From an uncultured Thermoleophilia bacterium (GTDB lineage Bacteria > Actinomycetota > Thermoleophilia > Gaiellales > F1-60-MAGs149): DNA of 64,000 nt. The translations under genes and the position numbers were made by a program. This document shows, piece after piece, positions 1 through 64,000 of the stretch. Numbering within the stretch: the stretch's first letter is position 1; the number at the start of each line of letters is the position of its first letter. The notes below the pieces were generated by a model that saw only the letters and a list, made by a program, of their open reading frames with translations, was not told the origin of the DNA and made no database searches. Location: assembly GCA_963800515.1 (NCBI GenBank), contig CAWDBC010000001.1, positions 310,010 through 374,009 of the forward strand, in the 5' to 3' direction.

Positions 1-9
1 TCGGCTGAG

Positions 10-1041
10 ATGGGGCGGTTCGGCGATGCCTACGGCGCCTTCGACCGCTTCCAGCAGCGCCACACGTGGCTGTCCTTCCCCCTCGCCGTGCGGCAGAAGT
101 ACGGCGAGGACCAGGGGAGCTACCTGGCGGCGACCATCGCCTACTACGGCTTCTTCTCCGTCTTCCCGCTGCTCCTCGTCCTCGTCACCGCCCTCGGGTA
201 CGTCCTCCGGCGCGATGCGGGCCTCGAGCGCCGGGTCATCGAGTCCGCGCTGGGGCAGTTCCCCGTGATCGGGCCGCAGCTCCACGTGCACGGCCTGCGG
301 GGCAGCGGGGTCGCGCTCGCCGTCGGCATCGTCGCCGCGCTCTGGTCGGGCATGGGCGTCGCGCTCGCGGCCGAGAACGCCTTCAGCCACGTCTGGGGGG
401 TGCCGTTCCGGGAGCGGCCCGACCCGTTCCGCCGGCGGGGGAAGGCGCTCGTGATGCTCCTGACGCTCGGCACCGCGAGCATCGCCGCGACCTTCCTGGC
501 CGGCCTCGCGACGGCCGGCGGCTCCTACGGCGTCCCGACCCGGGTCGGCGGCATCGCCGTCTCGCTGATCGTCAACTCGCTGCTCTTCCTGATCACGTTC
601 CGACTCCTCACCACCCGCGAGGTGGGCTGGCGGGATCTCTGGCTCGGCGCGGTCATCGCGGGCGTCCTCTGGGAGGCGCTCCTGCTCGGCGGCGGCTACA
701 TCGTCGCGCACGAGCTGGAGCACGCGAGCAACGTCTACGGGACGTTCGCCCTCGTCATCGGCCTCCTCTCGTGGCTGTATCTCGGCGCCTCGATCACCGT
801 CCTCGCCGCCGAGGCCAACGTCGTCGCCTCGCGGCGGCTCTGGCCGAGGAGCTTCTCGCCGATCATCGAGCAGCCGTCCACGTCGGCCGACCGGCAGGCC
901 CTCCGCCAGCGAGCCGACGTCGAGGAACGACGCCAGGACCAGAGCGTCGACGTCGCCTTCGAGGGGGAGGACGGGGCCGGCCCCGTGACGCCCGGGGAGG
1001 CCGGGCCGGGGCCGGACGGGTCCGGAGAGCCCGCGCCGTAG
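10..1041 (+). CDS. YihY/BrkB-family integral membrane protein
   Basis: 343-aa ORF starting at ATG 10. It has several hydrophobic segments, and the N-terminal block 'SYLAATIAYYGFFSVFPLLLVLVTALGYVL' is typical of the YihY (ribonuclease BN-like) family. GC3 is high in this frame. Confidence 0.85.
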   Translation: MGRFGDAYGAFDRFQQRHTWLSFPLAVRQKYGEDQGSYLAATIAYYGFFSVFPLLLVLVTALGYVLRRDAGLERRVIESALGQFPVIGPQLHVHGLRGSGVALAVGIVAALWSGMGVALAAENAFSHVWGVPFRERPDPFRRRGKALVMLLTLGTASIAATFLAGLATAGGSYGVPTRVGGIAVSLIVNSLLFLITFRLLTTREVGWRDLWLGAVIAGVLWEALLLGGGYIVAHELEHASNVYGTFALVIGLLSWLYLGASITVLAAEANVVASRRLWPRSFSPIIEQPSTSADRQALRQRADVEERRQDQSVDVAFEGEDGAGPVTPGEAGPGPDGSGEPAP

Positions 1042-1286
1042 CGGCGGCCACGTGCACCCGACGTCCGCGGGCCCTCGGCCAGCGCGCCGGCGGCCGAGCA
1101 GATACCATGGGAGGTCGTCTTCGCGTAGGCCGTTCGGGGAGGGACGTGATGGATCCGGCGCAGGAATCGGTGCTGCTGGGAGCCAGGTCACCGCGCGCGT
1201 CGGACCGAAGGCGTCGCTGGGCGCCTGCCCGGCACCTGTCTCGGGCGGGCTCGAAGCCTGCGTCTGCCGGGATCGTGACCCGGGTG

Positions 1287-4200
1287 ATGACGTGGATGCT
1301 GGTCCTGGCGGCCGTCGTGTTCGTCGCCCCTCCGGCTCTGGCGGGCGAGGTGGCGGCGTTCTCGGTGTCGCACTACGCGCCGGACGTTCCGCTGAACGGA
1401 CCGATCGGGTCCGTGAGCGTGCTGCCCGGCAACGACCGGGTGGTCGCCGCCGCCGGCGACACCCTGGGTTCGGGCGGAGTCTTCACGAGCACGAACGGCG
1501 GCGCGTCGTGGTCGCACGAGGATCGCCTGGCGGCGTCGAAGGTGCAGTCGCTCGCCTGGGTCACCGGCGAGCAGGGGCAGGGATGGGGCTGTCCCTGCCT
1601 GATCGCGACGGCGGCTCCCGACATGGAGGCGAGCGAGGGCGGCGGCGTCTACGTGACCAACAACTTCCTGTTTCCTCCCCACGGGTGGGGTCATCCGTCG
1701 GGGATCTTCCCGGCGTCTCCGTCGTGCGACCCGCAGACGCGCGCGGCCTACGACATCGCGATCGCGCCGGACGCTCCGAGCACGATCTACATCGGCACGG
1801 ATTGCGGGATCGCGATCGGCACGCCACGACGCGGCGGGGCGCCGACGTTCACGACGACGACGATCCCGGGTGCCGCCGATCAACGGGTGGAGTCCCTGGT
1901 GGCGCTTCCGGGGGGGCGGCTGATCGCGGGTGGTCCGTTGATGGGCGTCTGGTCGTACGACGGCGTGACCTGGACGCGCGCGACCGGCCTTCCGGCAGGT
2001 GGCGACGGCGTGTTCTTCGTCCATGCCTTCGCCGCCGACCCGCGAGGCGGCAATCGGGCGTACGCCGAGACCGAGACCGGCGACCGGCCGTTGCTGTCGG
2101 AGACCTGGGACGGCGGCGCGACCTGGCACCGCGTCGGCATCTCGCTTCTTCCCTGGTCGCAGGGCTGCGGCGGCATCCCCAACGTGCACGCCACCGTGCA
2201 GGACGGCGCTCTTCATCTGTTCGCCGGCGATGAGTGCTCCGTCTACACCGCGGTCGTGCCCCTGGGAGCGGAGCCGGCGGCGGTGCTTCACACCGGCGAC
2301 TGGACGGCCCTCGCCGGTCCGCACGGTGACACCTGGGACCTGGCGTTCCACTCGACCTCGCGCCTGCCGTACCTCCTGAGCTCCGATGGCGGCGTGGCCG
2401 TCTCCGGAGACGGAACGACGTTCCGGGCGATCGGACCGGCGGCCGGGTTGAACTCGCTCGAGGTCACCGAGGTCGACGGCGAGCTACCGCTCCGCTCGAC
2501 GACGCCGGACCTCTACTTCGCGACGTGGCACGACAACATCTACTCGATGGTGGGGACCTCGGCGAGTGTCGCGGACGTCCGCGGCGCCGAAGGCTTGGGT
2601 CTGGGCATGCCGGCCGCCGTCACGGCCGGAGCTGAGAACCAGATCACCCTGACGACCTGCAACCTCTGTCACAACTTCACGGCCACGGCCCGCTTCCGGA
2701 CCTCCGCTCCGTGGCCGGACGCCGAGCCGGGCGTCAGCAATCCGACGTTCGTCAGCCCCGGCCGCTACGTGCAGGCCGTCGACCGGGCGAACACGCTGGC
2801 GCTCCCGGCCGGGACGACGTCCCGTCAGGGCGGGCTCGCCCTGACGACGAACGACGGCTCGACGTGGCGCCAGATCGTCCGGTTCGCCGACCAGCTCACG
2901 GGCCTGCCCAAGGTCTCGGGCCCGCCCTCCGACCCGACCCTGACCCAGCCGTACCTGGACGCGACCCCGACGAGCAACGGCCAGCGCGTCGTCAAGCTCC
3001 TGTCGGTCCATCATCTCAGCGCCACGGGCGGGATCGCCGGAGTCCGGTCGTCCTGCCCGGCGACGTCGACGAACTGCACGATCGTCCCGGCGATGCGGGG
3101 ATTCGGCGGCCTCGGCGTCACTCCGGCCAACATGCCCTGGTACGAGGTCTACGCCGTCGACCCGAACGACCCGAACCGGATCATCGCCCCGGACGTCATC
3201 GACGGCACGATGAAGCGGACGATCAACGGCGGCGACGACTGGACGGAGATCCCCGGACTGGCCGATCTGGTCACCGACCGTGGCGCCTACCGGTTCTCCC
3301 TCCGCGGCGCCACGCGCTCGTTCCCGGATGTCTCGGCGGTCAGCATCTGCCCGTGGAACAGCGACCGGGTGCTTCTCGGGACCCGACAGGGCGGCGCCTT
3401 CTCGTCCCTCGACGGCGGCACGCACTGGGCGCCGGTGACGAGCTCCGCTCAGATCCGGCTGGCCACGTCGATCTACTGGCTGCCGGGCTGCGCCTCGGCC
3501 TACATGGCCACGTTCGGACGCGGGATCTTCCGGATCGACATCCAGGTCACGTCCACCCTGCCCGCGCACGGCTGCGAGGTGCCGATCTGCCGGATCGAGA
3601 GGATCATCATCGCCCGGCTCGGCCTGACCCGCGTCCCACCGCGAGGTGCGCGGCTCCTGATCGCCACCGACGGCTACATCACGTCGCTCCGGCGCCGCGG
3701 CGCTCGCACCTCCGTCAGCGCCACCGCCGGCAGCATCCTCCTGCACACGAAGACCGGGCCGGCCGTCAGGTCGACGTCCGTCCCGCCGCCCCGAACCCCT
3801 CCGCGCCGGATCATCCAGGCCGTGTTGATCCGGCGCGGGCATCGCGCGCGGATCGTCCGCGGACCGACCCCGCTCCGCCTCTACCCGCTGGCGCGCACGA
3901 AGACCGGAAGGGGCCGCCACATCCCGGCCCGACCGTCGATCTCGATCGTCGTCCACGGAGCCGAGACGATCGCCGGGACGGCAGAGAGCGTGATCGCCGC
4001 CGACGCCGCGCTCACAGCGACCTTCGCCAGTGTCAAGCCGACCCCCGGCAGCCTGCTCCTCCGGCTCGACGGCCGGCCGGTCGCCGAGTACCCGGCCGGC
4101 GAGAAGGGCGGCCGGTACGTCGATCCCGTCTCGGCCGCGATTCCTCCGGGCCAACTGCTCGGCGTCCACCAGCTCGAGCTCGTCACCAAATCGGCGCGGC

Positions 4201-4565
4201 CGAAGCTGGTCGCCTCGACCGTCTTCGCGGTCGCCAACGGCGATTCGCCGGAGGAGCACGACGGGGAGGAGGGGGAACCGACGAGCCTCAGCGTCGCGTG
4301 CCCGGCCGTCGCCCCGGCGAAGGCCGCCTTCGGCGTCGGCGGAACGCTCACACCGGGCTTCGCCGGCGGCCTCGTCACCATCACCTACACCGAGCCGAAC
4401 GCCACGATCGTCGACACCGCCACCACCGACGAGCTCGGCAACTACGCCGACTCCATCCAGGCAGAGAGCAGCGGCACGTGGACCATCCAGGCGACCTTCG
4501 GCGGCGACCCCAACCACCAGAGCTCGCAATCCGCGGCGTGCACGACCCAGATCGGCACCGGATAG
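1287..4565 (+). CDS. Large secreted BNR/Asp-box repeat protein with basic linker and C-terminal Ig-like domain
   Basis: This is the coding part of track ORF 66..4565. The N-terminus is signal-like (MTWMLVLAAVVFVAPPALAGE). At least 5 Asp-box motifs are present (STNGGASWSH, TWDGGATWHRV, TNDGSTWRQ, INGGDDWTEI, SLDGGTHWAPV). The start is uncertain between GTG 1275 and ATG 1287. Confidence 0.7.
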   Translation: MTWMLVLAAVVFVAPPALAGEVAAFSVSHYAPDVPLNGPIGSVSVLPGNDRVVAAAGDTLGSGGVFTSTNGGASWSHEDRLAASKVQSLAWVTGEQGQGWGCPCLIATAAPDMEASEGGGVYVTNNFLFPPHGWGHPSGIFPASPSCDPQTRAAYDIAIAPDAPSTIYIGTDCGIAIGTPRRGGAPTFTTTTIPGAADQRVESLVALPGGRLIAGGPLMGVWSYDGVTWTRATGLPAGGDGVFFVHAFAADPRGGNRAYAETETGDRPLLSETWDGGATWHRVGISLLPWSQGCGGIPNVHATVQDGALHLFAGDECSVYTAVVPLGAEPAAVLHTGDWTALAGPHGDTWDLAFHSTSRLPYLLSSDGGVAVSGDGTTFRAIGPAAGLNSLEVTEVDGELPLRSTTPDLYFATWHDNIYSMVGTSASVADVRGAEGLGLGMPAAVTAGAENQITLTTCNLCHNFTATARFRTSAPWPDAEPGVSNPTFVSPGRYVQAVDRANTLALPAGTTSRQGGLALTTNDGSTWRQIVRFADQLTGLPKVSGPPSDPTLTQPYLDATPTSNGQRVVKLLSVHHLSATGGIAGVRSSCPATSTNCTIVPAMRGFGGLGVTPANMPWYEVYAVDPNDPNRIIAPDVIDGTMKRTINGGDDWTEIPGLADLVTDRGAYRFSLRGATRSFPDVSAVSICPWNSDRVLLGTRQGGAFSSLDGGTHWAPVTSSAQIRLATSIYWLPGCASAYMATFGRGIFRIDIQVTSTLPAHGCEVPICRIERIIIARLGLTRVPPRGARLLIATDGYITSLRRRGARTSVSATAGSILLHTKTGPAVRSTSVPPPRTPPRRIIQAVLIRRGHRARIVRGPTPLRLYPLARTKTGRGRHIPARPSISIVVHGAETIAGTAESVIAADAALTATFASVKPTPGSLLLRLDGRPVAEYPAGEKGGRYVDPVSAAIPPGQLLGVHQLELVTKSARPKLVASTVFAVANGDSPEEHDGEEGEPTSLSVACPAVAPAKAAFGVGGTLTPGFAGGLVTITYTEPNATIVDTATTDELGNYADSIQAESSGTWTIQATFGGDPNHQSSQSAACTTQIGTG

Positions 4566-4694
4566 CCAACGGCCCGCAGGCCGCGAATCACCATGCGCCG
4601 CCTCACGGGACGGCGTCTCGACCGGTGGGCCGTCGTGACGGGCGTCCCTGCGCTCGGGCGTCCGCGTGTCGCGCCGGCGGCCCGGGCCGCGCGG

Positions 4695-7600
4695 TCAGTC
4701 GACCAGGACGGTGACGAGCTCGAAGGGCTCGAACGGCAGCACGATCTCGCCGGCGTGGACCGCCAGCGGGGCATCGCCGTCCTCCAGCAGGTTCGCCAAC
4801 CGCGCGCTCCCGAACGGCAGGCCGAGCCGGATCCGGGCGACGCCTCGGCCCCCGTGCGGCTCGTACAGGCGCAGCACGAGCCCGCCCGTGTCCTCAGCCC
4901 GCTTGACGGTGTCGAGCACGAGCCCTCCGTCGACCGACGCGAACGAGCGCGGCGCCGCAACGCCGTCCACCCAGCGCACGGGGCTGCCGAGGAGGCGCGC
5001 CTCGGCGACGACGCCGGCGTCCTGCCACGTGCCGGGGTGCGGATGGATGGCGTAGGTCAGCTCGTGGCGCCCCTGGTCGGCCGAGGGGTCGGGGTCGGTC
5101 GGCGCGCGGAGGAGGCTCAGACGCAGCTCGCTGCCGTCGGTCGAGTACCCGTAGGTGCTCTCGGTCAGCAGCGCGACCCCGAAGCCGTGCTCGCCGAGAT
5201 CGACGAACCGGTGTCCGGGGACCTCGAAGCGGGCCAGACCCGCGGCCGTCGACGCGTGCGTGGGGCGCTCGTGGACCCCGAACTGGGTCTCGTACGTCGC
5301 GTGCGCCGCCCGCGCTCGCACCGGGAAGACGACCTTCAGCAGGCGGTGGCGCTCGTGCCAGTCGACGGTCGTCACGAACTCCAGCCGGCGGGCGCCCGCG
5401 TCGAGCCGGACGACCTGGCGGAGCCGGCTGGCCGAGCCGATCGCGTGATCGAACGCCACCTCCGCGCGGAGGGGCCCCGTCCCGAGCACGGCCCAGCCGC
5501 TCCGCCCCCGCGCACTCCCGGCGCGTCTCGGCGGAGTAGGGCTCGATCTCCCAGGCGTCGTAGGCCGTCGGCCGATCCTCGTACAGCTCGAACCGGTTGC
5601 CGGGCGCCGCGAGCGCCTCCCGCCCGCTCGCCCGCAGGAGGAGGCTCGAGAGGGCACCGCGCCGGTCGAGCGTGGCGCGGAGGATCCCGTTCGAGAGCAC
5701 CACCATCTCTCCGTCGGACTCGACGACGACGGGCTCCGGCGCCGCGTCGAGGACCTCCCCGAAGCCGTAGGCCGGCGCGCGGACGAGGACGGGCTCGCCC
5801 CCGGCGGTCACCGCCACCTCGAGCCGGGGAAACGGCGTCAGGTTGACCGGCGTCCGTCCCGGACCCGCGTCGGCCAGGACGGCCAGGGCGCCGTCCCGGA
5901 TCCGGTGGGCGCGCGCGGCGACCGCGGCGTGGTCGCGCGCGGCGTCCTCGTACACGGCCGCGATCGAGCTGCCGGGGAGGATGTCGTGGAACTGGTTGAC
6001 GAGCAGGACCCGCCACAGCTCCTCGAGCTCCCGGCCCGGATACGGGGCGCGTCCGAGTCGCTCGGCGATCGCCGCGGCCGCCTCCGCCTCGCCGAGCAGC
6101 ACCTCGCCCCGGCGATTGCCGCGCTTGACCGCGGCCTGGCTCGTGTAGGTGCCGCGGTGGCCTCGAAGTAGAGCTCGCCGACGATCGCGGGGCGTCGACG
6201 CGCTCGGCGTCGAGGCCGTCGAAGAACGTGTCGCTCGAGGCGAGCTCGACCGGCGGCACGCCCTGGAGGTCGCCGACGCGGCGCGCGACCTCGAGCATCT
6301 CGGGGTTCGGCCCGCCGCCGCCGTCCCCGTAGCCGAAGAGCTGGAGGCTCGTGCGACGTCCGGTCGTGATCCTTGGCGTTGACGGCGCTCGCACCGCAGC
6401 TCGGCGACGGTCATCTCCGCGTTGTAGGTGTCCGCCGGCGGCATGTGGGCGAGCACCACCGACCCGTCGATGCCCTGCCAGTGGAACGAGTGGTAGAGCG
6501 GGGTCGTGAACTGGTTCCACGAGAGCTTCTGGGTGAGGAATCGGTCGATCCCCGCGCCGCGGAGGATCTGGGGGAGCTGGCCGCCGTGGCCGAACGACGT
6601 CCGGGCTCCAGAACTCGCGGCAGCGCCGTCCGAAGCGGCGCTCGAAGAAGCGCTGGCCGTAGAGGAGCTGGCGGACGATCGACTCGCCGGAGGGCAGGTT
6701 GCAGTCCGGCTCGACCCAGGCGCCGCCGACGACGAGCCAGCGCCCCTCGGCGATCCGCCGGGCGACCCGGGCGTAGAGGTCGGGGGCGTCCTCCTCCAGC
6801 CACAGGTAGTGCTGGGCGGACGAGGCGGCGAACCGGTGCTCCGGGTAGCGGTCGAGGAGGTCGAGTTGGTTGGCGGCGATCCGGATCACCTTGCGGCGGG
6901 ACTCGGCGAGCGGCCAGAGCCAGGCGGTGTCGAGGTGGGCGTGACCGAGGGCGGTGACGCGGTGGACGTGGCCCCCGTTCCTCTGGCCGAGGAGGTCCGT
7001 CAGGATGGTCCGGGCCGCCGGCCAGGTCGTCCGGTCGCCGGCGTCCCAGGCGTTGCAGAACCGGTTGAGCTCACCCAGCAGCCGTCCCGCCCAGGCCGGG
7101 TCGAGCCCCCGCGCGTGCTCGGCCTCCAGGGCCCGCAGGACCTCGAAGTCCCAGGCGAGGTCCCACGCGTCCTCGTCGACCAGGGCGAACCCGCACCGTT
7201 CGAGGCGCGCGTGCGCGTCGGGAGCGGTGAGCGCGTCGTCGACCCGTGGCGTCTGCCGCCAGGTCCGGCCGATCCGCCAGCGCGGCTCGCCGAGAGGGTC
7301 GGCGAGGACGTCGGGCGCCGACACCTCGCCCATCCAGCTCGAGCACGCCATCTCCACCTCGAGCTCGACGCGCTCGCGTGCGGTGGCGGCCGTCGTGACG
7401 ACGGCCGACGTGCGGCGTGCGCTCCCGCCGGCGTTCAGGCCCTGCACGGCCGAGCCGTCGCGCCAGAGCGTGGCCTCGCTGCCGCTGTCCCAGAGGAGGT
7501 CGACCCGGCGCCCGGACCACGCGTCCGGAAGGACGGCGGAGACGCGGAACCAGTACGTCGCCCAGAGCGGCCCGAAGGCCTCCCCGATCGCCGCCGGCCG

Positions 7601-7756
7601 ATAGCTCAGCTCCCGGGCGGGCGCCCAGCCGTGCCGGCCGGTCGGCGCCGAGACGAGGAGCGCGTCGGGAGCGATCGTCTCCGGGTGGACGAGGGAGTGG
7701 AGGCGGCTCGCGGTCTGCGCCAGCCGCCGGCGCGTCTGCTCGGGATGCCGGCGCAT
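4695..7756 (-). pseudogene. GH38 alpha-mannosidase, reading frame broken about 6 times
   Basis: GH38 sequence is split over track ORFs 5372..7873, 4894..6459 and 4695..5657. Recognisable blocks include HAHLDTAWLWP, GGAWVEPDCNLPSGES, LFGYGDGGGGPN, HRGTYTSQAAVKRGNR and NQFHDILPGSS. Frame changes lie near 6597, 6393, 6346, 6186, 6160 and 5498. Length mod 3 is 2. ATG 7756 lies 4 nt after the GH4 stop. Confidence 0.8.
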
Positions 7757-7760
7757 GCGC

Positions 7761-9089
7761 TCACGCGAAGAGCGGCAGGTGCGCCGCGTTCGCGGCGAGC
7801 ATCTCGTCGAGGAGGGCCTGCGTCTGCTCCAGGTCGAGCTGCGAGGCCAGCGTCGGATCGAGGAGGAAGGCATGGAGCGCGGCCTGTCGGTCCCCCGACA
7901 GGGCTGCCCTGACCATGGTCTGCTCGAGGGCGACGTAGTGGCGCAGGTGCGCGGCGAGCGGCTCGGGCAGCGGTCCGGTGTGGATGGGCCGGATCCCGTA
8001 GGCGTTGACCATCGCGTTGACCTCGACGATCGCCTCGTCGGGGAGGTTCGGGATCGCGCCGGCGTTGACGGCGTTGACGATGTGGACCTCGTTCCGGTTC
8101 TCGACGATCGCCTCGATGATGTCGATCACGAAGATGCCCTCGTCCTCGTCGCCGGCCGGGAGGTCGGCGAGGGTGACCGGGCCGGCGTCGGGCGCGGTCC
8201 AGCGCCGGGCGAGCTCCTCGAGCCTCTCGACCCGCGCGCGCTCGCCGGCCATGTCGTGGGTCGTGATTCCGTAGCGCATGGAGACGCCCTGCGCGGTCCC
8301 GGCGTACGGCGCCACGAGCCGCTGCATCTGGGGGAAGTGCTCGACCCAGTGCGACCAGCAGTAGGGCAGAACGCCGTACGTGTCGAGCACCCACGCGACG
8401 ACCGGGTTCTCCGTCCGCTCGCGGATCAACGGGAGCGCGTCCCGGCCGTCGCGAAGGCGGAGCTCCGTGATCCCGGCGCAGTGGTTGAGACCGGCGACGA
8501 CCGGCGGCATCGAGAGCTCGTCCGGCTCGACGCCGGCCTGATCGGCGAGCCAGAGGCGGCTCTGCGGCAGCCCGGTGCAGGAGCAGAGGGCGTACGACCG
8601 GACCTCGGGCACGGTCTGCATCGCCAGGGCCTCCGTCGGCGCCGGGTTCGTGTAGTTGAAGACGAAGGCGTCGGGCGCCACCTCGGCGACGTCGCGCGCG
8701 ACGCTCGCGAGCACCGGCGCGTTCCGCAGCGCCCGGAGGATCCCGCCGGGGCCGATCGAGTCGGCGACGTGCATGACGACGCCGTACCGGCCGGGGATCT
8801 CCAGGTCGTCCGCCCATGCCGCCATCCCGCCGACGGAGATCGCGGCGATCACGAAGTCGGCCCCGACGAGCGACGCCCGCTGGTCGAGCGTGCTCGTCAC
8901 CCGCAGAGCGCTGCCCTCGCTCGCGATCAGCTTGCGCGCGAGGGACTCCATCACCTGGACGCGCCCCTCGTCGACGTCCATCAGCGTCACGTCGGCGTCT
9001 CCGAGGGCCTCCGACCTGAGGAGGCGTCGGATCAGGACCGGCACGAAGCTGCTCGAGCCGCCGCCGATGATCGTGATCTTGGTGCTCAC
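7761..9089 (-). CDS. Glycoside hydrolase family 4 (NAD-dependent glycosidase)
   Basis: 442 aa. The N-terminal Rossmann motif is MSTKITIIGGGSSSFVP, and the NYTNPA motif is present. Overall layout matches 6-phospho-glucosidase/alpha-galactosidase GH4 enzymes. Confidence 0.8.
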   Translation of the reverse strand: MSTKITIIGGGSSSFVPVLIRRLLRSEALGDADVTLMDVDEGRVQVMESLARKLIASEGSALRVTSTLDQRASLVGADFVIAAISVGGMAAWADDLEIPGRYGVVMHVADSIGPGGILRALRNAPVLASVARDVAEVAPDAFVFNYTNPAPTEALAMQTVPEVRSYALCSCTGLPQSRLWLADQAGVEPDELSMPPVVAGLNHCAGITELRLRDGRDALPLIRERTENPVVAWVLDTYGVLPYCWSHWVEHFPQMQRLVAPYAGTAQGVSMRYGITTHDMAGERARVERLEELARRWTAPDAGPVTLADLPAGDEDEGIFVIDIIEAIVENRNEVHIVNAVNAGAIPNLPDEAIVEVNAMVNAYGIRPIHTGPLPEPLAAHLRHYVALEQTMVRAALSGDRQAALHAFLLDPTLASQLDLEQTQALLDEMLAANAAHLPLFA

Positions 9090-9138
9090 GGGCCCCTCCT
9101 TGGTCCTCCGCCGGCCCGCCAGGGCGCGGGCGGCGCGG

Positions 9139-9846
9139 TCAGTTCATCGAGTCGTCGCTCATGGGCAGGAGCGTCGTCTCGAGCATCCGGAAGGTGCGAG
9201 GGCGGACGAGGCTCGAGAGGATCGCCTCGGCGACCTCCTCGGGCCGCATCATCCCGGCCAGGTCCGGATCGTCGGGCGTCCGGCCCCGGCCCATCGCGAA
9301 CTCCGTCGCCACCCCGCCCGGGCAGATCGTCGTGCAGCGGACGCCGCGCCGGTAGAGCTCGTGGTCGAGCGAGCGCATGAACCCGACCTGGGCGAACTTC
9401 GAGGCCGCGTAGACGGCCTCGCCCTCCGGGGCCCGCTGGCCGGCGACGGAGGCGACGACCACGAGGTCGGCGGCATCGCTCGCGAGGAGGTGCGGGAGCG
9501 TCGCGCGGACGGTGTAGAGGAGGCCCTTGACGTTGACGTCGATCATCTCCTCGAGGTGGTCCGGGTCGAGGTCGGCGAAGTCGCCGTAGGCGCCGACGCC
9601 CGCGTTCGCGACGACGATGTCGAGGTGCCCGAACCGCTCGACGGTGGCCGCCACGAGCGCCGCGAGCGCGTCCGGATCGCGGACGTCGCAGCTCCGGGCG
9701 AGCGCGCCCTCGATCCCGAGGTCGCCGCCGCGGCGCGACGCCAGCGCCACGGAGGCGCCGCTCCCGGCCAGCGCGTGCGCCGTCGCGGCCCCGATGCCGG
9801 TGCTCGTGCCGGTGATCAGGGCCACCCTGCCGGCGAGGCCGCTCAT
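9139..9846 (-). CDS. Short-chain dehydrogenase/reductase (SDR)
   Basis: 235 aa. It carries the TGTSTGIG cofactor motif, NAG, and the catalytic YAASK. Its ATG overlaps the upstream amine oxidase stop (ATGA). Confidence 0.9.
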   Translation of the reverse strand: MSGLAGRVALITGTSTGIGAATAHALAGSGASVALASRRGGDLGIEGALARSCDVRDPDALAALVAATVERFGHLDIVVANAGVGAYGDFADLDPDHLEEMIDVNVKGLLYTVRATLPHLLASDAADLVVVASVAGQRAPEGEAVYAASKFAQVGFMRSLDHELYRRGVRCTTICPGGVATEFAMGRGRTPDDPDLAGMMRPEEVAEAILSSLVRPRTFRMLETTLLPMSDDSMN

Positions 9847-11882
9847 GGGCAGCACTCCTTGTCGTCGCGGTGTCGGGGAACCGGCGGGGGGACGTCGAGC
9901 GCCGGGTTGCGGGCGAAGAAGCCGACGGGCTCGAGCCTGAAGCCGGCCGTGGCGACGGGCATCACGGGCCAGTCCTCCGGCCGCGGCACGTGATGGTGGC
10001 CGAACGTGTACCAGACGACGATGTCGCGATCGGCGATCGGCCGGTCCGCGCTCGTCCACTCCGGCAGGCCGGAGCCACCGGCGTGCTGGTTCGGGTAGTC
10101 GCCGGCCGCGAAGCGCTCGGCACGCGCGTACGGCGTCACCCACAGGTGCTGGTGGATGAAGGCCGCCCGCTTCGAGACCGCGGCGTCCGGGTGGGCGAAG
10201 GCGATCGCGTTCCCGTCCGGGACGAGGCGGTAGGCGACGGGGTCCCCGAGCCGGTGGTGGACGTTCGGGTTGACGATCTGCCAGGAGCGGGCGGACGGCA
10301 GGTCGACCCGCCGCTGGGCCTCGAGTTCCGTCCGGAACCGGCGGCGCCGGGCGCTGAACGCGTTGCCGTGCGGGTTCTCCGGACCGCGCGGCAGGGACTC
10401 CGTCCACACCTCCTCGACGGCGTTCTCCCGGCCGTCGACGTCGAGGTCGAGCCGCATGTTGAAGAAGTGCTGGTGGAGCATCGCGTTCAGCTGCGGGGCG
10501 ACCAGCACGCCGTGCCGGGGCCGCTCCCCCGGCGGCACGGCGCCCGTCGAGAGGACGCCGGTCAGCTTCACCTCGAAGGCGATGCTGCCGTCCTGGTGGA
10601 AGGACCAGAAGAACCCGTAGTCGTAGTTGCCGATCGCCGAGAAGGAGGAGATCACGAGGCGGCGGGCGCGCCGGACCTCGCCCTCGCCGTTCCGCCACTC
10701 GATGTGGCGCCAGAGGACCCCGGCGTCCTCCTCGTGCATGCAGATGGCGTTCGGGATCCGGACGGGCGCGCCCTCGGCGTCCGCGACCACCCCGTCGAAG
10801 TAGCGGATCTCGCCGAGGCAGTCGCAGCCGAGGGTCAGCGGCGTCGCCGAGGCGCCGACGCCGTTCTCGCCGGCGTCGATCGCGTTCTTGAAGTAGTGGG
10901 TCGGGCTAGGGTCGCCGTACGGGACGATCATCTCGGAGAGCGAGGCCCGGTACAGGATCGGGCGCAGCCGGCCTTCGTCGAGGTACCCGATCTGGGACAG
11001 CACGAGCCCCTCGCGTGCGTTGAAGCCGACGTGGATCCGCCACTTCTGCCACTCGACGACCTGTCCCGCGATCGTGAAGCCGGGACCGTCGGGCTGCACG
11101 ATCTCGAGGGGCGCGATGTCCGAGCGGAGCGTGCCCACCGCGTCGACGCCGAAGTTGCCGGACTCGGGCGGGATGGGGACGATCTCGTGGTCGTCGACGC
11201 GCAGCACCTCGAGACGGTTGAGGTCGACGAGCGCGATCAGCCCGTCGATCGGACGCGCCCACTCGCTGTCCGTCGGCTCGGGCCGGACGAACGCGATGGC
11301 GCGCGACAGGCGGCGTCCGGCCTCCTCGGCGTAGCCGAAGTTCCCGGCCGGCCAGGCGTCGACCTGGATCGCGTCGAGGTCGGCGATCCCGCGCCGGGAG
11401 AGGCCCGCGCGGAAGCGCGGATCGGCGCGCACGAGCTCCTCGGCCTCCATCAGCTCGCCGACGAGCGCCATCGGCTGGACGTCCACGCGGCGCACCCAGG
11501 CGGCGATGCCGCCGTCGCCGTCGAGGGAGACGACGATCTCGTGGGTGGAGCCGTCCTCGCGGTCGAGGAGCACCACCTCCGCCTCCCGGGGCGGGAGCCC
11601 CGCCGATCCGTCGCTCCAGGCGAGGACGGCGTCCTTCTCCGGCTCGCGGAGGTCGATGCCGATGAAGCGGGTCCGGAGGCTGAGCTCCCCGTACCGGCGG
11701 GCACCGCGCACCATCCGGCTCGTGGCGGCCATCTCCCTCTCGGTCAGCGGGTCGAGGGGATGGAAGGTCGCCTGGTCCGGCGCGCCTCGTTGCTCGACTC
11801 TGTCCTCGATCACCGGAAATCGATCATAACAGGGCATGTCAGGCTCACAGAGTTTGTTGCTTTCTGCGCGATCGATTGCCAT
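9843..11882 (-). CDS. Copper-containing (topaquinone) primary amine oxidase
   Basis: It has the TPQ consensus 'IGNYDYGFFWSF', N-terminal HPLDPLT, and His-rich copper-site regions (HQHFF, GHHHVPRPEDWP). The start is uncertain (ATG 11882, ATG 11837 or GTG 11813) because codon bias is weak upstream of 11813. Confidence 0.88.
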   Translation of the reverse strand: MAIDRAESNKLCEPDMPCYDRFPVIEDRVEQRGAPDQATFHPLDPLTEREMAATSRMVRGARRYGELSLRTRFIGIDLREPEKDAVLAWSDGSAGLPPREAEVVLLDREDGSTHEIVVSLDGDGGIAAWVRRVDVQPMALVGELMEAEELVRADPRFRAGLSRRGIADLDAIQVDAWPAGNFGYAEEAGRRLSRAIAFVRPEPTDSEWARPIDGLIALVDLNRLEVLRVDDHEIVPIPPESGNFGVDAVGTLRSDIAPLEIVQPDGPGFTIAGQVVEWQKWRIHVGFNAREGLVLSQIGYLDEGRLRPILYRASLSEMIVPYGDPSPTHYFKNAIDAGENGVGASATPLTLGCDCLGEIRYFDGVVADAEGAPVRIPNAICMHEEDAGVLWRHIEWRNGEGEVRRARRLVISSFSAIGNYDYGFFWSFHQDGSIAFEVKLTGVLSTGAVPPGERPRHGVLVAPQLNAMLHQHFFNMRLDLDVDGRENAVEEVWTESLPRGPENPHGNAFSARRRRFRTELEAQRRVDLPSARSWQIVNPNVHHRLGDPVAYRLVPDGNAIAFAHPDAAVSKRAAFIHQHLWVTPYARAERFAAGDYPNQHAGGSGLPEWTSADRPIADRDIVVWYTFGHHHVPRPEDWPVMPVATAGFRLEPVGFFARNPALDVPPPVPRHRDDKECCP

Positions 11883-11885
11883 GAT
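11818..11885. promoter_or_regulatory. Divergent low-GC control region with an inverted AATCGATC / GATCGATT pair and a candidate leaderless promoter for the SIS gene
   Basis: AATCGATC lies at 11818-11825 and its reverse complement GATCGATT at 11870-11877. Reading plus strand: TTGCTT (11857-62), 17 nt, CATGAT (11880-85), 8 nt, ATG 11894. This is one of the few AT-richer stretches in the window. Confidence 0.35.
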
Positions 11886-11893
11886 GGGCGGGG

Positions 11894-12772
11894 ATGAGCA
11901 GAACCGCGCACGAGGTGGAGAGCCAGCCGCGGGTCTGGCCGCTCGCCGCGGAGGCCGCCGCCCGGGCCGCCGACCGCTTCCCGGCGGCCGGCTCGCGGGT
12001 GGCCTTCCTGGGCTGTGGCACCTCCTACTACGTCGCCCAGGCGGTGGCGGCGCTCTGGGAGCGCGCCGGCCGCGGCGAGGCCGACGCGTTCCCGGCCTCC
12101 GAGGTGCCGGCCGGCCGCCGGTACGACCGGGTGGTGGCGATCTCGCGCTCGGGGACGACGACGGAGGTCGTCCGTGCGCTGGAGGAGCTCCGCCCGGGAA
12201 CGCGGACCCTCGCGATCTGCGCGGCCGCCGACACCGTGATCGCCCGGCTGGCCGGGCAGAGCATCATCCTCGGCTTCGCCGACGAGGAGTCGGTCGTCCA
12301 GACGCGCTTCGCGACGTCGGTCCTCGCCCTCTTCCGGGCGCACCTCGCGGATGACGTCGGGGCCCTCGGCCGCCAGGCGTCCGCGGCCCTCGCCGACCCT
12401 CTCCCGGACGAGCTGACGGACGCGGACCGGTTCGTCTTCCTCGCCAGTGGCTGGGGCGTCGGGCTGGCCAACGAGGCCGCCCTCAAGGTCAGGGAGGCGG
12501 CGGGCGCCTTCAGCGAGGCCTACCCGGCGATGGAGTACCGGCACGGGCCCCTGAGCGCGACGACCCCGGGGACGCTCGTCTGGGTCCTGGGATCGATCGA
12601 GGCGGGCGTGATCGCGTCCGCGCTCGCCGCCGGCGGGAGCGTGGTCGACTCCGGGCGAGATCCCATGGTGGAGCTCGTCCTGATCCAGCGCGCGGCGATC
12701 GCGCTCGCCGCCGACCGGGGCCTCGACCCCGACCATCCGCGGCACCTGAGCCGCTCGGTGATCCTGGAGTGA
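11894..12772 (+). CDS. SIS-domain sugar-phosphate isomerase/deglycase (GlmS C-terminal-like)
   Basis: 292 aa. Motifs seen are GCGTSYYVA, ISRSGTTTEV and EAALKVREAAGAFSEAYPAMEYRHGP, which are typical of the GlmS-isomerase/FrlB/AgaS family. Confidence 0.8.
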   Translation: MSRTAHEVESQPRVWPLAAEAAARAADRFPAAGSRVAFLGCGTSYYVAQAVAALWERAGRGEADAFPASEVPAGRRYDRVVAISRSGTTTEVVRALEELRPGTRTLAICAAADTVIARLAGQSIILGFADEESVVQTRFATSVLALFRAHLADDVGALGRQASAALADPLPDELTDADRFVFLASGWGVGLANEAALKVREAAGAFSEAYPAMEYRHGPLSATTPGTLVWVLGSIEAGVIASALAAGGSVVDSGRDPMVELVLIQRAAIALAADRGLDPDHPRHLSRSVILE

Positions 12773-12843
12773 GCGGCGTCGCGGGATCCGGCGCGGAAAG
12801 GGGCTGATCCGAGATCGTGGAAGCGAGGAGGAGGAAGAGGAGC

Positions 12844-14142
12844 ATGGCAGCGAGAAGGCTCACGGGAGCGGCGGCGGCGCTCGGCTCGGTCGCGATCCTC
12901 GCCGCCTGCGGGGGCGGAGGCGGCGCGAAGGCCGGCTTCTCCGATCCCGGCAAGGCCGACATCAAGGGGCAGACGATCACCGTCCTCCTGCCCTACCCGA
13001 TCCCCAAGTCGCTGATCGCGCAGTTCACCGCGAAGACGGGCGTCAAGGTCAACTACACCGTCACCGGCTGGGACGCCCTGCACGCGAAGCTGATCGTCGC
13101 CAACACGGCGAAGACCTACATCGCCGACGTCACCGAGTTCGACTGGTCGTTCACCGGCCAGTTCGCCGGCAAGGGGTGGGACGAGCCCCTCGAGGACGCT
13201 CTCGACCCGGCGCTCGCGAAGGACCTCGCCAACACCTCGGGGGCCTTCTCGTCCGGCGGCCACACCTACGCGGCCTGTTACTCCAACGACTTCCGGATGC
13301 CGATCTACAACGCCACGATGTTCCAGAAGGCCGGCGTGGCGAGCTTCCCGACGACGTTCGCCGCGATGGCGCCCGCGATCGAGAAGCTGAAGGGCTCCGG
13401 CGTCAAGTACCCGCTCGCGATCCCGATGGGCGCGACCGAGGGCGGCGTCACCCCGTGGTACCTGCTGACCCTCGCCATGGGCGGGCAGCTCTTCGACAAG
13501 GACTTCAAGCCGCTCTTCGCCGACCCGGGCTCGGCCGGCTACAAGGCCCTCCAGTTCGAGGTCGACGCCGTCAAGAACGGCTGGGTGTCGCCGGGCGCGG
13601 TCACCCTCGACGACGGCCCCACGGCGGACAAGTTCGACGCCGGCGCGAACGCCATCCTCCTCGCCAGCAGCCCGGGCAGCCTCGCCACCGCCAACGACCC
13701 CAAGTCGTCGGCCATCCACGGCAAGGCGCGTGCCGGCCTGATGCCCGGCGTCAGCGGGCCCGGGCACTCCTTCGGGCTCCCCGAGGGCCTGGCCGTCCCC
13801 GTCACCGCCAAGCACAAGGATGCGGCTCTGGCCTTCATCCAGTGGTGGGAGGACCCGGCGGTGTCGGGCTCGCTCTACGGATCCGAGGGCATGCTGCCGT
13901 GCCGGAGCACGGTCCTCGCCCAGCTCGCCAAGGACGGGACCCTGCAGGACGGCGAGCGGATCAGGGCCCAGCTCGCGCAGGTCGTCCCGCTCTTCCCGCA
14001 GGGCGCGCCCGTCTGGTACTCCACCTTCAGCTCGGACGCGCAGGGCCTCCTGAACGCCGCCGTCAAGGGCAACATGAGCGTCGGCGACGCGCTGGAGCAG
14101 CTCGCGGGCAAGGCGACGAAGCTGGCCGCCAAGGGCTCGTAG
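12844..14142 (+). CDS. Sugar ABC transporter substrate-binding lipoprotein (family 1 SBP)
   Basis: The signal and lipobox read MAARRLTGAAAALGSVAILAAC-GGGG. The purine-rich RBS is gaggaggaggaagaggagc. Composition is family-1 SBP-like. The track ORF starts at 12817; ATG 12844 is preferred. Confidence 0.85.
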   Translation: MAARRLTGAAAALGSVAILAACGGGGGAKAGFSDPGKADIKGQTITVLLPYPIPKSLIAQFTAKTGVKVNYTVTGWDALHAKLIVANTAKTYIADVTEFDWSFTGQFAGKGWDEPLEDALDPALAKDLANTSGAFSSGGHTYAACYSNDFRMPIYNATMFQKAGVASFPTTFAAMAPAIEKLKGSGVKYPLAIPMGATEGGVTPWYLLTLAMGGQLFDKDFKPLFADPGSAGYKALQFEVDAVKNGWVSPGAVTLDDGPTADKFDAGANAILLASSPGSLATANDPKSSAIHGKARAGLMPGVSGPGHSFGLPEGLAVPVTAKHKDAALAFIQWWEDPAVSGSLYGSEGMLPCRSTVLAQLAKDGTLQDGERIRAQLAQVVPLFPQGAPVWYSTFSSDAQGLLNAAVKGNMSVGDALEQLAGKATKLAAKGS

Positions 14143-14207
14143 CTTGCGGCGAGGACGAGCGACCGCCTCCCGCCGGGGCGGAGCGGCCGGCGGCGCGCGC
14201 GTCCCGT

Positions 14208-14243
14208 CCGCCTCCCCACCGCCGGCCCGCGGTGGGGAGGCGG
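14208..14243 (+). promoter_or_regulatory. Intercistronic stem-loop after the SBP gene (15-bp perfect stem, 6-nt loop)
   Basis: ccgcctccccaccgc (14208-22) pairs perfectly with gcggtggggaggcgg (14229-43). It lies 66 nt after the SBP stop and before the first permease. Confidence 0.6.
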
Positions 14244-14272
14244 CCAGGGAGACGGCGCGACTCGGCCGCCTG

Positions 14273-15104
14273 ATGGTGGTGCCCGCGCGTCGCCTTCACG
14301 GCGTTCTTCGTCCTCTACCCGCTCGCGCGGGGCCTCCGCTCGAGCCTCGAGTCGGGCGGCACCACGGGGACCCCGGGGCGGTGGGTGGGCCTGCAGAACT
14401 ACCGCGACGACATCCACACCCCCGAGGTCACCGGAGCGATCCTCCACACCCTGGTTTACCTCGCCGTCGCCGTCTCGCTCGAGCTCGTGATCGGGGTCTC
14501 CTTCGCCCTCGTCCTGAACCGGGTGTTCCGCGGGCGGGGAATCGTGCTCGCGATTCTGATCCTGCCGTGGGCGCTCCCGTCCGTCGTCAGCGGAGTCCTC
14601 TGGCGCCGGATCTTCGACCCCGACAGCGGGCTCCTCAACAGCTTCCTCCTCCGGGCCCACGTGATCTCGCAGCCGCACGTCTGGCTGGCCGGCCGCTACT
14701 GGGCGATCGCGTTCATCTCCCTCGTGCACGTCTGGGGCGTCCTCCCCCTCGTCACGCTCATCTTCATGGCCGCGCTCCAGAGCATCCCCGACGAGGTCTA
14801 CGCGGCCTCGGCCGTCGACGGGGCGACGCCGCTCGGCCAGTTCCGATACATCACGCTGCCGCTCCTGCGCCCCGCCGTCGCGGTGGCGCTGACGGTGGGG
14901 ACGATCCTCGCGATCAGCATCTTCGACGAGATCTACGTCCTGAACGGGACGGCCCTGAACACCCGCTCGGTGCTGATGCAGGTCTACAACACGACCTTCG
15001 TCGACGCCGACTTCGCGCACGGCACCGCACTCGCGTTCCTGCTGGCCGGCGTCACGGCCCTCTTCGGGATCGTCTACGTGATCTCGCTGCGACGGTCCGC
15101 GTGA
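14273..15104 (+). pseudogene. ABC sugar permease (MalF/UgpA-like), N-terminus out of frame
   Basis: 'LMVVPA' is in frame 2, while the continuation 'VAFTAFFVLYPLARGL...' and the rest (track ORF 14385..15104) are in frame 0. The break lies near 14286 in a gcgcg run. Length mod 3 is 1. The true start is uncertain. Confidence 0.7.
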
Positions 15105-15961
15105 GGCCGTCGCTGCTCGGCCGGGTCCTCCGCGGCGTCGCGGTCGCGGGGATCGTCGTCTGGTCGCTCGGCCCCATCGTCCTCGGCCTGATCACGAGCT
15201 TCTCGTCCCAGCAGGACGTCCAGGCCGTGCCGGCCCGCTGGCTCCCCGAGCACCCGAACGTCGACGCCTACCACTCGCTCCTCGGCGGAACGGGCCACAC
15301 CCAGATCGGCGGCTCGGTCTCGGAGAGCGGCACCTTCCTCAAGGCGCTCGCGAACAGCGCCACCGTCACCGCGGTCTCCGTGGTCGCCGTCCTCGTCGTC
15401 TCGATCACCGCCGCCTACGCGTTCTCGCGGCTCCGCTTCCGCCTCCGGCCCCTCCTCTTCTGGTGCATCCTCCTGACGCTCGTCGTCCCCGTCTTCACGA
15501 TCGTCGTCGCCCTCTTCCAGCTGATGGCCGACCTCGGGTTGATCGACACGAAGGTCGGGCTCGTGCTCGTCTTCGTCAGCACCCAGACGCCGCTCGCCAT
15601 GTGGCTCTTCCGCAACCAGATCCGCGACCTGCCGAGCGACCAGGAGGACGCGGCGCTGATCGACGGCTGCACGCGCTGGCAGGCCTTCACGCGCGTCGTC
15701 GTCCCGCAGATGCGCTCGGGCATCGCCGCCCTGAGCGCGATCCTGATGCTCTCGGTGTGGGGGGAGTTCCTGATCCCGCTCCTCCTCAGCTCCACGATGA
15801 ACGCGAAGCCGGTGACCGTCCTGATCACGGAGTACATCGGCAAGTACACGACGAACTATCCGCTGCTGGCGGCGGCCGGCATGCTCACGCTGCTGCCGCC
15901 GGCGCTGGTCGCGCTCGCGCTCAACCGGCACATCCGCGGCATGCTGAGCGGGGCCTCGTGA
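15101..15961 (+). CDS. ABC sugar permease (MalG/UgpE-like)
   Basis: The GTG start overlaps the previous stop (GTGA). It has 6 TM-like segments and the EAA-type loop 'DEDAALIDGCTRWQAFTRVVVPQ'. Confidence 0.85.
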   Translation: MRPSLLGRVLRGVAVAGIVVWSLGPIVLGLITSFSSQQDVQAVPARWLPEHPNVDAYHSLLGGTGHTQIGGSVSESGTFLKALANSATVTAVSVVAVLVVSITAAYAFSRLRFRLRPLLFWCILLTLVVPVFTIVVALFQLMADLGLIDTKVGLVLVFVSTQTPLAMWLFRNQIRDLPSDQEDAALIDGCTRWQAFTRVVVPQMRSGIAALSAILMLSVWGEFLIPLLLSSTMNAKPVTVLITEYIGKYTTNYPLLAAAGMLTLLPPALVALALNRHIRGMLSGAS

Positions 15962-16004
15962 CCCCGGGGCCTCCGCGCCGGACGCACGGAGAAGGGAGGC
16001 GCCC

Positions 16005-16763
16005 GTGCATCAGCCCGAGCGGCTGGGCCTGATCCTCGACCGTGTCGCGAGCGACGGCACGGTCACGGTCGCCGCGCTCGCGCGCGACCTCGGAGTCTCC
16101 TCGGCCTCGATCCGCCGCGACCTCGAGCTCCTCGACAACCAGCACCTGATCACCCGGACGCACGGAGGCGCCGTGGGGCGCGGCGTGCTCTACGAACTGC
16201 CGCTCCGCTACAAGACGGGTCGCAACCGCGACCAGAAGCTGCGGATCGCGCGTGCCGCCGCCGAGGGCGTCGTCGAGGGCTCCGCCGTCGGCCTCACGGG
16301 CGGCACGACGGCGACGGAGGTCGCCCGGGCGCTCGCGCATCGCTCGGAGCTCACGGTCGTGACGAACGCGTTGAACATCGCGTCCGAGCTCGCCGTCCGG
16401 CCGAACCTGACCCTCGTCGTGCCCGGCGGCGTCGCCCGCAGCAAGTCCTACGAGCTCGTCGGGCCGATGGCGGAGGCGGGCCTCCACGGGCTCAACCTCG
16501 ACGTCGCCTTCATCGGCGTCGACGGCATCTCGGCCGCCGCGGGCCTGACGACCCATCAGGAGGCCGAGGCCCACGCCAACCGGATGCTGATCCAGCGGGC
16601 CCGGAGGATCGTGGTCGTCGCCGACGGCTCCAAGCTGGGCAAGATCATGTTCGCCCGGATCTGCGGCGTCGAGCGCGTCGACGAGCTGATCACCGACGAC
16701 GGAGCCCCGCCGGCGGTGATCGAGGAGCTCGAGCAGGCGGGTGTGGACGTGGTGACGGTGTGA
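16005..16763 (+). CDS. DeoR-family transcriptional regulator
   Basis: 252 aa. The N-terminal HTH reads 'TVAALARDLGVSSASIRRDLELL', followed by a C-terminal DeoR sugar-binding domain. Confidence 0.9.
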   Translation: MHQPERLGLILDRVASDGTVTVAALARDLGVSSASIRRDLELLDNQHLITRTHGGAVGRGVLYELPLRYKTGRNRDQKLRIARAAAEGVVEGSAVGLTGGTTATEVARALAHRSELTVVTNALNIASELAVRPNLTLVVPGGVARSKSYELVGPMAEAGLHGLNLDVAFIGVDGISAAAGLTTHQEAEAHANRMLIQRARRIVVVADGSKLGKIMFARICGVERVDELITDDGAPPAVIEELEQAGVDVVTV

Positions 16764-16874
16764 CGGGAGGGTCGGCGGGCGCGGGGCGCTCCGGCTCCCG
16801 CCGCGCACGCCTCCGCGGGTCCCGTCCTTCCTCCGCGCCCCCGATCGCGCCGCCTCCGGGCATCCTCCCTTCCG

Positions 16875-17567
16875 ATGGCTTCCGCGCAGGCGCCTCTGCA
16901 CGCGGCCGGGCACGGCGCCTCGGTGGTGTGCCTGCACGGGCTCGGCCGGACGCCCCGGGACTGGGACGGCGTGGCCGCCGGGCTCGCCGCGTACGGCGCC
17001 GTCCTCACCCCGCAGTTGCCGAGGGACCCGTCGTCGGCCCTGGCGCGCGCCGACGCCGTGATCCGGACCGGCGACATCGTCGTCGGCCACTCGATCGGCG
17101 GCGTCCTCGCGCTCCGGCTCGCGCTCGAACGGCCGCGACCCCTCGCGGCCGTCATCCTGACCAGCTGCTTCTTCCCACCCGCCCTGAACGGCCGCAGCCG
17201 ATCCCGGACGGCCGCCGACTACGCGGCGCACCGCCTCGCCTACGTCCGCTCGCTCCGGCGAATCGAGGGAGGCGCCGTCGAGGCCGCCGGCACCCTCCGC
17301 GCCCTCGCCTCCCTCCTCCGGCTGGTCCGCCGCCGGGCCGCCCACGACGAGGCGCTCGCCGCGACGACGCCGTGCGTGCTCGTGCTCCACGCCCGCGACG
17401 ACCACGTCGTGCCGATCGACTTCGCCCTCGGCGCCGCGCGTCGGCGACCGGAGTGGGACGTCCGGACCCTCGGCCGCGGCGGCCACTACCCGCAGCTCGC
17501 CGATCCCGCGGGCTGGCTCGATGCGGTCACGCCGTGGCTCGGGAGGGTGAGCGGCGGGTCTGGCTGA
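16875..17567 (+). CDS. Alpha/beta-fold hydrolase
   Basis: 230 aa. It has the 'VVCLHGLG' oxyanion region and the nucleophile elbow 'VGHSIGG'. Confidence 0.75.
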   Translation: MASAQAPLHAAGHGASVVCLHGLGRTPRDWDGVAAGLAAYGAVLTPQLPRDPSSALARADAVIRTGDIVVGHSIGGVLALRLALERPRPLAAVILTSCFFPPALNGRSRSRTAADYAAHRLAYVRSLRRIEGGAVEAAGTLRALASLLRLVRRRAAHDEALAATTPCVLVLHARDDHVVPIDFALGAARRRPEWDVRTLGRGGHYPQLADPAGWLDAVTPWLGRVSGGSG

Positions 17568-17596
17568 GGCCGGGGCGTGGCGTCGTCCGCCCACCG

Positions 17597-18184
17597 TCAG
17601 TCGTGGATCCGATCCCCCCGGCGGAGCATCTCGACGAAGGCGGCCAGGCGCCGGGCGCGGGTCTCCGGCCGCTTCGCCTCCTCGATCCGGTAGAGGATGG
17701 CGTAGCGGTTGCGGCCGTCGAGGGCGGCGAAGGCGGCCGCGATCTCCGCGTCGCGATCGAGCTCCCGCTGCAGGTCGGGTGGCACGCCGGCGCTGCGCTG
17801 CCCGGCGTAGGCGGCCGCCCAGCGTCCGTCGGCCCGCGCGCGCTCGACCTCGGCGAGCCCCGCGGCGCGCATCCGGCCTGCGGCGATCAGCTGCTCCGCC
17901 TTCTCCCGATTGATCTTCGACCAGCGGCTGCGGGACGACCGGGGTGTGAAGCGCTGGAGCCAGCTCTCGTCGTCGTACCGGTCCTTCCGTCCGTCGATCC
18001 AGCCGAAGCACAGGGCCACCTCGATCGCCTCCGGGTAGGTGACCGTCCGCTCGCCCGCGTGCTTCCTGGCGAGCCTCAGCCAGATCCCCGGGCAGCTCGA
18101 ATGGCTCCGCTCCAGCCACGCCGCGAACGCCTCGGCGGAGGGGAAGGTCTCGATCGGCTCGCCCAGCCACTCGGCTTCGTCCAC
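17597..18184 (-). CDS. YdeI/OmpD-associated family protein
   Basis: The last 195 codons of track ORF 17597..18745 form the gene, with GTG at 18184. Blocks 'GIWLRLARK', 'ALCFGWIDG', 'FTPRSSRSRWSKIN' and 'RNRYAILYRIEEAKRPETRARR' are typical of the family. Confidence 0.7.
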   Translation of the reverse strand: MDEAEWLGEPIETFPSAEAFAAWLERSHSSCPGIWLRLARKHAGERTVTYPEAIEVALCFGWIDGRKDRYDDESWLQRFTPRSSRSRWSKINREKAEQLIAAGRMRAAGLAEVERARADGRWAAAYAGQRSAGVPPDLQRELDRDAEIAAAFAALDGRNRYAILYRIEEAKRPETRARRLAAFVEMLRRGDRIHD

Positions 18185-18277
18185 GGCGCCTCGCGATCTC
18201 GGGGTGGCGGTGGTGCTCCTGGCCGGCTCCGATCCGATCTCCGGGCGGGCCAGGGACTCCGGAAAGCGGCGGGCCGT

Positions 18278-18312
18278 CCGGGCGGATCGACCCGGCAGGT
18301 CGATCCGCCCGG
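18278..18312 (-). terminator. Hairpin terminator candidate after dhaK (14-bp perfect stem, 7-nt loop)
   Basis: ccgggcggatcgac (18278-91) pairs with gtcgatccgcccgg (18299-312). It lies 19 nt downstream of the dhaK stop on the minus strand. The U-tract is weak (ctttcc). Confidence 0.55.
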
Positions 18313-18330
18313 CCCGGCGTCGACACGGCC

Positions 18331-19326
18331 TCAGAAGATGCGGGCGGCGATCTCCGCCGGCGCCGCGAAGAGCTCCTTCAGCTCGTCGTCGAGCTTGACC
18401 AGGGTGAGCGAGGCGCCGGCCATGTCGAGAGACGTGCAGTACTCCCCGACGTAGGAGCGGCCGACGTGGATCCCCTGGGCCTCGAGCTGCTCGTGCGCGC
18501 GGGCATAGAGGATGTAGAGCTCGGAGATCGGCGTCCCGCCGAGCCCGTTCACCATCACCGCCACCTCGTCGCCGGACGAGTAGGGCAGATCGCCGACGAT
18601 GGCCTCGAGCAGCTCGTCCACGATCGCGTCCGCGCTCTTCAGCTTCTCGCGCCGCCGGCCCGGCTCGCCGTGGATGCCGACGCCGACCTCCATCTCGTCG
18701 TCGCCGAGGTCGAAGAGGGGCGAGCCCTTCGCGGGCGGCGTGCACGACGTCAGCGCCACGCCCATGGTCCGCGTGACCGAGTTGACCCGCTCGCCGAGCG
18801 TGACGAGCTCGTCCAGCTCGGCGCCCTTCTCGGCGGCGGCCCCGACGGCCTTGATCACGAAGAAGTTGCCCGCCACCCCGCGGCGTCCCACGGTGTACGT
18901 CGAGTCCTTCACCGACACGTCGTCGTCGACGAAGATCGTCTCGACGCGGATGTCGTCGGCCTCCGCCAGCTCCTTGGCCATCTCGAACGCCATCCGGTCG
19001 CCGGTGTAGTTGTTGACGATGTGGAGGACGCCCTTCTTCGAGTTGAGGAGCTTCGTCGTCTCCACGATGTAGTCGGTCGGCGGGGCGGCGAAGACGTCGC
19101 CGGGGCAGGCCGCGTCGAGCATGCCCGGTCCGACGGCCATCACGTGCGCCGGCTCGTGGCCCGAGCCCGACCCCTGGATGATCGACACCTTGTCGTCGTT
19201 CGGGGCGTCCGCCCGCATGATCAGGTTGTAGTCAGGGACGTACTTCAGCATGTTCGGGTTCGAGAGGGCGATGCCCCTGAGCATCTCCGGTACGAACTGC
19301 TGCGGGTCGTTCACGAACTTCTTCAC
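18331..19326 (-). CDS. dhaK: Dihydroxyacetone kinase, DhaK subunit
   Basis: 331 aa starting at GTG 19326, with RBS gagaaggagga. Motifs 'SGSGHEPAH', 'NYTGD' and 'VGVGIHGEPG' are present. Confidence 0.9.
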   Translation of the reverse strand: MKKFVNDPQQFVPEMLRGIALSNPNMLKYVPDYNLIMRADAPNDDKVSIIQGSGSGHEPAHVMAVGPGMLDAACPGDVFAAPPTDYIVETTKLLNSKKGVLHIVNNYTGDRMAFEMAKELAEADDIRVETIFVDDDVSVKDSTYTVGRRGVAGNFFVIKAVGAAAEKGAELDELVTLGERVNSVTRTMGVALTSCTPPAKGSPLFDLGDDEMEVGVGIHGEPGRRREKLKSADAIVDELLEAIVGDLPYSSGDEVAVMVNGLGGTPISELYILYARAHEQLEAQGIHVGRSYVGEYCTSLDMAGASLTLVKLDDELKELFAAPAEIAARIF

Positions 19327-19352
19327 GGCGTCCTCCTTCTCTCCATCGGCGA

Positions 19353-20003
19353 CTACGGCTCCACGCTGGTCGAGCTCCAGGACGTGCTGACGGCCTCGAA
19401 CAGGACCGCCATGGCCATCGCCCCGGCGTCCACGGAGTCGGTGCTGCGCTCGCCCGTATAGGACGCGCGGCCGCGCTGGGCCAGCATGGTCTTCGTGTCC
19501 TCGGCCGCGCGGCGGGCGGTGCTCGCGGCCGTCTCGAGCGCCTCGGCAACCGGCCGCCCGGCCGAGAGCTCCCGCTCGAGCGCGTCGACGGCGGGCACGA
19601 GGGCGTCGAGGAGGGTCTTGTCGCCGACGTCGGAGCGTCCCCGCTGCTTGACGCCCTCGATCCCCGCGCGCAGGGCCGCGATCACGTCCTCCGCGTTCGG
19701 CGCCGGCTTGCCCGCGAGGCTCGTGCCCGCGCGGAGGAACGCCGTGCCCCAGAGCGGGCCCGAGGTGCCGCCGATGCGCGAGGAGAGGACGCCCGCCGTC
19801 TTCTTGAGCAGGCCGGAGACGTCGTCGTAGGCGAGCTCGTCCCACCCCTCGAGCAGGCGGGAGAAGCCACGCGCGAGGGAGTAGCCGAAGTCGCCGTCGC
19901 CGACCACCGCGTCGAGGTCGGAGAAGTACTGCTCGTTGTCGAGCGACGTCTGGGCGATCGTCCGCACCAGACGCTCGGCGTCGGGGAGAGCAGAGCCGGT
20001 CAT
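19353..20003 (-). CDS. dhaL: Dihydroxyacetone kinase, DhaL (ADP-binding) subunit
   Basis: 216 aa. Motifs 'DAVVGDGDFG', 'GGTSGPLWG' and 'DKTLLDAL' are present. The ATG overlaps the HAD gene stop (ATGA). Confidence 0.9.
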   Translation of the reverse strand: MTGSALPDAERLVRTIAQTSLDNEQYFSDLDAVVGDGDFGYSLARGFSRLLEGWDELAYDDVSGLLKKTAGVLSSRIGGTSGPLWGTAFLRAGTSLAGKPAPNAEDVIAALRAGIEGVKQRGRSDVGDKTLLDALVPAVDALERELSAGRPVAEALETAASTARRAAEDTKTMLAQRGRASYTGERSTDSVDAGAMAMAVLFEAVSTSWSSTSVEP

Positions 20004-20788
20004 GTGGCCTCCTGGGGGATCGGGGCCTGCAGGCACGCCCGCAGGTCGTCGAGGGTGATGCGCTCACCCGGGCGCGCCGGACTGCGGTTGGCCAGCACGC
20101 GCGTCGGCTCGCCGGGGTCGCCCAGGCTCGAGACGACGAGGACCGCCTCGCCGAAGTCCTCCTCGCTGGTGTAGCTCGAGACGGTGACCAGGCAGCGTAG
20201 GCCGGCGCCCACGGCGGCCAGCATCCCGTTCCGCGAGTCCTCGATGGCCAGCGTGTCGTCGGGGTCGGCGCCGGTGCGCTCGATCGCGAGCCGGTAGATC
20301 CCGGGGTCGGGCTTCTTCGCCGGCACGACGTCGCCCGCGAAGACCTCGATCTGCGCCGCCGCCGCCGGTCCGGCCGCGTGCTCGAGCACGGCCCGCACGG
20401 ACTCCTCGGCCGAGGTCGAGGCGACGGCGACGGTCCAACCGGCGGCCAGGGCATCCTCGATGATCCGGGCGATCCCGGGCCGGCCCGGCATCACGCCCGC
20501 CGCCACGAGCTCCGTGTACGTCGCCGTCTTGCGCTTGTGCCAGCGCGCGAGGAGCTCCTTCTGCCCCTCCGCGTCGGCGGGCAGGCCGTGCTCGCGGACG
20601 AACTGCCCGGTGAGGAGCGAGCCCATCCGCTCCTTGCCGCCGCCGATCCTGAGCTTCTCGGCGTACTCGTCCTCCGTCCAGCGGACCGGCAGGCCCTCGG
20701 CCTCGAACGTCCGGTTGAAGGCCGGCAGATGGCCGAAGCGCTCGGTGTCGGCGAGCACACCGTCGCAGTCGAAGATCAGCGTCGTCAT
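20000..20788 (-). CDS. HAD-superfamily phosphatase (CbbY-like)
   Basis: 262 aa. It has the motif I 'LIFDCDGVLADTE' and the later 'KKPDPGIY' and 'EDSRNG'. It overlaps the aldolase stop by 4 nt. Confidence 0.85.
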   Translation of the reverse strand: MTTLIFDCDGVLADTERFGHLPAFNRTFEAEGLPVRWTEDEYAEKLRIGGGKERMGSLLTGQFVREHGLPADAEGQKELLARWHKRKTATYTELVAAGVMPGRPGIARIIEDALAAGWTVAVASTSAEESVRAVLEHAAGPAAAAQIEVFAGDVVPAKKPDPGIYRLAIERTGADPDDTLAIEDSRNGMLAAVGAGLRCLVTVSSYTSEEDFGEAVLVVSSLGDPGEPTRVLANRSPARPGERITLDDLRACLQAPIPQEAT

Positions 20789-21666
20789 CGCGGCAGGGAG
20801 GCGGTGCTGTCGCTGGAGGCCTTGCCGACGGAGCCGAAGATCCTGATGTGGGCGTCGGCCATCGCGATCACCGCCTCCCGGACGTGGGCGAAGAGGGACG
20901 GCGGATCGTGCTTGCCCGGGGTGGAGTCCAGGTACTCGCGGTGGGCGTCGATGAAGGCGATCTTGAGCGCCGTGGAGATGTTCACCTTGGCGCACCCGCG
21001 CGAGATGCAGTCCTCGAACTGCGCCTCCGTGAGCCCCGTGCCGCCGTGGAGGACCATCGGGATCGGCTGCAGGGCGACGAGCTCGGACACCCGCTCCGGC
21101 ATCAGGTGCGGCTCACCCGCGTACAGGCCGTGGGCGGTCCCGACGGCGGGCGCGAAGGCGTCGACGCCGGTCGCCTCGATGAAGCGGCTGGAGACCTCGA
21201 TCGGGTGGATGTCCCCGGCGTCGTCGGAGCCGACCCCGTCCTCCACCCCCTTCACGCTCTCGATCTCGCCCTCCACCTGGACCCCGTGCTCGTGCGCCTC
21301 GGCGACCACCTCGGTCGTCTGCCGCGTGTTCTCGGCGACGTCGAGGTGGGATCCGTCGAAGAGAACGGAGCTCCATCCGGTCGCGATGCACGTGGTCACC
21401 CATTCGCGATCCGGGCAGTGATCGAGGTGGAGGGCGACCGGGACGTCCACCTCCTCCGCTCGGGACCGGACCTGGTCGAAGAGCGGCTTCGCCCCGACCT
21501 GCTTGACCGTCTTCAGCGAGGTCTGGAGGATCACGGGCGACTCCAGGTGCGCGGCGGCCGCGATCACGGCCTCGATCGTGAGGTCGTTGACGATGTTGAT
21601 CGCCGCGACCCCGTAGCGCTCGCGGAAGGCCGGTTCGAGGATCTCCTTCAACGGGACGAGCGGCAC
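20785..21666 (-). CDS. Class II fructose/tagatose-bisphosphate aldolase family protein
   Basis: 293 aa starting at GTG, with RBS ggaaggaggag. Motifs 'LHLDHC', 'VEGEIE', 'FAPAVGTAHGLY' and 'VLHGGTG' are present. Confidence 0.88.
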   Translation of the reverse strand: MPLVPLKEILEPAFRERYGVAAINIVNDLTIEAVIAAAAHLESPVILQTSLKTVKQVGAKPLFDQVRSRAEEVDVPVALHLDHCPDREWVTTCIATGWSSVLFDGSHLDVAENTRQTTEVVAEAHEHGVQVEGEIESVKGVEDGVGSDDAGDIHPIEVSSRFIEATGVDAFAPAVGTAHGLYAGEPHLMPERVSELVALQPIPMVLHGGTGLTEAQFEDCISRGCAKVNISTALKIAFIDAHREYLDSTPGKHDPPSLFAHVREAVIAMADAHIRIFGSVGKASSDSTASLPR

Positions 21667-21876
21667 CTAGCTCCTCCTTCCCCCGCCGGACGTCCGCCTC
21701 AGCACGCGCGTCATCGAGTCCACGGAACGCCCCCTTCCTGGGTCCCTCGTCGAGGCACCCGTCGGCCTGGATCGGTCCTCAGCCCCTGCTCCCCCCTCGC
21801 CTCGCGCCCCAAACAGGGAGCGCGGAGGCTCGCTCGTCGCGTCCCCCACCATCCGAGCTCGGCGCGGCACGGCACC

Positions 21877-22434
21877 TCACCGGCGCGGAGGCGCGGACGC
21901 CGGCGGCAGCTCCGGGCGCCAGCCCGTCTCGACCACGGAGTCCACGCGCGCCCGGTAGGAGGCGCCCCGCATGTCCTGCTCGGCGGGCCAGGCCTCGAGC
22001 GCACGCCGCTCGAACGCATCGAACTCCCCGATCACGCGGGCCGGAGATCCCCCGGCGATGGCTCCGCTCGGGATCGACCGCGTCACGACCGATCCGGCGC
22101 CGACGATGGCGCGGTCCCCGATCCGCACGCCGGGGAGGAGGATGGAGCCGACGCCGATGAACACGTCGTCGCCGATCGCGATGCCGGCGTAGCGGAAGCG
22201 GCGCCCGCGGTCGTCACGCACGAGCCAGCCCGACCCGTCGTGGGTGACGAGGTGCACCCCCTGGGTGATCGTGACCCTGTCGCCGACGGTGACGAGCCAC
22301 GGCTCGCCCGACACCCGGAAGGAGAGGATGCGGCACCCCTCGCCGATCACCGCTCCCGTGCGTCGCGCCGCCCGGGCGCCGCCGAGCGCGCGGGAGGCGA
22401 TCGCCCAGCGGATCTCGTCGGGGACCAGTGCCAC
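21877..22434 (-). CDS. Left-handed beta-helix (hexapeptide-repeat) acyl/acetyltransferase
   Basis: 185 aa with hexapeptide repeats, e.g. 'IGDDVFIGVGSILLPGVRIGDRAIVGAGSVV'. Confidence 0.8.
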   Translation of the reverse strand: MALVPDEIRWAIASRALGGARAARRTGAVIGEGCRILSFRVSGEPWLVTVGDRVTITQGVHLVTHDGSGWLVRDDRGRRFRYAGIAIGDDVFIGVGSILLPGVRIGDRAIVGAGSVVTRSIPSGAIAGGSPARVIGEFDAFERRALEAWPAEQDMRGASYRARVDSVVETGWRPELPPASAPPRR

Positions 22435-22549
22435 CGGTTCAGCCTACCCCGCCGCGGGCGCCGCGTCGTGCGCTCCCGGACGGCTCGCCGCGCTCCGTCC
22501 GCCCCGGAGCGGATGTCGGTCGACGGTCGAGGCGGGCACCGGCACCTCC

Positions 22550-23269
22550 TCAGCGATCCGTCATGCGGTAGACGGTGACCTCGGGGGCCCGCTCCTCCAG
22601 GTGGCGGTACACCACGTCGCCCCGCTCCCGCGAGACCACGCCCGTCGTCGTGAAGATCCGGAGCCATTCACCGGCCGCCGGCTCGTGCTCGAGCGGCGTC
22701 GCGTCGCCCGTCGCGAGCCTCCGCCCGAGGGCGGCGGCCGGCACCCGCAGCGAGGCCGGCCGGCCGGCGTCCGGCGGCCGGGCGACGAGCACCTCGTCGA
22801 ACGCCTCGGCGGCTCCCCAGGCCGGAACCGGATCGGCGCCGGCACGACGGGCGAAGACCACCAGGTTGCCGCGAGCGAAGAGCGCCACGGCCTCGCCGGC
22901 GCCCCCGAAGGCCACGTCGCCGAGCCGGCTCTCCGGACGCCGCGCCACCTCCGGCGACTCGAACTGCTCGAGGACCGCGACGAGGGTCGCGTGGGCGTCC
23001 TCGCGGCTCGGCGCCTCCCAGGTGTCGACCGCCAGCAGCGCCTCGGCTCCGCCATCCGCGCGGCGCCAGATCGAGCGCGTGCCCGGGGGCCACGAGGGGT
23101 GGTCCAGCCGCCGGCCGGCGTGCCGCGTGAAGCCGGCCAGCGCGAGCGCGGAGGGGGTGAAGCCGGCGACGTAGAGCTCGCTCGGGAGGTGGTTCGCCCC
23201 GCTCCAGGCGGCGAAGTCGTGCCGGGCGGCGACGGCGCGCCAGCGGAGGGAGCGGTCGAGCCCGCTCAT
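22550..23269 (-). CDS. Hypothetical protein (239 aa), last gene coupled to the NRPS operon
   Basis: The last 239 codons of track ORF 22550..25240 form the gene. The ATG overlaps the upstream stop (ATGA at 23266-69). GC3 is high. I recognised no motif. Confidence 0.6.
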   Translation of the reverse strand: MSGLDRSLRWRAVAARHDFAAWSGANHLPSELYVAGFTPSALALAGFTRHAGRRLDHPSWPPGTRSIWRRADGGAEALLAVDTWEAPSREDAHATLVAVLEQFESPEVARRPESRLGDVAFGGAGEAVALFARGNLVVFARRAGADPVPAWGAAEAFDEVLVARPPDAGRPASLRVPAAALGRRLATGDATPLEHEPAAGEWLRIFTTTGVVSRERGDVVYRHLEERAPEVTVYRMTDR

Positions 23270-24507
23270 GTGACGAACCGTCGCTGTCGGGTGCTCGGTT
23301 GCGGGGCGCACTTCACGCGGCCCGCGGGATCGGCGAGGAGGTCGCGGTAGCCCCCCTCGCCGGGGAGGCCGAAGCGCAGGTCGGCCGGCAGCAACGGGAC
23401 GTGCGGGTCGGCCGTCGGGTCGGGGTCGCCATCGATCAGCAGGCACGCGTCGTAGACGGCATCGTCGGCGCCGCACGCCCCCGTCCAGGCGACCTCGTGG
23501 TAGTTGAAGCCGATCCAGCCGCACGGCGTGCGCCAGTCGGCCGACCCGATCGCCACGATCTCGTTGACCGTGAACGGGTCGAGCACGCCCGTCGGTCCGA
23601 GCGTCCACATCGTCGACTGCCAGAGGTCGCAGCCGAGCGCGTTGGCGAAGGTCGAGACGATCGTGGCGCAGTCGGTGCAGTTCAGGAAGCGGCCGTTGCC
23701 GAGACCGCCCCGCAGACGATCGAGGAACGCGGTGCAGTCGAAGACGGGGCTCGAGTACTGCGTGGCGGCGAGGATCGGGCAGCCGTACTCGAAGAGGTCC
23801 GGCCCGAGGTCGAACACGGCCTGGGTGACACGCGTCGCCGCGGCCTCCGAGGTGGTCGATCCCTCGGCCCACCGGCAGGCGTGGTCGAGCACCGCGGTCC
23901 AGGGGAGCTGGGTGTTCGCCGGGTCGCCGGTGCCGGCGACCCACGGCCCCGTCGGGCGATCGAGCAGGAGGTAGACACGATGGGCCGTCGTCCCGACGTC
24001 GACCCAGTCGTCGCCCGGGTCCGCCCGCCATTGCCAGCGCCAGGCGATGTCCTGAACCCCCACCCCACGCTCCGCGAGCGGACCGGGCGGCTCCAGGCCC
24101 ATGCGGAGGGTCGCGACGTCGGCGGCGGCCGGCGCCGGGGGGAAGGCGACGGGCGCGACAGCGACATCGCCGAGGACGTTGCCCGAGCGGGCGAGCAGCG
24201 CGGCGGCGGAGGCGGCGTCCACCCCCAGCGTCTCGAGCTCCAGGCGCAGGGGGTCGACCGCCCGGAGCTCTCCGTCGCCGGCCGCGGCCGTCCGCCCGAC
24301 CTGGACGACGAGCACGGGCGCCACGAGGCGGGCCGCCGCGTAGGCCGCGGGCGCGTCCTCCGGACCGATCGTCGCGTCGCGGCGCCACTCCGGGACGACG
24401 ACCGGGGTGGCGTCGTCCCGGCGGATCGGGAGCGCGCTGATCGACGGATCGGCCGGTGCGTGCGCGAACGCGATCGACTCGAGCCGGACGGGCGCGGCCA
24501 CCGTCAC
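23266..24507 (-). CDS. Cys-rich protein with transglutaminase-core-like Cys/His/Asp arrangement
   Basis: 413 aa. The ATG overlaps the NRPS3 stop. 'LNCTDCATIVSTFANALGCDLW' aligns by eye to the TGase-core block G-x-C-x-D-F-A...A-L-G-I-P-A-R. 'FNYHEVAW' follows 60 aa later, then 'AVYDAC' 16 aa after that. Confidence 0.6.
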   Translation of the reverse strand: MTVAAPVRLESIAFAHAPADPSISALPIRRDDATPVVVPEWRRDATIGPEDAPAAYAAARLVAPVLVVQVGRTAAAGDGELRAVDPLRLELETLGVDAASAAALLARSGNVLGDVAVAPVAFPPAPAAADVATLRMGLEPPGPLAERGVGVQDIAWRWQWRADPGDDWVDVGTTAHRVYLLLDRPTGPWVAGTGDPANTQLPWTAVLDHACRWAEGSTTSEAAATRVTQAVFDLGPDLFEYGCPILAATQYSSPVFDCTAFLDRLRGGLGNGRFLNCTDCATIVSTFANALGCDLWQSTMWTLGPTGVLDPFTVNEIVAIGSADWRTPCGWIGFNYHEVAWTGACGADDAVYDACLLIDGDPDPTADPHVPLLPADLRFGLPGEGGYRDLLADPAGRVKCAPQPSTRQRRFVT

Positions 24508-27500
24508 GCCTCGCCGCCGGCGGCCACGGAGGCGGTCCCGATCGCCGGATCGTCGGGCATCGCCGCGATCCGGAGCACGATCGCCGCGGTCTCCTCCGCG
24601 CCCGCCCCGCCCGCGGATGCGAGCGCGTCGGCGAACCGGGCGGCCGTCGGCGCCTCGAACAGGAGGCGGACGGGGACGTCCATCCCGAGCAGCCGGCGGA
24701 CGCGGGCGACGACGCCCATGGCGAGCAGCGAGTGTCCGCCGAGATCGGCGAAGAAGTCGTCGTCGAGATCGAGCGTCTCGACCTCCAGCATCTCTTCCCA
24801 GAGCTCGGCGACGAGCCGCTCGAGCGCCGTCCGCGGCTCCCGCAGCGGCCGGGCCGGACCGCTGGCCCCGGCGAGGTCGGGAAGCGCGGTCCGGTCCACC
24901 TTGCCGCTCGGCGTGGTCGGCAGCGACGGGAGCCCGACGAGTCGCGCCGGACGGGCGTGGGCCGGCAGGCGCGCCGCGAGGAACGACTGGACGGAGGCGA
25001 GCGACCCCGGCGCGGGACCCGTGAGGAAGCCGACGAGGATCGGCTCGCCGCCCGGTCCGGGACGCGCGACGACGACGGCGTCCCGCACGGCGGGGTGCTG
25101 GAGGAGGGTCGCCTCCACCTCGCCGGGCTCGACGCGGAAGCCGCGCACCTTGAGCTGGTGGTCACGGCGGCCGACGAGCTCCAGGCGCCCGTCCCGCCGA
25201 CGCCGGGCGAGGTCGCCGGTGCGCGATGCGAGCCGGCCACCGCCCGGGCGGAAGGGGTCGGCGACGAAGCCGGCGCCGCCCGCCGCGTACGTGCCGAGGT
25301 AGCCGCGCGCCACCCCGGCCCCGCCGACGAGGAGCTCGCCCACGGTCCCCCGCGGCACCGGCTGCAGGCGTTCGTCGACGACGTAGGCCTGGACGTTCGC
25401 GATCGGCTCCCCGATCGGCACCTGGCCCGCGCCGGCGTCCTCGTCTTGCGTCGCGTCGTACCAGGTGGCGTCCCACACCTCGGAGGTGCCGAAGAGGTTG
25501 AAGAGCGCGGCTCCCGGAAGGCGGGCCCGGAAGCGCGCGGCCAGCCCGTGCGGCAACGGCTCGCCGCTGACGACCCAGAACCGGAGGCGCGGAGCCCGGG
25601 CGGCCGGGTTCGGGACCTCGAGGAGCCGGCGAAGCAGCGAGGGGACGAGCCAGATCCGGGTGACGTCGTGGGCGCCGAGGAGGGACAGCAGCCGCTCCGG
25701 GTCCCGCACGTCCTCGTCGCTCGCGATCACGCAGGGAACGCCCCGGAGCAACCCGCCGAGGAGCTCCCAGAGCGCGTCGACGAAGCCGAACGGCGTCTTC
25801 TGGCACGCCACCTCGCCGGGCGCGAAGGGATACGCCTCCCACATCCACTGAAGCCGGTTGAGCACCTGGCGCTGCTCGACGGCGACGCATTTCGGACGTC
25901 CGGTCGAGCCGGACGTCGCGATCACGTAGGCGAGCTGGTGGGGGGCAGCCGGCTCGATCGGGCCGGCGAGCGGGGATCCGTCCCCGTCGCTCAGGCCGAC
26001 GACCCGGACGTCGCCGCGCGTGAGCCGGCTCTGCGGCGAGGACGTCAGGAGGATGCGGGCGCCGCCGTCGGCGAGGGTGTCCTCGAGTCGCCGGGGCGGG
26101 TAGCCGGCGTCGAGGGGGAGGAAGGCCGCGCCCGTGTAGAGCACGCCGAGGACGGCGACCGGCACGAGCAGGGAGCGCGGGGCGTGGATGCCCACGACGA
26201 TCTCCGGCGCGGCGCCGGCGAGCCGCAGCCGGGCCGCCAGGCGGAGGGCGCGCGCACGGAGCTCGGCGTAGGTCAGCGACTCGGCGCCCGACACGAAGGC
26301 GACGGCGTCGGGCGTGGCCGCCGCCTGCCGCTCGAAGAGCTCGATCAGGGTCGTGTCCGGCCAGGAGCGATCGGTCGAGTTCGCCTCGACGACCTCCGCC
26401 TGCCACTCGTCGGCAGGCAGCAGTGGGAGCGCGGAGACGGGAAGGCTCGGGTCGGCCGCGATCCCGGCGAGCAGGACCTGGAACCGGCGGACGATCGCCG
26501 CGACCGTCTCCGGCTCGAAGAGCGCGGTGCGGTACTCGACCTGACCGTGCAGCCCGCCCCCGGACTGCCACATCGACCAGACGAGGTCGAGGGCGGCGGC
26601 GGCGCGTTCCCCCGCCGCGGTCGCGGCGCTGCCCGCGTCGAGCTCCTCCCCCGGCGCGTTGTAGAGGTGGAAGACGACGTCGAAGAGCGGGTTGCGCTCG
26701 TCCTGCCGCGGCGGCGCGAGACGGCGCACGATGCTGGCGAACGACGGCTCCTGGCGGGCGAACGCGTCGAGGGCGGCCTCCCGGACCCGCTCCAGGAGGA
26801 CGGTGAACGGTGGATCTCCGCGGAGGTCGCAGCGCAGGGCGAGCGTGTTCACGAAGAACCCGACGAGCTGCTCGAGCTCGGCGCGGTCGCGCCCGGCGGA
26901 GTACGTGCCGACGACGACGTCGTCCTGCGCGGCGTGGCGGCCGAGGAGCACCGCGAACGCGGCGAGAAGCGTCATGAACGGCGTGCAGCCGGCCGCCCGG
27001 CCGTGTGCGAGCACCGCCTCGGCGACGCCCGGGGGGATCGAGAAGGACGACACCCCGCCCGGCCCGCCGTGGCCGGGCGACCGGGGGTGGTCGGTCGGCA
27101 GCCCGAGCCGGGGCGCCCCATCCAGGGCGGACGCCCACCAGTCGAGCTGCTCGAGGACCTCGGCCTCGTCGGCCCGGTCGCGCTGCCAGGCCGCGAAGTC
27201 CGGATAGCCGATCGGGAGCGCCGGCAAGGCCGCCGGACGTCCGGTGGCTTGCGCCAGGTAGAAGGCGTCGAGGTCGCGGAAGAGGAGGCCGAGGGACCAG
27301 CCGTCGGCGACGATGTGGTGCATCGCCAGCGAGAGCACGGCGTCGGCGTCGCCGAGGACGAGCAGCGACGCGCGGAGCAGCGGGAGCCGCCGCAGGTCGA
27401 ACGGCGTCCGCGCCTCGGCGAGCGCCTGGCGATCGACCTCGGCGGCGCGGTCGTCCGGGGTCAGGGCACGCAGGTCGCGCAGCTCGAGCGGCACGTGGAG

Positions 27501-27740
27501 CGCGGGAGCGACGATCTGGACCGGCTGGCCCGCCTCCTCCTCCTCGTAGCGCGTCCGCAGCGATTCGTGCCGGACCACGAGGTCGTCGAGCGCCTGCTGG
27601 AGCACGGCCGGGTCGATGGGAGCGGAGAGACGGAGCGACGTGCGGACGACGAAGGCGGGATCGCCGGGAGCGAGCTGATCGAGGAACCAGAGCCGTTCCT
27701 GGGCGAAGGACAGCGGGAACGTGCTCGCCCCGGCGCTCAC
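24504..27740 (-). CDS. NRPS module 3: C-A-T, no release domain
   Basis: 1078 aa. The GTG start overlaps the NRPS2 stop (GTGA). Motifs seen: C3 'HHIVADGWS'; A3 'YVIATSGSTGRPK'; atypical A4 'FGFVDALWE'; atypical A5 'NLFGTSE'; A10 'PSGKVDR'; T 'DFFADLGGHSLL'. The stop lies 43 codons after the T-domain core. Confidence 0.9.
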   Translation of the reverse strand: MSAGASTFPLSFAQERLWFLDQLAPGDPAFVVRTSLRLSAPIDPAVLQQALDDLVVRHESLRTRYEEEEAGQPVQIVAPALHVPLELRDLRALTPDDRAAEVDRQALAEARTPFDLRRLPLLRASLLVLGDADAVLSLAMHHIVADGWSLGLLFRDLDAFYLAQATGRPAALPALPIGYPDFAAWQRDRADEAEVLEQLDWWASALDGAPRLGLPTDHPRSPGHGGPGGVSSFSIPPGVAEAVLAHGRAAGCTPFMTLLAAFAVLLGRHAAQDDVVVGTYSAGRDRAELEQLVGFFVNTLALRCDLRGDPPFTVLLERVREAALDAFARQEPSFASIVRRLAPPRQDERNPLFDVVFHLYNAPGEELDAGSAATAAGERAAAALDLVWSMWQSGGGLHGQVEYRTALFEPETVAAIVRRFQVLLAGIAADPSLPVSALPLLPADEWQAEVVEANSTDRSWPDTTLIELFERQAAATPDAVAFVSGAESLTYAELRARALRLAARLRLAGAAPEIVVGIHAPRSLLVPVAVLGVLYTGAAFLPLDAGYPPRRLEDTLADGGARILLTSSPQSRLTRGDVRVVGLSDGDGSPLAGPIEPAAPHQLAYVIATSGSTGRPKCVAVEQRQVLNRLQWMWEAYPFAPGEVACQKTPFGFVDALWELLGGLLRGVPCVIASDEDVRDPERLLSLLGAHDVTRIWLVPSLLRRLLEVPNPAARAPRLRFWVVSGEPLPHGLAARFRARLPGAALFNLFGTSEVWDATWYDATQDEDAGAGQVPIGEPIANVQAYVVDERLQPVPRGTVGELLVGGAGVARGYLGTYAAGGAGFVADPFRPGGGRLASRTGDLARRRRDGRLELVGRRDHQLKVRGFRVEPGEVEATLLQHPAVRDAVVVARPGPGGEPILVGFLTGPAPGSLASVQSFLAARLPAHARPARLVGLPSLPTTPSGKVDRTALPDLAGASGPARPLREPRTALERLVAELWEEMLEVETLDLDDDFFADLGGHSLLAMGVVARVRRLLGMDVPVRLLFEAPTAARFADALASAGGAGAEETAAIVLRIAAMPDDPAIGTASVAAGGEA

Positions 27741-30700
27741 GGGGCCTCGAGGGCGTCCGCGCGAGGCCGCCGTGGGATCGTGGTGGGCGGGGGCCGCGTC
27801 CCCCGCTGGCGCTCCTCGTCGACGGCGGAGGCGAGGCCGGCGAGCGTGGGCCGCTCGAAGAGCCGACGCAGCGGCATCTCGACCCCAAGCTCGGCGCGGA
27901 GACGGGCGACGACCTGGGTGGCGAGGAGGGAATGGCCGCCGAGCGCGGCGAAGAAGTCGTCGTCGCGACCGATGCCGTCGATCCCGAGGAGCTCCTGCCA
28001 GACGGCAGCGACGGCGCGCTCCGTCGGCGTGCGCGGCGCCTCGCCACCGCCGGTCGACGATCCGGGGGCGGGCAGGGCGCGCCGGTCCAGCTTTCCGGTC
28101 GCCGTCCGGGGCAGCTCGTCGATCGGCACGATCTGCGCCGGCACCACCGCCTCCGGCAGCTCCCGCAGGAGGAGCTCCCGCAGCTCCGGCACGAGCTCCG
28201 CCCCGAACCTCGCGTCGAACGGCCGGTTCGCGTAGGACTGCCAGGAGCGGAGTGGCACCGTCGCCGACGGCGGGAGCGGACGGGAGCGAAGCTCGGCGGG
28301 CCGGACCAGGGCGTCGAACCGGCCGCGCGCCCCGAGGCTCGTCCGCAGGTGCACGTCGAGCCCGAGCGCCTCCCCGGCGCGGGCGACGTCCTCCGGGTCG
28401 AGCGGATCCCGGTCCGGCGCGGGCCCGGCGCGCTCGGCGGCGCCGTCGAGCGCGTCGGCCATCGCGATCGCCGAGGCCACCCGCGCGTCCGCCACCCGCT
28501 CGAGCGCGAACCCCGCCGGGTGGCGGTCCGCCAGGGTGGCGAGCGCGCGCTCGAGGGGGAGCGTGGGATCGCGGTCGACCACCGGCAGCGGCTCGCCGGC
28601 CGGCGCCTCGTCGAGCGTCAAGAGGACGTCGTACCGGAAGCAGGTGAGCTCGTTCCTCGCCCGCCCCCGCTTCGGCATGGTCTCGACCTGCCGGATCCGC
28701 GGCAGGTGGTGCCGCAGGGCGTGGAAGAGCGCCGGATCGAGCGCCAGCTCCTCCTCGCGCGCGACCCGGCGGCGGACGCCGGCCAGGGCCTCGGCCGGGG
28801 ACGGCGCCGGCTCCCCGGCGAGCTCGACCGCCGCGGCGAACGGCTCGAGGAGGGGCAGGCTCCGCACGTCGCCGAGGAAGACGCGCGCTCGGGGCTCGAG
28901 CAGCGGCAGGGTGCGCTCCAGGAGCCGGACGAGGTAGCCGACGCTCGGGAAGTACTGGACGACCGAGTTGAGGACGAGCGTGTCGAACCGGGCGTCGAGG
29001 TCCGGCAGCGCGTGGGCCGGGCAGGCGACGAGCCGCACGCCGTCGAGTCCGCGGGCCGCGACGGCCTCGCCGAGGCGGCCGATCACGACGGGCGAGAGGT
29101 CGACCCCGGTGTAGGCCTCGACCCGGGGCGCCAGCCGATGGAGGATCAGCCCGGTGCCGCAGCCGATCTCGAGCACGCGGCGCGGCGTCGTCGCCGCGAT
29201 CCGCTCGACGGTCGCCTGGAGCCACTCGCGCATCTCGGACTCCGGCAGCGGCCGTCCGTCGAACGAGCTCGTCCAGCCCGTGATGTCGAAGGTGGCGTCG
29301 CCCCCTCCGCTCCGGTACGTCTCGTCGTAGAGGTGGCGCCAGGCCGCGACGCGTGCCGCGTCCGCACCCTCGCCGTCGTTGCTCGCCGGCACGACGTAGG
29401 CGACCAGGCGGCGGTCGCCGGGCGTGTCCTCCCGGGCGACGACGACCGCGTCGGCCACCCCAGGATGACGCCGCAGCAGATGAGCGACCTCGCCCGGCTC
29501 GACCCGATGCCCACGGATCTTGAGCTGATCGTCCACCCGCCCCAGAAACTCCAACGCCCCATCACGCCGATGCCGAACCCGATCACCCGTCCGGTACATC
29601 CGACCCCCCGGCGCCCCGAACGGATCCGGCAGGAACCGCTCCCCCGTCAGCTCCGGCCGCCCCAGATACCCCCGCGCCAGACCATCACCCGCCACATAGA
29701 GCTCCCCCGCCACCCCCGGCGCCACCAACCCCAGATGCTCATCCAGCACGTACACCCGCGAATTGGCGATCGGACGACCGATCGGCGCCCACGGCGCGTC
29801 GTCGGCGGGGTCGATCCGCGCCCAGGTCGCGTCGATGCAGGTCTCCGTGGGGCCGTAGAGGTTCAGGACCTCGGCCCCGAGGACCTCCCCGAGCCGGCGC
29901 GCCAGGGCCTGGGGAAGCGGCTCGCCACCGCAGAAGACCCGGCGGACCGACCGGCACGCCGTCACCCCGGGATCGTCCAGGAGCATCGCGCCGAGGCTCG
30001 GCACGAGCTGCACCACCGTCGCCTCCGCGGCTCGGAGAACGGCCGCGAGCTCCGTCTTGGCCTCGATCGCGTCGGCGGGCGCGAGGGCGATCGCCGCGCC
30101 CGCGACGAGCGGCGCCCAGACCTCCCAGACCGACGCGTCGAACCCGATCGGCGTGCGCTGGAGCACGCGGTCGGTGGCGAGGAGGGGGAGGGCCTCCTGC
30201 ATCCAGTGGAGGTGGTTGGCGAGCGCCCGGTGGGGCACGGCGACGCCGCGGGGCGCTCCCGTTGAGCCCGAGGTGTAGATGACGTAGGCGAGGTCGTCCG
30301 GAGCGACCGCCGCCGGCCGGGTGCCGGGCTCCCCCGCGTCCTCGGCGGCACGGATCTCGAGGCGGCGCTCGTCGTCGAGGATGCCCGTCGCTCCGGGGCC
30401 GGTGAGGAGCACGCCGGGGCGAGCGTCGTCGACCATCCGGCGCAGGCGGGACGCCGGCAGGTCCGGGTCGAGCGGGAGGTAGGCCGCTCCCGCCCAGAGC
30501 ACGCCGAGGAGGGCGACGACGAGGTCGGGCGAGCGGCGCGCGCAGACCGCGACGACGGTCTCGCGGCCCGCTCCCAGCGCGCGGAGCGAGCCCGCGACCC
30601 GCGCGGCGCGGGCGACGAGGTCCGCGTAGGTCAGGGCGACCGGCCCCTGGCGGACGGCCTCGGCGGCGGGCGTCGCGGCCGCCGCGGCCGCGACCTGGTC

Positions 30701-32185
30701 GTGGGCGGCCCGGAAGGGATAGGGCCGCGCCGTCGCGTTCTGGCCGACGAGGAGGCGCCGCTCGGCGTCGCCGAGCAGGTCGTGGCCGTCCACCGGGGCG
30801 TCCGGATCGCGGATGACCGCCTCGAGGAGCCGCTCGAACCGCCGCGCCAGCCGGGCGATCGTGTCCGCCTCGAAGAGCTCGGTGCTGTACTCGAAGCTGC
30901 CGTCGAGGCCGCCCCCGCCCCGCCAGAAGCTGGCCGCGATGTCGAAGATCGCGGTCCCCCGCCGGTCGCGGCCGGGGTCCGAGTCGAGGCCGCCGAGTCC
31001 GTCCAGCATCTGGAGCGTCACCGAGAAGAGGGGGTTCCGGGAGGGATCGCGCTCCGGTCGCAGGGCGTCGACGAGCAGCTCGAACGGCAGCTCCTGGTGG
31101 GCGTACGCCTCCACGGCGCGGTCGCGCACCCGGCGGACCAGGGTCCGGAAACTGGGCCGGCCCGACACGTCGCAACGGAGGACGAGGCTGTTGACGAAGA
31201 AGCCGACGATGCCCTCGACCTCCGGCAGCGTGCGGTTCGCGATCGGGACGCCGATCGCGACGTCGTCCTGGCCGGCGGAGCGGGCGAGCACGGCCGCGAA
31301 GGCGGCGAGGAGCAGCATGAACGGCGTCGCCCGCTCGGCCGTCGCCAGCGCGTCCACCGACGCCGCGGTCTCGGGCGGAAGCCGGAGAAGCTCGACGGCG
31401 CCCTCGAAGCGGGTCGTGGTCGGCCGCGGACGGTCGGTCGGCAGCTGCAGCAGCGGCAGCTCGGCGAGGCGCTCGCGCCAGTGGTCGAGCTCGCTCGCGA
31501 GGAGCGGCCCCCGCAGCCGCTCGCGCTGCCAGACCGCGAAGTCGGCGAACGAGACGGGCAGCGCGGGCAGGCTCGGCTCCCGCCCCGCCGCGAGCGCGGC
31601 GTAGGCGATCCCGAGCTCCCGGTAGAGCACGCCCATCGACCAGCCGTCCGCGACGATGTGGTGGAGCGCGAGGAGGAGGCGCTGGTCCGCGTCGTCGACG
31701 TGCACCACGCTCGCGCGGATCAGCGGCCCTTGGGCGAGATCGAAGGCCCGCCGCGCGTGGGCGGTCGCGAGCTCGTCGGCCCGGCCGGAGCGCTCCTCCG
31801 CCGGCAGCGCCCGCAGGTCGTGGTGCTCGAGCGCGAGCACGAGGGAGGGGGCGATCCGTTGCCTGAGCTCGCCGCCGTCCACGAAGAAGGTCGTCCGCAG
31901 CGCCGCGTGGCGGGCGACGAGCCCGTTCAACGCCCGTTCGAGCACGTCGGCGTCGAATCCCGCGCCGAGCGGCAGGGCGGACGCGATGCTGTAGAACGGG
32001 TTGCCGGGGGCGAGCTGGTCGAGGAACCAGAGGCGCTCCTGGGAGAACGACGCCCGCGCCGTCCCGTCGCCGGCATGGGGCCTGATCGTCGTCGACGGGC
32101 GCCGGGCGCGCAGCCGCTTCCGCACCAGGGCCCGGTGCTCGTCGCTCAGGGACGCGTGGCGCTCGCCGGCCTGGTCGATGCTCAC
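27737..32185 (-). CDS. NRPS module 2: C-A(embedded N-methyltransferase)-T
   Basis: 1482 aa. Motifs: 'HHIVADGWS', 'YVIYTSGSTGAPRG', 'NLYGPTE'. A ~420-aa insert between A8 and A10 carries the SAM motif 'VLEIGCGTGLIL' plus 'NSVVQYFP' and 'NELTCFRYDV'. Then come 'TATGKLDR' and the T motif 'DFFAALGGHSLL'. Confidence 0.9.
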   Translation of the reverse strand: MSIDQAGERHASLSDEHRALVRKRLRARRPSTTIRPHAGDGTARASFSQERLWFLDQLAPGNPFYSIASALPLGAGFDADVLERALNGLVARHAALRTTFFVDGGELRQRIAPSLVLALEHHDLRALPAEERSGRADELATAHARRAFDLAQGPLIRASVVHVDDADQRLLLALHHIVADGWSMGVLYRELGIAYAALAAGREPSLPALPVSFADFAVWQRERLRGPLLASELDHWRERLAELPLLQLPTDRPRPTTTRFEGAVELLRLPPETAASVDALATAERATPFMLLLAAFAAVLARSAGQDDVAIGVPIANRTLPEVEGIVGFFVNSLVLRCDVSGRPSFRTLVRRVRDRAVEAYAHQELPFELLVDALRPERDPSRNPLFSVTLQMLDGLGGLDSDPGRDRRGTAIFDIAASFWRGGGGLDGSFEYSTELFEADTIARLARRFERLLEAVIRDPDAPVDGHDLLGDAERRLLVGQNATARPYPFRAAHDQVAAAAAATPAAEAVRQGPVALTYADLVARAARVAGSLRALGAGRETVVAVCARRSPDLVVALLGVLWAGAAYLPLDPDLPASRLRRMVDDARPGVLLTGPGATGILDDERRLEIRAAEDAGEPGTRPAAVAPDDLAYVIYTSGSTGAPRGVAVPHRALANHLHWMQEALPLLATDRVLQRTPIGFDASVWEVWAPLVAGAAIALAPADAIEAKTELAAVLRAAEATVVQLVPSLGAMLLDDPGVTACRSVRRVFCGGEPLPQALARRLGEVLGAEVLNLYGPTETCIDATWARIDPADDAPWAPIGRPIANSRVYVLDEHLGLVAPGVAGELYVAGDGLARGYLGRPELTGERFLPDPFGAPGGRMYRTGDRVRHRRDGALEFLGRVDDQLKIRGHRVEPGEVAHLLRRHPGVADAVVVAREDTPGDRRLVAYVVPASNDGEGADAARVAAWRHLYDETYRSGGGDATFDITGWTSSFDGRPLPESEMREWLQATVERIAATTPRRVLEIGCGTGLILHRLAPRVEAYTGVDLSPVVIGRLGEAVAARGLDGVRLVACPAHALPDLDARFDTLVLNSVVQYFPSVGYLVRLLERTLPLLEPRARVFLGDVRSLPLLEPFAAAVELAGEPAPSPAEALAGVRRRVAREEELALDPALFHALRHHLPRIRQVETMPKRGRARNELTCFRYDVLLTLDEAPAGEPLPVVDRDPTLPLERALATLADRHPAGFALERVADARVASAIAMADALDGAAERAGPAPDRDPLDPEDVARAGEALGLDVHLRTSLGARGRFDALVRPAELRSRPLPPSATVPLRSWQSYANRPFDARFGAELVPELRELLLRELPEAVVPAQIVPIDELPRTATGKLDRRALPAPGSSTGGGEAPRTPTERAVAAVWQELLGIDGIGRDDDFFAALGGHSLLATQVVARLRAELGVEMPLRRLFERPTLAGLASAVDEERQRGTRPPPTTIPRRPRADALEAP
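29405..29786 (-). repeat. 382-bp perfect direct repeat, copy A (A-domain motifs A6-A8 of module 2)
   Basis: I compared it base by base with 32677-33058 and found them identical. The match ends at gcgac/gcgat on one side and atcggcG/atcggcA on the other. Confidence 0.93.
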
Positions 32186-35100
32186 GACGCGCCGGCCTCG
32201 GCGATCTCGCGCCGCACCTCGTCGTCCGACAGCGCCTCCACCTCGGCCAGCACGAGCTCCTCGATCGCGGCCGCGATCGCGGCGACGGTCGGCGCCTCGA
32301 AGAGCCGCCGCAGGGGCAGGTCGACGGCGAAGGCCGCCCGCAGGCGGGAGACGACCTGCGTCGCCAGCAGGGAGTGGCCGCCGAGGTCGGCGAAGAAGTC
32401 GTCGTGGATGCCGACCTCCTCGCCGCCGAGCACGTCGGAGAAGACGTCGCCCACCTCCCGCTCGAGCGTGCTCTCGGCCGGCGCCCCGCCCGTGCGGCGC
32501 GGACCGGGCGCCGGCAGGCGCGCGCGGTCGAGCTTGCCGTTCGCCGAGAGCGGCAGCTCGTCGACGACGACGACGTCGCCCGGGACCATGTACTCCGGCA
32601 GCTGCTCCCGGGCCAGGCGGAGAAGCGCGGCGCGGAGGTCGCCGCGCCCCGCCCGGTCGGGCACCACGTAGGCGATCAGGCGGCGGTCGCCGGGCGTGTC
32701 CTCCCGGGCGACGACGACCGCGTCGGCCACCCCAGGATGACGCCGCAGCAGATGAGCGACCTCGCCCGGCTCGACCCGATGCCCACGGATCTTGAGCTGA
32801 TCGTCCACCCGCCCCAGAAACTCCAACGCCCCATCACGCCGATGCCGAACCCGATCACCCGTCCGGTACATCCGACCCCCCGGCGCCCCGAACGGATCCG
32901 GCAGGAACCGCTCCCCCGTCAGCTCCGGCCGCCCCAGATACCCCCGCGCCAGACCATCACCCGCCACATAGAGCTCCCCCGCCACCCCCGGCGCCACCAA
33001 CCCCAGATGCTCATCCAGCACGTACACCCGCGAATTGGCGATCGGACGACCGATCGGCAGGACGGGGTCCACATCGGCGGGCGATCGCATCCGGTGATGC
33101 GTCGTGAAGGTCGTGTTCTCGGTCGGTCCGTAGACGTTCGACACGGCGCATCCGGGCAGGCCCTGGAGGGCGCGGCGCACGTGGTCCGACGACAGCACGT
33201 CGCCGCCCGCGAGCACCTGGCGGACGCCGGCGAGCGCGTCGGGTCCGGCGTCCACGATCTGGTCGAAGAGCACCGAGGTCAGGAAGATGGTCGTCACGCC
33301 GTGGCGGCGGACGATCGCCCCGACCTCCTCGACCGACAGCGGGCCCGGAGGCGGGACGACCACCCGCCCGCCGTTCAGGAGCGCGCCCCAGATCTCGAAC
33401 GTGGAGGCGTCGAAGGCGGTCGGCGCCAGCATGATCAGCGCCTCGTCCGGGCCCAGCTCGGCGTAGTCGGCGCCGCAGACGAGTCGGACGATCCCGCGAT
33501 GCTCGACGCACACGCCCTTGGGGACTCCGGTCGAGCCGGACGTGTACATGACGTAGGCGAGTCGGCCGGCCCGACCGCGCGCGGCGGGCCGGGACACCGC
33601 CGCGGGCGCCTCGACGTCCTCGATCAGCACCAGCCGTCCGGGCCAGGACGGCAGCCGTGGCGCGAGCTCCGCGCTCGAGACGATCACCGGGGCGGCGCAG
33701 TCGCCGACCATGAAGCGCAGCCGCTCCGGCGGGTAGGCCGGATCGAGGGGGACGTAGGCGCCGCCCGCGCCGACCACGCCGAGAGCCGCGACGACGAAGG
33801 CGGGCGACCGCTCCAGGAAGACACCGACCAGCGTCTCCTCCCTCACGCCCGCCGCGGCGAGGACGTCGCTCAGCCCGTCCGCCCGCCGCTGGAGCTCGGC
33901 GTAGGTGACCGTCTCCCCGTCGCCGACCACCGCCGGCGCGTCCGGCGTCCGCGCCGCCTGCTCCCGGAAGAGCTCGTCGACCGTCGCGTCCCGTGGGTAC
34001 GGGACCGGGCTCCCGCCCCACGCGCCGAGGAGCCGTTCGCGCTCTCCGGGGAGCAGCAGGTCGATCCGGGAGACGGGAAGGTCGGGGTCCGCTACCGCCG
34101 TCCGGACGAGCAGGCGGATGCGCTCGACGAGCTGGGCCACCGTCGCCTCGTCGAAGAGGTCGCGCCGGTACTCGAGCCGCCCGGCGAGCTCCGTCGGCGT
34201 CTCCCAGAGCACGAGGTAGAGGTCGAACTTCGCCTCCGCCGCCGCCGGGGCGGGGGGCGGGACCCCCTCGCCCGCGAGCGGGAAGAGCTGGGCGACCACG
34301 TCCAGGAGGGGGTTGCGCCCGGGGTCGCGGGGCGGAGCGAGCGCCTCGACGATGAGGTCGAAGGGAAGCTCGGAGTGCGAGTAGGCGGAGAGCGACGTGG
34401 CGCGGACGCGCCGGAGGACCTCGGCGAAGCTCGGATCGTCCTCGAGGCGGCAGCGCACCACGAGGGTGTTGACGAAGAAGCCGAACACGCCCTCGAGCTC
34501 CAGCCGCTCGCGGTTGGCGACCGGGATGCCGACGCCGACGTCGTCGCTCCCCGTCAGCCCGCCGAGCGTGGCGGCGAGGGCGGCGACGACGGCCATGAAG
34601 AGGCTCGCTCCGGTTCGGGCGGCGAGCGCGCGGAGGCCCGCGGTCTCGGCGGCGTCGAGGAGCACGGGGCAGAGCCCGGCCTCGCGCCTGACGTCCCCCG
34701 AGCGCGGCCGGTCCGTCGGCAGGTCGAGCGCGCCCATCCCCTCCAGCTCGGCCCGCCAGTAGGCGAGCTCGTCCTCGAGGTACGGCCCGGCGAGGCGGTC
34801 GCGCTGCCACTCGGCGAAGTCCGCGTAGCCGAGGCGGAGCGGCGCCAGCCGGGGCTCGCGCCCCTCGCCGAGGGCGGCGTAGACCTCCGTCAGCTCCCGG
34901 AAGGCGAGCGCGACGGACCAGCCGTCGGCGACGATGTGGTGGAGCGTCAGCAGGAGCAGGCCCTCGCCCGGGCCCGTCCGCACGAGGCGCGCCCTGGCCA
35001 GCGGCCCGCGCTCGAGGTCGAACGGCCGTGTCGCCTCGTCCCGGGCGATCGCCGCGGCGCCGGCCACGCGCGCCTCCGCGGGGAGGGCCGTCAGTTCGTC

Positions 35101-35451
35101 GACGACGAGCGGAAGCCGTGCGTCGGTCGAGACGACCTGCTCGGGCTCGGGGGTGCCCGGCCGGAACGTCGTGCGCAGCGCCTCGTGGCGCTCGGCGAGG
35201 ACCTGCAGGCTCCCTTGCAGGAGGCCGGCGTCGACGTCCCCGACGCGGAGGCTCGCCGGGATCACGTAGGCGGCGCTTCCCGGTTCGAGCTGGTCGAGGA
35301 ACCAGAGGCGCCGCTGGGCGAAGGAGAGCCGCGCCGGCGCGCCCCCCGGCCGCCGCGGGATCTCCCGGTCACGGGCGAGCCCGCGCGCCGCGAGAGCCTC
35401 GTCGAGCAGCGCCCGCTTCGCGCCGGAGAGGTCGAGCCGTGACGGGCTCAC
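32182..35451 (-). CDS. NRPS module 1: C-A-T (begins with a condensation domain)
   Basis: 1089 aa. The GTG start overlaps the PPTase stop (GTGA). Motifs: 'HHIVADGWS', 'YVMYTSGSTGVPKG', 'FDASTFE', 'NVYGPTE', 'ANGKLDR', 'DFFADLGGHSLL'. The C-terminal tail is acidic ('EALSDDEVRREIAEAG'). Confidence 0.9.
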   Translation of the reverse strand: MSPSRLDLSGAKRALLDEALAARGLARDREIPRRPGGAPARLSFAQRRLWFLDQLEPGSAAYVIPASLRVGDVDAGLLQGSLQVLAERHEALRTTFRPGTPEPEQVVSTDARLPLVVDELTALPAEARVAGAAAIARDEATRPFDLERGPLARARLVRTGPGEGLLLLTLHHIVADGWSVALAFRELTEVYAALGEGREPRLAPLRLGYADFAEWQRDRLAGPYLEDELAYWRAELEGMGALDLPTDRPRSGDVRREAGLCPVLLDAAETAGLRALAARTGASLFMAVVAALAATLGGLTGSDDVGVGIPVANRERLELEGVFGFFVNTLVVRCRLEDDPSFAEVLRRVRATSLSAYSHSELPFDLIVEALAPPRDPGRNPLLDVVAQLFPLAGEGVPPPAPAAAEAKFDLYLVLWETPTELAGRLEYRRDLFDEATVAQLVERIRLLVRTAVADPDLPVSRIDLLLPGERERLLGAWGGSPVPYPRDATVDELFREQAARTPDAPAVVGDGETVTYAELQRRADGLSDVLAAAGVREETLVGVFLERSPAFVVAALGVVGAGGAYVPLDPAYPPERLRFMVGDCAAPVIVSSAELAPRLPSWPGRLVLIEDVEAPAAVSRPAARGRAGRLAYVMYTSGSTGVPKGVCVEHRGIVRLVCGADYAELGPDEALIMLAPTAFDASTFEIWGALLNGGRVVVPPPGPLSVEEVGAIVRRHGVTTIFLTSVLFDQIVDAGPDALAGVRQVLAGGDVLSSDHVRRALQGLPGCAVSNVYGPTENTTFTTHHRMRSPADVDPVLPIGRPIANSRVYVLDEHLGLVAPGVAGELYVAGDGLARGYLGRPELTGERFLPDPFGAPGGRMYRTGDRVRHRRDGALEFLGRVDDQLKIRGHRVEPGEVAHLLRRHPGVADAVVVAREDTPGDRRLIAYVVPDRAGRGDLRAALLRLAREQLPEYMVPGDVVVVDELPLSANGKLDRARLPAPGPRRTGGAPAESTLEREVGDVFSDVLGGEEVGIHDDFFADLGGHSLLATQVVSRLRAAFAVDLPLRRLFEAPTVAAIAAAIEELVLAEVEALSDDEVRREIAEAGAS
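32677..33058 (-). repeat. 382-bp perfect direct repeat, copy B (A-domain motifs A6-A8 of module 1)
   Basis: Identical to 29405-29786. It encodes 'ANSRVYVLDEHLGLVAPGVAGELYVAGDGLARGYLGRPELTGERF...KIRGHRVEPGEV...'. Codon usage is enriched in GGG, GAT and CAT, unlike the flanks. Confidence 0.93.
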
Positions 35452-36263
35452 GCCTCCGCACCCCCTGACCACCAACCGACGGCCGGCCGCCCGCACGGCC
35501 GGTCCGCGGCGAGGGCGCCGACCCACCCCGGCGCCGGGGTGAGGAGGACGAGGTGCCAGTCGGGCTCGTCCGTCAGGGCCGCCCGGCCCTCGGAGATCGT
35601 GACGGCGACGTCCTGCGGCGCGTCGCGCAGGCCGGTGCCGCAGGCCTTCAGGTACGCCTCCTTGCACGTCCACAGGGTCAGGATCCGACGTCGTCGCGCG
35701 GAGCCGGCGTGGCGGGGAAGATCGCGCCGCTCCGCCGGAGCGAGCGCGATCTCGGCCAGGGCATCGGCGTCGAGCGCCGGATCGAGCGGCTCGATGTCGA
35801 CGCCGATCCGGCCGCGTGCGGCGACCGCGACGACGCCGAGGTCGCCGCGGCGGCTGAGGCTGAAGCAGGGCGGCGGCCCATCCGCTCCGGGCGCGAGAAC
35901 CGGCCGGCCCAGCGACGTCGTCCGCAGCTCGAGGCCGGCGGGCGACCGACCCGTCGAGGCGCCGAGGATCTCCCGCAGGCTGCCCCGCGCGGCGACCGCG
36001 CGACGGCGGTCCACCGGGCGTCGCAGCCTCTCGATCCGGCGGTGCTCCGCCCGACTCAGGTGCGCGCCGAGCTCGGCCAGCTGCTCGGGCGGCGGATCGA
36101 GGTCGAGCCGCCAGACCCGCACGTCGGCCCCGGCCGTCGGACGGCGCGGCTCGATCCGGTCCCGCCCGCCCACGCCGCGCGGACGGCGCGCGGTTCCGGT
36201 GGCGGCGGCTCCGCTCGGCCCACGGCCGGGGCGAGCCGCGATGGTGATGTCGGCGGCGCTCAT
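35448..36263 (-). CDS. Sfp-type 4'-phosphopantetheinyl transferase
   Basis: 271 aa. Motifs 'GVDIEPL' and 'WTCKEAYLKA' are present. The ATG overlaps the thioesterase stop (ATGA). Confidence 0.85.
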   Translation of the reverse strand: MSAADITIAARPGRGPSGAAATGTARRPRGVGGRDRIEPRRPTAGADVRVWRLDLDPPPEQLAELGAHLSRAEHRRIERLRRPVDRRRAVAARGSLREILGASTGRSPAGLELRTTSLGRPVLAPGADGPPPCFSLSRRGDLGVVAVAARGRIGVDIEPLDPALDADALAEIALAPAERRDLPRHAGSARRRRILTLWTCKEAYLKACGTGLRDAPQDVAVTISEGRAALTDEPDWHLVLLTPAPGWVGALAADRPCGRPAVGWWSGGAEA

Positions 36264-37087
36264 CCCCCCTCGCTCGATCCGTACGCCGCCGCCGCGCCGA
36301 CCTCGGCGAGCGTGGCCCGCAGCACCTCGCTGAGGCCGCTCCCGGCGTCCCAGGCGAAGAAGTGGTCTCCCGGCAGCTGGAGCTGCGTGAACGGGCCCGA
36401 GGTGTGCGCGCGCCAGGCATCGAGCTCCCCGGCCTCGACGCGGGGATCGTCCCGCCCGCCGACGGCGAGGATGCGGCAGCCGAGCCGGGGCCCCGGCGGG
36501 CTCCGGTAGGTCTCCGTGGCCGTGAAGTCCGCGCGCAGGGCAGGGAGCAGCAGCTCGACCAGCTCGGGCTCCTCGAAGACCCCGGACGGGGTGCCGCCGA
36601 GCCGCCGGAGCTGATCGACGAAGGCGGCGTCCGGCAGGCGGTGGAGCGGGGGGTGTCGTTGCGGGAGGTGCGGTGCGGGGTGCGCCGAGACGACGAGGGT
36701 CGCGGGCGGGAAGCCATCGCCCGTCAGGCGGCGGGCGAGCTCGTAGGCGACCAGGGCGCCCATGCTGTGGCCGAAGAGGACGACGGGGGGGCCGAGGGCG
36801 GCGACGGTCGGGAGGAGGTCGTCGACGAGCGCCGTCAGCTCGGTCGGGACGGGCTCGCCGAACCGCTCCTCGCGGCCCGGCAGCTGGGGCGCGACCAGGT
36901 CCACGTCCGGAGGCCGCGCCGGCCAGTCGCGGTAGAGCGAGGCCGCTCCGCCGGCGTAGGGCAGGCAGACGAGCCGGACCCGGCCGCCGGCCTCGCGGTA
37001 GGAACGAGCGTTGATCCGCTCACGGCCCGTGGACGATGCGTCGTGCCGTGACCGCCGCCGCGGCTCCATCCGGGCCGCGCCCCCCAC
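36260..37087 (-). CDS. Type II (editing) thioesterase
   Basis: Motifs 'LVCLPYAGG' and 'GHSMGA' and the C-terminal 'GDHFF' are present. I prefer the GTG 37087 start (RBS aaaagggggg); ATG 37069 is an alternative. The track's TTG at 37180 coincides with the predicted -35 box, so I rejected it. Confidence 0.85.
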   Translation of the reverse strand: MGGAARMEPRRRSRHDASSTGRERINARSYREAGGRVRLVCLPYAGGAASLYRDWPARPPDVDLVAPQLPGREERFGEPVPTELTALVDDLLPTVAALGPPVVLFGHSMGALVAYELARRLTGDGFPPATLVVSAHPAPHLPQRHPPLHRLPDAAFVDQLRRLGGTPSGVFEEPELVELLLPALRADFTATETYRSPPGPRLGCRILAVGGRDDPRVEAGELDAWRAHTSGPFTQLQLPGDHFFAWDAGSGLSEVLRATLAEVGAAAAYGSSEGG

Positions 37088-37147
37088 CGTACCCCCCTTT
37101 TCACGCTCCCGGGTTCCTGGCGCCCGCGACGGGCTCAGGTCTCCCGG

Positions 37148-37163
37148 TGTGAGCGTACTCACA
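37148..37163. promoter_or_regulatory. Perfect 16-bp palindrome TGTGA-N6-TCACA (CRP/GlxR-type operator) overlapping the -10
   Basis: tgtgagcgtactcaca at 37148-37163, with both 5-bp half-sites perfect and a 6-nt spacer. The TACGCT -10 hexamer sits in its centre. Confidence 0.55.
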
Positions 37164-37180
37164 TGCGTGGATGTCGTCAA
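37152..37180 (-). promoter_or_regulatory. Sigma-70/SigA-like promoter of the NRPS operon (TTGACG-N17-TACGCT)
   Basis: The minus strand reads ttgacg-acatccacgcatgtgag-tacgct. The -35 is at 37180-37175 and the -10 at 37157-37152. This lies about 65 nt upstream of GTG 37087. Confidence 0.5.
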
Positions 37181-37331
37181 CCCCGCCGGACGGGCACGGG
37201 GACCGACCCCCGCACCCGGTCACGGCGGCCGGCCTGACGAGGGGGAGGCGCGCGCCGCCACGATCGCCCGTGGTCCGGCGGCGGCCTCCGAGCGCCGGTG
37301 GCCGACGGCCCCCGGTGGCGCCTTCCTCCGG

Positions 37332-37724
37332 CTAGTCGCCCGTGCCGACGATCGTCAGCGAGTTGCCCGCGGGATCGCGGAGGCGGAACATGGGCGGGAC
37401 GGGGTCGCCCCAGCGTGCGATCTCCGCGTCGACGTCGACGCCGGCCGCCCGCAGCGCCGCGTGGTCGGCCTCGAGGTCGCTGGTCGAGAGGACGATCCCG
37501 GTGTCGACGGAGGTCGGGCCGCCCTCCATCGGCGGGGCGATCGCGATCGCGGTCGAGCCGCCGACGGGCGCGACCTCGATCCAGCGCATCGTGCCGTCGC
37601 CGAACGTGTCGTCGGAGCGCAGCTCGAAGCCGAGCGTCGAGACGTAGAAGTCGAGGACCCGGTCCTGGTCGGCGGCCGGCACGGCCACCCGGCCGATCTC
37701 GGTGATGTGCAGCTTGTCGGGCAT
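37332..37724 (-). CDS. VOC-family (glyoxalase/bleomycin-resistance fold) protein
   Basis: 130 aa. The sequence reads 'ITEIGRVAVPAADQDRVLDFYVSTLGFEL...RLRDPAGNSLTIV'. Confidence 0.8.
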   Translation of the reverse strand: MPDKLHITEIGRVAVPAADQDRVLDFYVSTLGFELRSDDTFGDGTMRWIEVAPVGGSTAIAIAPPMEGGPTSVDTGIVLSTSDLEADHAALRAAGVDVDAEIARWGDPVPPMFRLRDPAGNSLTIVGTGD

Positions 37725-37845
37725 GTCGTCCCCCTCGTCGTCTCGTGGCCTCGCTCTCGGGACGTCAGACCGCCGGGGCCGGCAAAAGTCATCGATGGGC
37801 CCCGGATCCGCCTGGCCCGAGCCCGCCCCGGAGGCGGTCGCCGCC

Positions 37846-39576
37846 TCAGGCGGACGACGCCCGGGTGGTCCCGAGGACGGCGAAGGACTCGCCGTCGACC
37901 TCCACGCCGTAGACGTCGCGCGCCTCCTCGGCGGTCGCGAAGCCGTTCCGCACGTCCTCGGCCACGGCCTCGGGGTCGCGCTCCCGCGGGTCGCCGTAGC
38001 CGCCGCCCGTCGCGGTGACGATCCGCACGAGATCGCCCGCGGCGAGCGGGTGGCGGGCCACCTTGCCGAAGCGGGTGACCGTGCCGTCGGCGCGGACGAC
38101 GTCGACGTGGTTGGTCGATCCCTCGTGGCCACCGTGGAGGCCCCACACGGGGTAGGCGTGACGGCCCGCGGTCGAGGTGACCACCCAGCCGTCGCGGAGC
38201 ACCCGGTACTCGCGGATGCAGCCCGGCCCGCCGCGGGTGCGGCCCGCGCCGGCGCCGATCGGGTCGAGGGCGTACCGCTCGACCCGGAGGCCGAAGCGGG
38301 CCTCGGCGATCTCGGCCTGCGTGACGAAGGTCTCCCCGTCGAGGGAGCAGAACTGCCCGACGTTGCCGTCGGCCGACGGGTTCGCGCCCCAGCCGCCGGC
38401 CTCCGGCTCCACGAGGACGACGAAGTCGCCGGTGTCCGCGTGGGGGCCGGCGAGGATCGTGCCGACGACCGACGCCATGTGGCCGGCGCCGAGCCGCTCC
38501 GGCAGGTGCGGGGCGAGCGCGCGCCAGATCAGCTCGTTGCCGAACGTGAGGGACTCCCAGTAGATGGAGCACGGCGCCGGGCGCTCGGCGGAGAGGATGG
38601 TCCCCGACGGGCAGATCACCCGCAGCGGCGCGAACGAGCCGTGGTTGGCGGGCGACGCGGGATCGGTCAGCGCCTTGAAGGCCACCTGGGCCGAGGACAC
38701 GAGCCCCGTGCGCGTGTTGTTGACGGGCCCGGCGACCTGCGGATGGGAGCCCGTGAAGTCGCAGATGAACTCGTCGTCCGTGATCGTGACCTTGACGCGG
38801 ATCTCGAACGGGCCGTTGCCGAGCCCGTCGTCGTCGACGTGGTCGATCGCCTCGAACTCGCCCTTCGGCAGCTTCGCGAGCTCGAGGCGGGCGATCGTCT
38901 CGCCGTGGGCGATCAGCGCGTCCATCGACTCGAGCACCGCGTCGACGCCGTACTTCGCGCAGACGTCACGGAACGCGCGCTCGCCGACCCGCATGGCGGC
39001 CGCCTGGGCCATCAGGTCGCCGATCGTCTGGTCCGGGGTGCGGACGTTCGCGCGGATCAGGTCGACCAGCGCCTCGTTCCGCTCGCCCTCGCTCCAGATC
39101 TTGACGTTCGGGAACTGGAGGCCCTCCTGGTAGATCTCCGTCGAGTCCGTGGTGAACGAGCCCGGCGACATCCCGCCGACCTCGGTCCAGTGGGCCTTCG
39201 AGACGGCGAACGCGGCGAGCTCCCCGTCGACGTAGATGGGAGCGACGAGGGAGACGTCCGAGAGGTGCGAGCCGCCGCCCGTGTAGGGATCGTTGGTGAC
39301 GACGATGTCGCCCGGCGCGAGGCGGCCCTCCCACTTCTCGAGCACCGCCTCGACGCTCGTCGAGAGCATGCCGATGAACCCCGTCACGCCCTGGCCCTGC
39401 GTGATCAGGCGGCCGCGCGCGTCCGTGAGGCCCGTCGCGAAGTCCAGGACCTCGTAGATGATCGGGCTCATCGAGGTGCGCAGGAGCGTGACGAACATCT
39501 CGTCGCCGACCGCCGTGAGCGCGTCCTTGATGACCTCGATGGTGAAGGGATCGCTCGTTTCGACGTTCGTGGCCAT
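37846..39576 (-). CDS. hyuB: Hydantoinase B/oxoprolinase family protein (copy 1), intact
   Basis: 576 aa. The N-terminus 'DPFTIEVIKDALTAVGDEMFVTLLRTSMSPIIYEVLDFATGLTD' and the rest are collinear with the other two hyuB copies in this window. Confidence 0.9.
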   Translation of the reverse strand: MATNVETSDPFTIEVIKDALTAVGDEMFVTLLRTSMSPIIYEVLDFATGLTDARGRLITQGQGVTGFIGMLSTSVEAVLEKWEGRLAPGDIVVTNDPYTGGGSHLSDVSLVAPIYVDGELAAFAVSKAHWTEVGGMSPGSFTTDSTEIYQEGLQFPNVKIWSEGERNEALVDLIRANVRTPDQTIGDLMAQAAAMRVGERAFRDVCAKYGVDAVLESMDALIAHGETIARLELAKLPKGEFEAIDHVDDDGLGNGPFEIRVKVTITDDEFICDFTGSHPQVAGPVNNTRTGLVSSAQVAFKALTDPASPANHGSFAPLRVICPSGTILSAERPAPCSIYWESLTFGNELIWRALAPHLPERLGAGHMASVVGTILAGPHADTGDFVVLVEPEAGGWGANPSADGNVGQFCSLDGETFVTQAEIAEARFGLRVERYALDPIGAGAGRTRGGPGCIREYRVLRDGWVVTSTAGRHAYPVWGLHGGHEGSTNHVDVVRADGTVTRFGKVARHPLAAGDLVRIVTATGGGYGDPRERDPEAVAEDVRNGFATAEEARDVYGVEVDGESFAVLGTTRASSA

Positions 39577-39577
39577 C

Positions 39578-41633
39578 TCAGGCTCCCGTGTGGACGATGA
39601 TGTTGCCGAGTCGGTCGACCGTCGCGCGCATGCCCGGCGGCACGATCGTCGTGGTCGCGACCTCCTCGATGGCGGCCGGCCCGTCGATCTCGTCGCCGGC
39701 GCCGAGCCCGGACCGCTGGTAGACGACCGCCTCGACGCGGCCCCGGTCGTCGAAGTCGATCGTCCGGCTGCCCGTCCGGGCGCCGTCGGCTCCGCTTCCG
39801 GCCTCGACCTCGCGGAGCGGCGGCTTCTCGACCGCGCCGTAGCCGGTGAGGCGGAAGGTCACGAGCTCCGCCGGCACGTCGAGCCGGAACGTGTAGAGGC
39901 GCTCGTGGGCCTCGTCGAAGCGGCGCCGGATCTCCTCGGCGTTCGCGTCGAGCGGGCCCATCGGGCAGCGGGACGGTGACGGTGTGCTCCTGGCCGAGGT
40001 AGCGCATGTCGGCCTGCCGGACGAGCCGGACGCGGTCCTCGGAGATGCGCTCGTCGGTGAACGTCGCCATCAGCTCGTGCTCCAGCTCGCTCCAGATCGC
40101 GTCGGCCCGCTCCGGCGCGTCGGCGTCGGCGAGCCCCATCAGCGACGTCCGCTGGAGGTCGTGGCGGACGTCGCTCATCAGCATCCCGACCGCCGAGAAG
40201 TGGCCGGGGGCGGCGGGGACGATCACCTCGGGCACCTTCAGCTCGACGGCGAGCAGGGCGCCGCTGAGCGGCCCGCCGCCGCCGCAGGCGACGAGGGCGA
40301 ACTCGCGCGGATCGCGGCCCCGGCGGACGGAGACGATGCGCAGGAGGTTCGCCATGCTCGCGTTGGCGATCCGGAGGATGCCGCGCGCGGTGTCCTCGAC
40401 GCTCGTGCCGAGCCGTTCGCCCAGCCGGCCGATCGCCGCGCCGGGCGAGCTCCTCGTCGAGCGGCATCCGGCCGCCCATGAAGGCGCCCGCGCCGATCCG
40501 GCCGGTGACGAGGTTCGCGTCGGTCAGCGTCGCCTCGGTCCCGCCCCGCCCGTAGCAGGCGGGGCCCGGGTCGGCGACCGGCCGAGTGCGGGCCGACCTT
40601 CATCGAGCCGGCCGCGTCGATCCAGGCGATGGAGCCGCCGGCGACGCCGATCTCGACGATGTCGACCACCGGGACCTTGACCGGGTAGCCGGCGTTCCGG
40701 GCGTCGCGATCGATGTGGTAGTCGGCAGTCAGGCGCAGGACGCCCCCCTCGATCAGGCTCGACTTCGCCGTCGTGCCACCGACGTCGAAGGTGATCAGGT
40801 TCGGCCGGTCGATCGCCGAGCCGACGACGGCCGCGCCGATGACGCCGCCCACGGGTCCCGACTCGACGAGGTTGATCGGCGCCGAGGCGGTCACGTCGAA
40901 GCGCGAGACGCCGCCGTTCGACTGCATCGCGAAGTGGGTGTCGCGGTCGATCCCGCCGTCGTGGAGCCGGTCGGAGAGCCGCGTCAGGTAGCGGCGGACC
41001 GTCGGCTTCACGTACGCGTCGAGGACGGTCGTCGACATCCGGTCGTACTCCCGCCACTCGCCGGACAGGCGATGGGAGACGGAGAGCGGCCACGCCCGGC
41101 CACTCCGACTCGGCGATCTCGGCCGCCCGCCGCTCGTGGGCCGGGTTGGCGTAGGCGTGGAGCAGGCAGATCGCGATCGCGTCGACGCCCTCGCTCGTGG
41201 AGCGCGCGCGACCGCCGCCCGGAGCCCGTCCTCGTCCAGCGGCTCGACCTCCCGCCCCCGGTAGTCGAGCCGCCCGCCGACCTCGTGGCGGAGGTGGCGG
41301 AGGCACGAACGGCGGCTGCTTGCGGAAGACCATGTTGTAGAGGTCCGGCCGGTTGCCCTTGGCGATCTCGAGGGCGTCGCGGAAGCCGCGGGTGGTGATC
41401 AGCCCCACCGTCGAGCCCTTGCGCTCCGTCAGCGCGTTGATGACCACCGTCGTGCCGTGGGCGAGGAACGCCACCTCGTCGACGTCCGTCTGGGAGACGG
41501 CGTCGAGCACGCCCTCCTCGAAGGCCCGCGGCGTCGTCGGCGCCTTGGCCAGGCCGACGGCGCCGGACTGCTCGTCGAGGTGGACGAGGTCGGTGAAGGT
41601 GCCACCGATGTCGATGGCAACACGAGCCGGCAT
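39578..41633 (-). pseudogene. hyuA: Hydantoinase A/oxoprolinase family gene (copy 1), about 7 frame disruptions
   Basis: It starts 'MPARVAIDIGGTFTDLV'. The protein is scattered over track ORFs 40524..42185, 40238..41038, 39859..40479, 39468..40355 and 39578..39961. Breaks lie near 41300, 41205, 41188, 41087, 40577, 40438 and 39957, located by comparison with copy 3. Length mod 3 is 1. Confidence 0.85.
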
Positions 41634-41635
41634 GG

Positions 41636-42627
41636 TCAGCGCCTCCGGAGGAATTGGTCGCCGGCGACGGCGGCGAAGATGAGCACGCCCTGGGCGGCGA
41701 GCTGGTAGGTGGGATCGATGCCGAGGAGGTTGAAGCCGTTGCCGATCAGGGCGATGATCAGGACGCCCACCGTCCCCCGCCAGACGGCGCCCTCGCCGCC
41801 GAAGATGCTGGTGCCGCCGACGACCGCCGCGGCGATCGCCTGGAAGGCGAAGGTGTCCGGGTAGGCGTTCGGGGCGCCGCTCCCGTACCGGCCGGCGTAC
41901 ATCACGCCGGCGATCCCGGCGGCGACGCCGGAGATCACGTAGCACGAGGTCTGGACGCCCAGGACGCGGACGCCGGAGAGGCGGGCCGCCTCCGCGTTGC
42001 CGCCGACCGCGTAGACGTAGCGGCCGAAGACGCTGCGCGCGAACACGACCCCGACGACGATCGACGAAGGCGACGGCGATCCAGATCACGCCCTTGACCC
42101 CGAGGAACTTGCCGGTGGTCGCCGAGGCCAGCGTCTTGGCCGTGCCCGAGCTGTGGATGGCGACGAGCCCGCCGCTCGAGACCACGATCGCGAGGCCCTT
42201 GAAGGCGAACGACGTGGCGAGCGTGCCGATGAACGAGTTGACGCGCGGTCACCCCGATCGCGACGCCGTTGACGAGGCCCAGCGCCGCGCCGGTCGCGAT
42301 CCCGGCGACGATCGCGCCGGGCCACCCGGCGGCGTTCGCGCCGGCGCAGGCGACGATCGCGGCCACCGTCGCCACCGAGGCGATCGAGAGGTCGAAGATG
42401 CCGGCGATGATGCAGATCGTGATCGCCGCGGTGAGGACGAAGAGCTCGGACGACTGATCGAGGATGTTGAGCAGGTTGTCCCGCGAGAGGAACTTGTTCG
42501 TCGTCACCGAGAGCAGGAGGAAGAGCACGACGAAGAAGACGGCGATCCCGAAGTCGCGCAGCCGGGCGGTGACCGCGGCGCCTCCCTCGCGCTGATCGAT
42601 CCCGATGGCCCGCAGTCGCGCGATCAT
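41636..42627 (-). pseudogene. Ribose-type (RbsC-like) ABC permease, 2 frame disruptions
   Basis: The sequence 'MIARLRAIG...LFLLLSVTTNKFLSRDNLLNILDQSS' continues in other frames ('VNSFIGTLATSFAFKGLAIVVSSGG', 'FGRYVYAVGGNAEAARLSGVRV'). Breaks lie near 42245 and 42062. Length mod 3 is 2. Confidence 0.8.
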
Positions 42628-44167
42628 GCCGGTACCTCCTCGGTGGTTCCGAAACACGCCTGCAGGACCGCTTCCCGGTCCGGGTGCGCGCCGAACTCCC
42701 TGACGATGCCTCCCTGGCGGAGGGCGAGCGTCCGGTCGGCGAGCCCGAGCACCTCCTCGATCTCGCTCGAGATCACGATCACTGCGAGCCCCGCGTCGGC
42801 GAGCTCGACGATCAGCCGGTGGATCTCGCCCTTGGCGCCGACGTCGACGCCACGGGTCGGCTCGTCGATGATCAGGAGGCGCGGCGTCCGGGCCAGCCAG
42901 CGGGCGAACAGGACCTTCTGCTGGTTGCCGCCGGAGAGGGTCCCGACCGGGGCCTCGGGGCTGAGGCCGCGAACGTCCAGGCGCTCGAAGAGGTCCTGGG
43001 CCTTCGCGCGCTCGCGCCCGCGCCGGATGAACCCGCCGTCCGCGTGCTCCGTGATCGTCGAGAGCGTGATGTTCTCCCGGATCGACCGGAGGAGGAGCAG
43101 GCCCTCGTCCTTCCGGCTCTCGGGGACCATGCCGATGCCGTGGCGGATCGCGTCGCGGGGATCGCGCAGCGTGACGAGCTCGCCGTCGAGCCGGATCTCG
43201 CCGGCGTCCGGGCGGTCGGCGCCGAAGAGGAGCCGGGCGGTCTCCGTCCGACCGGCGCCGACGAGCCCGGCGAGGCCGAGGATCTCCCCTGGCGCACGCT
43301 CAGCGAGACGTCGCGCACCGCTCGGCCGCGCGTCAGGTTCCTCGCCTCGAGGACCACCGGCGCCTCGACCCGCTCGCGGCGCGTCGGATAGGCGAGGTCG
43401 ACGTCCCGGCCGACCATCGAGGAGACGAGGGAGGCAACGGTCTCTCCCGCCGCCGGCGCGCTCCGGACGACCCGCGAGTCGCGCATCACGGTCACCGTCT
43501 CGGACACGGCGAGCACCTCCTCCAGGTAGTGGGAGACGAGGACGATCGTCCGGCCCTCGGCGGCGAGCGTCCTGATCACCCCGAGAAGGCGCTCGGTCTC
43601 GTCCGCCGCCAGGGCCGCCGTCGGCTCGTCCATCAGGATCAGCCGGGCGTCCCGCGCGATCGCGCGCATGATCTCGACCTTCTGCCGCTCGGCGATCCGC
43701 ATCGTCGAGACGACCGTGTCCGGACGCAGGCCGAAGCCGACGTGCTCGTCGAGCTCCCTGTAGGCCCGGCGGAGGGCCGCACGACCCAGGAAGCCACCGC
43801 GCCGCGGCTCCACGCCGAGGAAGACGTTCGCCTCGACGGTCGCGTGCGGGACGAGGGCGATCTCCTGCTCGATCAGTGCGATCCCGCGGTTGAGCGCATC
43901 GCGGGGCGAGGAGAAGCTCACCGGCACGCCGTCCACGAGGATCTCGCCGCTCGAGGGCGTGTGGACGCCGGCGATCGCCTTGGCGAGCGTCGACTTGCCC
44001 GCCCCGTTCTCGCCGACGAGCCCATGGATGGTGCCGCGCCCGATCTCCAGCGAGACGTCCTGCAGCGCTCGCACCCCGCCGAAGTGCTTGGAGAGAGAGC
44101 GGATCTCGATGAGGGGGCCGGCGCCGCCGGCCCCCTCATCCTGCGCTCCGCGTGCGGTCGCCGCCAC
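42624..44167 (-). pseudogene. Two-domain (RbsA-like) ABC ATPase, 1 frame disruption
   Basis: Walker A 'GENGAGKST' is in the first half. The second half, 'LSGGNQQKV...LLIIDEPTRGVD', is in another frame. 'cagggg-agatc' near 43288 looks like G5->G4, breaking 'RQGEILGLAGLVGAGRTE'. Length mod 3 is 2. The candidate start is GTG 44167. Confidence 0.85.
44111..44137 (-). promoter_or_regulatory. Stem-loop just after the SBP gene (12-bp perfect stem, 3-nt loop)
   Basis: gagggggccggc-gcc-gccggccccctc. It lies 48-74 nt downstream of the SBP stop (44185) and inside the first ~20 codons of the ATPase gene. Confidence 0.5.
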
Positions 44168-44184
44168 GTCCGGTCCCTTCGCCG

Positions 44185-45306
44185 CTACGAGAGGTCCGAG
44201 TAGACGGGCGTGAAGTCGGCGATGACCGCCTTCGTCCCGGCCGGGTTGTGCAGCAGCTGCGAGTTGATCGACTTCGGCGGCGACTGGCCGTTGGCGGCGA
44301 GGATGCCGACGTCGGCCGAGGTCTTGCCGATCCCGGCGACGTCCGTCACGTACATCGCGAACCACTTGCCCCCCGTGACGGCGGCGAATGCCTCCTTCGA
44401 GGATCCGTTGCCGATCAGCGCGACCTTGCTCGTGTCGACGACGTTCTGGGCGCCGAGGATGGCCTGCGAGGAGCCGACCATGACGTTGATCTCCGGATGC
44501 GCCTGGGTCGCGTCCTGCGCCGCCTTCTGCCCCGTCTGCGGGGTGTAGCCGCCCTCGAGGTCGGCGACGAGCTTCGCCTGCGGCGCCTCCTTGGCGAGCG
44601 CGGCCTTGAAGGCGTTCGTCCGCGCGTTGTCCAGGGGCAGTGTCTTCAGGCCCTCCAGGTAGGCCACGTTGCAGGGGTTCTTCGTCTTGCACGCCTCGGC
44701 CGCGAGCTTGCCGAGCACGGTGCCGTTCGCGACCGGCGTCTCGGCGACGGTGTAGAGGCCGGGAACCTGCGGATCGAGGGTGTCGAACTTGCCGCCCACC
44801 GGGGTGAAGGCGGCGACGACGGTGATCCCCTTGGCGATCGCCTCCCGCGCCGCCGTCGCGACGCCGACCGGGTCGGTGGCGAGCACGACGTAGACCTGCG
44901 CGTCGCCCCGGACCGTCTCGTCCTGCATGGCCTTGATCTGCGCCGGGCCGTCGTACTGGGCCGGCGACAGGTCGGCGACCTGGATCCCGAGCGGGCTCGC
45001 CGCGCCCTTCACGCCCTGGAAGACACCCTGCGTGAACGAGTTCGACTTCCAGAACCCGAAGAACGCGATCTTCTTCACCTTGCCGGCGGCGGTGGGCGCC
45101 GTCACGGCCGCCGCGGCTGCGCCGGTCGTCGCAGCAGCAGTCGCGCTCCCCGCCGGGGCGCTCGCGCTCGTCGCCGGCGCGCTCGAGGCGCCGGCGGCCG
45201 CCGAGCTCGAGCTCGAGCTGGAGCTCGAGCCGCCGCAGGCGGCGGCCGTCAGCGCGAGGACGGCGGCGGCGGCGGTGATCGTCAGCCGCCTGGTCGGTTC
45301 GATCAT
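44185..45306 (-). CDS. Periplasmic-binding-protein (RbsB/LacI-type) sugar-binding lipoprotein
   Basis: 373 aa. The signal and lipobox read 'AVLALTAAAC-GG', followed by a long Ser/Ala/Thr linker and then a type-I PBP-like body. The ATG overlaps the M24 stop (ATGA). Confidence 0.82.
   Translation of the reverse strand: MIEPTRRLTITAAAAVLALTAAACGGSSSSSSSSSAAAGASSAPATSASAPAGSATAAATTGAAAAAVTAPTAAGKVKKIAFFGFWKSNSFTQGVFQGVKGAASPLGIQVADLSPAQYDGPAQIKAMQDETVRGDAQVYVVLATDPVGVATAAREAIAKGITVVAAFTPVGGKFDTLDPQVPGLYTVAETPVANGTVLGKLAAEACKTKNPCNVAYLEGLKTLPLDNARTNAFKAALAKEAPQAKLVADLEGGYTPQTGQKAAQDATQAHPEINVMVGSSQAILGAQNVVDTSKVALIGNGSSKEAFAAVTGGKWFAMYVTDVAGIGKTSADVGILAANGQSPPKSINSQLLHNPAGTKAVIADFTPVYSDLS
45203..45230. 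repeat. GAGCTC-based hexanucleotide microsatellite (encodes the poly-Ser lipoprotein linker)
   Basis: gagctcgagctcgagctggagctcgagc, which encodes the S9 run after the lipobox Cys. Confidence 0.6.
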
Positions 45307-46448
45307 GTTCGTGTCTCCTCCAAGTCAGCCGCCCGCGGCGCGGACGGGGCGAACGCGGGCAGCACCAGAAGCTCCCGCGGCAGGGTCGTCAGCACGACCG
45401 GGTCGCCGTCCGTGACGACGACGACGTCCTCGATCCGGATCCCGCCGGTCCCCGCCGCGTAGATCCCGGGCTCGACGGTGAGGACGGCCCCCGCGGCGAG
45501 CGGGGCCGTCCCGCGGGGTGTGAGGAACGGCGGCTCGTGGATCTCGAGCCCCATCGCGTGGCCGGCGCCGTGCAGGCAGGCTCCGAGCTCCGGCGAGGCC
45601 TCGACGATCGCCCGCTGGGCGGCGTCGACGTCACGGCCGGCGGCGCCGGCGCGCGCGGCGTCCGTCGCGGCGGCGAGGGCCTCCGCGACGACCGACCACG
45701 CGGCTCGTGCCCACTCGGTCGGCTCTCCCGCGCTGGCGCACCGGGTCAGATCGGCCCAGTAGCCGTCGATCTGCGCCGAGACGTCCGCGCAGACGACGTC
45801 GCCCCTGGCCAACGTGCGCGGGCCCGGCGTGCCGTGGGGGTTCGCGGCGTTCGGCCCGAAGAGGACGAGCGGGTGGCACTCGGTGGCGCCGGCGTCCCGC
45901 AGCCGGTTGGCGATCCTCGCGTTCACCTCGGCCTCGACGTCGCCCTCCGCGAGCTCGGCGAGCGCCGCCGAGACGACGCCCTCGACGATCCCGACGGAGC
46001 GGCGGATCCGCTCGATCTCCTCCTCGTCCTTGGCCTCGCGGAGCGCCATCACGAGGGAGCCGGCGGCGACGAGCTCGAATCCGGCCGCGTCGAGCGCCGA
46101 GGAGCGGGCGAACACGAGGTGGTCCTCCTCCACGCCGAGCCGGCGGACCCCGTCGAGCGCCCGGCGGAGCTCGGGCAAGCCGTCGGAGGCGGCCGTGTAG
46201 ACGGCGCGGGCGACGCGCTCCGGGACGCTCCCGACCGTCTCCTCCTCGAGGGCGGGGACGACGATCGTGGCCGCTCCGCCGCTCGTCACGACGACGGCGA
46301 AGAGGCGCTCGAGCTGCATCCCCCAGAACCCGGTCAGGTAGGCGATCGAGGCGTCGCTCGTCACGAGCACGGCGTCCAGGCCCGCCTCGTCGATCGCCGC
46401 CGCCAGCGCGCCGATCCTGGTCTCGGGTCCCGCGTTCGACTCCGCCAT
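45303..46448 (-). CDS. M24-family metallopeptidase (Xaa-Pro dipeptidase/creatinase-like)
   Basis: 381 aa. It has a creatinase-like N-domain plus a pita-bread domain with candidate metal ligands in 'VCADVSAQIDGYWADLTR', 'HGAGHAMG', 'LTVEPGIY' and 'IRIEDVV'. Confidence 0.85.
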   Translation of the reverse strand: MAESNAGPETRIGALAAAIDEAGLDAVLVTSDASIAYLTGFWGMQLERLFAVVVTSGGAATIVVPALEEETVGSVPERVARAVYTAASDGLPELRRALDGVRRLGVEEDHLVFARSSALDAAGFELVAAGSLVMALREAKDEEEIERIRRSVGIVEGVVSAALAELAEGDVEAEVNARIANRLRDAGATECHPLVLFGPNAANPHGTPGPRTLARGDVVCADVSAQIDGYWADLTRCASAGEPTEWARAAWSVVAEALAAATDAARAGAAGRDVDAAQRAIVEASPELGACLHGAGHAMGLEIHEPPFLTPRGTAPLAAGAVLTVEPGIYAAGTGGIRIEDVVVVTDGDPVVLTTLPRELLVLPAFAPSAPRAADLEETRT

Positions 46449-48127
46449 CACGCCTGCTCCTCGTATCCGTAGACTGCCTTCGCCGTGTCCGGGGTGACGT
46501 GCCGGTCGCGGACGTCCCGGCCGACCCGCGCCGGATCGCGCTCCGCGGGATCTCCATACCCGCCGCCGCCCCCGGTCAACATCCGGATCACGTCCCCCTC
46601 GACGAGCGGGAGCCGGCTGGCCTTGAGCAGCCGGCGCTCGTCCTCCCGGCCGGGGTTGAGGATCACGATCGGCGGCACGGCGGCGTCGCCGCCGAAGATC
46701 CCCCAGGCCGGCGTCCGCGATCGCTCGAACCAGAGCGAGAGCTCGGCCCACGGGCCGTCCAGGGTGAGCTCGCGGACGATGCCGTTGCCGCCCCGGAAGC
46801 GGCCGGCCCCGCCGGTGTCGGCGCGGAACCCGTACTCGGTGACGCGCATCGGGTACTTCGTCTCCAGGACCTCGATCGGCAGGTCCTTGAGCGAGCCGTT
46901 GACGTTGTTGATGAGGCCGCTCTCGCCGTCGCCGCCGTCCCAGCCGCCCCAGCCGCCCACGTTCGGCTCGATGTCGATCCACGGCGTGTCCGAGCGATGG
47001 TCCTGGCCGGCGATCACGATCACCATCGAGTCGCCGTAGCTCGCGCCCGCGGCCGCCTCCGGCAGCACCGGAGCGAGGGCGCGCACGACGAGGTCGATCA
47101 GGAGGCCGAGCGGGGTGAAGTACCACTGGCAGGGCGACGGCGGCTGAGCGCCGAGGAGCGAGCCCGGGCGGACCCGCACCTGGAGCGGCCGGAAGGCGCC
47201 CCCGTTCGGCGGGTTCAGCGGGTTGATCAGGAGCTTGTAGGCGACGCGGCAGGCCGAGATCGCCTGCGCCTCGCCGCAGTTGACCGGGCCGCGCTGCGCG
47301 TCGTCGGTCCCCGTCAGGTCGATCGTGACCTCCTCGCCCGCGACGGTGACCTCGAGGCGGACCCAGCACGGAGGGCCGCCGAGCCCGTCGTCGTCGAGGC
47401 ATCCCTCCGCGCCGTAGGTGCCGTCCGGGATCGCCGCCACCGCCGCGCGCTCGAGGCGCTCGGTCTGCGCGAAGATCTCGTCGCGGGCGACGCGGATGGT
47501 GGCGAGGCCGTAGCGGGCGACGATCGCGCGCAGCCGCGCCTGGCCGGTGTTGATGCAGGCGATCTGCGCGCCGAGGTCGCCGATCGCCGGGTAGGAGAAG
47601 CGGCTGTTGCGGCCGAGGAGGTCGGTCACGTCCGGCCGCTGGACGCCGCCCTCGACGATCCGCAGGGGCGGGACCCGGATCCCCTCCTGGTAGATGTCCG
47701 TGGAGTCCATCGGGCCGCCGGGATCCTTGGCGCCGACGTCGAGCCAGTGCGCCCGGCAGGCGGCGAACCCGATCAGCTCGTCGTCGTGGAAGACCGGCCC
47801 GAACGTCGTCATGTCGTTCAGGTGGGTTCCCGTCAGGTACGAGTCGTTCATGATCCAGACGTCGCCGGGGCGCCAGACGTCGCGGCCGTAGGTGTCCTCG
47901 GTCAGCCGGGTGCACACCTCGAGGTTGCCCAGGAAGATCGGCAGCCCGGCCGACTGCCCGAGCACGCGGTGCTCCTCGTCGAGGAGGGCGACCGAGCAGT
48001 CCTTCATCTCGTAGATGACGGGTGTGTAGGCCGAGCGGATGAGCGTCGCGTTCATCTCGTCCGCCGCCGCCGTGAACGCGCTGCGGATGATCTCGGTGGT
48101 GATCGCGTTGATCTCGGTCACGGCCAT
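46448..48127 (-). CDS. hyuB: Hydantoinase B/oxoprolinase family protein (copy 2), intact
   Basis: 559 aa. The N-terminus reads 'INAITTEIIRSAFTAAADEMNATLIRSAYTPVIYEMKDCSVALLD'. The start overlaps the hyuA-2 stop (TGATG). Confidence 0.9.
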   Translation of the reverse strand: MAVTEINAITTEIIRSAFTAAADEMNATLIRSAYTPVIYEMKDCSVALLDEEHRVLGQSAGLPIFLGNLEVCTRLTEDTYGRDVWRPGDVWIMNDSYLTGTHLNDMTTFGPVFHDDELIGFAACRAHWLDVGAKDPGGPMDSTDIYQEGIRVPPLRIVEGGVQRPDVTDLLGRNSRFSYPAIGDLGAQIACINTGQARLRAIVARYGLATIRVARDEIFAQTERLERAAVAAIPDGTYGAEGCLDDDGLGGPPCWVRLEVTVAGEEVTIDLTGTDDAQRGPVNCGEAQAISACRVAYKLLINPLNPPNGGAFRPLQVRVRPGSLLGAQPPSPCQWYFTPLGLLIDLVVRALAPVLPEAAAGASYGDSMVIVIAGQDHRSDTPWIDIEPNVGGWGGWDGGDGESGLINNVNGSLKDLPIEVLETKYPMRVTEYGFRADTGGAGRFRGGNGIVRELTLDGPWAELSLWFERSRTPAWGIFGGDAAVPPIVILNPGREDERRLLKASRLPLVEGDVIRMLTGGGGGYGDPAERDPARVGRDVRDRHVTPDTAKAVYGYEEQA

Positions 48128-50167
48128 CACGACACCTGCCCGACGGAGAGGACGAGGACCCCGTGCTCGTCGAGCGCGACCTCGCAGCCGGGCGGCACGA
48201 CGGTCGTCGCCGTCGCCTCCTCGATCACGGCCGGGCCGGCCACCGCCACGTCGGGGCGCAGGTCGTCGCGCCGGACGATCGCCGCCGTGCGCGCGGCGCC
48301 GTCGACGACGACCGGCCGCTCGGTCACGGGATGGCTGCCGGGCATCGGCTCGAGGCGCTCCGGCTCGACGCGGCCGAGGTCGCCGAAGCCGGTCGAGCGG
48401 GCGACGACGAGCTCGAGCGGCGCGCCGGGATTGTTGTGCCCGAACCGCTCCAGGTGGGCGTCGTGGAAGCGCCGCGAGAACCGCTCGTCGAACGCGTCCT
48501 CCACCGGCTCGCCGGCCGAGAGGACCGGGATCTGCAGGGTGTACTCCTGACCCACGTAGCGGACGTCGAGCGAGGTGCTCGACCCGCCCGACCTCGCCGG
48601 GGATCCCCTCCTCGTCGAGCGCCGCGAACGCCTCCGCCTCGGCCTCCTCGAGGGTGGCGGCGAGCGCGGCCGGGTCGATGCGGAGGAGCTCGCCGACGAA
48701 CGGGCGCGAGAAGTCCTTGCGGATCTCGGTCTCGAGCATGCCCCAGGCGGAGAACGCGCCCGGGAACCGCGGCACGATCACCTCGGCGATCTCGAGCTCG
48801 CGGGCGAGGAAGGCCGCGTGCATGGGTCCGGCCCCGCCGAAGGCGACGAGCGCGAAGTCCCGCGGCTCGATGCCCTTCTCGACCGTCAGGGTGCGGATCG
48901 CCTGGGCCATCCGGGCGTTGACCACGTCGCAGATGCCCTCGGCGAGCGCCGTCGGCTCGAGGCCGAGCTCCACGGCGAGGCCCGCCATCGCGGCCTCCGC
49001 GGCGGGGACGTCGAGGACCATCTGCCCGCCCGCGAACGCCGCGGCGTCGACGCGCCCGAGCAGCAGGTTCGCGTCGGTGACCGTCGGGCGGGTGCCGCCC
49101 CGGCCGTAGCAGGCGGGCCCGGGATCGGCGCCCGCGCTCTCGGGACCGACGCGCAGTCCACCGGCCTCGGCGTAGGCGACGGAGCCGCCCCCGGCGCCGA
49201 CCGTGTGGATGTCGACCACGCTCATCAGGAGCGGGAAGCCCTCGAGGGTCGCCTCCGACGACACGTCGGGCTTGCCGTGGACGACGAGCGAGACGTCGAA
49301 GCTCGTGCCGCCCATGTCGATGCAGATGAGGTTCGGCCGGCCGAGCTGACGGGCGAGCGCCACGCCCCCCATCGTCCCGCCGACCGGGCCGGAGAGGAGC
49401 GTCTGCAGGGACTGCCGGCGGGCCGAGGCGGCCGTGACGATGCCGCCGCTCGACTGCATCACGTGCAGCGGGACGGCGAGGCCGCGGTCGACGAGCTCGC
49501 TCTCGAGCCGGTCGAGGTAGCGGCGCACGATCGGCGAGGTGTACGCGTCGACCACGGTGGACGACGTCCGCTCGTACTCGCGCCACTCGCGGGCGACCCG
49601 GTGCGAGAGCGAGACGGGCATCGATCCGAGCTCGTCGCGGAGGATGGCCTCGGCGGCCAGCTCGTGCTCGGCGTTCAGGTACGAGAAGAGGAACGCGACC
49701 GCGACGGCGCCGAACCCCTCGTCCTGCGCGCGCCGCGCGGCGCGGCGGATCGCGGCCTCGTCGAGCGGCGCGAGCTCGTGCCCGGCGGAGTCGAGCCGGC
49801 CGCCGATCTCGACGATGTCCGCGCGCGGGACGAGCGGCTCCGGCTTGCGGAAGTGGATGTCGTAGAGGCGGCTGCGGTTGCCCCGCGCGATGTGGTAGAC
49901 GTCGCCGGCGCCGGCGGTCGCGAGGAGCAGGACACGCTCGCCGCGGCGCTGGAGGAAGCTGTTCAGGCCCTGGGTCGTGCCGTGCACGGCGAACTGGACC
50001 TCCCCGATCCGCTCGACGACCTGGGCCAGGCCGCTGAGGACGCCGGAGGTCAGGTCCGCGGGGGTCGTCGAGGCCTTGCCGACCGAATAGGTGCCGGTGG
50101 TCTCGTCGTAGGCGACGACGTCGGTGAACGTGCCGCCGATGTCGGCGGAGACGCGACGCCGGGTCAC
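48127..50167 (-). pseudogene. hyuA: Hydantoinase A/oxoprolinase family gene (copy 2), 1 frame disruption
   Basis: 'MTRRRVSADIGGTFTDVVAY...' stays in frame to about 48575. The C-terminus 'SLDVRYVGQEYTLQIPV...' continues in track ORF 48127..48555. Length mod 3 is 1, consistent with one extra base in 'gagcacCtcgctc'. Confidence 0.85.
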
Positions 50168-50243
50168 GACGCGTCCTCGGCGCGGCGGAGGGCGGTTCCT
50201 CCCCGCTCGGGCGAACGTCGCCCGAGCCGGAATCCGGGGCCGA

Positions 50244-50570
50244 TCATTCCGCGCCCGCCCCGACCGCGAGGACGAGCTCGTAGGTCTCTCCCCTGGTCGT
50301 CTCGCCGAACTCGCCCTCGAGCAGCGCGGCGAGCTCGTCCGTGCCCTGCGAGCGGGCCGGGTTGGCGATCCAGCCGTCGTACGCCGCCCGGTCGCGCCAC
50401 GTCGCGGTGACCAGGAGCGGCGCTCCCGGCGTGCTCGGCACCTGGAGCTCCGAGGCGAGGCATCCGTCCTGCCGGAGTGCCGTCTCGAGGATCGAGAGGC
50501 GCCGGTACAGCGCGATGACGGCGTCCGCCATCCCCTCCCTGACCGGCAGATAGAGCACGCTCCTGACCAC
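50244..50570 (-). CDS. ABM-like (antibiotic biosynthesis monooxygenase fold) small protein
   Basis: 108 aa starting at GTG 50570, with RBS caggag 8 nt upstream. The sequence 'SVLYLPVREGMADAVIALYRR...LVTATWRDRAAYDGW' is typical of the ferredoxin-like ABM fold. Confidence 0.55.
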   Translation of the reverse strand: MVRSVLYLPVREGMADAVIALYRRLSILETALRQDGCLASELQVPSTPGAPLLVTATWRDRAAYDGWIANPARSQGTDELAALLEGEFGETTRGETYELVLAVGAGAE

Positions 50571-50613
50571 GTCCCACACTCCTGATGGCCCGCTCGGATT
50601 CCTGCGGGAACGA

Positions 50614-50641
50614 AGTATCCACAACCTCACCGGAATTTCAA
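50614..50641 (-). promoter_or_regulatory. Candidate promoter for the ABM/hydantoinase operon (TTGAAA-N16-GATACT)
   Basis: The minus strand reads ttgaaa-ttccggtgaggttgtg-gatact, within the AT-richer divergent intergenic region 50571-50679. Confidence 0.35.
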
Positions 50642-50642
50642 G

Positions 50643-50672
50643 TTGCGGATCGGCGGCGCTGGTCGGTACGAT
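50643..50672 (+). promoter_or_regulatory. Candidate promoter giving a leaderless XRE transcript (TTGCGG-N18-TACGAT-N7-ATG)
   Basis: ttgcgg lies at 50643-48 and tacgat at 50667-72. ATG 50680 follows 7 nt after the -10, and there is no Shine-Dalgarno sequence. Confidence 0.45.
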
Positions 50673-50679
50673 CCCGCCG

Positions 50680-51237
50680 ATGGACAGCGTCATCGCGAAC
50701 GTCGGCCGCCAGATCCGCACGCTGCGGGAGGCGCGCGGCGTCACGCTCGGGGCGCTGGCGGACGACACGGGCTACTCGGCCAGCTACCTGGGCCAGGTGG
50801 AGAGCGGCGCCGCGATCCCCGGCCTCAGCGTCCTCGCGACGCTGGCCGCCGCCCTCGACACGGACGCGACGGCGTTCTTCCCGCGCGAGGACGGGAGCCC
50901 CGTCCACGTCGTCCGCGCGGGCGACCCGCACAAGCTGCGCGTGGCGCCGAACGCCTCCGAGGAGTACGTGATCCTCAGCGAGCGCGATCCGGACGCGTCC
51001 TTCTCCGCGCTGACGCACCGGATCTTCCCGGCCATGGAGGTGACGCGGATCCGCCACGTCGGCGAGCGGTTCGCGCTCGTCCTGGACGGATCCGTCACGC
51101 TGACGATCAGCGGCGAGGCGTTCGACCTGCGGGCCGGGGACACGATCCACTACGCGTCCCATCCCGAGCACAACCTCCGGGTCACGTCGAACGGGCCCGC
51201 CGAGATCCTCTGGTTCGTCAGTCCGGCGATCATCTGA
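50680..51237 (+). CDS. XRE-family HTH regulator with C-terminal cupin domain (copy 1)
   Basis: 185 aa. The HTH reads 'IRTLREARGVTLGALADDTGYSASYLGQVESG'. The cupin region reads 'HVGERFALVLDGSVTLTISGEAFDLRAGDTIHY'. Confidence 0.85.
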   Translation: MDSVIANVGRQIRTLREARGVTLGALADDTGYSASYLGQVESGAAIPGLSVLATLAAALDTDATAFFPREDGSPVHVVRAGDPHKLRVAPNASEEYVILSERDPDASFSALTHRIFPAMEVTRIRHVGERFALVLDGSVTLTISGEAFDLRAGDTIHYASHPEHNLRVTSNGPAEILWFVSPAII

Positions 51238-51806
51238 TGGCCGGGCTCGACACGATCGCCGCCGGCGACACCCTCGCGCGCCGGCTCGGCGAGAGGATCC
51301 GGAGCCGTCGCAAGGAGCTCGGTCGGACCCTCGCCGACGTCGCCGGCGAGGCGGCGGTCTCCGTCTCGTTCCTGTCCGCCGTCGAGAAGGGGACGAACCA
51401 GCCGTCGCTGGCGGTGCTCGTCCGCGTCGTCCACGCCCTCGGCCTCTCGATCGCCGACGTGCTCCACTCGGAGGGGCAGAACCTCGCCCTCCTCGACGGG
51501 ATCGACCTCGACGCCGCCGGGACGCGCTCGCTCGGCCACCCGAAGCTCCGGCTCGCCGTCGTCGTGCAGGGATCGGAGCCCGGCGGCGCGGGCGACGCTC
51601 CGGTGCCGCTGGGCGAGCGCGACCTCTGCGTCGTCGTCCGCCGCGGCACCCTGGACCTGGAGGTCGACGGCGCGCGCTACGAGCTGCGGCCCGGCGACTC
51701 CCTCTCCGCCCGCGCGCCGGGCACGGTCTCCTGGTCGAACCCGGGCGACGAGCTCGCCGTCTCGATCTGGGCGTCCGGCATGCCCCGCGCCTCCCGGGGC
51801 CGCTGA
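51237..51806 (+). CDS. XRE-family HTH regulator with C-terminal cupin domain (copy 2)
   Basis: 189 aa. The ATG overlaps the previous stop (TGATG). The HTH reads 'IRSRRKELGRTLADVAGEAAVSVSFLSAVEKG'. The cupin region reads 'LDLEVDGARYELRPGDSL'. Confidence 0.8.
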   Translation: MAGLDTIAAGDTLARRLGERIRSRRKELGRTLADVAGEAAVSVSFLSAVEKGTNQPSLAVLVRVVHALGLSIADVLHSEGQNLALLDGIDLDAAGTRSLGHPKLRLAVVVQGSEPGGAGDAPVPLGERDLCVVVRRGTLDLEVDGARYELRPGDSLSARAPGTVSWSNPGDELAVSIWASGMPRASRGR

Positions 51807-51828
51807 GGCCGGGCGGGACGGGATCGCG

Positions 51829-53568
51829 ATGAAGCCACACGGGGCGGAGGCGTCCGCCGGGCCGGACCCGATCACGCTCGAGATCATCCAGAACGCGCTG
51901 CAGGCGATCAGCGACGAGATGTTCGCCTCGATGCGGAAGACCGCGATGAGCGCGATCATCTACGAGGTCCTCGACATGGGGACGGGGATCACCGACGGCC
52001 GCGGCGACCTCGCCGCCTCCGGCGCGGGCATCCCCGGCTTCGTCGGCGTGCTCGACAAGGCGGTGCAGGCGATCCTCGCCGCCAACGTCGGCCGCGACGC
52101 CCCCCGCCCCGGTGACGTCTTCGTGACCAACGACCCCTTCCACGGCGGGGTCACCCACCTGAACGACGTCGTGATCGCGATGCCGGTGTTCGCCGACGGG
52201 ATCCTGGTCGCCTGGGCGGCGAACATCGCCCACTGGAACGACGTCGGCGGGATGGTCCCCGGCTCGATCTCGAACGACGCGACCGAGATCTTCCAGGAGG
52301 GGCTGCGCCTGCCGGCGGTCCGGCTGATCGCGGAGGGTGAGCCGATCCGGTCCGTGTTCGAGATCATGACCACGAACAGCCGCCTCCCGGACTTCCTGCT
52401 CGGCGACCTGTGGGCGGGGGTCGCCGCCGCCCGGCTCGGCGAGCGGCGGATCCTCGAGGTGGTGGCGCGGTACGGGGTCGACACCTTCCGCACGGCCGTG
52501 GCCACCTTCCTCGACCAGGGCGAGCAGGTCTCCCGACGGGCCCTCCGCGAGCTGCCGCACGGCCGCTTCGAGCTCGCCGAGGAGCAGGACGACGGATCGG
52601 TCTACCGGGTCGCCGTGGAGATCTCCGACGGCGCCTTCGTCGTCGACCTGCGCGACAACCCGGATCAGGATCCGGGCCCCATGAACATCAGCCGCGACGC
52701 CGCGATGATCGCCGCCCAGATGCTCTTCAAGAGCATCACGGACCCCGACCGGGCGGCCAACGCGGGAACGTTCCGGCCGGTCACCCTGCTCGTGCGGGAG
52801 GGCTCCGTCTTCGACGCGAGGAGCCCCGCCGCCTTCGCCTTCTACTCCGAGGTCCGGATCCGCCTCTACGACCTGATCTGGCACTGCCTGGCGCCCGCCC
52901 TCGGGGATCGGCTCCCCGCCGGCCACTTCGCGTCCATCTGCGGCACCTTCATCGGCGGGCCCCACCCCGACTCGGGGCGCCACTTCACGATCGTCGAGCC
53001 GCAGATCGGCGGCTGGGGCGGGTCCCGCGTCGCCGACGGGAACACGGCGATGTTCAGCAGCGCCCACGGGGACACGTTCAACTGCCCGGCCGAGGTCGCC
53101 GAGGCCCGCTACGGCCTCGACGTCGATCAGCTGGCGATCAACGAGGGGCCGGGCGGAGAGGGGCTCCACCGGGGCGGCAAGGGGATCGTCCTCGACTACC
53201 GGGCACGCTCGGACGGCCTCTTCCTCACCTGCGCCTACACCCGGAGCCGACACCCGCCGTGGCCGCTCGACGGGGGTCGCGAGGGATCGCCGAACTACGT
53301 GGAGATCCTCCGCGCGGACGGCTCGCGCGAGGAGCACGCGCGGGTCACCGGGCTCGCGATCAACGCCGGCGACGTGATCCGGATCCACACCGGCAACGGG
53401 GCCGGCCACGGCGATCCCCGCCTCCGCCCCCGCCGGCTCGTGCTCGAGGACCTCAGGCAGGGCCTCCTGACGCCCGAGCGTGCCTCCGCCGTCTACCACC
53501 TGGAGGACGGGGTCGCCGCGACGGCGCCCGAGCCGGGCCTGCCCGCCGGGCCGGGGACGAGCCCGTGA
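51829..53568 (+). CDS. hyuB: Hydantoinase B/oxoprolinase family protein (copy 3), intact
   Basis: 579 aa. The N-terminus reads 'DPITLEIIQNALQAISDEMFASMRKTAMSAIIYEVLDMGTGITD'. Confidence 0.9.
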   Translation: MKPHGAEASAGPDPITLEIIQNALQAISDEMFASMRKTAMSAIIYEVLDMGTGITDGRGDLAASGAGIPGFVGVLDKAVQAILAANVGRDAPRPGDVFVTNDPFHGGVTHLNDVVIAMPVFADGILVAWAANIAHWNDVGGMVPGSISNDATEIFQEGLRLPAVRLIAEGEPIRSVFEIMTTNSRLPDFLLGDLWAGVAAARLGERRILEVVARYGVDTFRTAVATFLDQGEQVSRRALRELPHGRFELAEEQDDGSVYRVAVEISDGAFVVDLRDNPDQDPGPMNISRDAAMIAAQMLFKSITDPDRAANAGTFRPVTLLVREGSVFDARSPAAFAFYSEVRIRLYDLIWHCLAPALGDRLPAGHFASICGTFIGGPHPDSGRHFTIVEPQIGGWGGSRVADGNTAMFSSAHGDTFNCPAEVAEARYGLDVDQLAINEGPGGEGLHRGGKGIVLDYRARSDGLFLTCAYTRSRHPPWPLDGGREGSPNYVEILRADGSREEHARVTGLAINAGDVIRIHTGNGAGHGDPRLRPRRLVLEDLRQGLLTPERASAVYHLEDGVAATAPEPGLPAGPGTSP

Positions 53569-55667
53569 CGACGGGTCGGACGATCCGCGCCGCCGTCGAC
53601 GTCGGCGGCACCTTCACCGACCTCGTCTCCTTCTCGACGGAGCCGGCGGGCGGGGCGCAGGCGATCGTCACCGCCAAGTCGGACACGACGCCGCCCGCGT
53701 TCGAGCAGGGCGTCATGGACGTGCTCGGCAAGAGCGGCGTCGCCATCCCGGAGATCGCGTTCCTCGCCCACGGCACGACGGTCGTGATCAACGCGCTGAC
53801 CGAGCGCAAGGGCGTCCGGACCGGGCTGATCACGACCCGCGGCTTCCGGGACTCGCTGGAGATCGCGCGCGGCAACCGGCCGGACTTCTTCAACGTCAAC
53901 TACGTCAAGCCGCCGCCCTTCGTTCCGCGCTACCTGCGCCGCGAGGTGCCGGGCCGGATGGACTACCGCGGCCGGGAGCGCATCCCGCTCGACCTGTCCG
54001 GCCTCGAGGAGCTCCTCGCCGACTTCCGCCGCGAGGGCGTCGAGGCCGTCGCCATCTGCCTCCTCCACGCCTACGCGAACCCCGCCCACGAGGAGGCGGT
54101 CCTGGCCGGGGTCCGGGAGCTCTGGCCGGAGGTGTCCGTGGTCGCCTCGCACCAGATCACGCGCGAGTGGCGGGAGTACGAGCGGTCGAGCACGACCGCG
54201 CTCTCCGCCTACGTGCAGCCCGTGGCCGAGCGCTACCTGGGGCGCCTGGCCCGGGCTCGTCCAGGCCGGCGGGTTCGACGGCCGGCTCTACATCATGCAG
54301 TCGAACTGCGGCGTGGAGTCGCTCGCCCGGACGAGCGAGGTGCCGATCACCATGGTCGAGTCGGGTCCCGCGAGCGGCTTCTGGGGCGCCGCCGAGCTGG
54401 GCCGGCTGATCGGCGAGCCGGACATCCTCGCCCTCGACATCGGCGGCACGACGGCGAAGTGCTCGCTCATCGAGGGCGGACGGGTCCGGATCATGACCGA
54501 CTACTGGATCGAGCGCAGTCGGACCTCGGCGGGGTACCCGATCATGGTGCCGGTCGTCGACCTGGTCGAGATCGGGGCGGCGGCGGCAGCATCGCGTGCG
54601 TCGACGACGTCGGCAAGCTCCGTGTCGGCCCGCGCTCCGCGGGGGCGGTGCCGGGCCCGGCCGCCTACGGGCGCGGCGGCACGTCGGCGACGACGACCGA
54701 CGCGAATCTGGCGCTCGGACGGATCAATGCCGACTTCTTCTGCGGCGGTGAGGTCGAGGCGGACATGGCGGCGGTGGACCGGGCGCTGGGCGAGCTCGCC
54801 GCTCGCCGCGGCGGCGACGCCCGGGCCGCGGCCCGCGGGATCGTCCGGATCGCCAACGACAACATGGTCAACGCCCTCAAGCTCGTCTCGCTCAACCGCG
54901 GCTACGACCCGCGCGACTTCACGCTCGTCGCATTCGGCGGGGGCGGTGGCATGCACGCGGTCGCGCTCGCGTCCGAGCTCGGCATCCGCAAGGTCGTGGT
55001 GCCGCGCGCCGCCGACGTGTTCTCGGCCTGGGGCATGCTGATGAGCGACCTGCGCCGCGACGTCTTCGTAACCCGCGTGATCGCGCTCCGCGAGGAGGAG
55101 GCGGGGGCGATCGGCGACCTGCTGGAGGAGGTCTCCCGCGCTGCCCTGGGGCACTTCGCGGCCGAGGCGATCCCCGCCGGCGAGGTCCGGATCGAGCGGT
55201 ACGGCAACCTGCGGTACGCGAACCAGGAGCACACCGTCGAGGTCCCGCTTCCCGACGGCCCGATCGACGACGCCGCCGTGGCGACGATCGCGAGCGCCTT
55301 CCACGCAGCGTACGAGCGCGAGTACACGTACCGGCTCGACGCTCCCGTCGAGTTCGTCGGGGTCCACGTCGTCGCGACGGCGGAGGTCGGCAAGCTGGCG
55401 CCGGCCGCGCTTCCCTCGACCGGTCGCGCCCCGGCGGAGGCGATCAAGGGACGGCGCGACGTCGACTACGCGGACGACGGCGAGCATCCGGCCGACGTCT
55501 ACGACGGCGACCTGCTCGAGCCCGGCATGCGGTTCCCGGGCCCGGCGGTCGTCGAGACGAAGGGCACGACGACCGTGATCCATCCGGGGAACCGCGTGAC
55601 GGTGGACAGGTACGGGAACCTCGTGATCCGGCTCGGCGACGCGGCGGACAAGGGGGCGCCGGCATGA
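53565..55667 (+). pseudogene. hyuA: Hydantoinase A/oxoprolinase family gene (copy 3) with a +1/-1 compensating frameshift pair
   Basis: It starts at a GTGA overlap. The N- and C-terminal parts are in frame 0. The conserved core 'MQSNCGVES...ESGPASG...LDIGGTTAKCSLIEGG' (track ORF 54295..55041) is in frame 1. Breaks lie near 54254 (extra g) and 54580 (missing g). The total length is a multiple of 3, and frame 0 stays open throughout. Confidence 0.85.
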
Positions 55668-56908
55668 GCACCCCTCCCCCGCTCCGCCGCGAACGGGAGC
55701 TGCGCGCCGCCGTCGCCGAGCGCCGGGAGGAGCTGCACGCGCTGGCGGCATCGCTCGTTCGCGTCCCCACCGTGCTCGGCGACGAGGAGGGCGCCCAGCG
55801 GATCGTCGCGTCCCGGCTCGAGGCGGCCGGCTTCGCCGTCGAGCGGGTGCAACCCGACGCGGCCGAGGCGCTGGCCGACCCGGAGGCCGGCTACCCGTGG
55901 CTTTCCTACGAGGGTCGCACGAGCGTGGCCGCCCGGCTCCCCGGCTCCGGGGGAGGACGCTCGCTCCACCTGAGCGGCCACGTCGACGTCGTCCCGGTCG
56001 AGCACCCGGACCGGTGGACGCACGACCCGTGGGGCGGCGTGATCGCCGACGGGCGGCTGTGGGGACGCGGCGCCGGTGACATGAAGGCGGGCCTGGCCGC
56101 CTACGTGATCGCCGCCGAGGCGGTGGCCGCCGTGGGCGGCGAGCTTCCGGGCGACCTCCTCGTCAGCTCCGTGATCGAGGAGGAGTGCGGCGGCAACGGC
56201 ATGTGGTCGGTGGTCCGAGCGGGGTACGACGCCGACGCGACGCTGATCGGCGAGTCGTCCGGCCTGCGGCTCGACCACGCGGCGACCGGCGTCGTCTGGG
56301 CCCGCCTGATCGCGCGCGGGGCGGCCGGCCACGCGATGGTCGGCGGGCGGGAGGGACCCTTCGACCACCTCTGCCGGGCCTTCGGGGCGCTCCGGCGCCT
56401 GGAGGCCGAGCGCAACCGGCCGGTCCGCGATCCGGTGTTCGCCGCGGCCGCGGAGTGGCCCTACGGGACGTCGATCGGGAAGATCGGCGGCGGGGTCTGG
56501 ACGGCCTCGACGCCGGCGGAGCTCGTGGCCTCCGTCCGGGTGGGGTTCGGACGGGACGTCGAGCCCGCCGCGGTCCAGGAGGAGATCCGCGCCGCCGTCG
56601 GCGAGGCGACGGCGAAGGTCGAGGTCGAGTTCGAGGGCTTCCGGGCCCGGGCCCACTTCCACGACCCGACCGGTCCGTGGCCCGAGCTCGTCGCCGCCTC
56701 GCACCGCGCGGTCCTCGGCACCGAGGCCGGCACGTCCGTCGCGATCGGCACCAACGACGGACGCTACGTTCGCGGGCCGAGCCTCTGCTACGGGCCCCAC
56801 GCCGGAAACCTGCACGGCGACGACGAGTGGGTCGACCTCGAGTCGCTGGCGCAGGTGGCCGAGGTGGTCGCGGCCGCCGCGGGCGGCTGGCTCGCCGCGG
56901 AGCGCTGA
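55664..56908 (+). CDS. M20-family metallohydrolase (ArgE/DapE/amidohydrolase-like)
   Basis: 414 aa. Motifs 'LSGHVDVVP', 'GRGAGDMKAG' and 'EEECGGNG' are present. The ATG overlaps the hyuA-3 stop (ATGA). Confidence 0.85.
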   Translation: MSTPPPLRRERELRAAVAERREELHALAASLVRVPTVLGDEEGAQRIVASRLEAAGFAVERVQPDAAEALADPEAGYPWLSYEGRTSVAARLPGSGGGRSLHLSGHVDVVPVEHPDRWTHDPWGGVIADGRLWGRGAGDMKAGLAAYVIAAEAVAAVGGELPGDLLVSSVIEEECGGNGMWSVVRAGYDADATLIGESSGLRLDHAATGVVWARLIARGAAGHAMVGGREGPFDHLCRAFGALRRLEAERNRPVRDPVFAAAAEWPYGTSIGKIGGGVWTASTPAELVASVRVGFGRDVEPAAVQEEIRAAVGEATAKVEVEFEGFRARAHFHDPTGPWPELVAASHRAVLGTEAGTSVAIGTNDGRYVRGPSLCYGPHAGNLHGDDEWVDLESLAQVAEVVAAAAGGWLAAER

Positions 56909-56975
56909 GCCGGATCGGACTCCACCCGTCGGCCGCTGGCGGCCTCCCCGGCCGGACGCGTCCGCGGCGGCGGCG

Positions 56976-58754
56976 CTAGCGGAGGAAGCAGAGCGCCCAG
57001 TAGGTGCCCTTGGTCGGGCTGTATCGGAAGTTGGCCACGCGGTCGGAGAGGAGGAACGAGCGCCGGCGGTTGCGGAAGGTCGCGATGGGGGCGATGTCGC
57101 GCATCACGCGCGTCGAGAGGTCGCTGAACGCCTTGACGCGCGCCGCGCCGAGCGGGAGTCGGTCGGCCCCGCGGATCGCCGCGTCGAGCGCCGGGTCCTC
57201 GAGGTCGCCGTAGTTCGAGCCGCCGTCGGCCGCGGCCGAGGAGAGCAGCGGCCCGAAGTAGGTGCCTGCATCGACGTAGTCCTCCGCCCAGCCGCCGAAT
57301 CCGATGTCGTCGCGCGCGGCGGCGGGGTCCGCGATGTCGGAGTAGTAGACCGGTGGGCTCTCGCCCTTCAGCCTGACCGCGAAGCCGATCCTCTGCAGCG
57401 AGTGCGCGATGTTCTGGGCGGGGTCGTCGGCCGGGCCGCCGATCGGGTAGTACAGGTTGATCTTGATCGGCGGGCGGAGTCCGCTCTCCCGAACGAGCTC
57501 CTTCGCCTGGGGAACGTCGGGCCGCGTCGGATAGACGTCGACCGGAGCGCCGGGCGCGAGCAGGCTCGACGGCAGGAACTGGCTCCATGCCACGCCGACG
57601 AACGAACCACCGGAGAGCTTGACGAGCGCCTCCCGGTCGATGGCGTAGTTGACGGCCTGGCGGAGCTTGAGGTTGCTCATCGGGCTCGCGGCGTTCGTGT
57701 CGAAGTAGAGGTAGGACGTGGCGGCGTCGTCGAACGAGTAGAAGCGATTCCGGTAGGCGGGGTCGAGTCCGATCGCGTTGGCGTTGGCGCCGGAGATCGT
57801 GGTGCTGTCGGCGTTGACGTCGAGCTCGTTCGCCTCGAGTCGCAGGAGCATCTGCTCCGTCGACATGATCGAGTAGTCGATCCCGTCGATGTTGTCGCTG
57901 CCGGGATCCTGAACCATGCCTGCGCGCACGTTGGCCGCCCAGAAGGGATTGCGGCGGATCTGGAAGCCCCGCCGCGGCTGCACCCGCGTGAACATGTAGG
58001 GGCCGGTGGTCGGTGGCGGCATCGTCGTGTGCTGGTGCGGCGAGTCGGCCGGCACGATGCAGGCGAACCGCATGGCCGTGGCGTAGAGGAACGCGGGATC
58101 CGGCCTGGTCAGCCTGAACGCGACGTCCTGTCCCGACGCGGTGATCCCGGAGATCGCCTTCGGATCCCCGGCGAGCGGCGCGCCGCTCTTGTCGGTCGCC
58201 GTGAACCGGTCCGCGCCTTGGATGACGTCGTAGTAGCCCGAGGTCAACGGGCTGAAGCCCGCTCCCGGGTCGAGCATCCGTTCGTAGGTCCCCACGACAT
58301 CTCGCGGCGTGACGACGGCGCCGTCAGAGAACCGCACCCCCTTGCGGATCGTGAAGGTGTACGTCAGCCCGTCAGCGGACACCGTCGGCATGCTCTCGGC
58401 GATGCCCGGCCTCAGGCGCTCGGCCGAGGGCCCGGTCGTGTCGGGATAGTCCACGAGGCCGTTGCACGTGATGGCCTCGAAGGCCCACACGTCGGCCGAG
58501 TAGGAGGTGCCATCGTAGTAGTCGTAGTCGGCCTGATTGGCGATCCTCAGGATCCCGCCCTTCTTCACGCCGACGGGAGGCACGCTCCCCGACGACGGCG
58601 GCCCGACCGTCCCGGGGAGGCCGGTCGCCACCCCGTCCGTCGCCGGCGTCTCGGCGCCGCGCCGCGCGGCGGTGGAGCTTCCACATCCCGAGCTCGCTGC
58701 CGCGACGAGGCCCGCCGCCGTCATGGCGAGCGCTCGTGCCACCGTGCTCTTCAC
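56976..58754 (-). CDS. Family-5 (peptide/nickel-type) ABC substrate-binding lipoprotein, no adjacent permease or ATPase genes
   Basis: 592 aa starting at GTG 58754, with RBS ggaagga. The signal and Cys read 'LVAAASSGC'. SBP_bac_5-like blocks 'TYTFTIRKGVRFSDG' and 'GPYMF' are present. Confidence 0.82.
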   Translation of the reverse strand: MKSTVARALAMTAAGLVAAASSGCGSSTAARRGAETPATDGVATGLPGTVGPPSSGSVPPVGVKKGGILRIANQADYDYYDGTSYSADVWAFEAITCNGLVDYPDTTGPSAERLRPGIAESMPTVSADGLTYTFTIRKGVRFSDGAVVTPRDVVGTYERMLDPGAGFSPLTSGYYDVIQGADRFTATDKSGAPLAGDPKAISGITASGQDVAFRLTRPDPAFLYATAMRFACIVPADSPHQHTTMPPPTTGPYMFTRVQPRRGFQIRRNPFWAANVRAGMVQDPGSDNIDGIDYSIMSTEQMLLRLEANELDVNADSTTISGANANAIGLDPAYRNRFYSFDDAATSYLYFDTNAASPMSNLKLRQAVNYAIDREALVKLSGGSFVGVAWSQFLPSSLLAPGAPVDVYPTRPDVPQAKELVRESGLRPPIKINLYYPIGGPADDPAQNIAHSLQRIGFAVRLKGESPPVYYSDIADPAAARDDIGFGGWAEDYVDAGTYFGPLLSSAAADGGSNYGDLEDPALDAAIRGADRLPLGAARVKAFSDLSTRVMRDIAPIATFRNRRRSFLLSDRVANFRYSPTKGTYWALCFLR

Positions 58755-58922
58755 GACGCATCCTTCCCGGCCACGGTCCGGGCGAGGAGCCGGGAGACCG
58801 CGGACCTGTGCTCGGAGCGTACTCCGACGCCGCGAACGCCGACGGGGGGCATCGGCGTCGCCGAGGGCCGGCCGCCGCGGCCGGCGGCCGCCCGTCCTCG
58901 CTCGGCCCCCCATACTGGACCC

Positions 58923-59669
58923 GTGACGGGGAGCCTGGCGATCGCCGCCTGCGTGATCCTCGTCGCCGCCTCCGTGCAGTCGGCGACCGGCTTCGGGATC
59001 TCCCTGATCGCCGCGCCTCTCCTCTACCTCCTGACGAGCCCGGCCGAGGCCGTCGCCCTCATCCTCGTCGTCGCCGAGGTCGTCAACGTCCTCGTGCTGT
59101 TCGGTGAGGGACGGCGGCGCCGGATCGACTGGGGCGTCGTCGGTCCGGTGCTCCTCGCGGCCGCGCCCGGGCTCCCCGTCGGCGCCCTGATCGTCCGCCT
59201 GGCGCCGGTCGACGGAATGAAGCTCGTGGTCGGCGGCTGCGTCTGCGCGATCGTCCTCCACCGGCTCCTGCGCCGGCCGGCCCCGGCGCCGCCGGGGCGG
59301 GCGCGACCCCACGGCACCCTGGCCGCCGGTCTCGCCGTCGGGGTGCTGACGACCTCGACGACCACGAACGGGCCGCCGCTGGCCATCCTCCTCACGGGGC
59401 GCTCGCTCGAGCCGGCGATCGTCCGCGATTCCGTGACGGCGATCTTCGCGGTGCTCGACCTCGTCGGCCTCGCCGTCCTCCTCGCGGTCGGCGGCACGGC
59501 CGACGTACGGCATCCCGGCTGGCTCGTCGCCCTCGTGCCCTGCGCGGCCGCGGGACACGTGCTCGGTCGGCGGATCTTCACGCGCATCCCCGCCCACCGG
59601 TACGCGCCGATCGTGCTCACGATCGCGCTGGCGGCGGGCTGCCTCTCGATCGGAAGCGTCTTCGTCTAG
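58923..59669 (+). CDS. TauE/SafE (DUF81) family anion exporter
   Basis: 248 aa and highly hydrophobic, with about 7-8 TM segments. 'SVQSATGFGISLIAAPLL' is typical of the family. Confidence 0.78.
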   Translation: MTGSLAIAACVILVAASVQSATGFGISLIAAPLLYLLTSPAEAVALILVVAEVVNVLVLFGEGRRRRIDWGVVGPVLLAAAPGLPVGALIVRLAPVDGMKLVVGGCVCAIVLHRLLRRPAPAPPGRARPHGTLAAGLAVGVLTTSTTTNGPPLAILLTGRSLEPAIVRDSVTAIFAVLDLVGLAVLLAVGGTADVRHPGWLVALVPCAAAGHVLGRRIFTRIPAHRYAPIVLTIALAAGCLSIGSVFV

Positions 59670-59685
59670 ATCCGCGTCGATCCGG

Positions 59686-60607
59686 TCAGGTCAGCGGCGG
59701 CGGCGTTCCTCCGATGCTCGCCGCGAGCGAGCCGTCCCACTCGCAGACGAGGCAGGCGTGGCGGAACGCCGAGCGGGCGAAGGCGAGCGCCGCTCCGTGC
59801 GGATCGGGATCGCCGCGGAGATCGTCCCAGTCGAGGAGGAACTCGCCGAGCGCAGGGTCCCAGCGGGCCCGCGGCGGGAGGTCGGCGGCCGAGCCGAAGC
59901 CGGCGGGCGCCGGATGGGCGTAGGCGTAGAAGGCGGCCTTGCGGTAGCTCTCGTCGCCGGGCCACCAGCCGACGGCGATCTCCTGCGCATCCATCGCGTT
60001 GCGCATGATGAAGTCGCCCGAGGGCGGGTCGGCCGGCAGCCCGGAGAACAGGCTCACCGCCAGGTCGAACGAGCCCCACCAGGCGTTGACCGGGGTGGAG
60101 CGCCCGCGGTACGGGGCCCGGAAGGCGGCGAGGACGAGCGCTGCGCGGGCGGCCGCGTCGAGGTACGCCTCGACCGCGCCCGGGTCGTAGCGCGCGTGCT
60201 CGTCGTCCTCGTCGAGCGGCACGCTCCAGGAGACCTCCTGCGGGCTGGGATCGATGGCCACCTCCCCGGCCAGGGCGCGCACGGCGCCGAGCACCTCGCG
60301 CGTCACCGTGCCGACGGCGCGATCCGGCGCCAGGCCGATCCTGCGCACCTGTCCGTCGCTGTGCTCGACCACGACCTCGTGCGTCGCGGAGGTCGAGGGC
60401 GAGACGAGGGCGCCCGAGCCGTCGGGCGCCGGCAGGGGGGGCGTCTGCCAGCCTCGCGCGCCGAGCCGCAGGGCCGCGTGCTGGAGCTGCGGCTCGGGCG
60501 GGGCGAGCGCGCGCGGCGAGCTTGCCGAGCACCTGGGTGTGCGCGTGGAGCGTGTCGCAGGTCTCGCTCCAGCTCTCGTAGTTCACGGCGGGCCACGGCG
60601 CAGGCAT
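59686..60607 (-). pseudogene. DUF5996-like protein, 1 frame disruption
   Basis: 'MPAPWPAVNYESWSETCDTLHAHTQVLGKLAA' (RBS aaggtgg) is in one frame. The continuation 'LAPPEPQLQHAALRL...' and track ORF 59686..60372 are in another. The break lies near 60508 in a gcgcgcgc run. Length mod 3 is 1. Confidence 0.6.
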
Positions 60608-60677
60608 GCGAGCCACCTTACCGCGCGGCCGCGGGCCTGCGGGGACGCCCGCCCCGGGGAGCCGCTCCCCGGGGCGG

Positions 60678-60959
60678 TCAGCCCTCGAGGACGACCTCGC
60701 CGCCCGTCACCCGCGGGGCCGTGGTGGTGGCGTCCGGCAGGTTCTCCCGCAGCCACTCCGCCGCGACCCGGTTCGACTCCTCGGCGCCCTCCCGGCTGTC
60801 GCAGACGGTGATCGACGCGCTGCCGTCGTCCGATCGGATCAGGTAGTAGGCCCGGAAGCCGGCGACGCCGGAGATCAGCGCCTTGACCTCGTCGCCTCGC
60901 TCGGCGAGTCGGTCAGCGAGCCCCGGATCGCCCTCGTAGCGCCGAATCGTCGCGTACAT
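60678..60959 (-). CDS. Small ABM/dimeric alpha-beta-barrel-like protein
   Basis: 93 aa starting at ATG 60959, with a strong RBS (gagggagg). The sequence 'MYATIRRYEG...GFRAYYLIRSDDGSASITVCDSREGAEES' is typical of this fold. Confidence 0.6.
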   Translation of the reverse strand: MYATIRRYEGDPGLADRLAERGDEVKALISGVAGFRAYYLIRSDDGSASITVCDSREGAEESNRVAAEWLRENLPDATTTAPRVTGGEVVLEG

Positions 60960-61182
60960 GGAACCTCCCTCGCGTCGTCGTGGCGACCGGTGACCGTACC
61001 GAGCCGCCGGAGGAGCGTCAAGGGCTTGCGCCCGGGACGGCCGCCGAACGGGTGATGCCGTCCCGACCTCCGGGAAGCGGCCCGTCGGCGGCTCCGCTCG
61101 GCGATCCTTCCGCGAGAACCCGAGCGGCTCGCCCGGTCCGCGGGACCGAGCGGCAGAGGACGACGGAGGTCGCCCGCCCATC

Positions 61183-62535
61183 GTGATCGACAACCTCGGC
61201 ATCCCCCCGCTCGCCGGCGTCTGCTCCTACGAGCGGGCCGCCCGTCCCGGCGTCGGCGTCGACCGCACCGCCGAGCGGTTGAAGCGCCTGAACTACGTCG
61301 TCCGGCGGCTGCACGAGATCGGCGCCGCCCACCTCCCGGGAACGCCGCAATGGGAGGCGAAGTGCGGGCTCGGCCTGCACCTGTGGCTCGATGCGGAGCA
61401 CAGCGCCGCGATCCGCGCCCGGGTCGCCGAGATGCGCGAGCCGCCGCACCACCTCGACGACGTCCCGGACGTCCGGCTCGAGGCGGCGCTCGAGGAGGTC
61501 CTCCGGGCCGGCGACGCGGCGGAGCTGCTCGCCGGCATCTACGGCGCCGTCCGGCCGGCGATCGTCGCCGCGATCGGAAGGCACCTGGAGGAGATGAACC
61601 CGCTCTTCGACCATCCCACCCACCGCGTCCTGCGAGCGATCCTGAGGGACGAGGAGGAGATGGTCGCCTGGGGGAGCAGGCCTGGCGGGCCGTCGCCGAG
61701 GCCGACGGTGGCGAGGAGGCGGCGACCGCCTTCGCCGATCACGTCCGCGCCTACCTCGGGGCGGCGCGGGGGTCCTCGGCGACGACGAGGGAGAGGCGCC
61801 CGGGCCGCTTCCACCGCCGCGCTCCGATGGGACGGACGTCCGATCGATCCCGCGCCGCGGCGCGACGCACGCTTCCGCGACGTCTTCAACGCGACGGCAC
61901 TGATCGACGACTACGTCGCCGACGGTACGCGTCTCCCGGACGAGCGATCGCTCGCCCTCGCCTACAAGCGCCTGCGTGAGATGGACGTGCCCGAGTGGAT
62001 GGCGCCCATCGTCGCCTCGGCCGGCGGCCGGCCGTGGGAGTACCACCGCGACATGGCCCGCCAGCTGTGGGACGAGACCCGCCACGCGATGATGGGGGAG
62101 ACCGCGCTCGTCGCCGCGGGGGTGCCCTTCTACGCGTACCCGATCGACATGGCCGCCTCCGCCTCCCTGAACGCCGAGTTCACCCCGCTCCAGGCGCATC
62201 TCCTCCTCTGGCACATCGAGCAGGGGCTGATGCCGCGGGAGACCGGGAAGCGGTTCGAGTGGGTCGTCGCGCAGCTCGACGACGACCCCCTCTACGCCGC
62301 CCTCCAGGACTACGACTGGGCGGACGAGGTCCTGCACGCCCAGATCGGCCGGCGCTGGCTCGGCGAGGACTTCGGCAGCGCCGCCGAGCGCCGGGCCGTC
62401 GCCGAGCGCGAGTGGGACCGCTGGATGGGCGCGCTCCGCCGCTATGCGGGCCTGTCCTCGCAGGAGGAGTGGTGGCCGGAGTTCCTGGAGCGGGCGCGCG
62501 CCGGCCGGCGCGCGGCCGCCGAGCGCGTGGGGTAG
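61183..62535 (+). CDS. Ferritin-like (putative di-iron, ExxH x2) domain protein; central patch probably out of frame
   Basis: 'WDETRHAMMGE' and 'WADEVLHAQIG' are ExxH motifs, as in DUF455/MiaE-like ferritin-fold proteins. Residues encoded by about 61672-61830 are an Arg/Pro-rich patch, whereas an alternate frame reads a plausible 'GEQAWRAVAEADGGEEAATAFADHVRAYLGAA'. Confidence 0.55.
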   Translation: MIDNLGIPPLAGVCSYERAARPGVGVDRTAERLKRLNYVVRRLHEIGAAHLPGTPQWEAKCGLGLHLWLDAEHSAAIRARVAEMREPPHHLDDVPDVRLEAALEEVLRAGDAAELLAGIYGAVRPAIVAAIGRHLEEMNPLFDHPTHRVLRAILRDEEEMVAWGSRPGGPSPRPTVARRRRPPSPITSAPTSGRRGGPRRRRGRGARAASTAALRWDGRPIDPAPRRDARFRDVFNATALIDDYVADGTRLPDERSLALAYKRLREMDVPEWMAPIVASAGGRPWEYHRDMARQLWDETRHAMMGETALVAAGVPFYAYPIDMAASASLNAEFTPLQAHLLLWHIEQGLMPRETGKRFEWVVAQLDDDPLYAALQDYDWADEVLHAQIGRRWLGEDFGSAAERRAVAEREWDRWMGALRRYAGLSSQEEWWPEFLERARAGRRAAAERVG

Positions 62536-62612
62536 CCCGCTTCCGGAGGGCGCGCCGGTACGCACGCGCGGCGTCCTCCGACCGAGCGCGGTTCGGGCCG
62601 CGACGCGCCGTT

Positions 62613-62646
62613 CGGGCGGGCCGCGGCCTTCGCCGCGGCCTGCCCG
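62613..62646. terminator. Strong hairpin between convergent genes (14-bp stem with one G-U, 6-nt loop)
   Basis: cgggcgggccgcgg (62613-26), loop ccttcg, ccgcggcctgcccg (62633-46). It lies between the ferritin-like stop (62535) and the propeller gene stop (62678). Confidence 0.5.
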
Positions 62647-62677
62647 ACGGGGGGTCACCGTTCGCCGGCGGTGCCGG

Positions 62678-64000
62678 TCACGCGCGGAGCGTGACCCTGA
62701 CCGAGCCCTTGGCGCCGGTCACGATCAGCGTGACCCGGTGCAGCGAGCGCAGCCGCCTGGCCTCCCGGGCCGTGAAGCGGAGGCGGATCGCCGCCTTGCC
62801 GGCGCCGTTGGTCCGGCCGGAGCCGGCCGCGACCTTGCGGCGTCCGGCCCGCGCCACGAGGCGGACGCGGGCGTGGTGGGCGAAGCCGCGGACGGTGACG
62901 ACGAGGCCGCGGGCGAGGGCGTTCTTCAGCCGGGCCGGGGCGATGATCAGCCTGACCTTCGGATGCCCCTGGGTGGGCGGCGTGGTCGAGGGGGGCGTCG
63001 TTCCCGGCGAGGGCGACGGCGTCGGCCGGGCGGCCGGGACGTCGGCCGGGCCCCAGTCGGGCTGGGTCGCGCCGGGGATCACGAGGCGGCTGGACGGCGA
63101 GGCCCCCGTCGTCGTGCAGCCGGCGGCGAAGCTCGGGACGTCGACCACGTTGACGCCGTCGCCGACGGCGAACGCCGATGAGTGCCGTCGGGGGAGAACG
63201 TCGGGGTGCCGAACGTCCCGCCGACCGGATTGCCGTACCGGTAGCAGATCTCCGGGCGCGTGCCGGGATCCGCCTCGCCGTCGCGGAAGGCGGTCGGGAA
63301 CGAGGGATCCGGTAGAGGGTGAGGGTCGAGTCGCCGTCGCCGGTCACGAACGCCGCCTTGGTCCGATCCCGCGAGACCTCGCCGCCGCCGGTGTGGGGAT
63401 TGCCGCCCACGGTGTCGGAGAACCAGCCCTTGACCAGGAATCCGGTCGCGCCCGGGCGGTCCGCCGGCGTGTCCACGACGACGTCGTCGTTCGGCAGGTG
63501 CGTCGGGTCGCTGAGGACGGTGGTCGCGTCGTCGACCCATGCCGGATTGCGCCAGCCGCTGTGCTGGGCGAACCCGGGCTCGTCCCAGCCCGTGGCGCGG
63601 TCGCTCCGGGTGTAGCCGGTCCCGCCCTCGTTGATCGTGGTCACGCACTGCGGCGGGATGCAGCCGGGCGCCTGGGACTGGGTCATGTAGTACCAGGTGT
63701 AGGCCACCTTCGTCCCGTCCGGCGAGATCGCCGGGTCGAACGGGCCCCAGAACACCTTCGCGGCGGCCGGCCGCGTGTCGCTGACCGGCGTGTCGAAGTC
63801 GGCCAGGACGTTGCCGAGCCGGTCGAGCTTCTGCAGGCGCACGCCGGTGAGCGCGATCATCGTGCCGTCGTCGGCCTGCGAGACGTCGGAGTACCCCCCG
63901 CGCGACGTGACCTGGAACTGGCGCGCGCCGTCCCCCGTCGACAGCCAGACGTTGCCGTCCTTGATGTAGGCGATGGAATCGGCGCTCGCCGGCGCGGCGG
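62678..64000 (-). pseudogene. Secreted TolB/PD40-like beta-propeller protein, 5' end beyond the window, 2 frame disruptions
   Basis: The repeats 'FDPAISPDGTKVAY', 'TPTFSPDGT' and 'AYIKDGNVWLSTGDG' are spread over track ORFs 62655..63860, 63079..63648 and 62678..63148. Breaks lie near 63305 (C4->C3) and near 63185. The frame is open to the window edge. Confidence 0.6.

Follow-up and report, generated by a model that had tools for sequence, protein, structure and literature searches.

Clustered single-base frame breaks in a Thermoleophilia metagenome contig are very probably residual long-read consensus errors

Introduction

Pseudogene-rich reductive genomes, such as those of Mycobacterium leprae and of eroding symbionts, carry frameshifted genes beside intact ones, in a gene order that permits the ancestral proteins to be reconstructed. 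Real decay in such genomes is marked by nonsense codons, deletions, raised dN/dS, and breaks that are common to close relatives. Conserved genes are also split by single-base indels in long-read assemblies (Nanopore or PacBio CLR), as detected by IDEEL-type tests (PMC9262707, PMC11017572, PMC12007338). Such gene-fragmenting errors depend on platform and coverage, are absent from short-read assemblies of relatives, and leave no signature of decay. Spurious pseudogenes are known to depend on the platform, the assembler and the coverage (PMC11017572), and metagenome bins below ~40x coverage require short-read polishing (PMC9262707). The Microflora Danica (MFD) metagenome-assembled genomes (MAGs) were assembled with Flye and given one Medaka round, with no short-read polishing (PMC12313526).

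The stretch of DNA analyzed here (64,000 nt in length, hereafter the window), from an uncultured Thermoleophilia bacterium, shares features with each of these systems. As in M. leprae and eroding symbionts, frameshifted genes stand beside intact ones in an order that permits reconstruction of the ancestral proteins; however, none of the marks of decay listed above was seen. As in long-read assemblies, conserved genes are split by single-base indels that lack a decay signature and that have no counterpart in short-read assemblies of relatives. In the classic description of long-read errors, long homopolymers are the affected sites, whereas in the window none of the 30 runs of at least 6 nt is affected and the errors occur in runs of 2-5 nt and in kilobase-scale patches. 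This pattern looks more like a locally unpolished or low-depth consensus than like systematic homopolymer miscalling. Finally, as with compensated frameshifts in annotated ORFs, a ferritin-like ORF of the window (61183-62535) stays open, and its public protein record (P0250) is seemingly intact.

Results

Reality and positions of the frame breaks

Reading frames were followed with a 7-state codon-position HMM (six frames plus non-coding), which was built without using the earlier list of breaks drawn up by reading the sequence. Same-strand frame changes in the window fell into two clean classes: true gene boundaries, which have a stop codon no more than 34 nt away, and frame breaks, whose nearest stop is at least 100 nt away. 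The HMM placed the latter at 5492, 6151, 6190, 6347, 6387, 6593, 39960, 40443, 40578, 41085, 41202/41303, 42060, 42243, 43287, 48569, 54251, 54586, 60511, 61668, 61843, 63178, and 63305, in agreement to within ~10 nt with the ~25 disruptions located by the sequence-only reading. In all, ~25 single-base breaks in 10-11 genes were reproduced by the HMM, by Pfam, and by frameshift-aware alignment to intact homologues (Table 1). The frame-joined ("repaired") proteins gave single continuous Pfam domain matches spanning the junctions and aligned end to end with intact orthologues of an Illumina MAG (locus L002), as well as with intact metagenome homologues. The broken reading frames are really present in this sequence.

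Every event is a change of ±1 nt. There are ~15 insertions and ~11 deletions, with one event ambiguous between -1 and +2, so the earlier statement that both kinds occur is borne out. The repaired genes contain no in-frame stops, and neither truncations nor multi-base disabling deletions were found in the broken genes. With respect to sequence context, all breaks are more than 12 nt away from the homopolymers of at least 6 nt, and no shared or slippery motif was found at the break sites. It had been noted from the sequence that some breaks fall in short runs and others do not; indeed, at some sites the base gained or lost belongs to no run (+T at 54257, -A at 61673, and -C at 61771).

Table 1. 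Coordinates of broken genes, intact neighbors and the break-free stretch in the window.
Feature	Coordinates	Strand	Breaks	Supporting comparison
GH38 alpha-mannosidase	4695..7756	-	six: +1 at ~5492, ~6350, 6378-6393, ~6595; -1 at ~6161, ~6190	frameshift-aware alignment to P0129-P0134
Sugar ABC permease	14273..15104	+	candidate +1 insertion near 5′ end, ~14280-14290	
Stretch without frame break	15101..39576 (24.5 kb)	.	none	same-strand frame changes all with a stop within 34 nt; full-length Pfam domain matches
Gene content of clean stretch				DeoR, hydrolase, Dak1/Dak2, HAD, class II aldolase, PPTase, thioesterase, glyoxalase, hyuB1
Three C-A-T NRPS genes	24504-35476			inside clean stretch
hyuB1	37846..39576	-	intact	directly downstream of hyuA1; exact protein P0001; 86.5% identical to L002 orthologue, one piece
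hyuA1 (hydantoinase/oxoprolinase A)	39578..41635	-	6-7: +1 at ~39955, ~40441, ~40577, ~41088, ~41298; net -1/+2 at 41187-41212	intact 683-aa homologues, 80% identity; L002 orthologue
BPD_transp_2 ABC permease	41636..42633	-	two +1 insertions, ~42060, ~42244	L002 orthologue, 74.7% identity, one piece
Two-domain ABC ATPase	42624..44185	-	one -1 deletion, ~43290, short G run	L002 orthologue, 73% identity, spanning junction
hyuB2	46448-48133		intact	Pfam Hydantoinase_B
hyuA2	48127..50153	-	one +1 insertion, ~48572	L002 orthologue, 72% identity, residues 1-668, one piece
hyuB3 (P0007)	51829-53568		intact	one-piece alignment to L002; clustered with a JGI protein named N-methylhydantoinase B
hyuA3	53549..55667	+	two: extra T at 54257, missing G at 54578	nucleotide alignment to JGI contig L030
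DUF5996 gene	59666..60606	-	one +1 insertion, ~60508	Pfam DUF5996, residues 29-317, spanning junction; nucleotide alignment to L029
Ferritin-like (DUF455-like) gene	61183..62535	+	three -1 deletions, 61673, 61771, 61841	P0249 and its DNA in L029
Secreted beta-propeller-like protein	62655..64000 (extends past window end)	-	two -1 deletions, ~63177, ~63305	intact 467-aa homologue P0371 and others

For three loci, the earlier reading had to be adjusted. The ferritin-like gene is broken, as was stated, but by three deletions rather than two; since together they remove 3 nt, the frame is restored and the ORF stays open. The repaired protein is 94% identical to P0249, and the public protein P0250, an open 450-aa ORF, carries ~56 out-of-frame residues. 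In its shifted frames, the out-of-frame stretch encodes the sequence of the homologues and is therefore not an evolved replacement segment, which distinguishes this case from compensated frameshifts proper. In hyuA1, the disruption earlier assigned to a pair of breaks at 41188 and 41205 stands, although two separate events are indistinguishable from one net -1/+2 event. The break earlier placed at 14286 in the sugar ABC permease is probable: the coding signal and the first transmembrane helix begin at 14288, the first start codon of that frame lies at 14385, and ATG/GTG codons occur in the +1 frame at 14273-14279, which hints at an insertion.

In the GH38 alpha-mannosidase, matches to the Pfam domains Glyco_hydro_38N, Alpha-mann_mid and 38C run continuously over the junctions. 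A near-identical intact copy of this gene was sought with a 230-aa stretch covering five junctions, and the best match was 65% identical. Likewise, a scan of metagenome contigs with the repaired hyuA1 returned no relative closer than 80%.

Selection on the broken genes

A close relative of the window with 93-96% nucleotide identity is represented in JGI metagenome 3300064039 by three loci (L029-L031), which cover, among the broken genes, only hyuA3, the ferritin-like gene and the DUF5996 gene. In the relative, all three genes are intact. The nucleotide alignment with contig L030 (95.7% identity over 4.87 kb) contains no gaps other than the two hyuA3 breaks, and the 690-aa gene of the relative is uninterrupted. 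In comparison with this relative, pN/pS was 0.15-0.28 for the broken genes (hyuA3, 0.17; ferritin-like, 0.24; DUF5996, 0.15) and 0.04-0.23 for intact neighbors (hyuB3, M20, SBP, and regulators). Broken genes were 72-79% identical to the Illumina MAG locus, and intact neighbors 59-87%. The comparison with orthologous loci that the sequence-only reading had proposed thus returned intact genes both in the relative and in the Illumina MAG.

Because the nearest homologues of GH38 and hyuA1 are 65-80% identical, the argument for these two genes rests on protein-level rate tests. The mean identity of the repaired hyuA1 to outgroup proteins was 0.597, as compared to 0.598-0.620 for eight intact members of its clade, and no branch acceleration was detected in the within-clade and outgroup comparison. 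An initial deviation of hyuA1 at conserved positions (11 versus a mean of 3) was artefactual, a phylogenetic effect of a deep clade, and vanished in that comparison. The broken genes carry the same signature of purifying selection as their intact neighbors.

Clustering of the breaks and the clean stretch

The 27 single-base events in the window (~25 breaks plus two non-coding differences) have a largest gap of 25.7 kb and an index of dispersion of 3.1; none of 20,000 uniform simulations reached either the observed gap or the observed dispersion. The clustering, already evident to the sequence-only reading, is therefore real, and the break-free interval reported at the same time was upheld, in that all frame changes within it are normal gene boundaries. 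This clean stretch also contains 13 homopolymers of at least 6 nt, all undisturbed. Events of the same sign tend to lie next to one another, a spatial autocorrelation (8 runs, P = 0.016). In the GH38 gene, all six breaks are confined to 1.1 kb of the 3.1-kb gene, and the breaks in hyuA1, the adjacent permease and the ATPase form one patch, while the adjoining hyuB1 is clean; the patches disregard both gene and operon borders.

Intact catabolic genes of the window include GH4, SDR, copper amine oxidase, Dak1/Dak2, class II aldolase, hyuB1-3, M24, and M20, and P0008, a relative of hyuB3, likewise carries the Hydantoinase_B domain. With so many catabolic genes intact and the hyuB partners of the broken hyuA genes clean, the contrast between broken and unbroken regions is positional rather than functional.

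Comparison of sequencing platforms

Soil MAGs are the nearest genomes, and MFD accounts for more than half of them. The proteins encoded in the window map to a single contig of 501,322 bp whose listed sources are NCBI and ENA, the same sources as those of the MFD relative. When the same caller was applied to relatives of the window, rather than to its own genome, Illumina/megahit MAG loci from related soil Gaiellaceae and Streptosporangiaceae yielded 0 candidate breaks in ~101 kb, whereas Nanopore-only MFD loci from related taxa yielded 62 in ~224 kb. The latter were confirmed by Pfam as real frame breaks and are tightly clustered; for example, L010 has six within 2.2 kb, L015 has seven within 2.6 kb, and L018 has 34. 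In the related Nanopore MAGs, breaks occur at other positions of the same island, while in the Illumina MAGs they occur nowhere. Logan run ERR11571141 contributed only a 1.96-kb contig, which comes from the clean zone.

Discussion

The breaks are very probably residual single-base consensus indels of a long-read-only metagenome assembly, most likely a Nanopore one to judge from the relatives, located in poorly supported patches. Single-base insertion and deletion errors would remain in a consensus built from long reads only and would gather in a small number of poorly supported patches of kilobase scale. Such patches may stem from a local shortage of reads or from a mixture of strains, left unrepaired by one polishing round. 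A possible but doubtful form of this explanation, differing from it only in the cause of the patches, is that one contig was built from the reads of at least two related strains and that the polisher introduced spurious indels in divergent stretches. The presence of a 93-96% identical population in another soil metagenome, the naming of microdiversity as a limiting factor by the MFD authors (PMC12313526), and the patchiness and same-sign runs of errors are all consistent with collapsed strains; however, the mismatch density relative to the close relative did not alternate, in mosaic fashion, between blocks of high and of low identity near the patches. Programmed recoding, by ribosomal frameshifting or transcriptional slippage at the break sites, was rejected because the homologues are all encoded in a single frame, including the 94-96% identical relative, which encodes the same residues. 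The downstream frames are still perfectly protein-like, which is the sole point in favor of recoding and is not specific to it; with up to seven sites per gene, in both directions and with no common slippery motif, recoding is next to inconceivable.

Genuine and very recent pseudogenization, in which hydantoin/oxoproline catabolism, the mannosidase and a few other functions are being lost while the NRPS is kept by selection, was one of the two alternatives offered by the sequence-only reading, and it is very unlikely. The breaks do stand in the deposited sequence, the whole NRPS cluster lies inside the clean stretch, and regional clustering could in principle correspond to the loss of whole pathways, but the lesions do not follow gene, operon or function borders, and many further catabolic genes, like the hyuB partners, are unbroken. 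Nor do the broken genes look decayed: their pN/pS is that of intact genes, they lack nonsense codons, and their orthologues in the close relative and in the Illumina MAG are whole. Bacterial pseudogenes have a deletional bias, whereas in the window insertions outnumber deletions. Since substitutions normally outnumber indels, a decayed hyuA1 should have gained tens of additional replacements, yet this gene combines its 6-7 indels with no excess of substitutions. The restriction of breaks in related MAGs to Nanopore assemblies, at other positions of the island, and the sparing of long homopolymers also speak against decay. Real indels that arose in one very recent burst would leave pN/pS equally unchanged; such a burst would call for a localized, indel-specific process (e.g., error-prone repair tracts of a few kb) that knocked out ~ten genes in four regions with no extra substitutions so far, which is highly improbable. 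Of the earlier alternatives, very patchy assembly quality is thus the one favored here, and decay of catabolic genes beside an NRPS under purifying selection is the one that fails.

Since the breaks are almost certainly uncorrected assembly errors, they speak to data quality and not to biology, and their biological importance is small. Their practical importance is moderate: public long-read MAG contigs still contain indels resembling those of raw reads, in patches of kilobase scale, and by this route truncated or chimeric proteins enter protein databases. P0250 is one example, and the many GH38 fragments of at most 400 aa on long ENA contigs are another. Because such patches persist, pseudogene counts, pathway-completeness calls and protein clusters that derive from assemblies of this kind need frameshift-aware handling. 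Taken at face value, the breaks would make this MAG look like one that is giving up hydantoin/oxoproline catabolism and a mannosidase but retaining its NRPS, an ecological streamlining story that is unsupported. The whole clean stretch of 24.5 kb, NRPS cluster included, is usable as deposited, and the broken genes are most likely intact and functional in the organism.

Frame disruptions in the deposited sequence

The window was partitioned by a seven-state Viterbi segmentation with position-specific base frequencies trained on three long ORFs, and each same-strand frame change was judged by how far away the next stop lay in the frame used upstream. This distance was bimodal (≤34 nt at real gene boundaries versus ≥100 nt at 21 sites), and the 21 sites agreed to about 10 nt with the break positions assigned in the sequence-only reading. 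Proteins with frames joined across the breaks (hereafter, repaired) gave single, continuous Pfam domain matches spanning the junctions. Events were placed and typed with a self-written frameshift-aware protein-to-DNA aligner, using intact homologues as the reference.

The strong clustering reported from sequence was borne out: the largest gap was 25.7 kb and the dispersion 3.1, and none of 20,000 uniform simulations attained either value. Every frame change within the supposedly unbroken interval from 15.1 to 39.6 kb was a gene boundary. Insertions and deletions both occur, as had been stated, with insertions slightly in excess (15 versus 11), and some events do lie outside any run (+T at 54257, -A at 61673 and -C at 61771). 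No break was found near any of the 30 homopolymers of ≥6 nt in the window. A further break proposed at 14286 is plausible, by start-codon logic only; the first permease of the sugar ABC system (14288-15088) had no BPD_transp_1 match at E ≤ 1e-5, and its partner (15089-15958) was matched.

Frame disruptions and gene content of the window
Feature	Events	Basis
hyuA1 (hydantoinase subunit)	+1 at ~41298, 41088, 40577, 40441, 39955; net -1/+2 event 41187-41212	frameshift-aware alignment
BPD_transp_2 permease	+1 at 42244, 42060	frameshift-aware alignment
ABC ATPase	-1 at 43290	frameshift-aware alignment
hyuA2	+1 at 48572	frameshift-aware alignment
hyuA3	+1 at 54257, -1 at 54578	alignment including relative's DNA
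GH38	+1 at 6595, ~6387, 6350, 5492; -1 at 6190, 6161	Pfam continuity and alignment
Propeller	-1 at 63305, 63177	alignment to intact homologues
DUF5996	+1 at 60508	Pfam continuity and alignment
BrkB-like protein; 1098-aa protein of unknown family		gene content
GH38 and GH4 glycosidases, SDR, copper amine oxidase		gene content
Sugar ABC system, DeoR, Dak1/Dak2, HAD, class II aldolase		gene content
Three C-A-T NRPS genes (methyltransferase in one), PPTase, thioesterase		gene content
Three hyuA/hyuB hydantoinase pairs, M24 and M20 peptidases, ABC importer, two HTH-cupin regulators		gene content
SBP_bac_5 protein, TauE, DUF5996, ferritin-like (DUF455-like) protein, secreted propeller		gene content

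Gene content and nearest genomes

The window has a G+C content of 71-77%. Exact matches to its proteins are found in the public collection on one 501,322-bp contig (sources NCBI and ENA); most of them are singletons when clustered at 90%. The nearest genomes, by M20 peptidase (58-69% protein identity), are MAGs from soil assigned to Gaiellaceae, Solirubrobacterales and Thermoleophilia, and over half are "MFDxxxxx.bin" Flye contigs from the Microflora Danica (MFD) long-read catalogue. The island at 37846-56908, comprising the three hyuA/hyuB pairs, M24 (creatinase-like), M20, the ABC importer and both HTH-cupin regulators, is kept in content, with some rearrangement relative to the Illumina MAG locus L002, in Gaiellaceae and Thermoleophilia MAGs.

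Three clearly coding ORFs had no Pfam match at E ≤ 1e-5: 1266-4560 (1098 aa), 22553-23299 (249 aa) and 23269-24507 (413 aa), the latter two immediately downstream of the final NRPS gene (24504-27742, minus strand). Two adjacent NRPS genes share a 300-nt direct repeat of 99% identity (29388-29687 and 32660-32959) in the C-terminal parts of their A domains; about 125 amino acids are identical there, the rest of the two modules being only 60-80% alike, and the repeat could reflect gene conversion or recent exchange between modules.

Platform control

The same break caller was applied to related loci. Seven Illumina/megahit MAG loci (L002, L003, L005, L007, L012, L017 and L019; about 101 kb), called 97-100% coding in L002, L003, L005, L012 and L017 (about 74 kb), 90% in L019 and 55% in L007, yielded 0 candidates in all seven. 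Eleven Nanopore MFD loci (about 224 kb) yielded 62, again tightly clustered: six within 2.2 kb of L010 (182-2417), followed by 18.8 kb clean; seven in the last 2.6 kb of L015 (18421-20998); 34 in L018 (493-13882); and others in L011 (8192-20136) and L001 (5849). Repaired proteins from L010, L015 and L018 gave single Pfam domain matches over up to six junctions, so the MFD candidates are real frame breaks. In the MFD MAGs the breaks affect different genes of the hyuA/hyuB/ABC island and fall at different positions.

A GH38 mannosidase normally measures about 1000 aa. Among the best 120 GH38 matches, nearly all were fragments of ≤403 aa, and many lay on ENA contigs of 0.1-1.4 Mb. This suggests that the gene is widely fragmented in metagenome assemblies from long reads, and shows the effect described above as it surfaces in databases.

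For the MFD catalogue, Flye assembly (--meta, --nano-hq) was followed by one Medaka round, without short-read polishing, and its authors, checking for Nanopore-associated errors, noted that coding density was lowered in some MAGs of lower coverage (PMC12313526). The same group found short-read polishing necessary for metagenome bins below about 40x coverage (PMC9262707), and Cooley and Wright showed spurious pseudogene counts to be driven by platform, assembler and coverage (PMC11017572).

Origin of the frame disruptions

The frame breaks are real in the deposited sequence and almost certainly absent from the organism. Gene decay and patchy assembly had both been offered as explanations. Decay of catabolic genes beside a retained NRPS cluster does not describe the distribution, which is positional, many catabolic genes being intact. 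Breaks in hyuA1, the permease and the ATPase make up a single 3.3-kb patch, with hyuB1, next in the operon, clean; all six GH38 breaks fall inside 1.1 kb; and GH4, SDR, amine oxidase, Dak1/Dak2, aldolase, all three hyuB genes, M24 and M20 are unbroken. Event sign is spatially autocorrelated (8 runs, P = 0.016), which fits few-read patches better than a mutational process.

Nor did comparison with relatives uphold decay. Identity to the orthologues in the Gaiellaceae locus L002 was 72-79% for broken genes and 59-87% for intact neighbours. A relative at 93-96% nucleotide identity in JGI soil metagenome 3300064039, covering 50766-57894 and 60473-62633, has intact hyuA3, ferritin-like and DUF5996 genes; the only gaps in a 4.87-kb alignment to it are the two hyuA3 breaks, and pN/pS was indistinguishable between broken genes (0.15-0.28) and intact neighbours (0.04-0.23). 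Against the 93% relative, two further 1-nt differences lie in noncoding DNA at 60963 and 61120, one after a GGGAGG ribosome-binding-like site and before the ATG of an approximately 93-aa gene, and the other in the spacer preceding the ferritin-like gene; these could be same-patch errors or natural variation.

Genuine, very recent pseudogenization is improbable. No in-frame stops occur in the repaired broken genes. Repaired hyuA1, the gene with the most breaks, aligns along its full length (100%) with intact 683-aa proteins at 80% identity. It lies no farther from outgroup sequences (0.597) than intact members of its clade do (0.598-0.620), and it shows no unusual number of unique changes; a first form of this test had been confounded by phylogeny. 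By usual indel-to-substitution ratios, 6-7 neutral indels per 2 kb should be accompanied by substitutions in the many tens, nonsense changes among them, yet no such excess accompanies the 6-7 indels of hyuA1. Programmed recoding is highly improbable.

Selection, position and platform control favor patchy assembly quality, and an assembly artefact, here taken to include consensus drawn from a strain mixture, is highly probable; the window itself would then presumably derive from a long-read assembly. Most likely, support for the contig consensus was weak in a few stretches of kilobase scale, perhaps because local depth was low or strains were mixed; these stretches would have been left near raw-read indel quality, while the remaining contig, including the 24.5 kb with the NRPS cluster, would have been polished correctly. 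The calculated indel density in the GH38, hyuA1 and ferritin-like patches, about 0.45-0.55%, appears to match raw-read error rates.

The ferritin-like gene is indeed broken, by three -1 deletions (61673, 61771 and 61841) instead of the two first counted. Since these sum to -3, the ORF at 61183-62535 stays open, and the corresponding public protein (P0250, 450 aa) looks intact, yet about 56 residues in its central part are out of frame. That an ORF stays open does not prove its sequence correct.

Follow-up and report, generated by a model that had tools for sequence, protein, structure and literature searches.

Three NRPS genes, here called A, B and C, are located on the minus strand of the window, which is the whole 64-kb stretch of DNA that was analyzed. 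Genes for a phosphopantetheinyl transferase and a type II thioesterase are located upstream of the NRPS genes.

24504..27740, minus strand: gene C, NRPS with domains C-A-T (Pfam)
27737..32185, minus strand: gene B, NRPS with domains C-A-MT-T (Pfam; 100% match to P0121)
about 35442..32182, minus strand: gene A, NRPS with domains C-A-T (Pfam and GC3 frame analysis; start uncertain, 35442 or 35526)
35448-36263, minus strand: phosphopantetheinyl transferase (Pfam)
36260-37180, minus strand: type II thioesterase (Pfam)

At the junction of genes A and B, the sequence GTGA forms an overlap of gene B with the stop of gene A, and the two genes are translationally coupled. The methyltransferase of gene B is inserted after motif A8. 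Database searches revealed no orthologous cluster, and the closest homologue of gene B is at most 49% identical.

Genes A and B share a repeat, which is located in frame and on the minus strand within the A domains of these adjacent single-module genes. The initial annotation was correct in assigning the repeat to two A domains; it was mistaken in treating them as modules of one gene, since the copies are present in two translationally coupled genes.

29405..29786, minus strand: repeat copy 1, in the A domain of gene B; 127 aa, PIGRPIANS to GDRRL, containing A6-A8
32677..33058, minus strand: repeat copy 2, in the A domain of gene A; 127 aa identical to copy 1
29387..29404, minus strand: imperfect 3' extension in gene B, encoding (V)AYVVP; 14 of 18 nt are the same as in 32659-32676 of gene A

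The base-for-base identity and the spacing described in the initial annotation were both reproduced: all of the 382 bases are the same, the two starts are separated by 3,272 bp, and on neither side can the exact match be extended by a further base. The self-comparison that it had proposed, performed with blastn, extended the alignment of the pair to 399 bp at 99.5% identity, whereas the remaining module-to-module matches within the window were merely 60-86% identical. Two copies were found in the 64-kb window, and no third. The surrounding parts of the modules are diverged, as had also been noted, with genes A and B showing 56-61% nucleotide identity and 39-51% amino acid identity beyond the repeat. 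In gene B, the short 3' extension is directly followed by the methyltransferase insertion, which is absent from gene A and constitutes a heterology between the two. Both open reading frames are unbroken across the repeat and all three motifs reported for it are kept, A6 at residues 27-41 of the 127-aa repeat peptide, A7 at residues 64-68 and A8 at residues 82-100.

Chance and purifying selection were ruled out as sources of the 382-bp identity, because the synonymous sites are also all identical. We infer that a recent non-reciprocal transfer between the two A domains is the only reasonable way to obtain 382 identical bases in surroundings of 56-61% identity. It could be argued that similar segments were collapsed into one consensus during assembly or polishing, and that this consensus was placed twice. 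The exact repeat is too long for a single short read to cover, a few differences can be lost through bubble-popping or polishing, and the caution expressed in the initial annotation about an assembly hazard is legitimate. However, segments that are about 60% identical cannot be made identical by an assembler. The copies have unique flanks (about 60% identical), both reading frames are maintained with the motifs intact, and the nucleotide skew described below is a signature that is independent of the identity. An artefact of this kind, which we consider very unlikely, could at most hide a few SNPs between near-identical copies, leaving the interpretation unaffected.

The codon composition of the repeat divides each copy into a skewed patch and a short tail.

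29462..29785, minus strand: skew patch of copy 1, first 108 codons; coding-strand GC skew +0.32, TA skew +0.32
32734..33057, minus strand: skew patch of copy 2, first 108 codons; change-point segment 32728-33051
29405..29461, minus strand: host-like tail of copy 1, 19 codons, same in both copies, unskewed
32677..32733, minus strand: host-like tail of copy 2, from codon composition

The codon usage is unlike that of the rest of the window, in agreement with the initial annotation. The GC3 value of the repeat is 0.79 as compared to 0.95 in the host genes, and its mean log synonymous-codon frequency (z = -6.9) is outside the host null range, being lower than in 6,853 of 6,853 null windows. The atypical patch was placed by maximum-likelihood change-point analysis at 29456-29797 and 32728-33051. 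The third positions of the first 108 codons comprise 67 G, 27 T, 14 C and 0 A (62%, 25%, 13% and 0%), as compared to host fractions of.40 for G,.02 for T,.55 for C and.02 for A (binomial p = 6e-21 for T and 6e-20 for C). The shift is seen both in the 4-fold codon boxes of the patch (55 G, 12 T, 6 C) and in the 2-fold pyrimidine codons (15 T, 5 C). The final 19 codons are host-like (C3.63, G3.37, T3 0), consistent with what had been noted for the A8-proximal end.

The skew is strand-asymmetric, with a depletion of C and A and an enrichment of G and T that is found nearly entirely at codon position 3. At this position, the patch displays a GC skew of +0.65 and a TA skew of +1.00, and the values at positions 1 and 2 are close to background. 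The GC skew of the repeat is the strongest within the 64 kb. The onset of the skew coincides with the onset of the identity at the 5' end, at the same position in both genes, and neither gene is skewed outside the repeat. The homologous segment of gene C, which is 60% identical to the repeat at the nucleotide level and unskewed, serves as an internal control. The predicted minimum free energies of the patch as single-stranded DNA are -46 and -40 kcal/mol; other NRPS windows give -93 +/- 8 and -95 +/- 7 (z = 5.6 and 7.4), and the predicted fold is weaker than in any of the 1,154 strand-windows taken from the 64 kb. The low predicted structure follows arithmetically from the skew.

A repeat with these properties resembles the "genetic repeat of intense nucleotide skew" (GRINS), defined by more than 80% DNA identity within a cluster, a length of more than 500 bp and mean |GC| and |TA| skews above 0.15 (Nivina et al. 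2021). GRINS are commonest in Actinobacteria and occur in all kinds of domains, typically in several copies per cluster or genome, and a later description gives their length as about 1 kb. They have been described almost exclusively in polyketide synthases, and have also been observed in hybrid clusters, within their NRPS modules. With the published procedure (150-nt windows, 30-nt step), the mean |GC skew| was 0.36 and the mean |TA skew| 0.33 in both copies, as compared to 0.077 and 0.133 for the remainder of the window, and the skew also exceeds the 25% figure quoted for GRINS in 2023. The two skews were positively correlated in the 34 windows overlapping the repeats (r = +0.79 versus r = -0.22 elsewhere). 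They are concentrated at third codon positions with the frame and the protein preserved, and the copies are 100% identical across 382 bp and 99.5% identical across 399 bp. Both of these lengths, the exact one and the one obtained with blastn, are below 500 bp. The repeat accordingly agrees with the GRINS definition in all tested respects except length.

In addition to the near-identical repeat inside a single assembly-line cluster and the intense, correlated third-position skews, the locus shares with GRINS the abrupt edges of the skew, the actinobacterial host and the association with gene conversion. It differs in being shorter (382 bp, GRINS exceeding 500 bp and typically reaching about 1 kb), in the number and identity of its copies (two at 100%, against several at 75-95%), in its location in an NRPS A domain rather than in the KS-AT or reductive domains of a PKS, and in its host, which belongs to Thermoleophilia and not to Streptomyces.

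The patch is rich in the host-rare codons GGT, CGT, GAT, CAT, TAT, TTG, AAT and TTT and spans a subdomain boundary, as would be expected if a rare-codon cluster had been selected to slow translation at the Acore/Asub boundary and thereby aid co-translational folding, with the identity of the copies being due to an incidental, separate conversion. We consider this extremely unlikely. The equivalent segment of gene C has no such cluster, and the shift is mostly from C-ending codons to the host-common G-ending codons CGG, CTG, GCG and CCG, which is not predicted by pausing. Moreover, GC and TA skew are coupled as in GRINS, which are found across domain kinds.

Another explanation is that an A-domain segment of an unrelated organism was imported by horizontal transfer and homologous recombination, and then spread to the second module or entered it separately. 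The codon usage is indeed well outside the host range, and weaker patches leaning toward G3 and T3 can be present in NRPS genes of Streptomyces and Nonomuraea, so that a skewed donor NRPS is conceivable. The best short-fragment matches of the repeat peptide were to other actinobacteria (Nonomuraea, Saccharothrix and Streptomyces; 64-70%) and those of the whole gene B to MAGs of Acidobacteria, Myxococcota and Chloroflexi (41-49%), although the contrast is weak, as the search spaces differ. Against an import, the composition is strand-asymmetric (A3 = 0, C3 < T3) with no general drop in GC3, the final 57 identical bases are host-like, and the neighborhood contains no mobile-element genes. We know of no genome-wide codon usage with A3 = 0, C3 at 13% below T3 at 25%, and G3 at 62%.

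In the search for a donor, 185,579 species genomes were scanned with a 24-mer, which gave a single match with an identity of only 71% across the repeat, and a 23-mer scan of metagenomes gave 0 matches; exact probes of these lengths have little sensitivity for donors that are less than about 95% identical. The closest protein relatives of the repeat showed 64-70% amino acid identity and 68-76% nucleotide identity, and the exact 23/24-mer scans and four fetched loci yielded nothing above 76% nucleotide identity. We therefore regard an import as quite unlikely. The foreign cassette proposed in the initial annotation is not supported, since the skew is strand-asymmetric as in GRINS rather than a generally lower-GC foreign usage, and no donor was found in the 23/24-mer scans.

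The other origin proposed in the initial annotation, a recent gene conversion between the A domains, is supported by the 382 of 382 identical bases within genes that are 56-61% identical. It is probable, in our view, that the repeat represents a recent conversion of a GRINS-type skewed segment with heterologous sequence at both borders. A stretch of about 324 bp, covering the A8 hinge together with the adjoining end of Acore and start of Asub, would have become written nearly entirely in G- and T-ending codons. By non-reciprocal homologous recombination, one A domain would then have passed a copy of this stretch to its paralogue in the neighboring gene, and 57 bp of ordinary flanking sequence would have been carried along. 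Since both copies are identical including the skew, the skew should predate the last transfer. The repeat would end on both sides where the homology ends: the 5' junction is located at a conserved Pro-Ile-Gly motif that directly follows a hypervariable loop, and the 3' junction is located six codons ahead of the methyltransferase insertion that is found in gene B only.

The shared 5' start of the skew and the identity requires either this argument about heterologous boundaries or a third donor copy. Separate conversion of both modules from a third copy elsewhere in the genome, such as in another NRPS cluster, would account for the shared start and for the absence of skew beyond the repeat, and the multi-copy nature of typical GRINS is consistent with it. 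However, the window contains no such copy, the segment in gene C being both 60% identical and unskewed, and heterology on both sides explains the shared boundaries equally well. A third copy is, in our judgment, improbable.

The skew could also have contributed to the conversion between the two A domains. It leaves each strand with few complementary partners, and as single-stranded DNA both are predicted to have unusually little structure, which should favor recombinase loading and strand invasion. Low structure is likely to be linked to a proneness to recombination. GT-rich preferred pairing sequences of RecA are said to have been described by Tracy and Kowalczykowski in 1996 and by Biet, Sun and Dutreix in 1999, and such studies reportedly link low structure of single-stranded DNA to preferential recombinase binding. 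The likeness is that one strand of the patch is rich in G and T and has little predicted structure; the difference is that those results concern short oligonucleotides and E. coli RecA in vitro, whereas ours are predictions from the sequence. In the literature on GRINS, the origin of the skew and the manner in which it promotes conversion are unexplained. The skew may itself be the active feature, with the least foldable single-stranded DNA providing a preferred recombinase substrate and acting as a self-propagating, "coding-neutral" recombination attractor, but this is rather unlikely. If true, the locus would offer a tractable system for the mechanism behind GRINS, with a 324-bp skew patch nested in a 382-bp tract with which it has one boundary in common, and the phenomenon would act in pure NRPSs, outside Streptomyces and below 500 bp, and so be under-counted.

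Homogenized stretches between modules of one cluster are also seen in ordinary inter-module conversion, or concerted evolution (review PMC13500794; loci L003 and L004). The inter-module repeats of L003 and L004 start at most about 10 nt away from the position homologous to PIG. However, they are 0.7-2.4 kb long and 82-92% identical, as compared to 382 bp and 100% here, and their skew is weak (mean |skew| 0.06-0.18 versus 0.29-0.36 here).

The repeat maps to residues about 347-472 of GrsA-PheA, the alignment to 1AMU covering 347-465 and onward, and runs from the end of Acore through the hinge and into Asub. Acore-only crystal constructs stop at repeat residue 84-89, and the repeat reaches approximately 43 residues past the Acore/Asub boundary. 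The substrate-pocket positions of the Stachelhaus code are residues 235-331 of GrsA-PheA, and all ten specificity-code positions are outside the repeat. The substrate selection by both modules should therefore be unchanged, with the conversion homogenizing a catalytic and hinge segment. For the same reason the repeat, unlike GRINS in AT domains, contains no specificity determinants and should not diversify the product. The term "A-subdomain cassette" used in the initial annotation is not appropriate, since the repeat is outside the specificity-conferring subdomain and spans the end of Acore to Asub.

A specificity-conferring swap of Acore was rejected, because the repeat contains no pocket and Asub was not left native. 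In natural Acore recombination, the variable, pocket-bearing part is exchanged and Asub stays native (Baunach et al. 2021, PMC8097286; Booth et al. 2022, PMC9205934). Those events are likewise intragenomic, occur between A domains and have breakpoints beside conserved core motifs, and the 5' junction observed here is just past the binding pocket, near the reported downstream breakpoint. Yet the repeat is the complement of the exchanged part, as it begins after the pocket, holds A6-A8 and enters Asub, and no nucleotide skew has been described for those events.

The repeat represents a GRINS-type case in a pure NRPS of a poorly sampled actinobacterium, and elements of this kind can be missed with a detection threshold of 500 bp. 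With two copies, base-exact boundaries, the control in gene C and a skew patch that is separable from the conversion tract, it is a convenient test case. For NRPS engineering, it indicates a natural swap that is tolerated, one that begins at the PIG motif after the pocket, spans the A8 hinge and stops just short of the MT insertion, between A domains that are merely 39% identical upstream. For annotation, such patches mimic foreign DNA, mislead gene finders based on GC3 and mark sites of in-frame module deletion. Here, the suggestion that the repeat is a substrate for module deletion is valid: recombination between the copies is predicted to delete 3,272 bp and to leave an in-frame hybrid C-A-MT-T gene of 1,477 aa.

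The NRPS genes lie on the minus strand according to GC3 frame analysis, and two of them, which are neighbours and translationally coupled, each contain one copy of the repeated segment. The features of the region are:

about 35442..32182, minus strand: gene A, NRPS with the domain order C-A-T, carrying the repeat copy at 32677-33058
32185..27737, minus strand: gene B, NRPS with the domain order C-A-MT-T, the methyltransferase (MT) being inserted after A8, carrying the repeat copy at 29405-29786
27740..24504, minus strand: gene C, the third NRPS gene, C-A-T
upstream of the NRPS genes: a phosphopantetheinyl transferase and a type II thioesterase

Alignment of the two copies (hereafter the tract) confirmed the perfect 382-bp direct repeat in two A domains reported in the initial annotation: 382 of 382 positions are the same and the exact match ends there, with no further matching base on either side (the blastn alignment covers 399 bp at 99.5%). 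Both copies encode, in frame, the same 127 residues, with the core motifs A6 at residues 27-41, A7 at 64-68 and A8 at 82-100. Beyond the tract, genes A and B display a protein identity of 39-51% and a DNA identity of 56-61%, and they use the same codon for only about half to two-thirds of the shared amino acids. The homologous segment of gene C is 60% identical to the tract at the DNA level, and the remaining module-to-module similarities in the window, which has a G+C content of 73.8%, are short stretches of 60-86%. Since all synonymous sites match between the copies, chance or selection is ruled out and copying is required. It is highly improbable that the repeat is an assembly artefact, as an assembler might mask a few SNPs but cannot make identity from approximately 60% identical sequence.

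The codon usage of the tract proved to be even more anomalous than the initial annotation had stated, scoring 6.9 SD under the mean of the host and lower than all 6,853 null windows. In host genes, the third-position fractions are C.55, G.40, T.02 and A.02. Over the tract's first 108 codons (324 bp, referred to as the skew patch), third positions hold 67 G, 27 T, 14 C and no A, with binomial p-values of 6e-21 for the excess of T and 6e-20 for the deficit of C. The final 19 codons show host-like usage, in agreement with the earlier description of the A8-proximal end. Maximum-likelihood change-points delimited the atypical stretch to 29456-29797 and 32728-33051, with its onset no more than 4 codons from the 5' identity boundary and its end about 19 codons short of the 3' boundary. 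We conclude that the feature is real and statistically extreme. A selected cluster of rare codons is an extremely improbable reading.

The anomaly is something other than a general drop in GC3. The coding strand of the skew patch is enriched in G and T and depleted in C and A, and the ratio G3/(G3+C3) is 0.83 in the tract versus at most 0.61 elsewhere. GC skew and TA skew are each about +0.32 on the coding strand of the tract, within which GC skew also reaches its maximum for the 64 kb. The skew resides in the third codon positions (GC +0.65, TA +1.00), with first and second positions near background. Deaminase-like hypermutation was rejected as the sole cause of the T3 excess, since the lost C3 mostly became G3 (G55, T12 and C6 in the 4-fold codon boxes); the 2-fold pyrimidine codons have T15 and C5. 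Because of the skew, antisense frames over the repeat copies (29333-29632 and 32593-32904, both on the plus strand) pass a GC3-based coding filter that the true frame fails, and composition-based gene finders may mis-call genes over each copy.

[quoted passage not shown] 2021). GC and TA skew are correlated within them and peak at third positions. The protein that they recode is functional, they have been linked to gene conversion, and they are most common in actinobacterial cis-AT PKSs, occurring occasionally in NRPS modules (Nivina et al. 2021). The same procedure (150-nt windows, 30-nt steps) applied to the window gave a mean |GC skew| of 0.36 and |TA skew| of 0.33 for both tract copies, as compared to 0.077 and 0.133 elsewhere, and a correlation between GC and TA skew of r = +0.79 at the tracts versus r = -0.22 across the rest of the window. 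The tract thus agrees with the definition in every respect save length, which is 382 bp for the exact match and 399 bp for the 99.5% match, as compared to >500 bp. The best explanation for it is a short skewed repeat of the GRINS type that gene conversion spread between two NRPS A domains, and it adds an NRPS example to a known but mechanistically unexplained kind of repeat.

The copies are the same including their skew, which indicates that the skew is older than the most recent transfer. At 382 bp, the conversion tract exceeds the skew patch (324 bp). The skewed segment would have arisen or arrived in one A domain and then been copied to the other via gene conversion, which presumably halted at heterology on both sides. 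That both modules were instead separately converted from an unseen third copy is quite unlikely; the equivalent segment of gene C is unskewed. With DNA parameters, the predicted folding energy of the skew patch was -46 kcal/mol for the coding strand and -40 kcal/mol for the template strand, versus -93 +/- 8 and -95 +/- 7 kcal/mol for other NRPS windows (z = 5.6 and 7.4), and its ssDNA folding was weaker than in all 1,154 strand-windows sampled over the 64 kb. This was the sole exceptional structure result. A role for mRNA structure was rejected, as the coding strand folded as RNA was unremarkable (z = 1.4, or -1.4 after GC correction), and so was a G-quadruplex, the canonical G4 motif being absent from the tract. 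RecA reportedly prefers unstructured, GT-rich ssDNA, and we hypothesize that the low predicted self-complementarity of the patch could make it prone to recombination.

Residues 1-120 of the tract align with residues 347-465 of GrsA-PheA (1AMU), and Acore-only crystal constructs stop at tract residue 84-89. The tract comprises ~84 residues at the end of the Acore subdomain, the A8 hinge, and ~43 residues at the beginning of the Asub subdomain. The specificity code of A domains comprises PheA positions 235-331 plus Lys517. Judging from this alignment, none of the substrate-selecting residues is located inside the tract, so that the conversion should be neutral for substrate choice. In the usual natural exchange, the variable pocket-bearing part of Acore is swapped and Asub remains native (PMC8097286; PMC9205934), whereas the tract is the complement of that unit, consisting of the post-pocket Acore, the hinge and the start of Asub.

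The 5' end of the tract is a Pro-Ile-Gly motif (CCGATCGG, common to genes A, B and C) directly after a hypervariable loop. On the 3' side follow 18 nt with 14/18 identical positions, encoding (I/V)AYVVP, and then the MT insertion in gene B only. Both junctions can be understood as points where homology ends. Two unrelated NRPS loci have weakly skewed inter-module repeats of 0.8-2.4 kb and 82-92% identity that start about 10 nt or less from the same PIG position:

L003, JGI metagenome contig: repeat 1190-1972 with 4444-5221, 82% identical
L004, ENA metagenome contig: repeat 802-3143 with 4011-6356, 92% identical

In both loci the NRPS ORF is fragmented exactly at the repeat start, which could represent a boundary at which recombination recurs, a junction that creates a pseudogene, or an assembly error at the edges of the repeats.

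Recombination of the two tract copies with each other is predicted to remove 3,272 bp and to leave an in-frame hybrid of 1,477 aa, to which gene A contributes the C domain and the pocket, and gene B the MT, A9-A10 and T. The earlier remark that the repeat is a substrate for module deletion is therefore sound.

The import of a foreign cassette, also proposed in the initial annotation, found no support, since exact-word probes and the DNA of relatives revealed no donor above 76% DNA identity. A 24-mer taken where the tract is most atypical matched exactly at one locus in 185,579 species genomes (a set without the source genome), and a tract-specific 23-mer had no match in the metagenome scan. 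The single match is to an NRPS of Streptomyces sp. NPDC048106 (NZ_JBEZND010000047.1), which is 71% identical across the tract, has a native G3/T3 lean (third positions C.35, G.48, T.14) and shows strongly correlated GC and TA skews over 6 kb (r = 0.77-0.78). Shared ancestry was therefore rejected, and the match is a convergent G/T recoding of the conserved YVAGDGLA (A6) motif. The closest protein-level relatives (Nonomuraea and two metagenome contigs) have DNA identities of just 68-76%, with a weaker G3/T3 patch in one Nonomuraea segment. Foreign import is unlikely on this evidence, although it retains some probability because 23- and 24-mer probes are insensitive to donors under about 95% identity. 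The Streptomyces locus was also considered as a textbook NRPS GRINS; its inter-module repeat (664 bp, 87%) has patchy correlated skew (r = 0.78) with a mean of merely 0.11-0.13, and does not cleanly match the definition.

A search of a 5.8-billion-protein set with the tract peptide retrieved nothing longer than fragment ORFs of 113-223 aa, with identities up to 70%, and missed even the source protein, making it uninformative on long NRPSs. An exhaustive representative search gave a top identity of 66%, in a ranking driven by the number of modules per protein that held no donor information. Gene B has one database match at 100% identity, encoded on a 501,322-bp NCBI/ENA contig; its next-best homologue is 41-49% identical and from non-actinobacterial MAGs, and no orthologous cluster for comparison was found in the databases. 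When clustered at 90% identity in a collection of 15 billion proteins, most of the window proteins stand alone as singletons, the source lineage being poorly sampled. The copper amine oxidase (9843-11882) is 71-75% identical to proteins of Solirubrobacterales/Gaiellales MAGs. This one protein points tentatively to an actinobacterial host, probably of class Thermoleophilia.

In the A domain of gene C, FVDALWE is found at the expected A4 (FDxS) and NLFGTSE at the expected A5 (NxYGPTE), and the usual Asp235 position is seemingly shifted or absent; these atypical motifs hint at a non-standard substrate. The three-module NRPS lacks a release domain (TE or R) integrated at its end, and the sole thioesterase is the upstream type II enzyme. 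Immediately downstream, gene C is followed by two ORFs of 413 aa and 253 aa (22550-24507, minus strand) that lack a Pfam match and could include a release or tailoring function. Elsewhere in the window, a 1,131-aa ORF (1170-4565, plus strand) with a coding-type GC3 of 0.91 matches no Pfam family at E<=1e-4. There are also three paralogous hydantoinase/oxoprolinase A+B gene sets, at 39339-41477, 51865-54479 and 46448-50167, the last with a fused 1,239-aa HyuA-HyuB gene. The first two are inverted relative to each other and have patches that are 71-92% complementary (63 nt at 92%, 62 nt at 89%), and these short high-identity patches may be further footprints of gene conversion.
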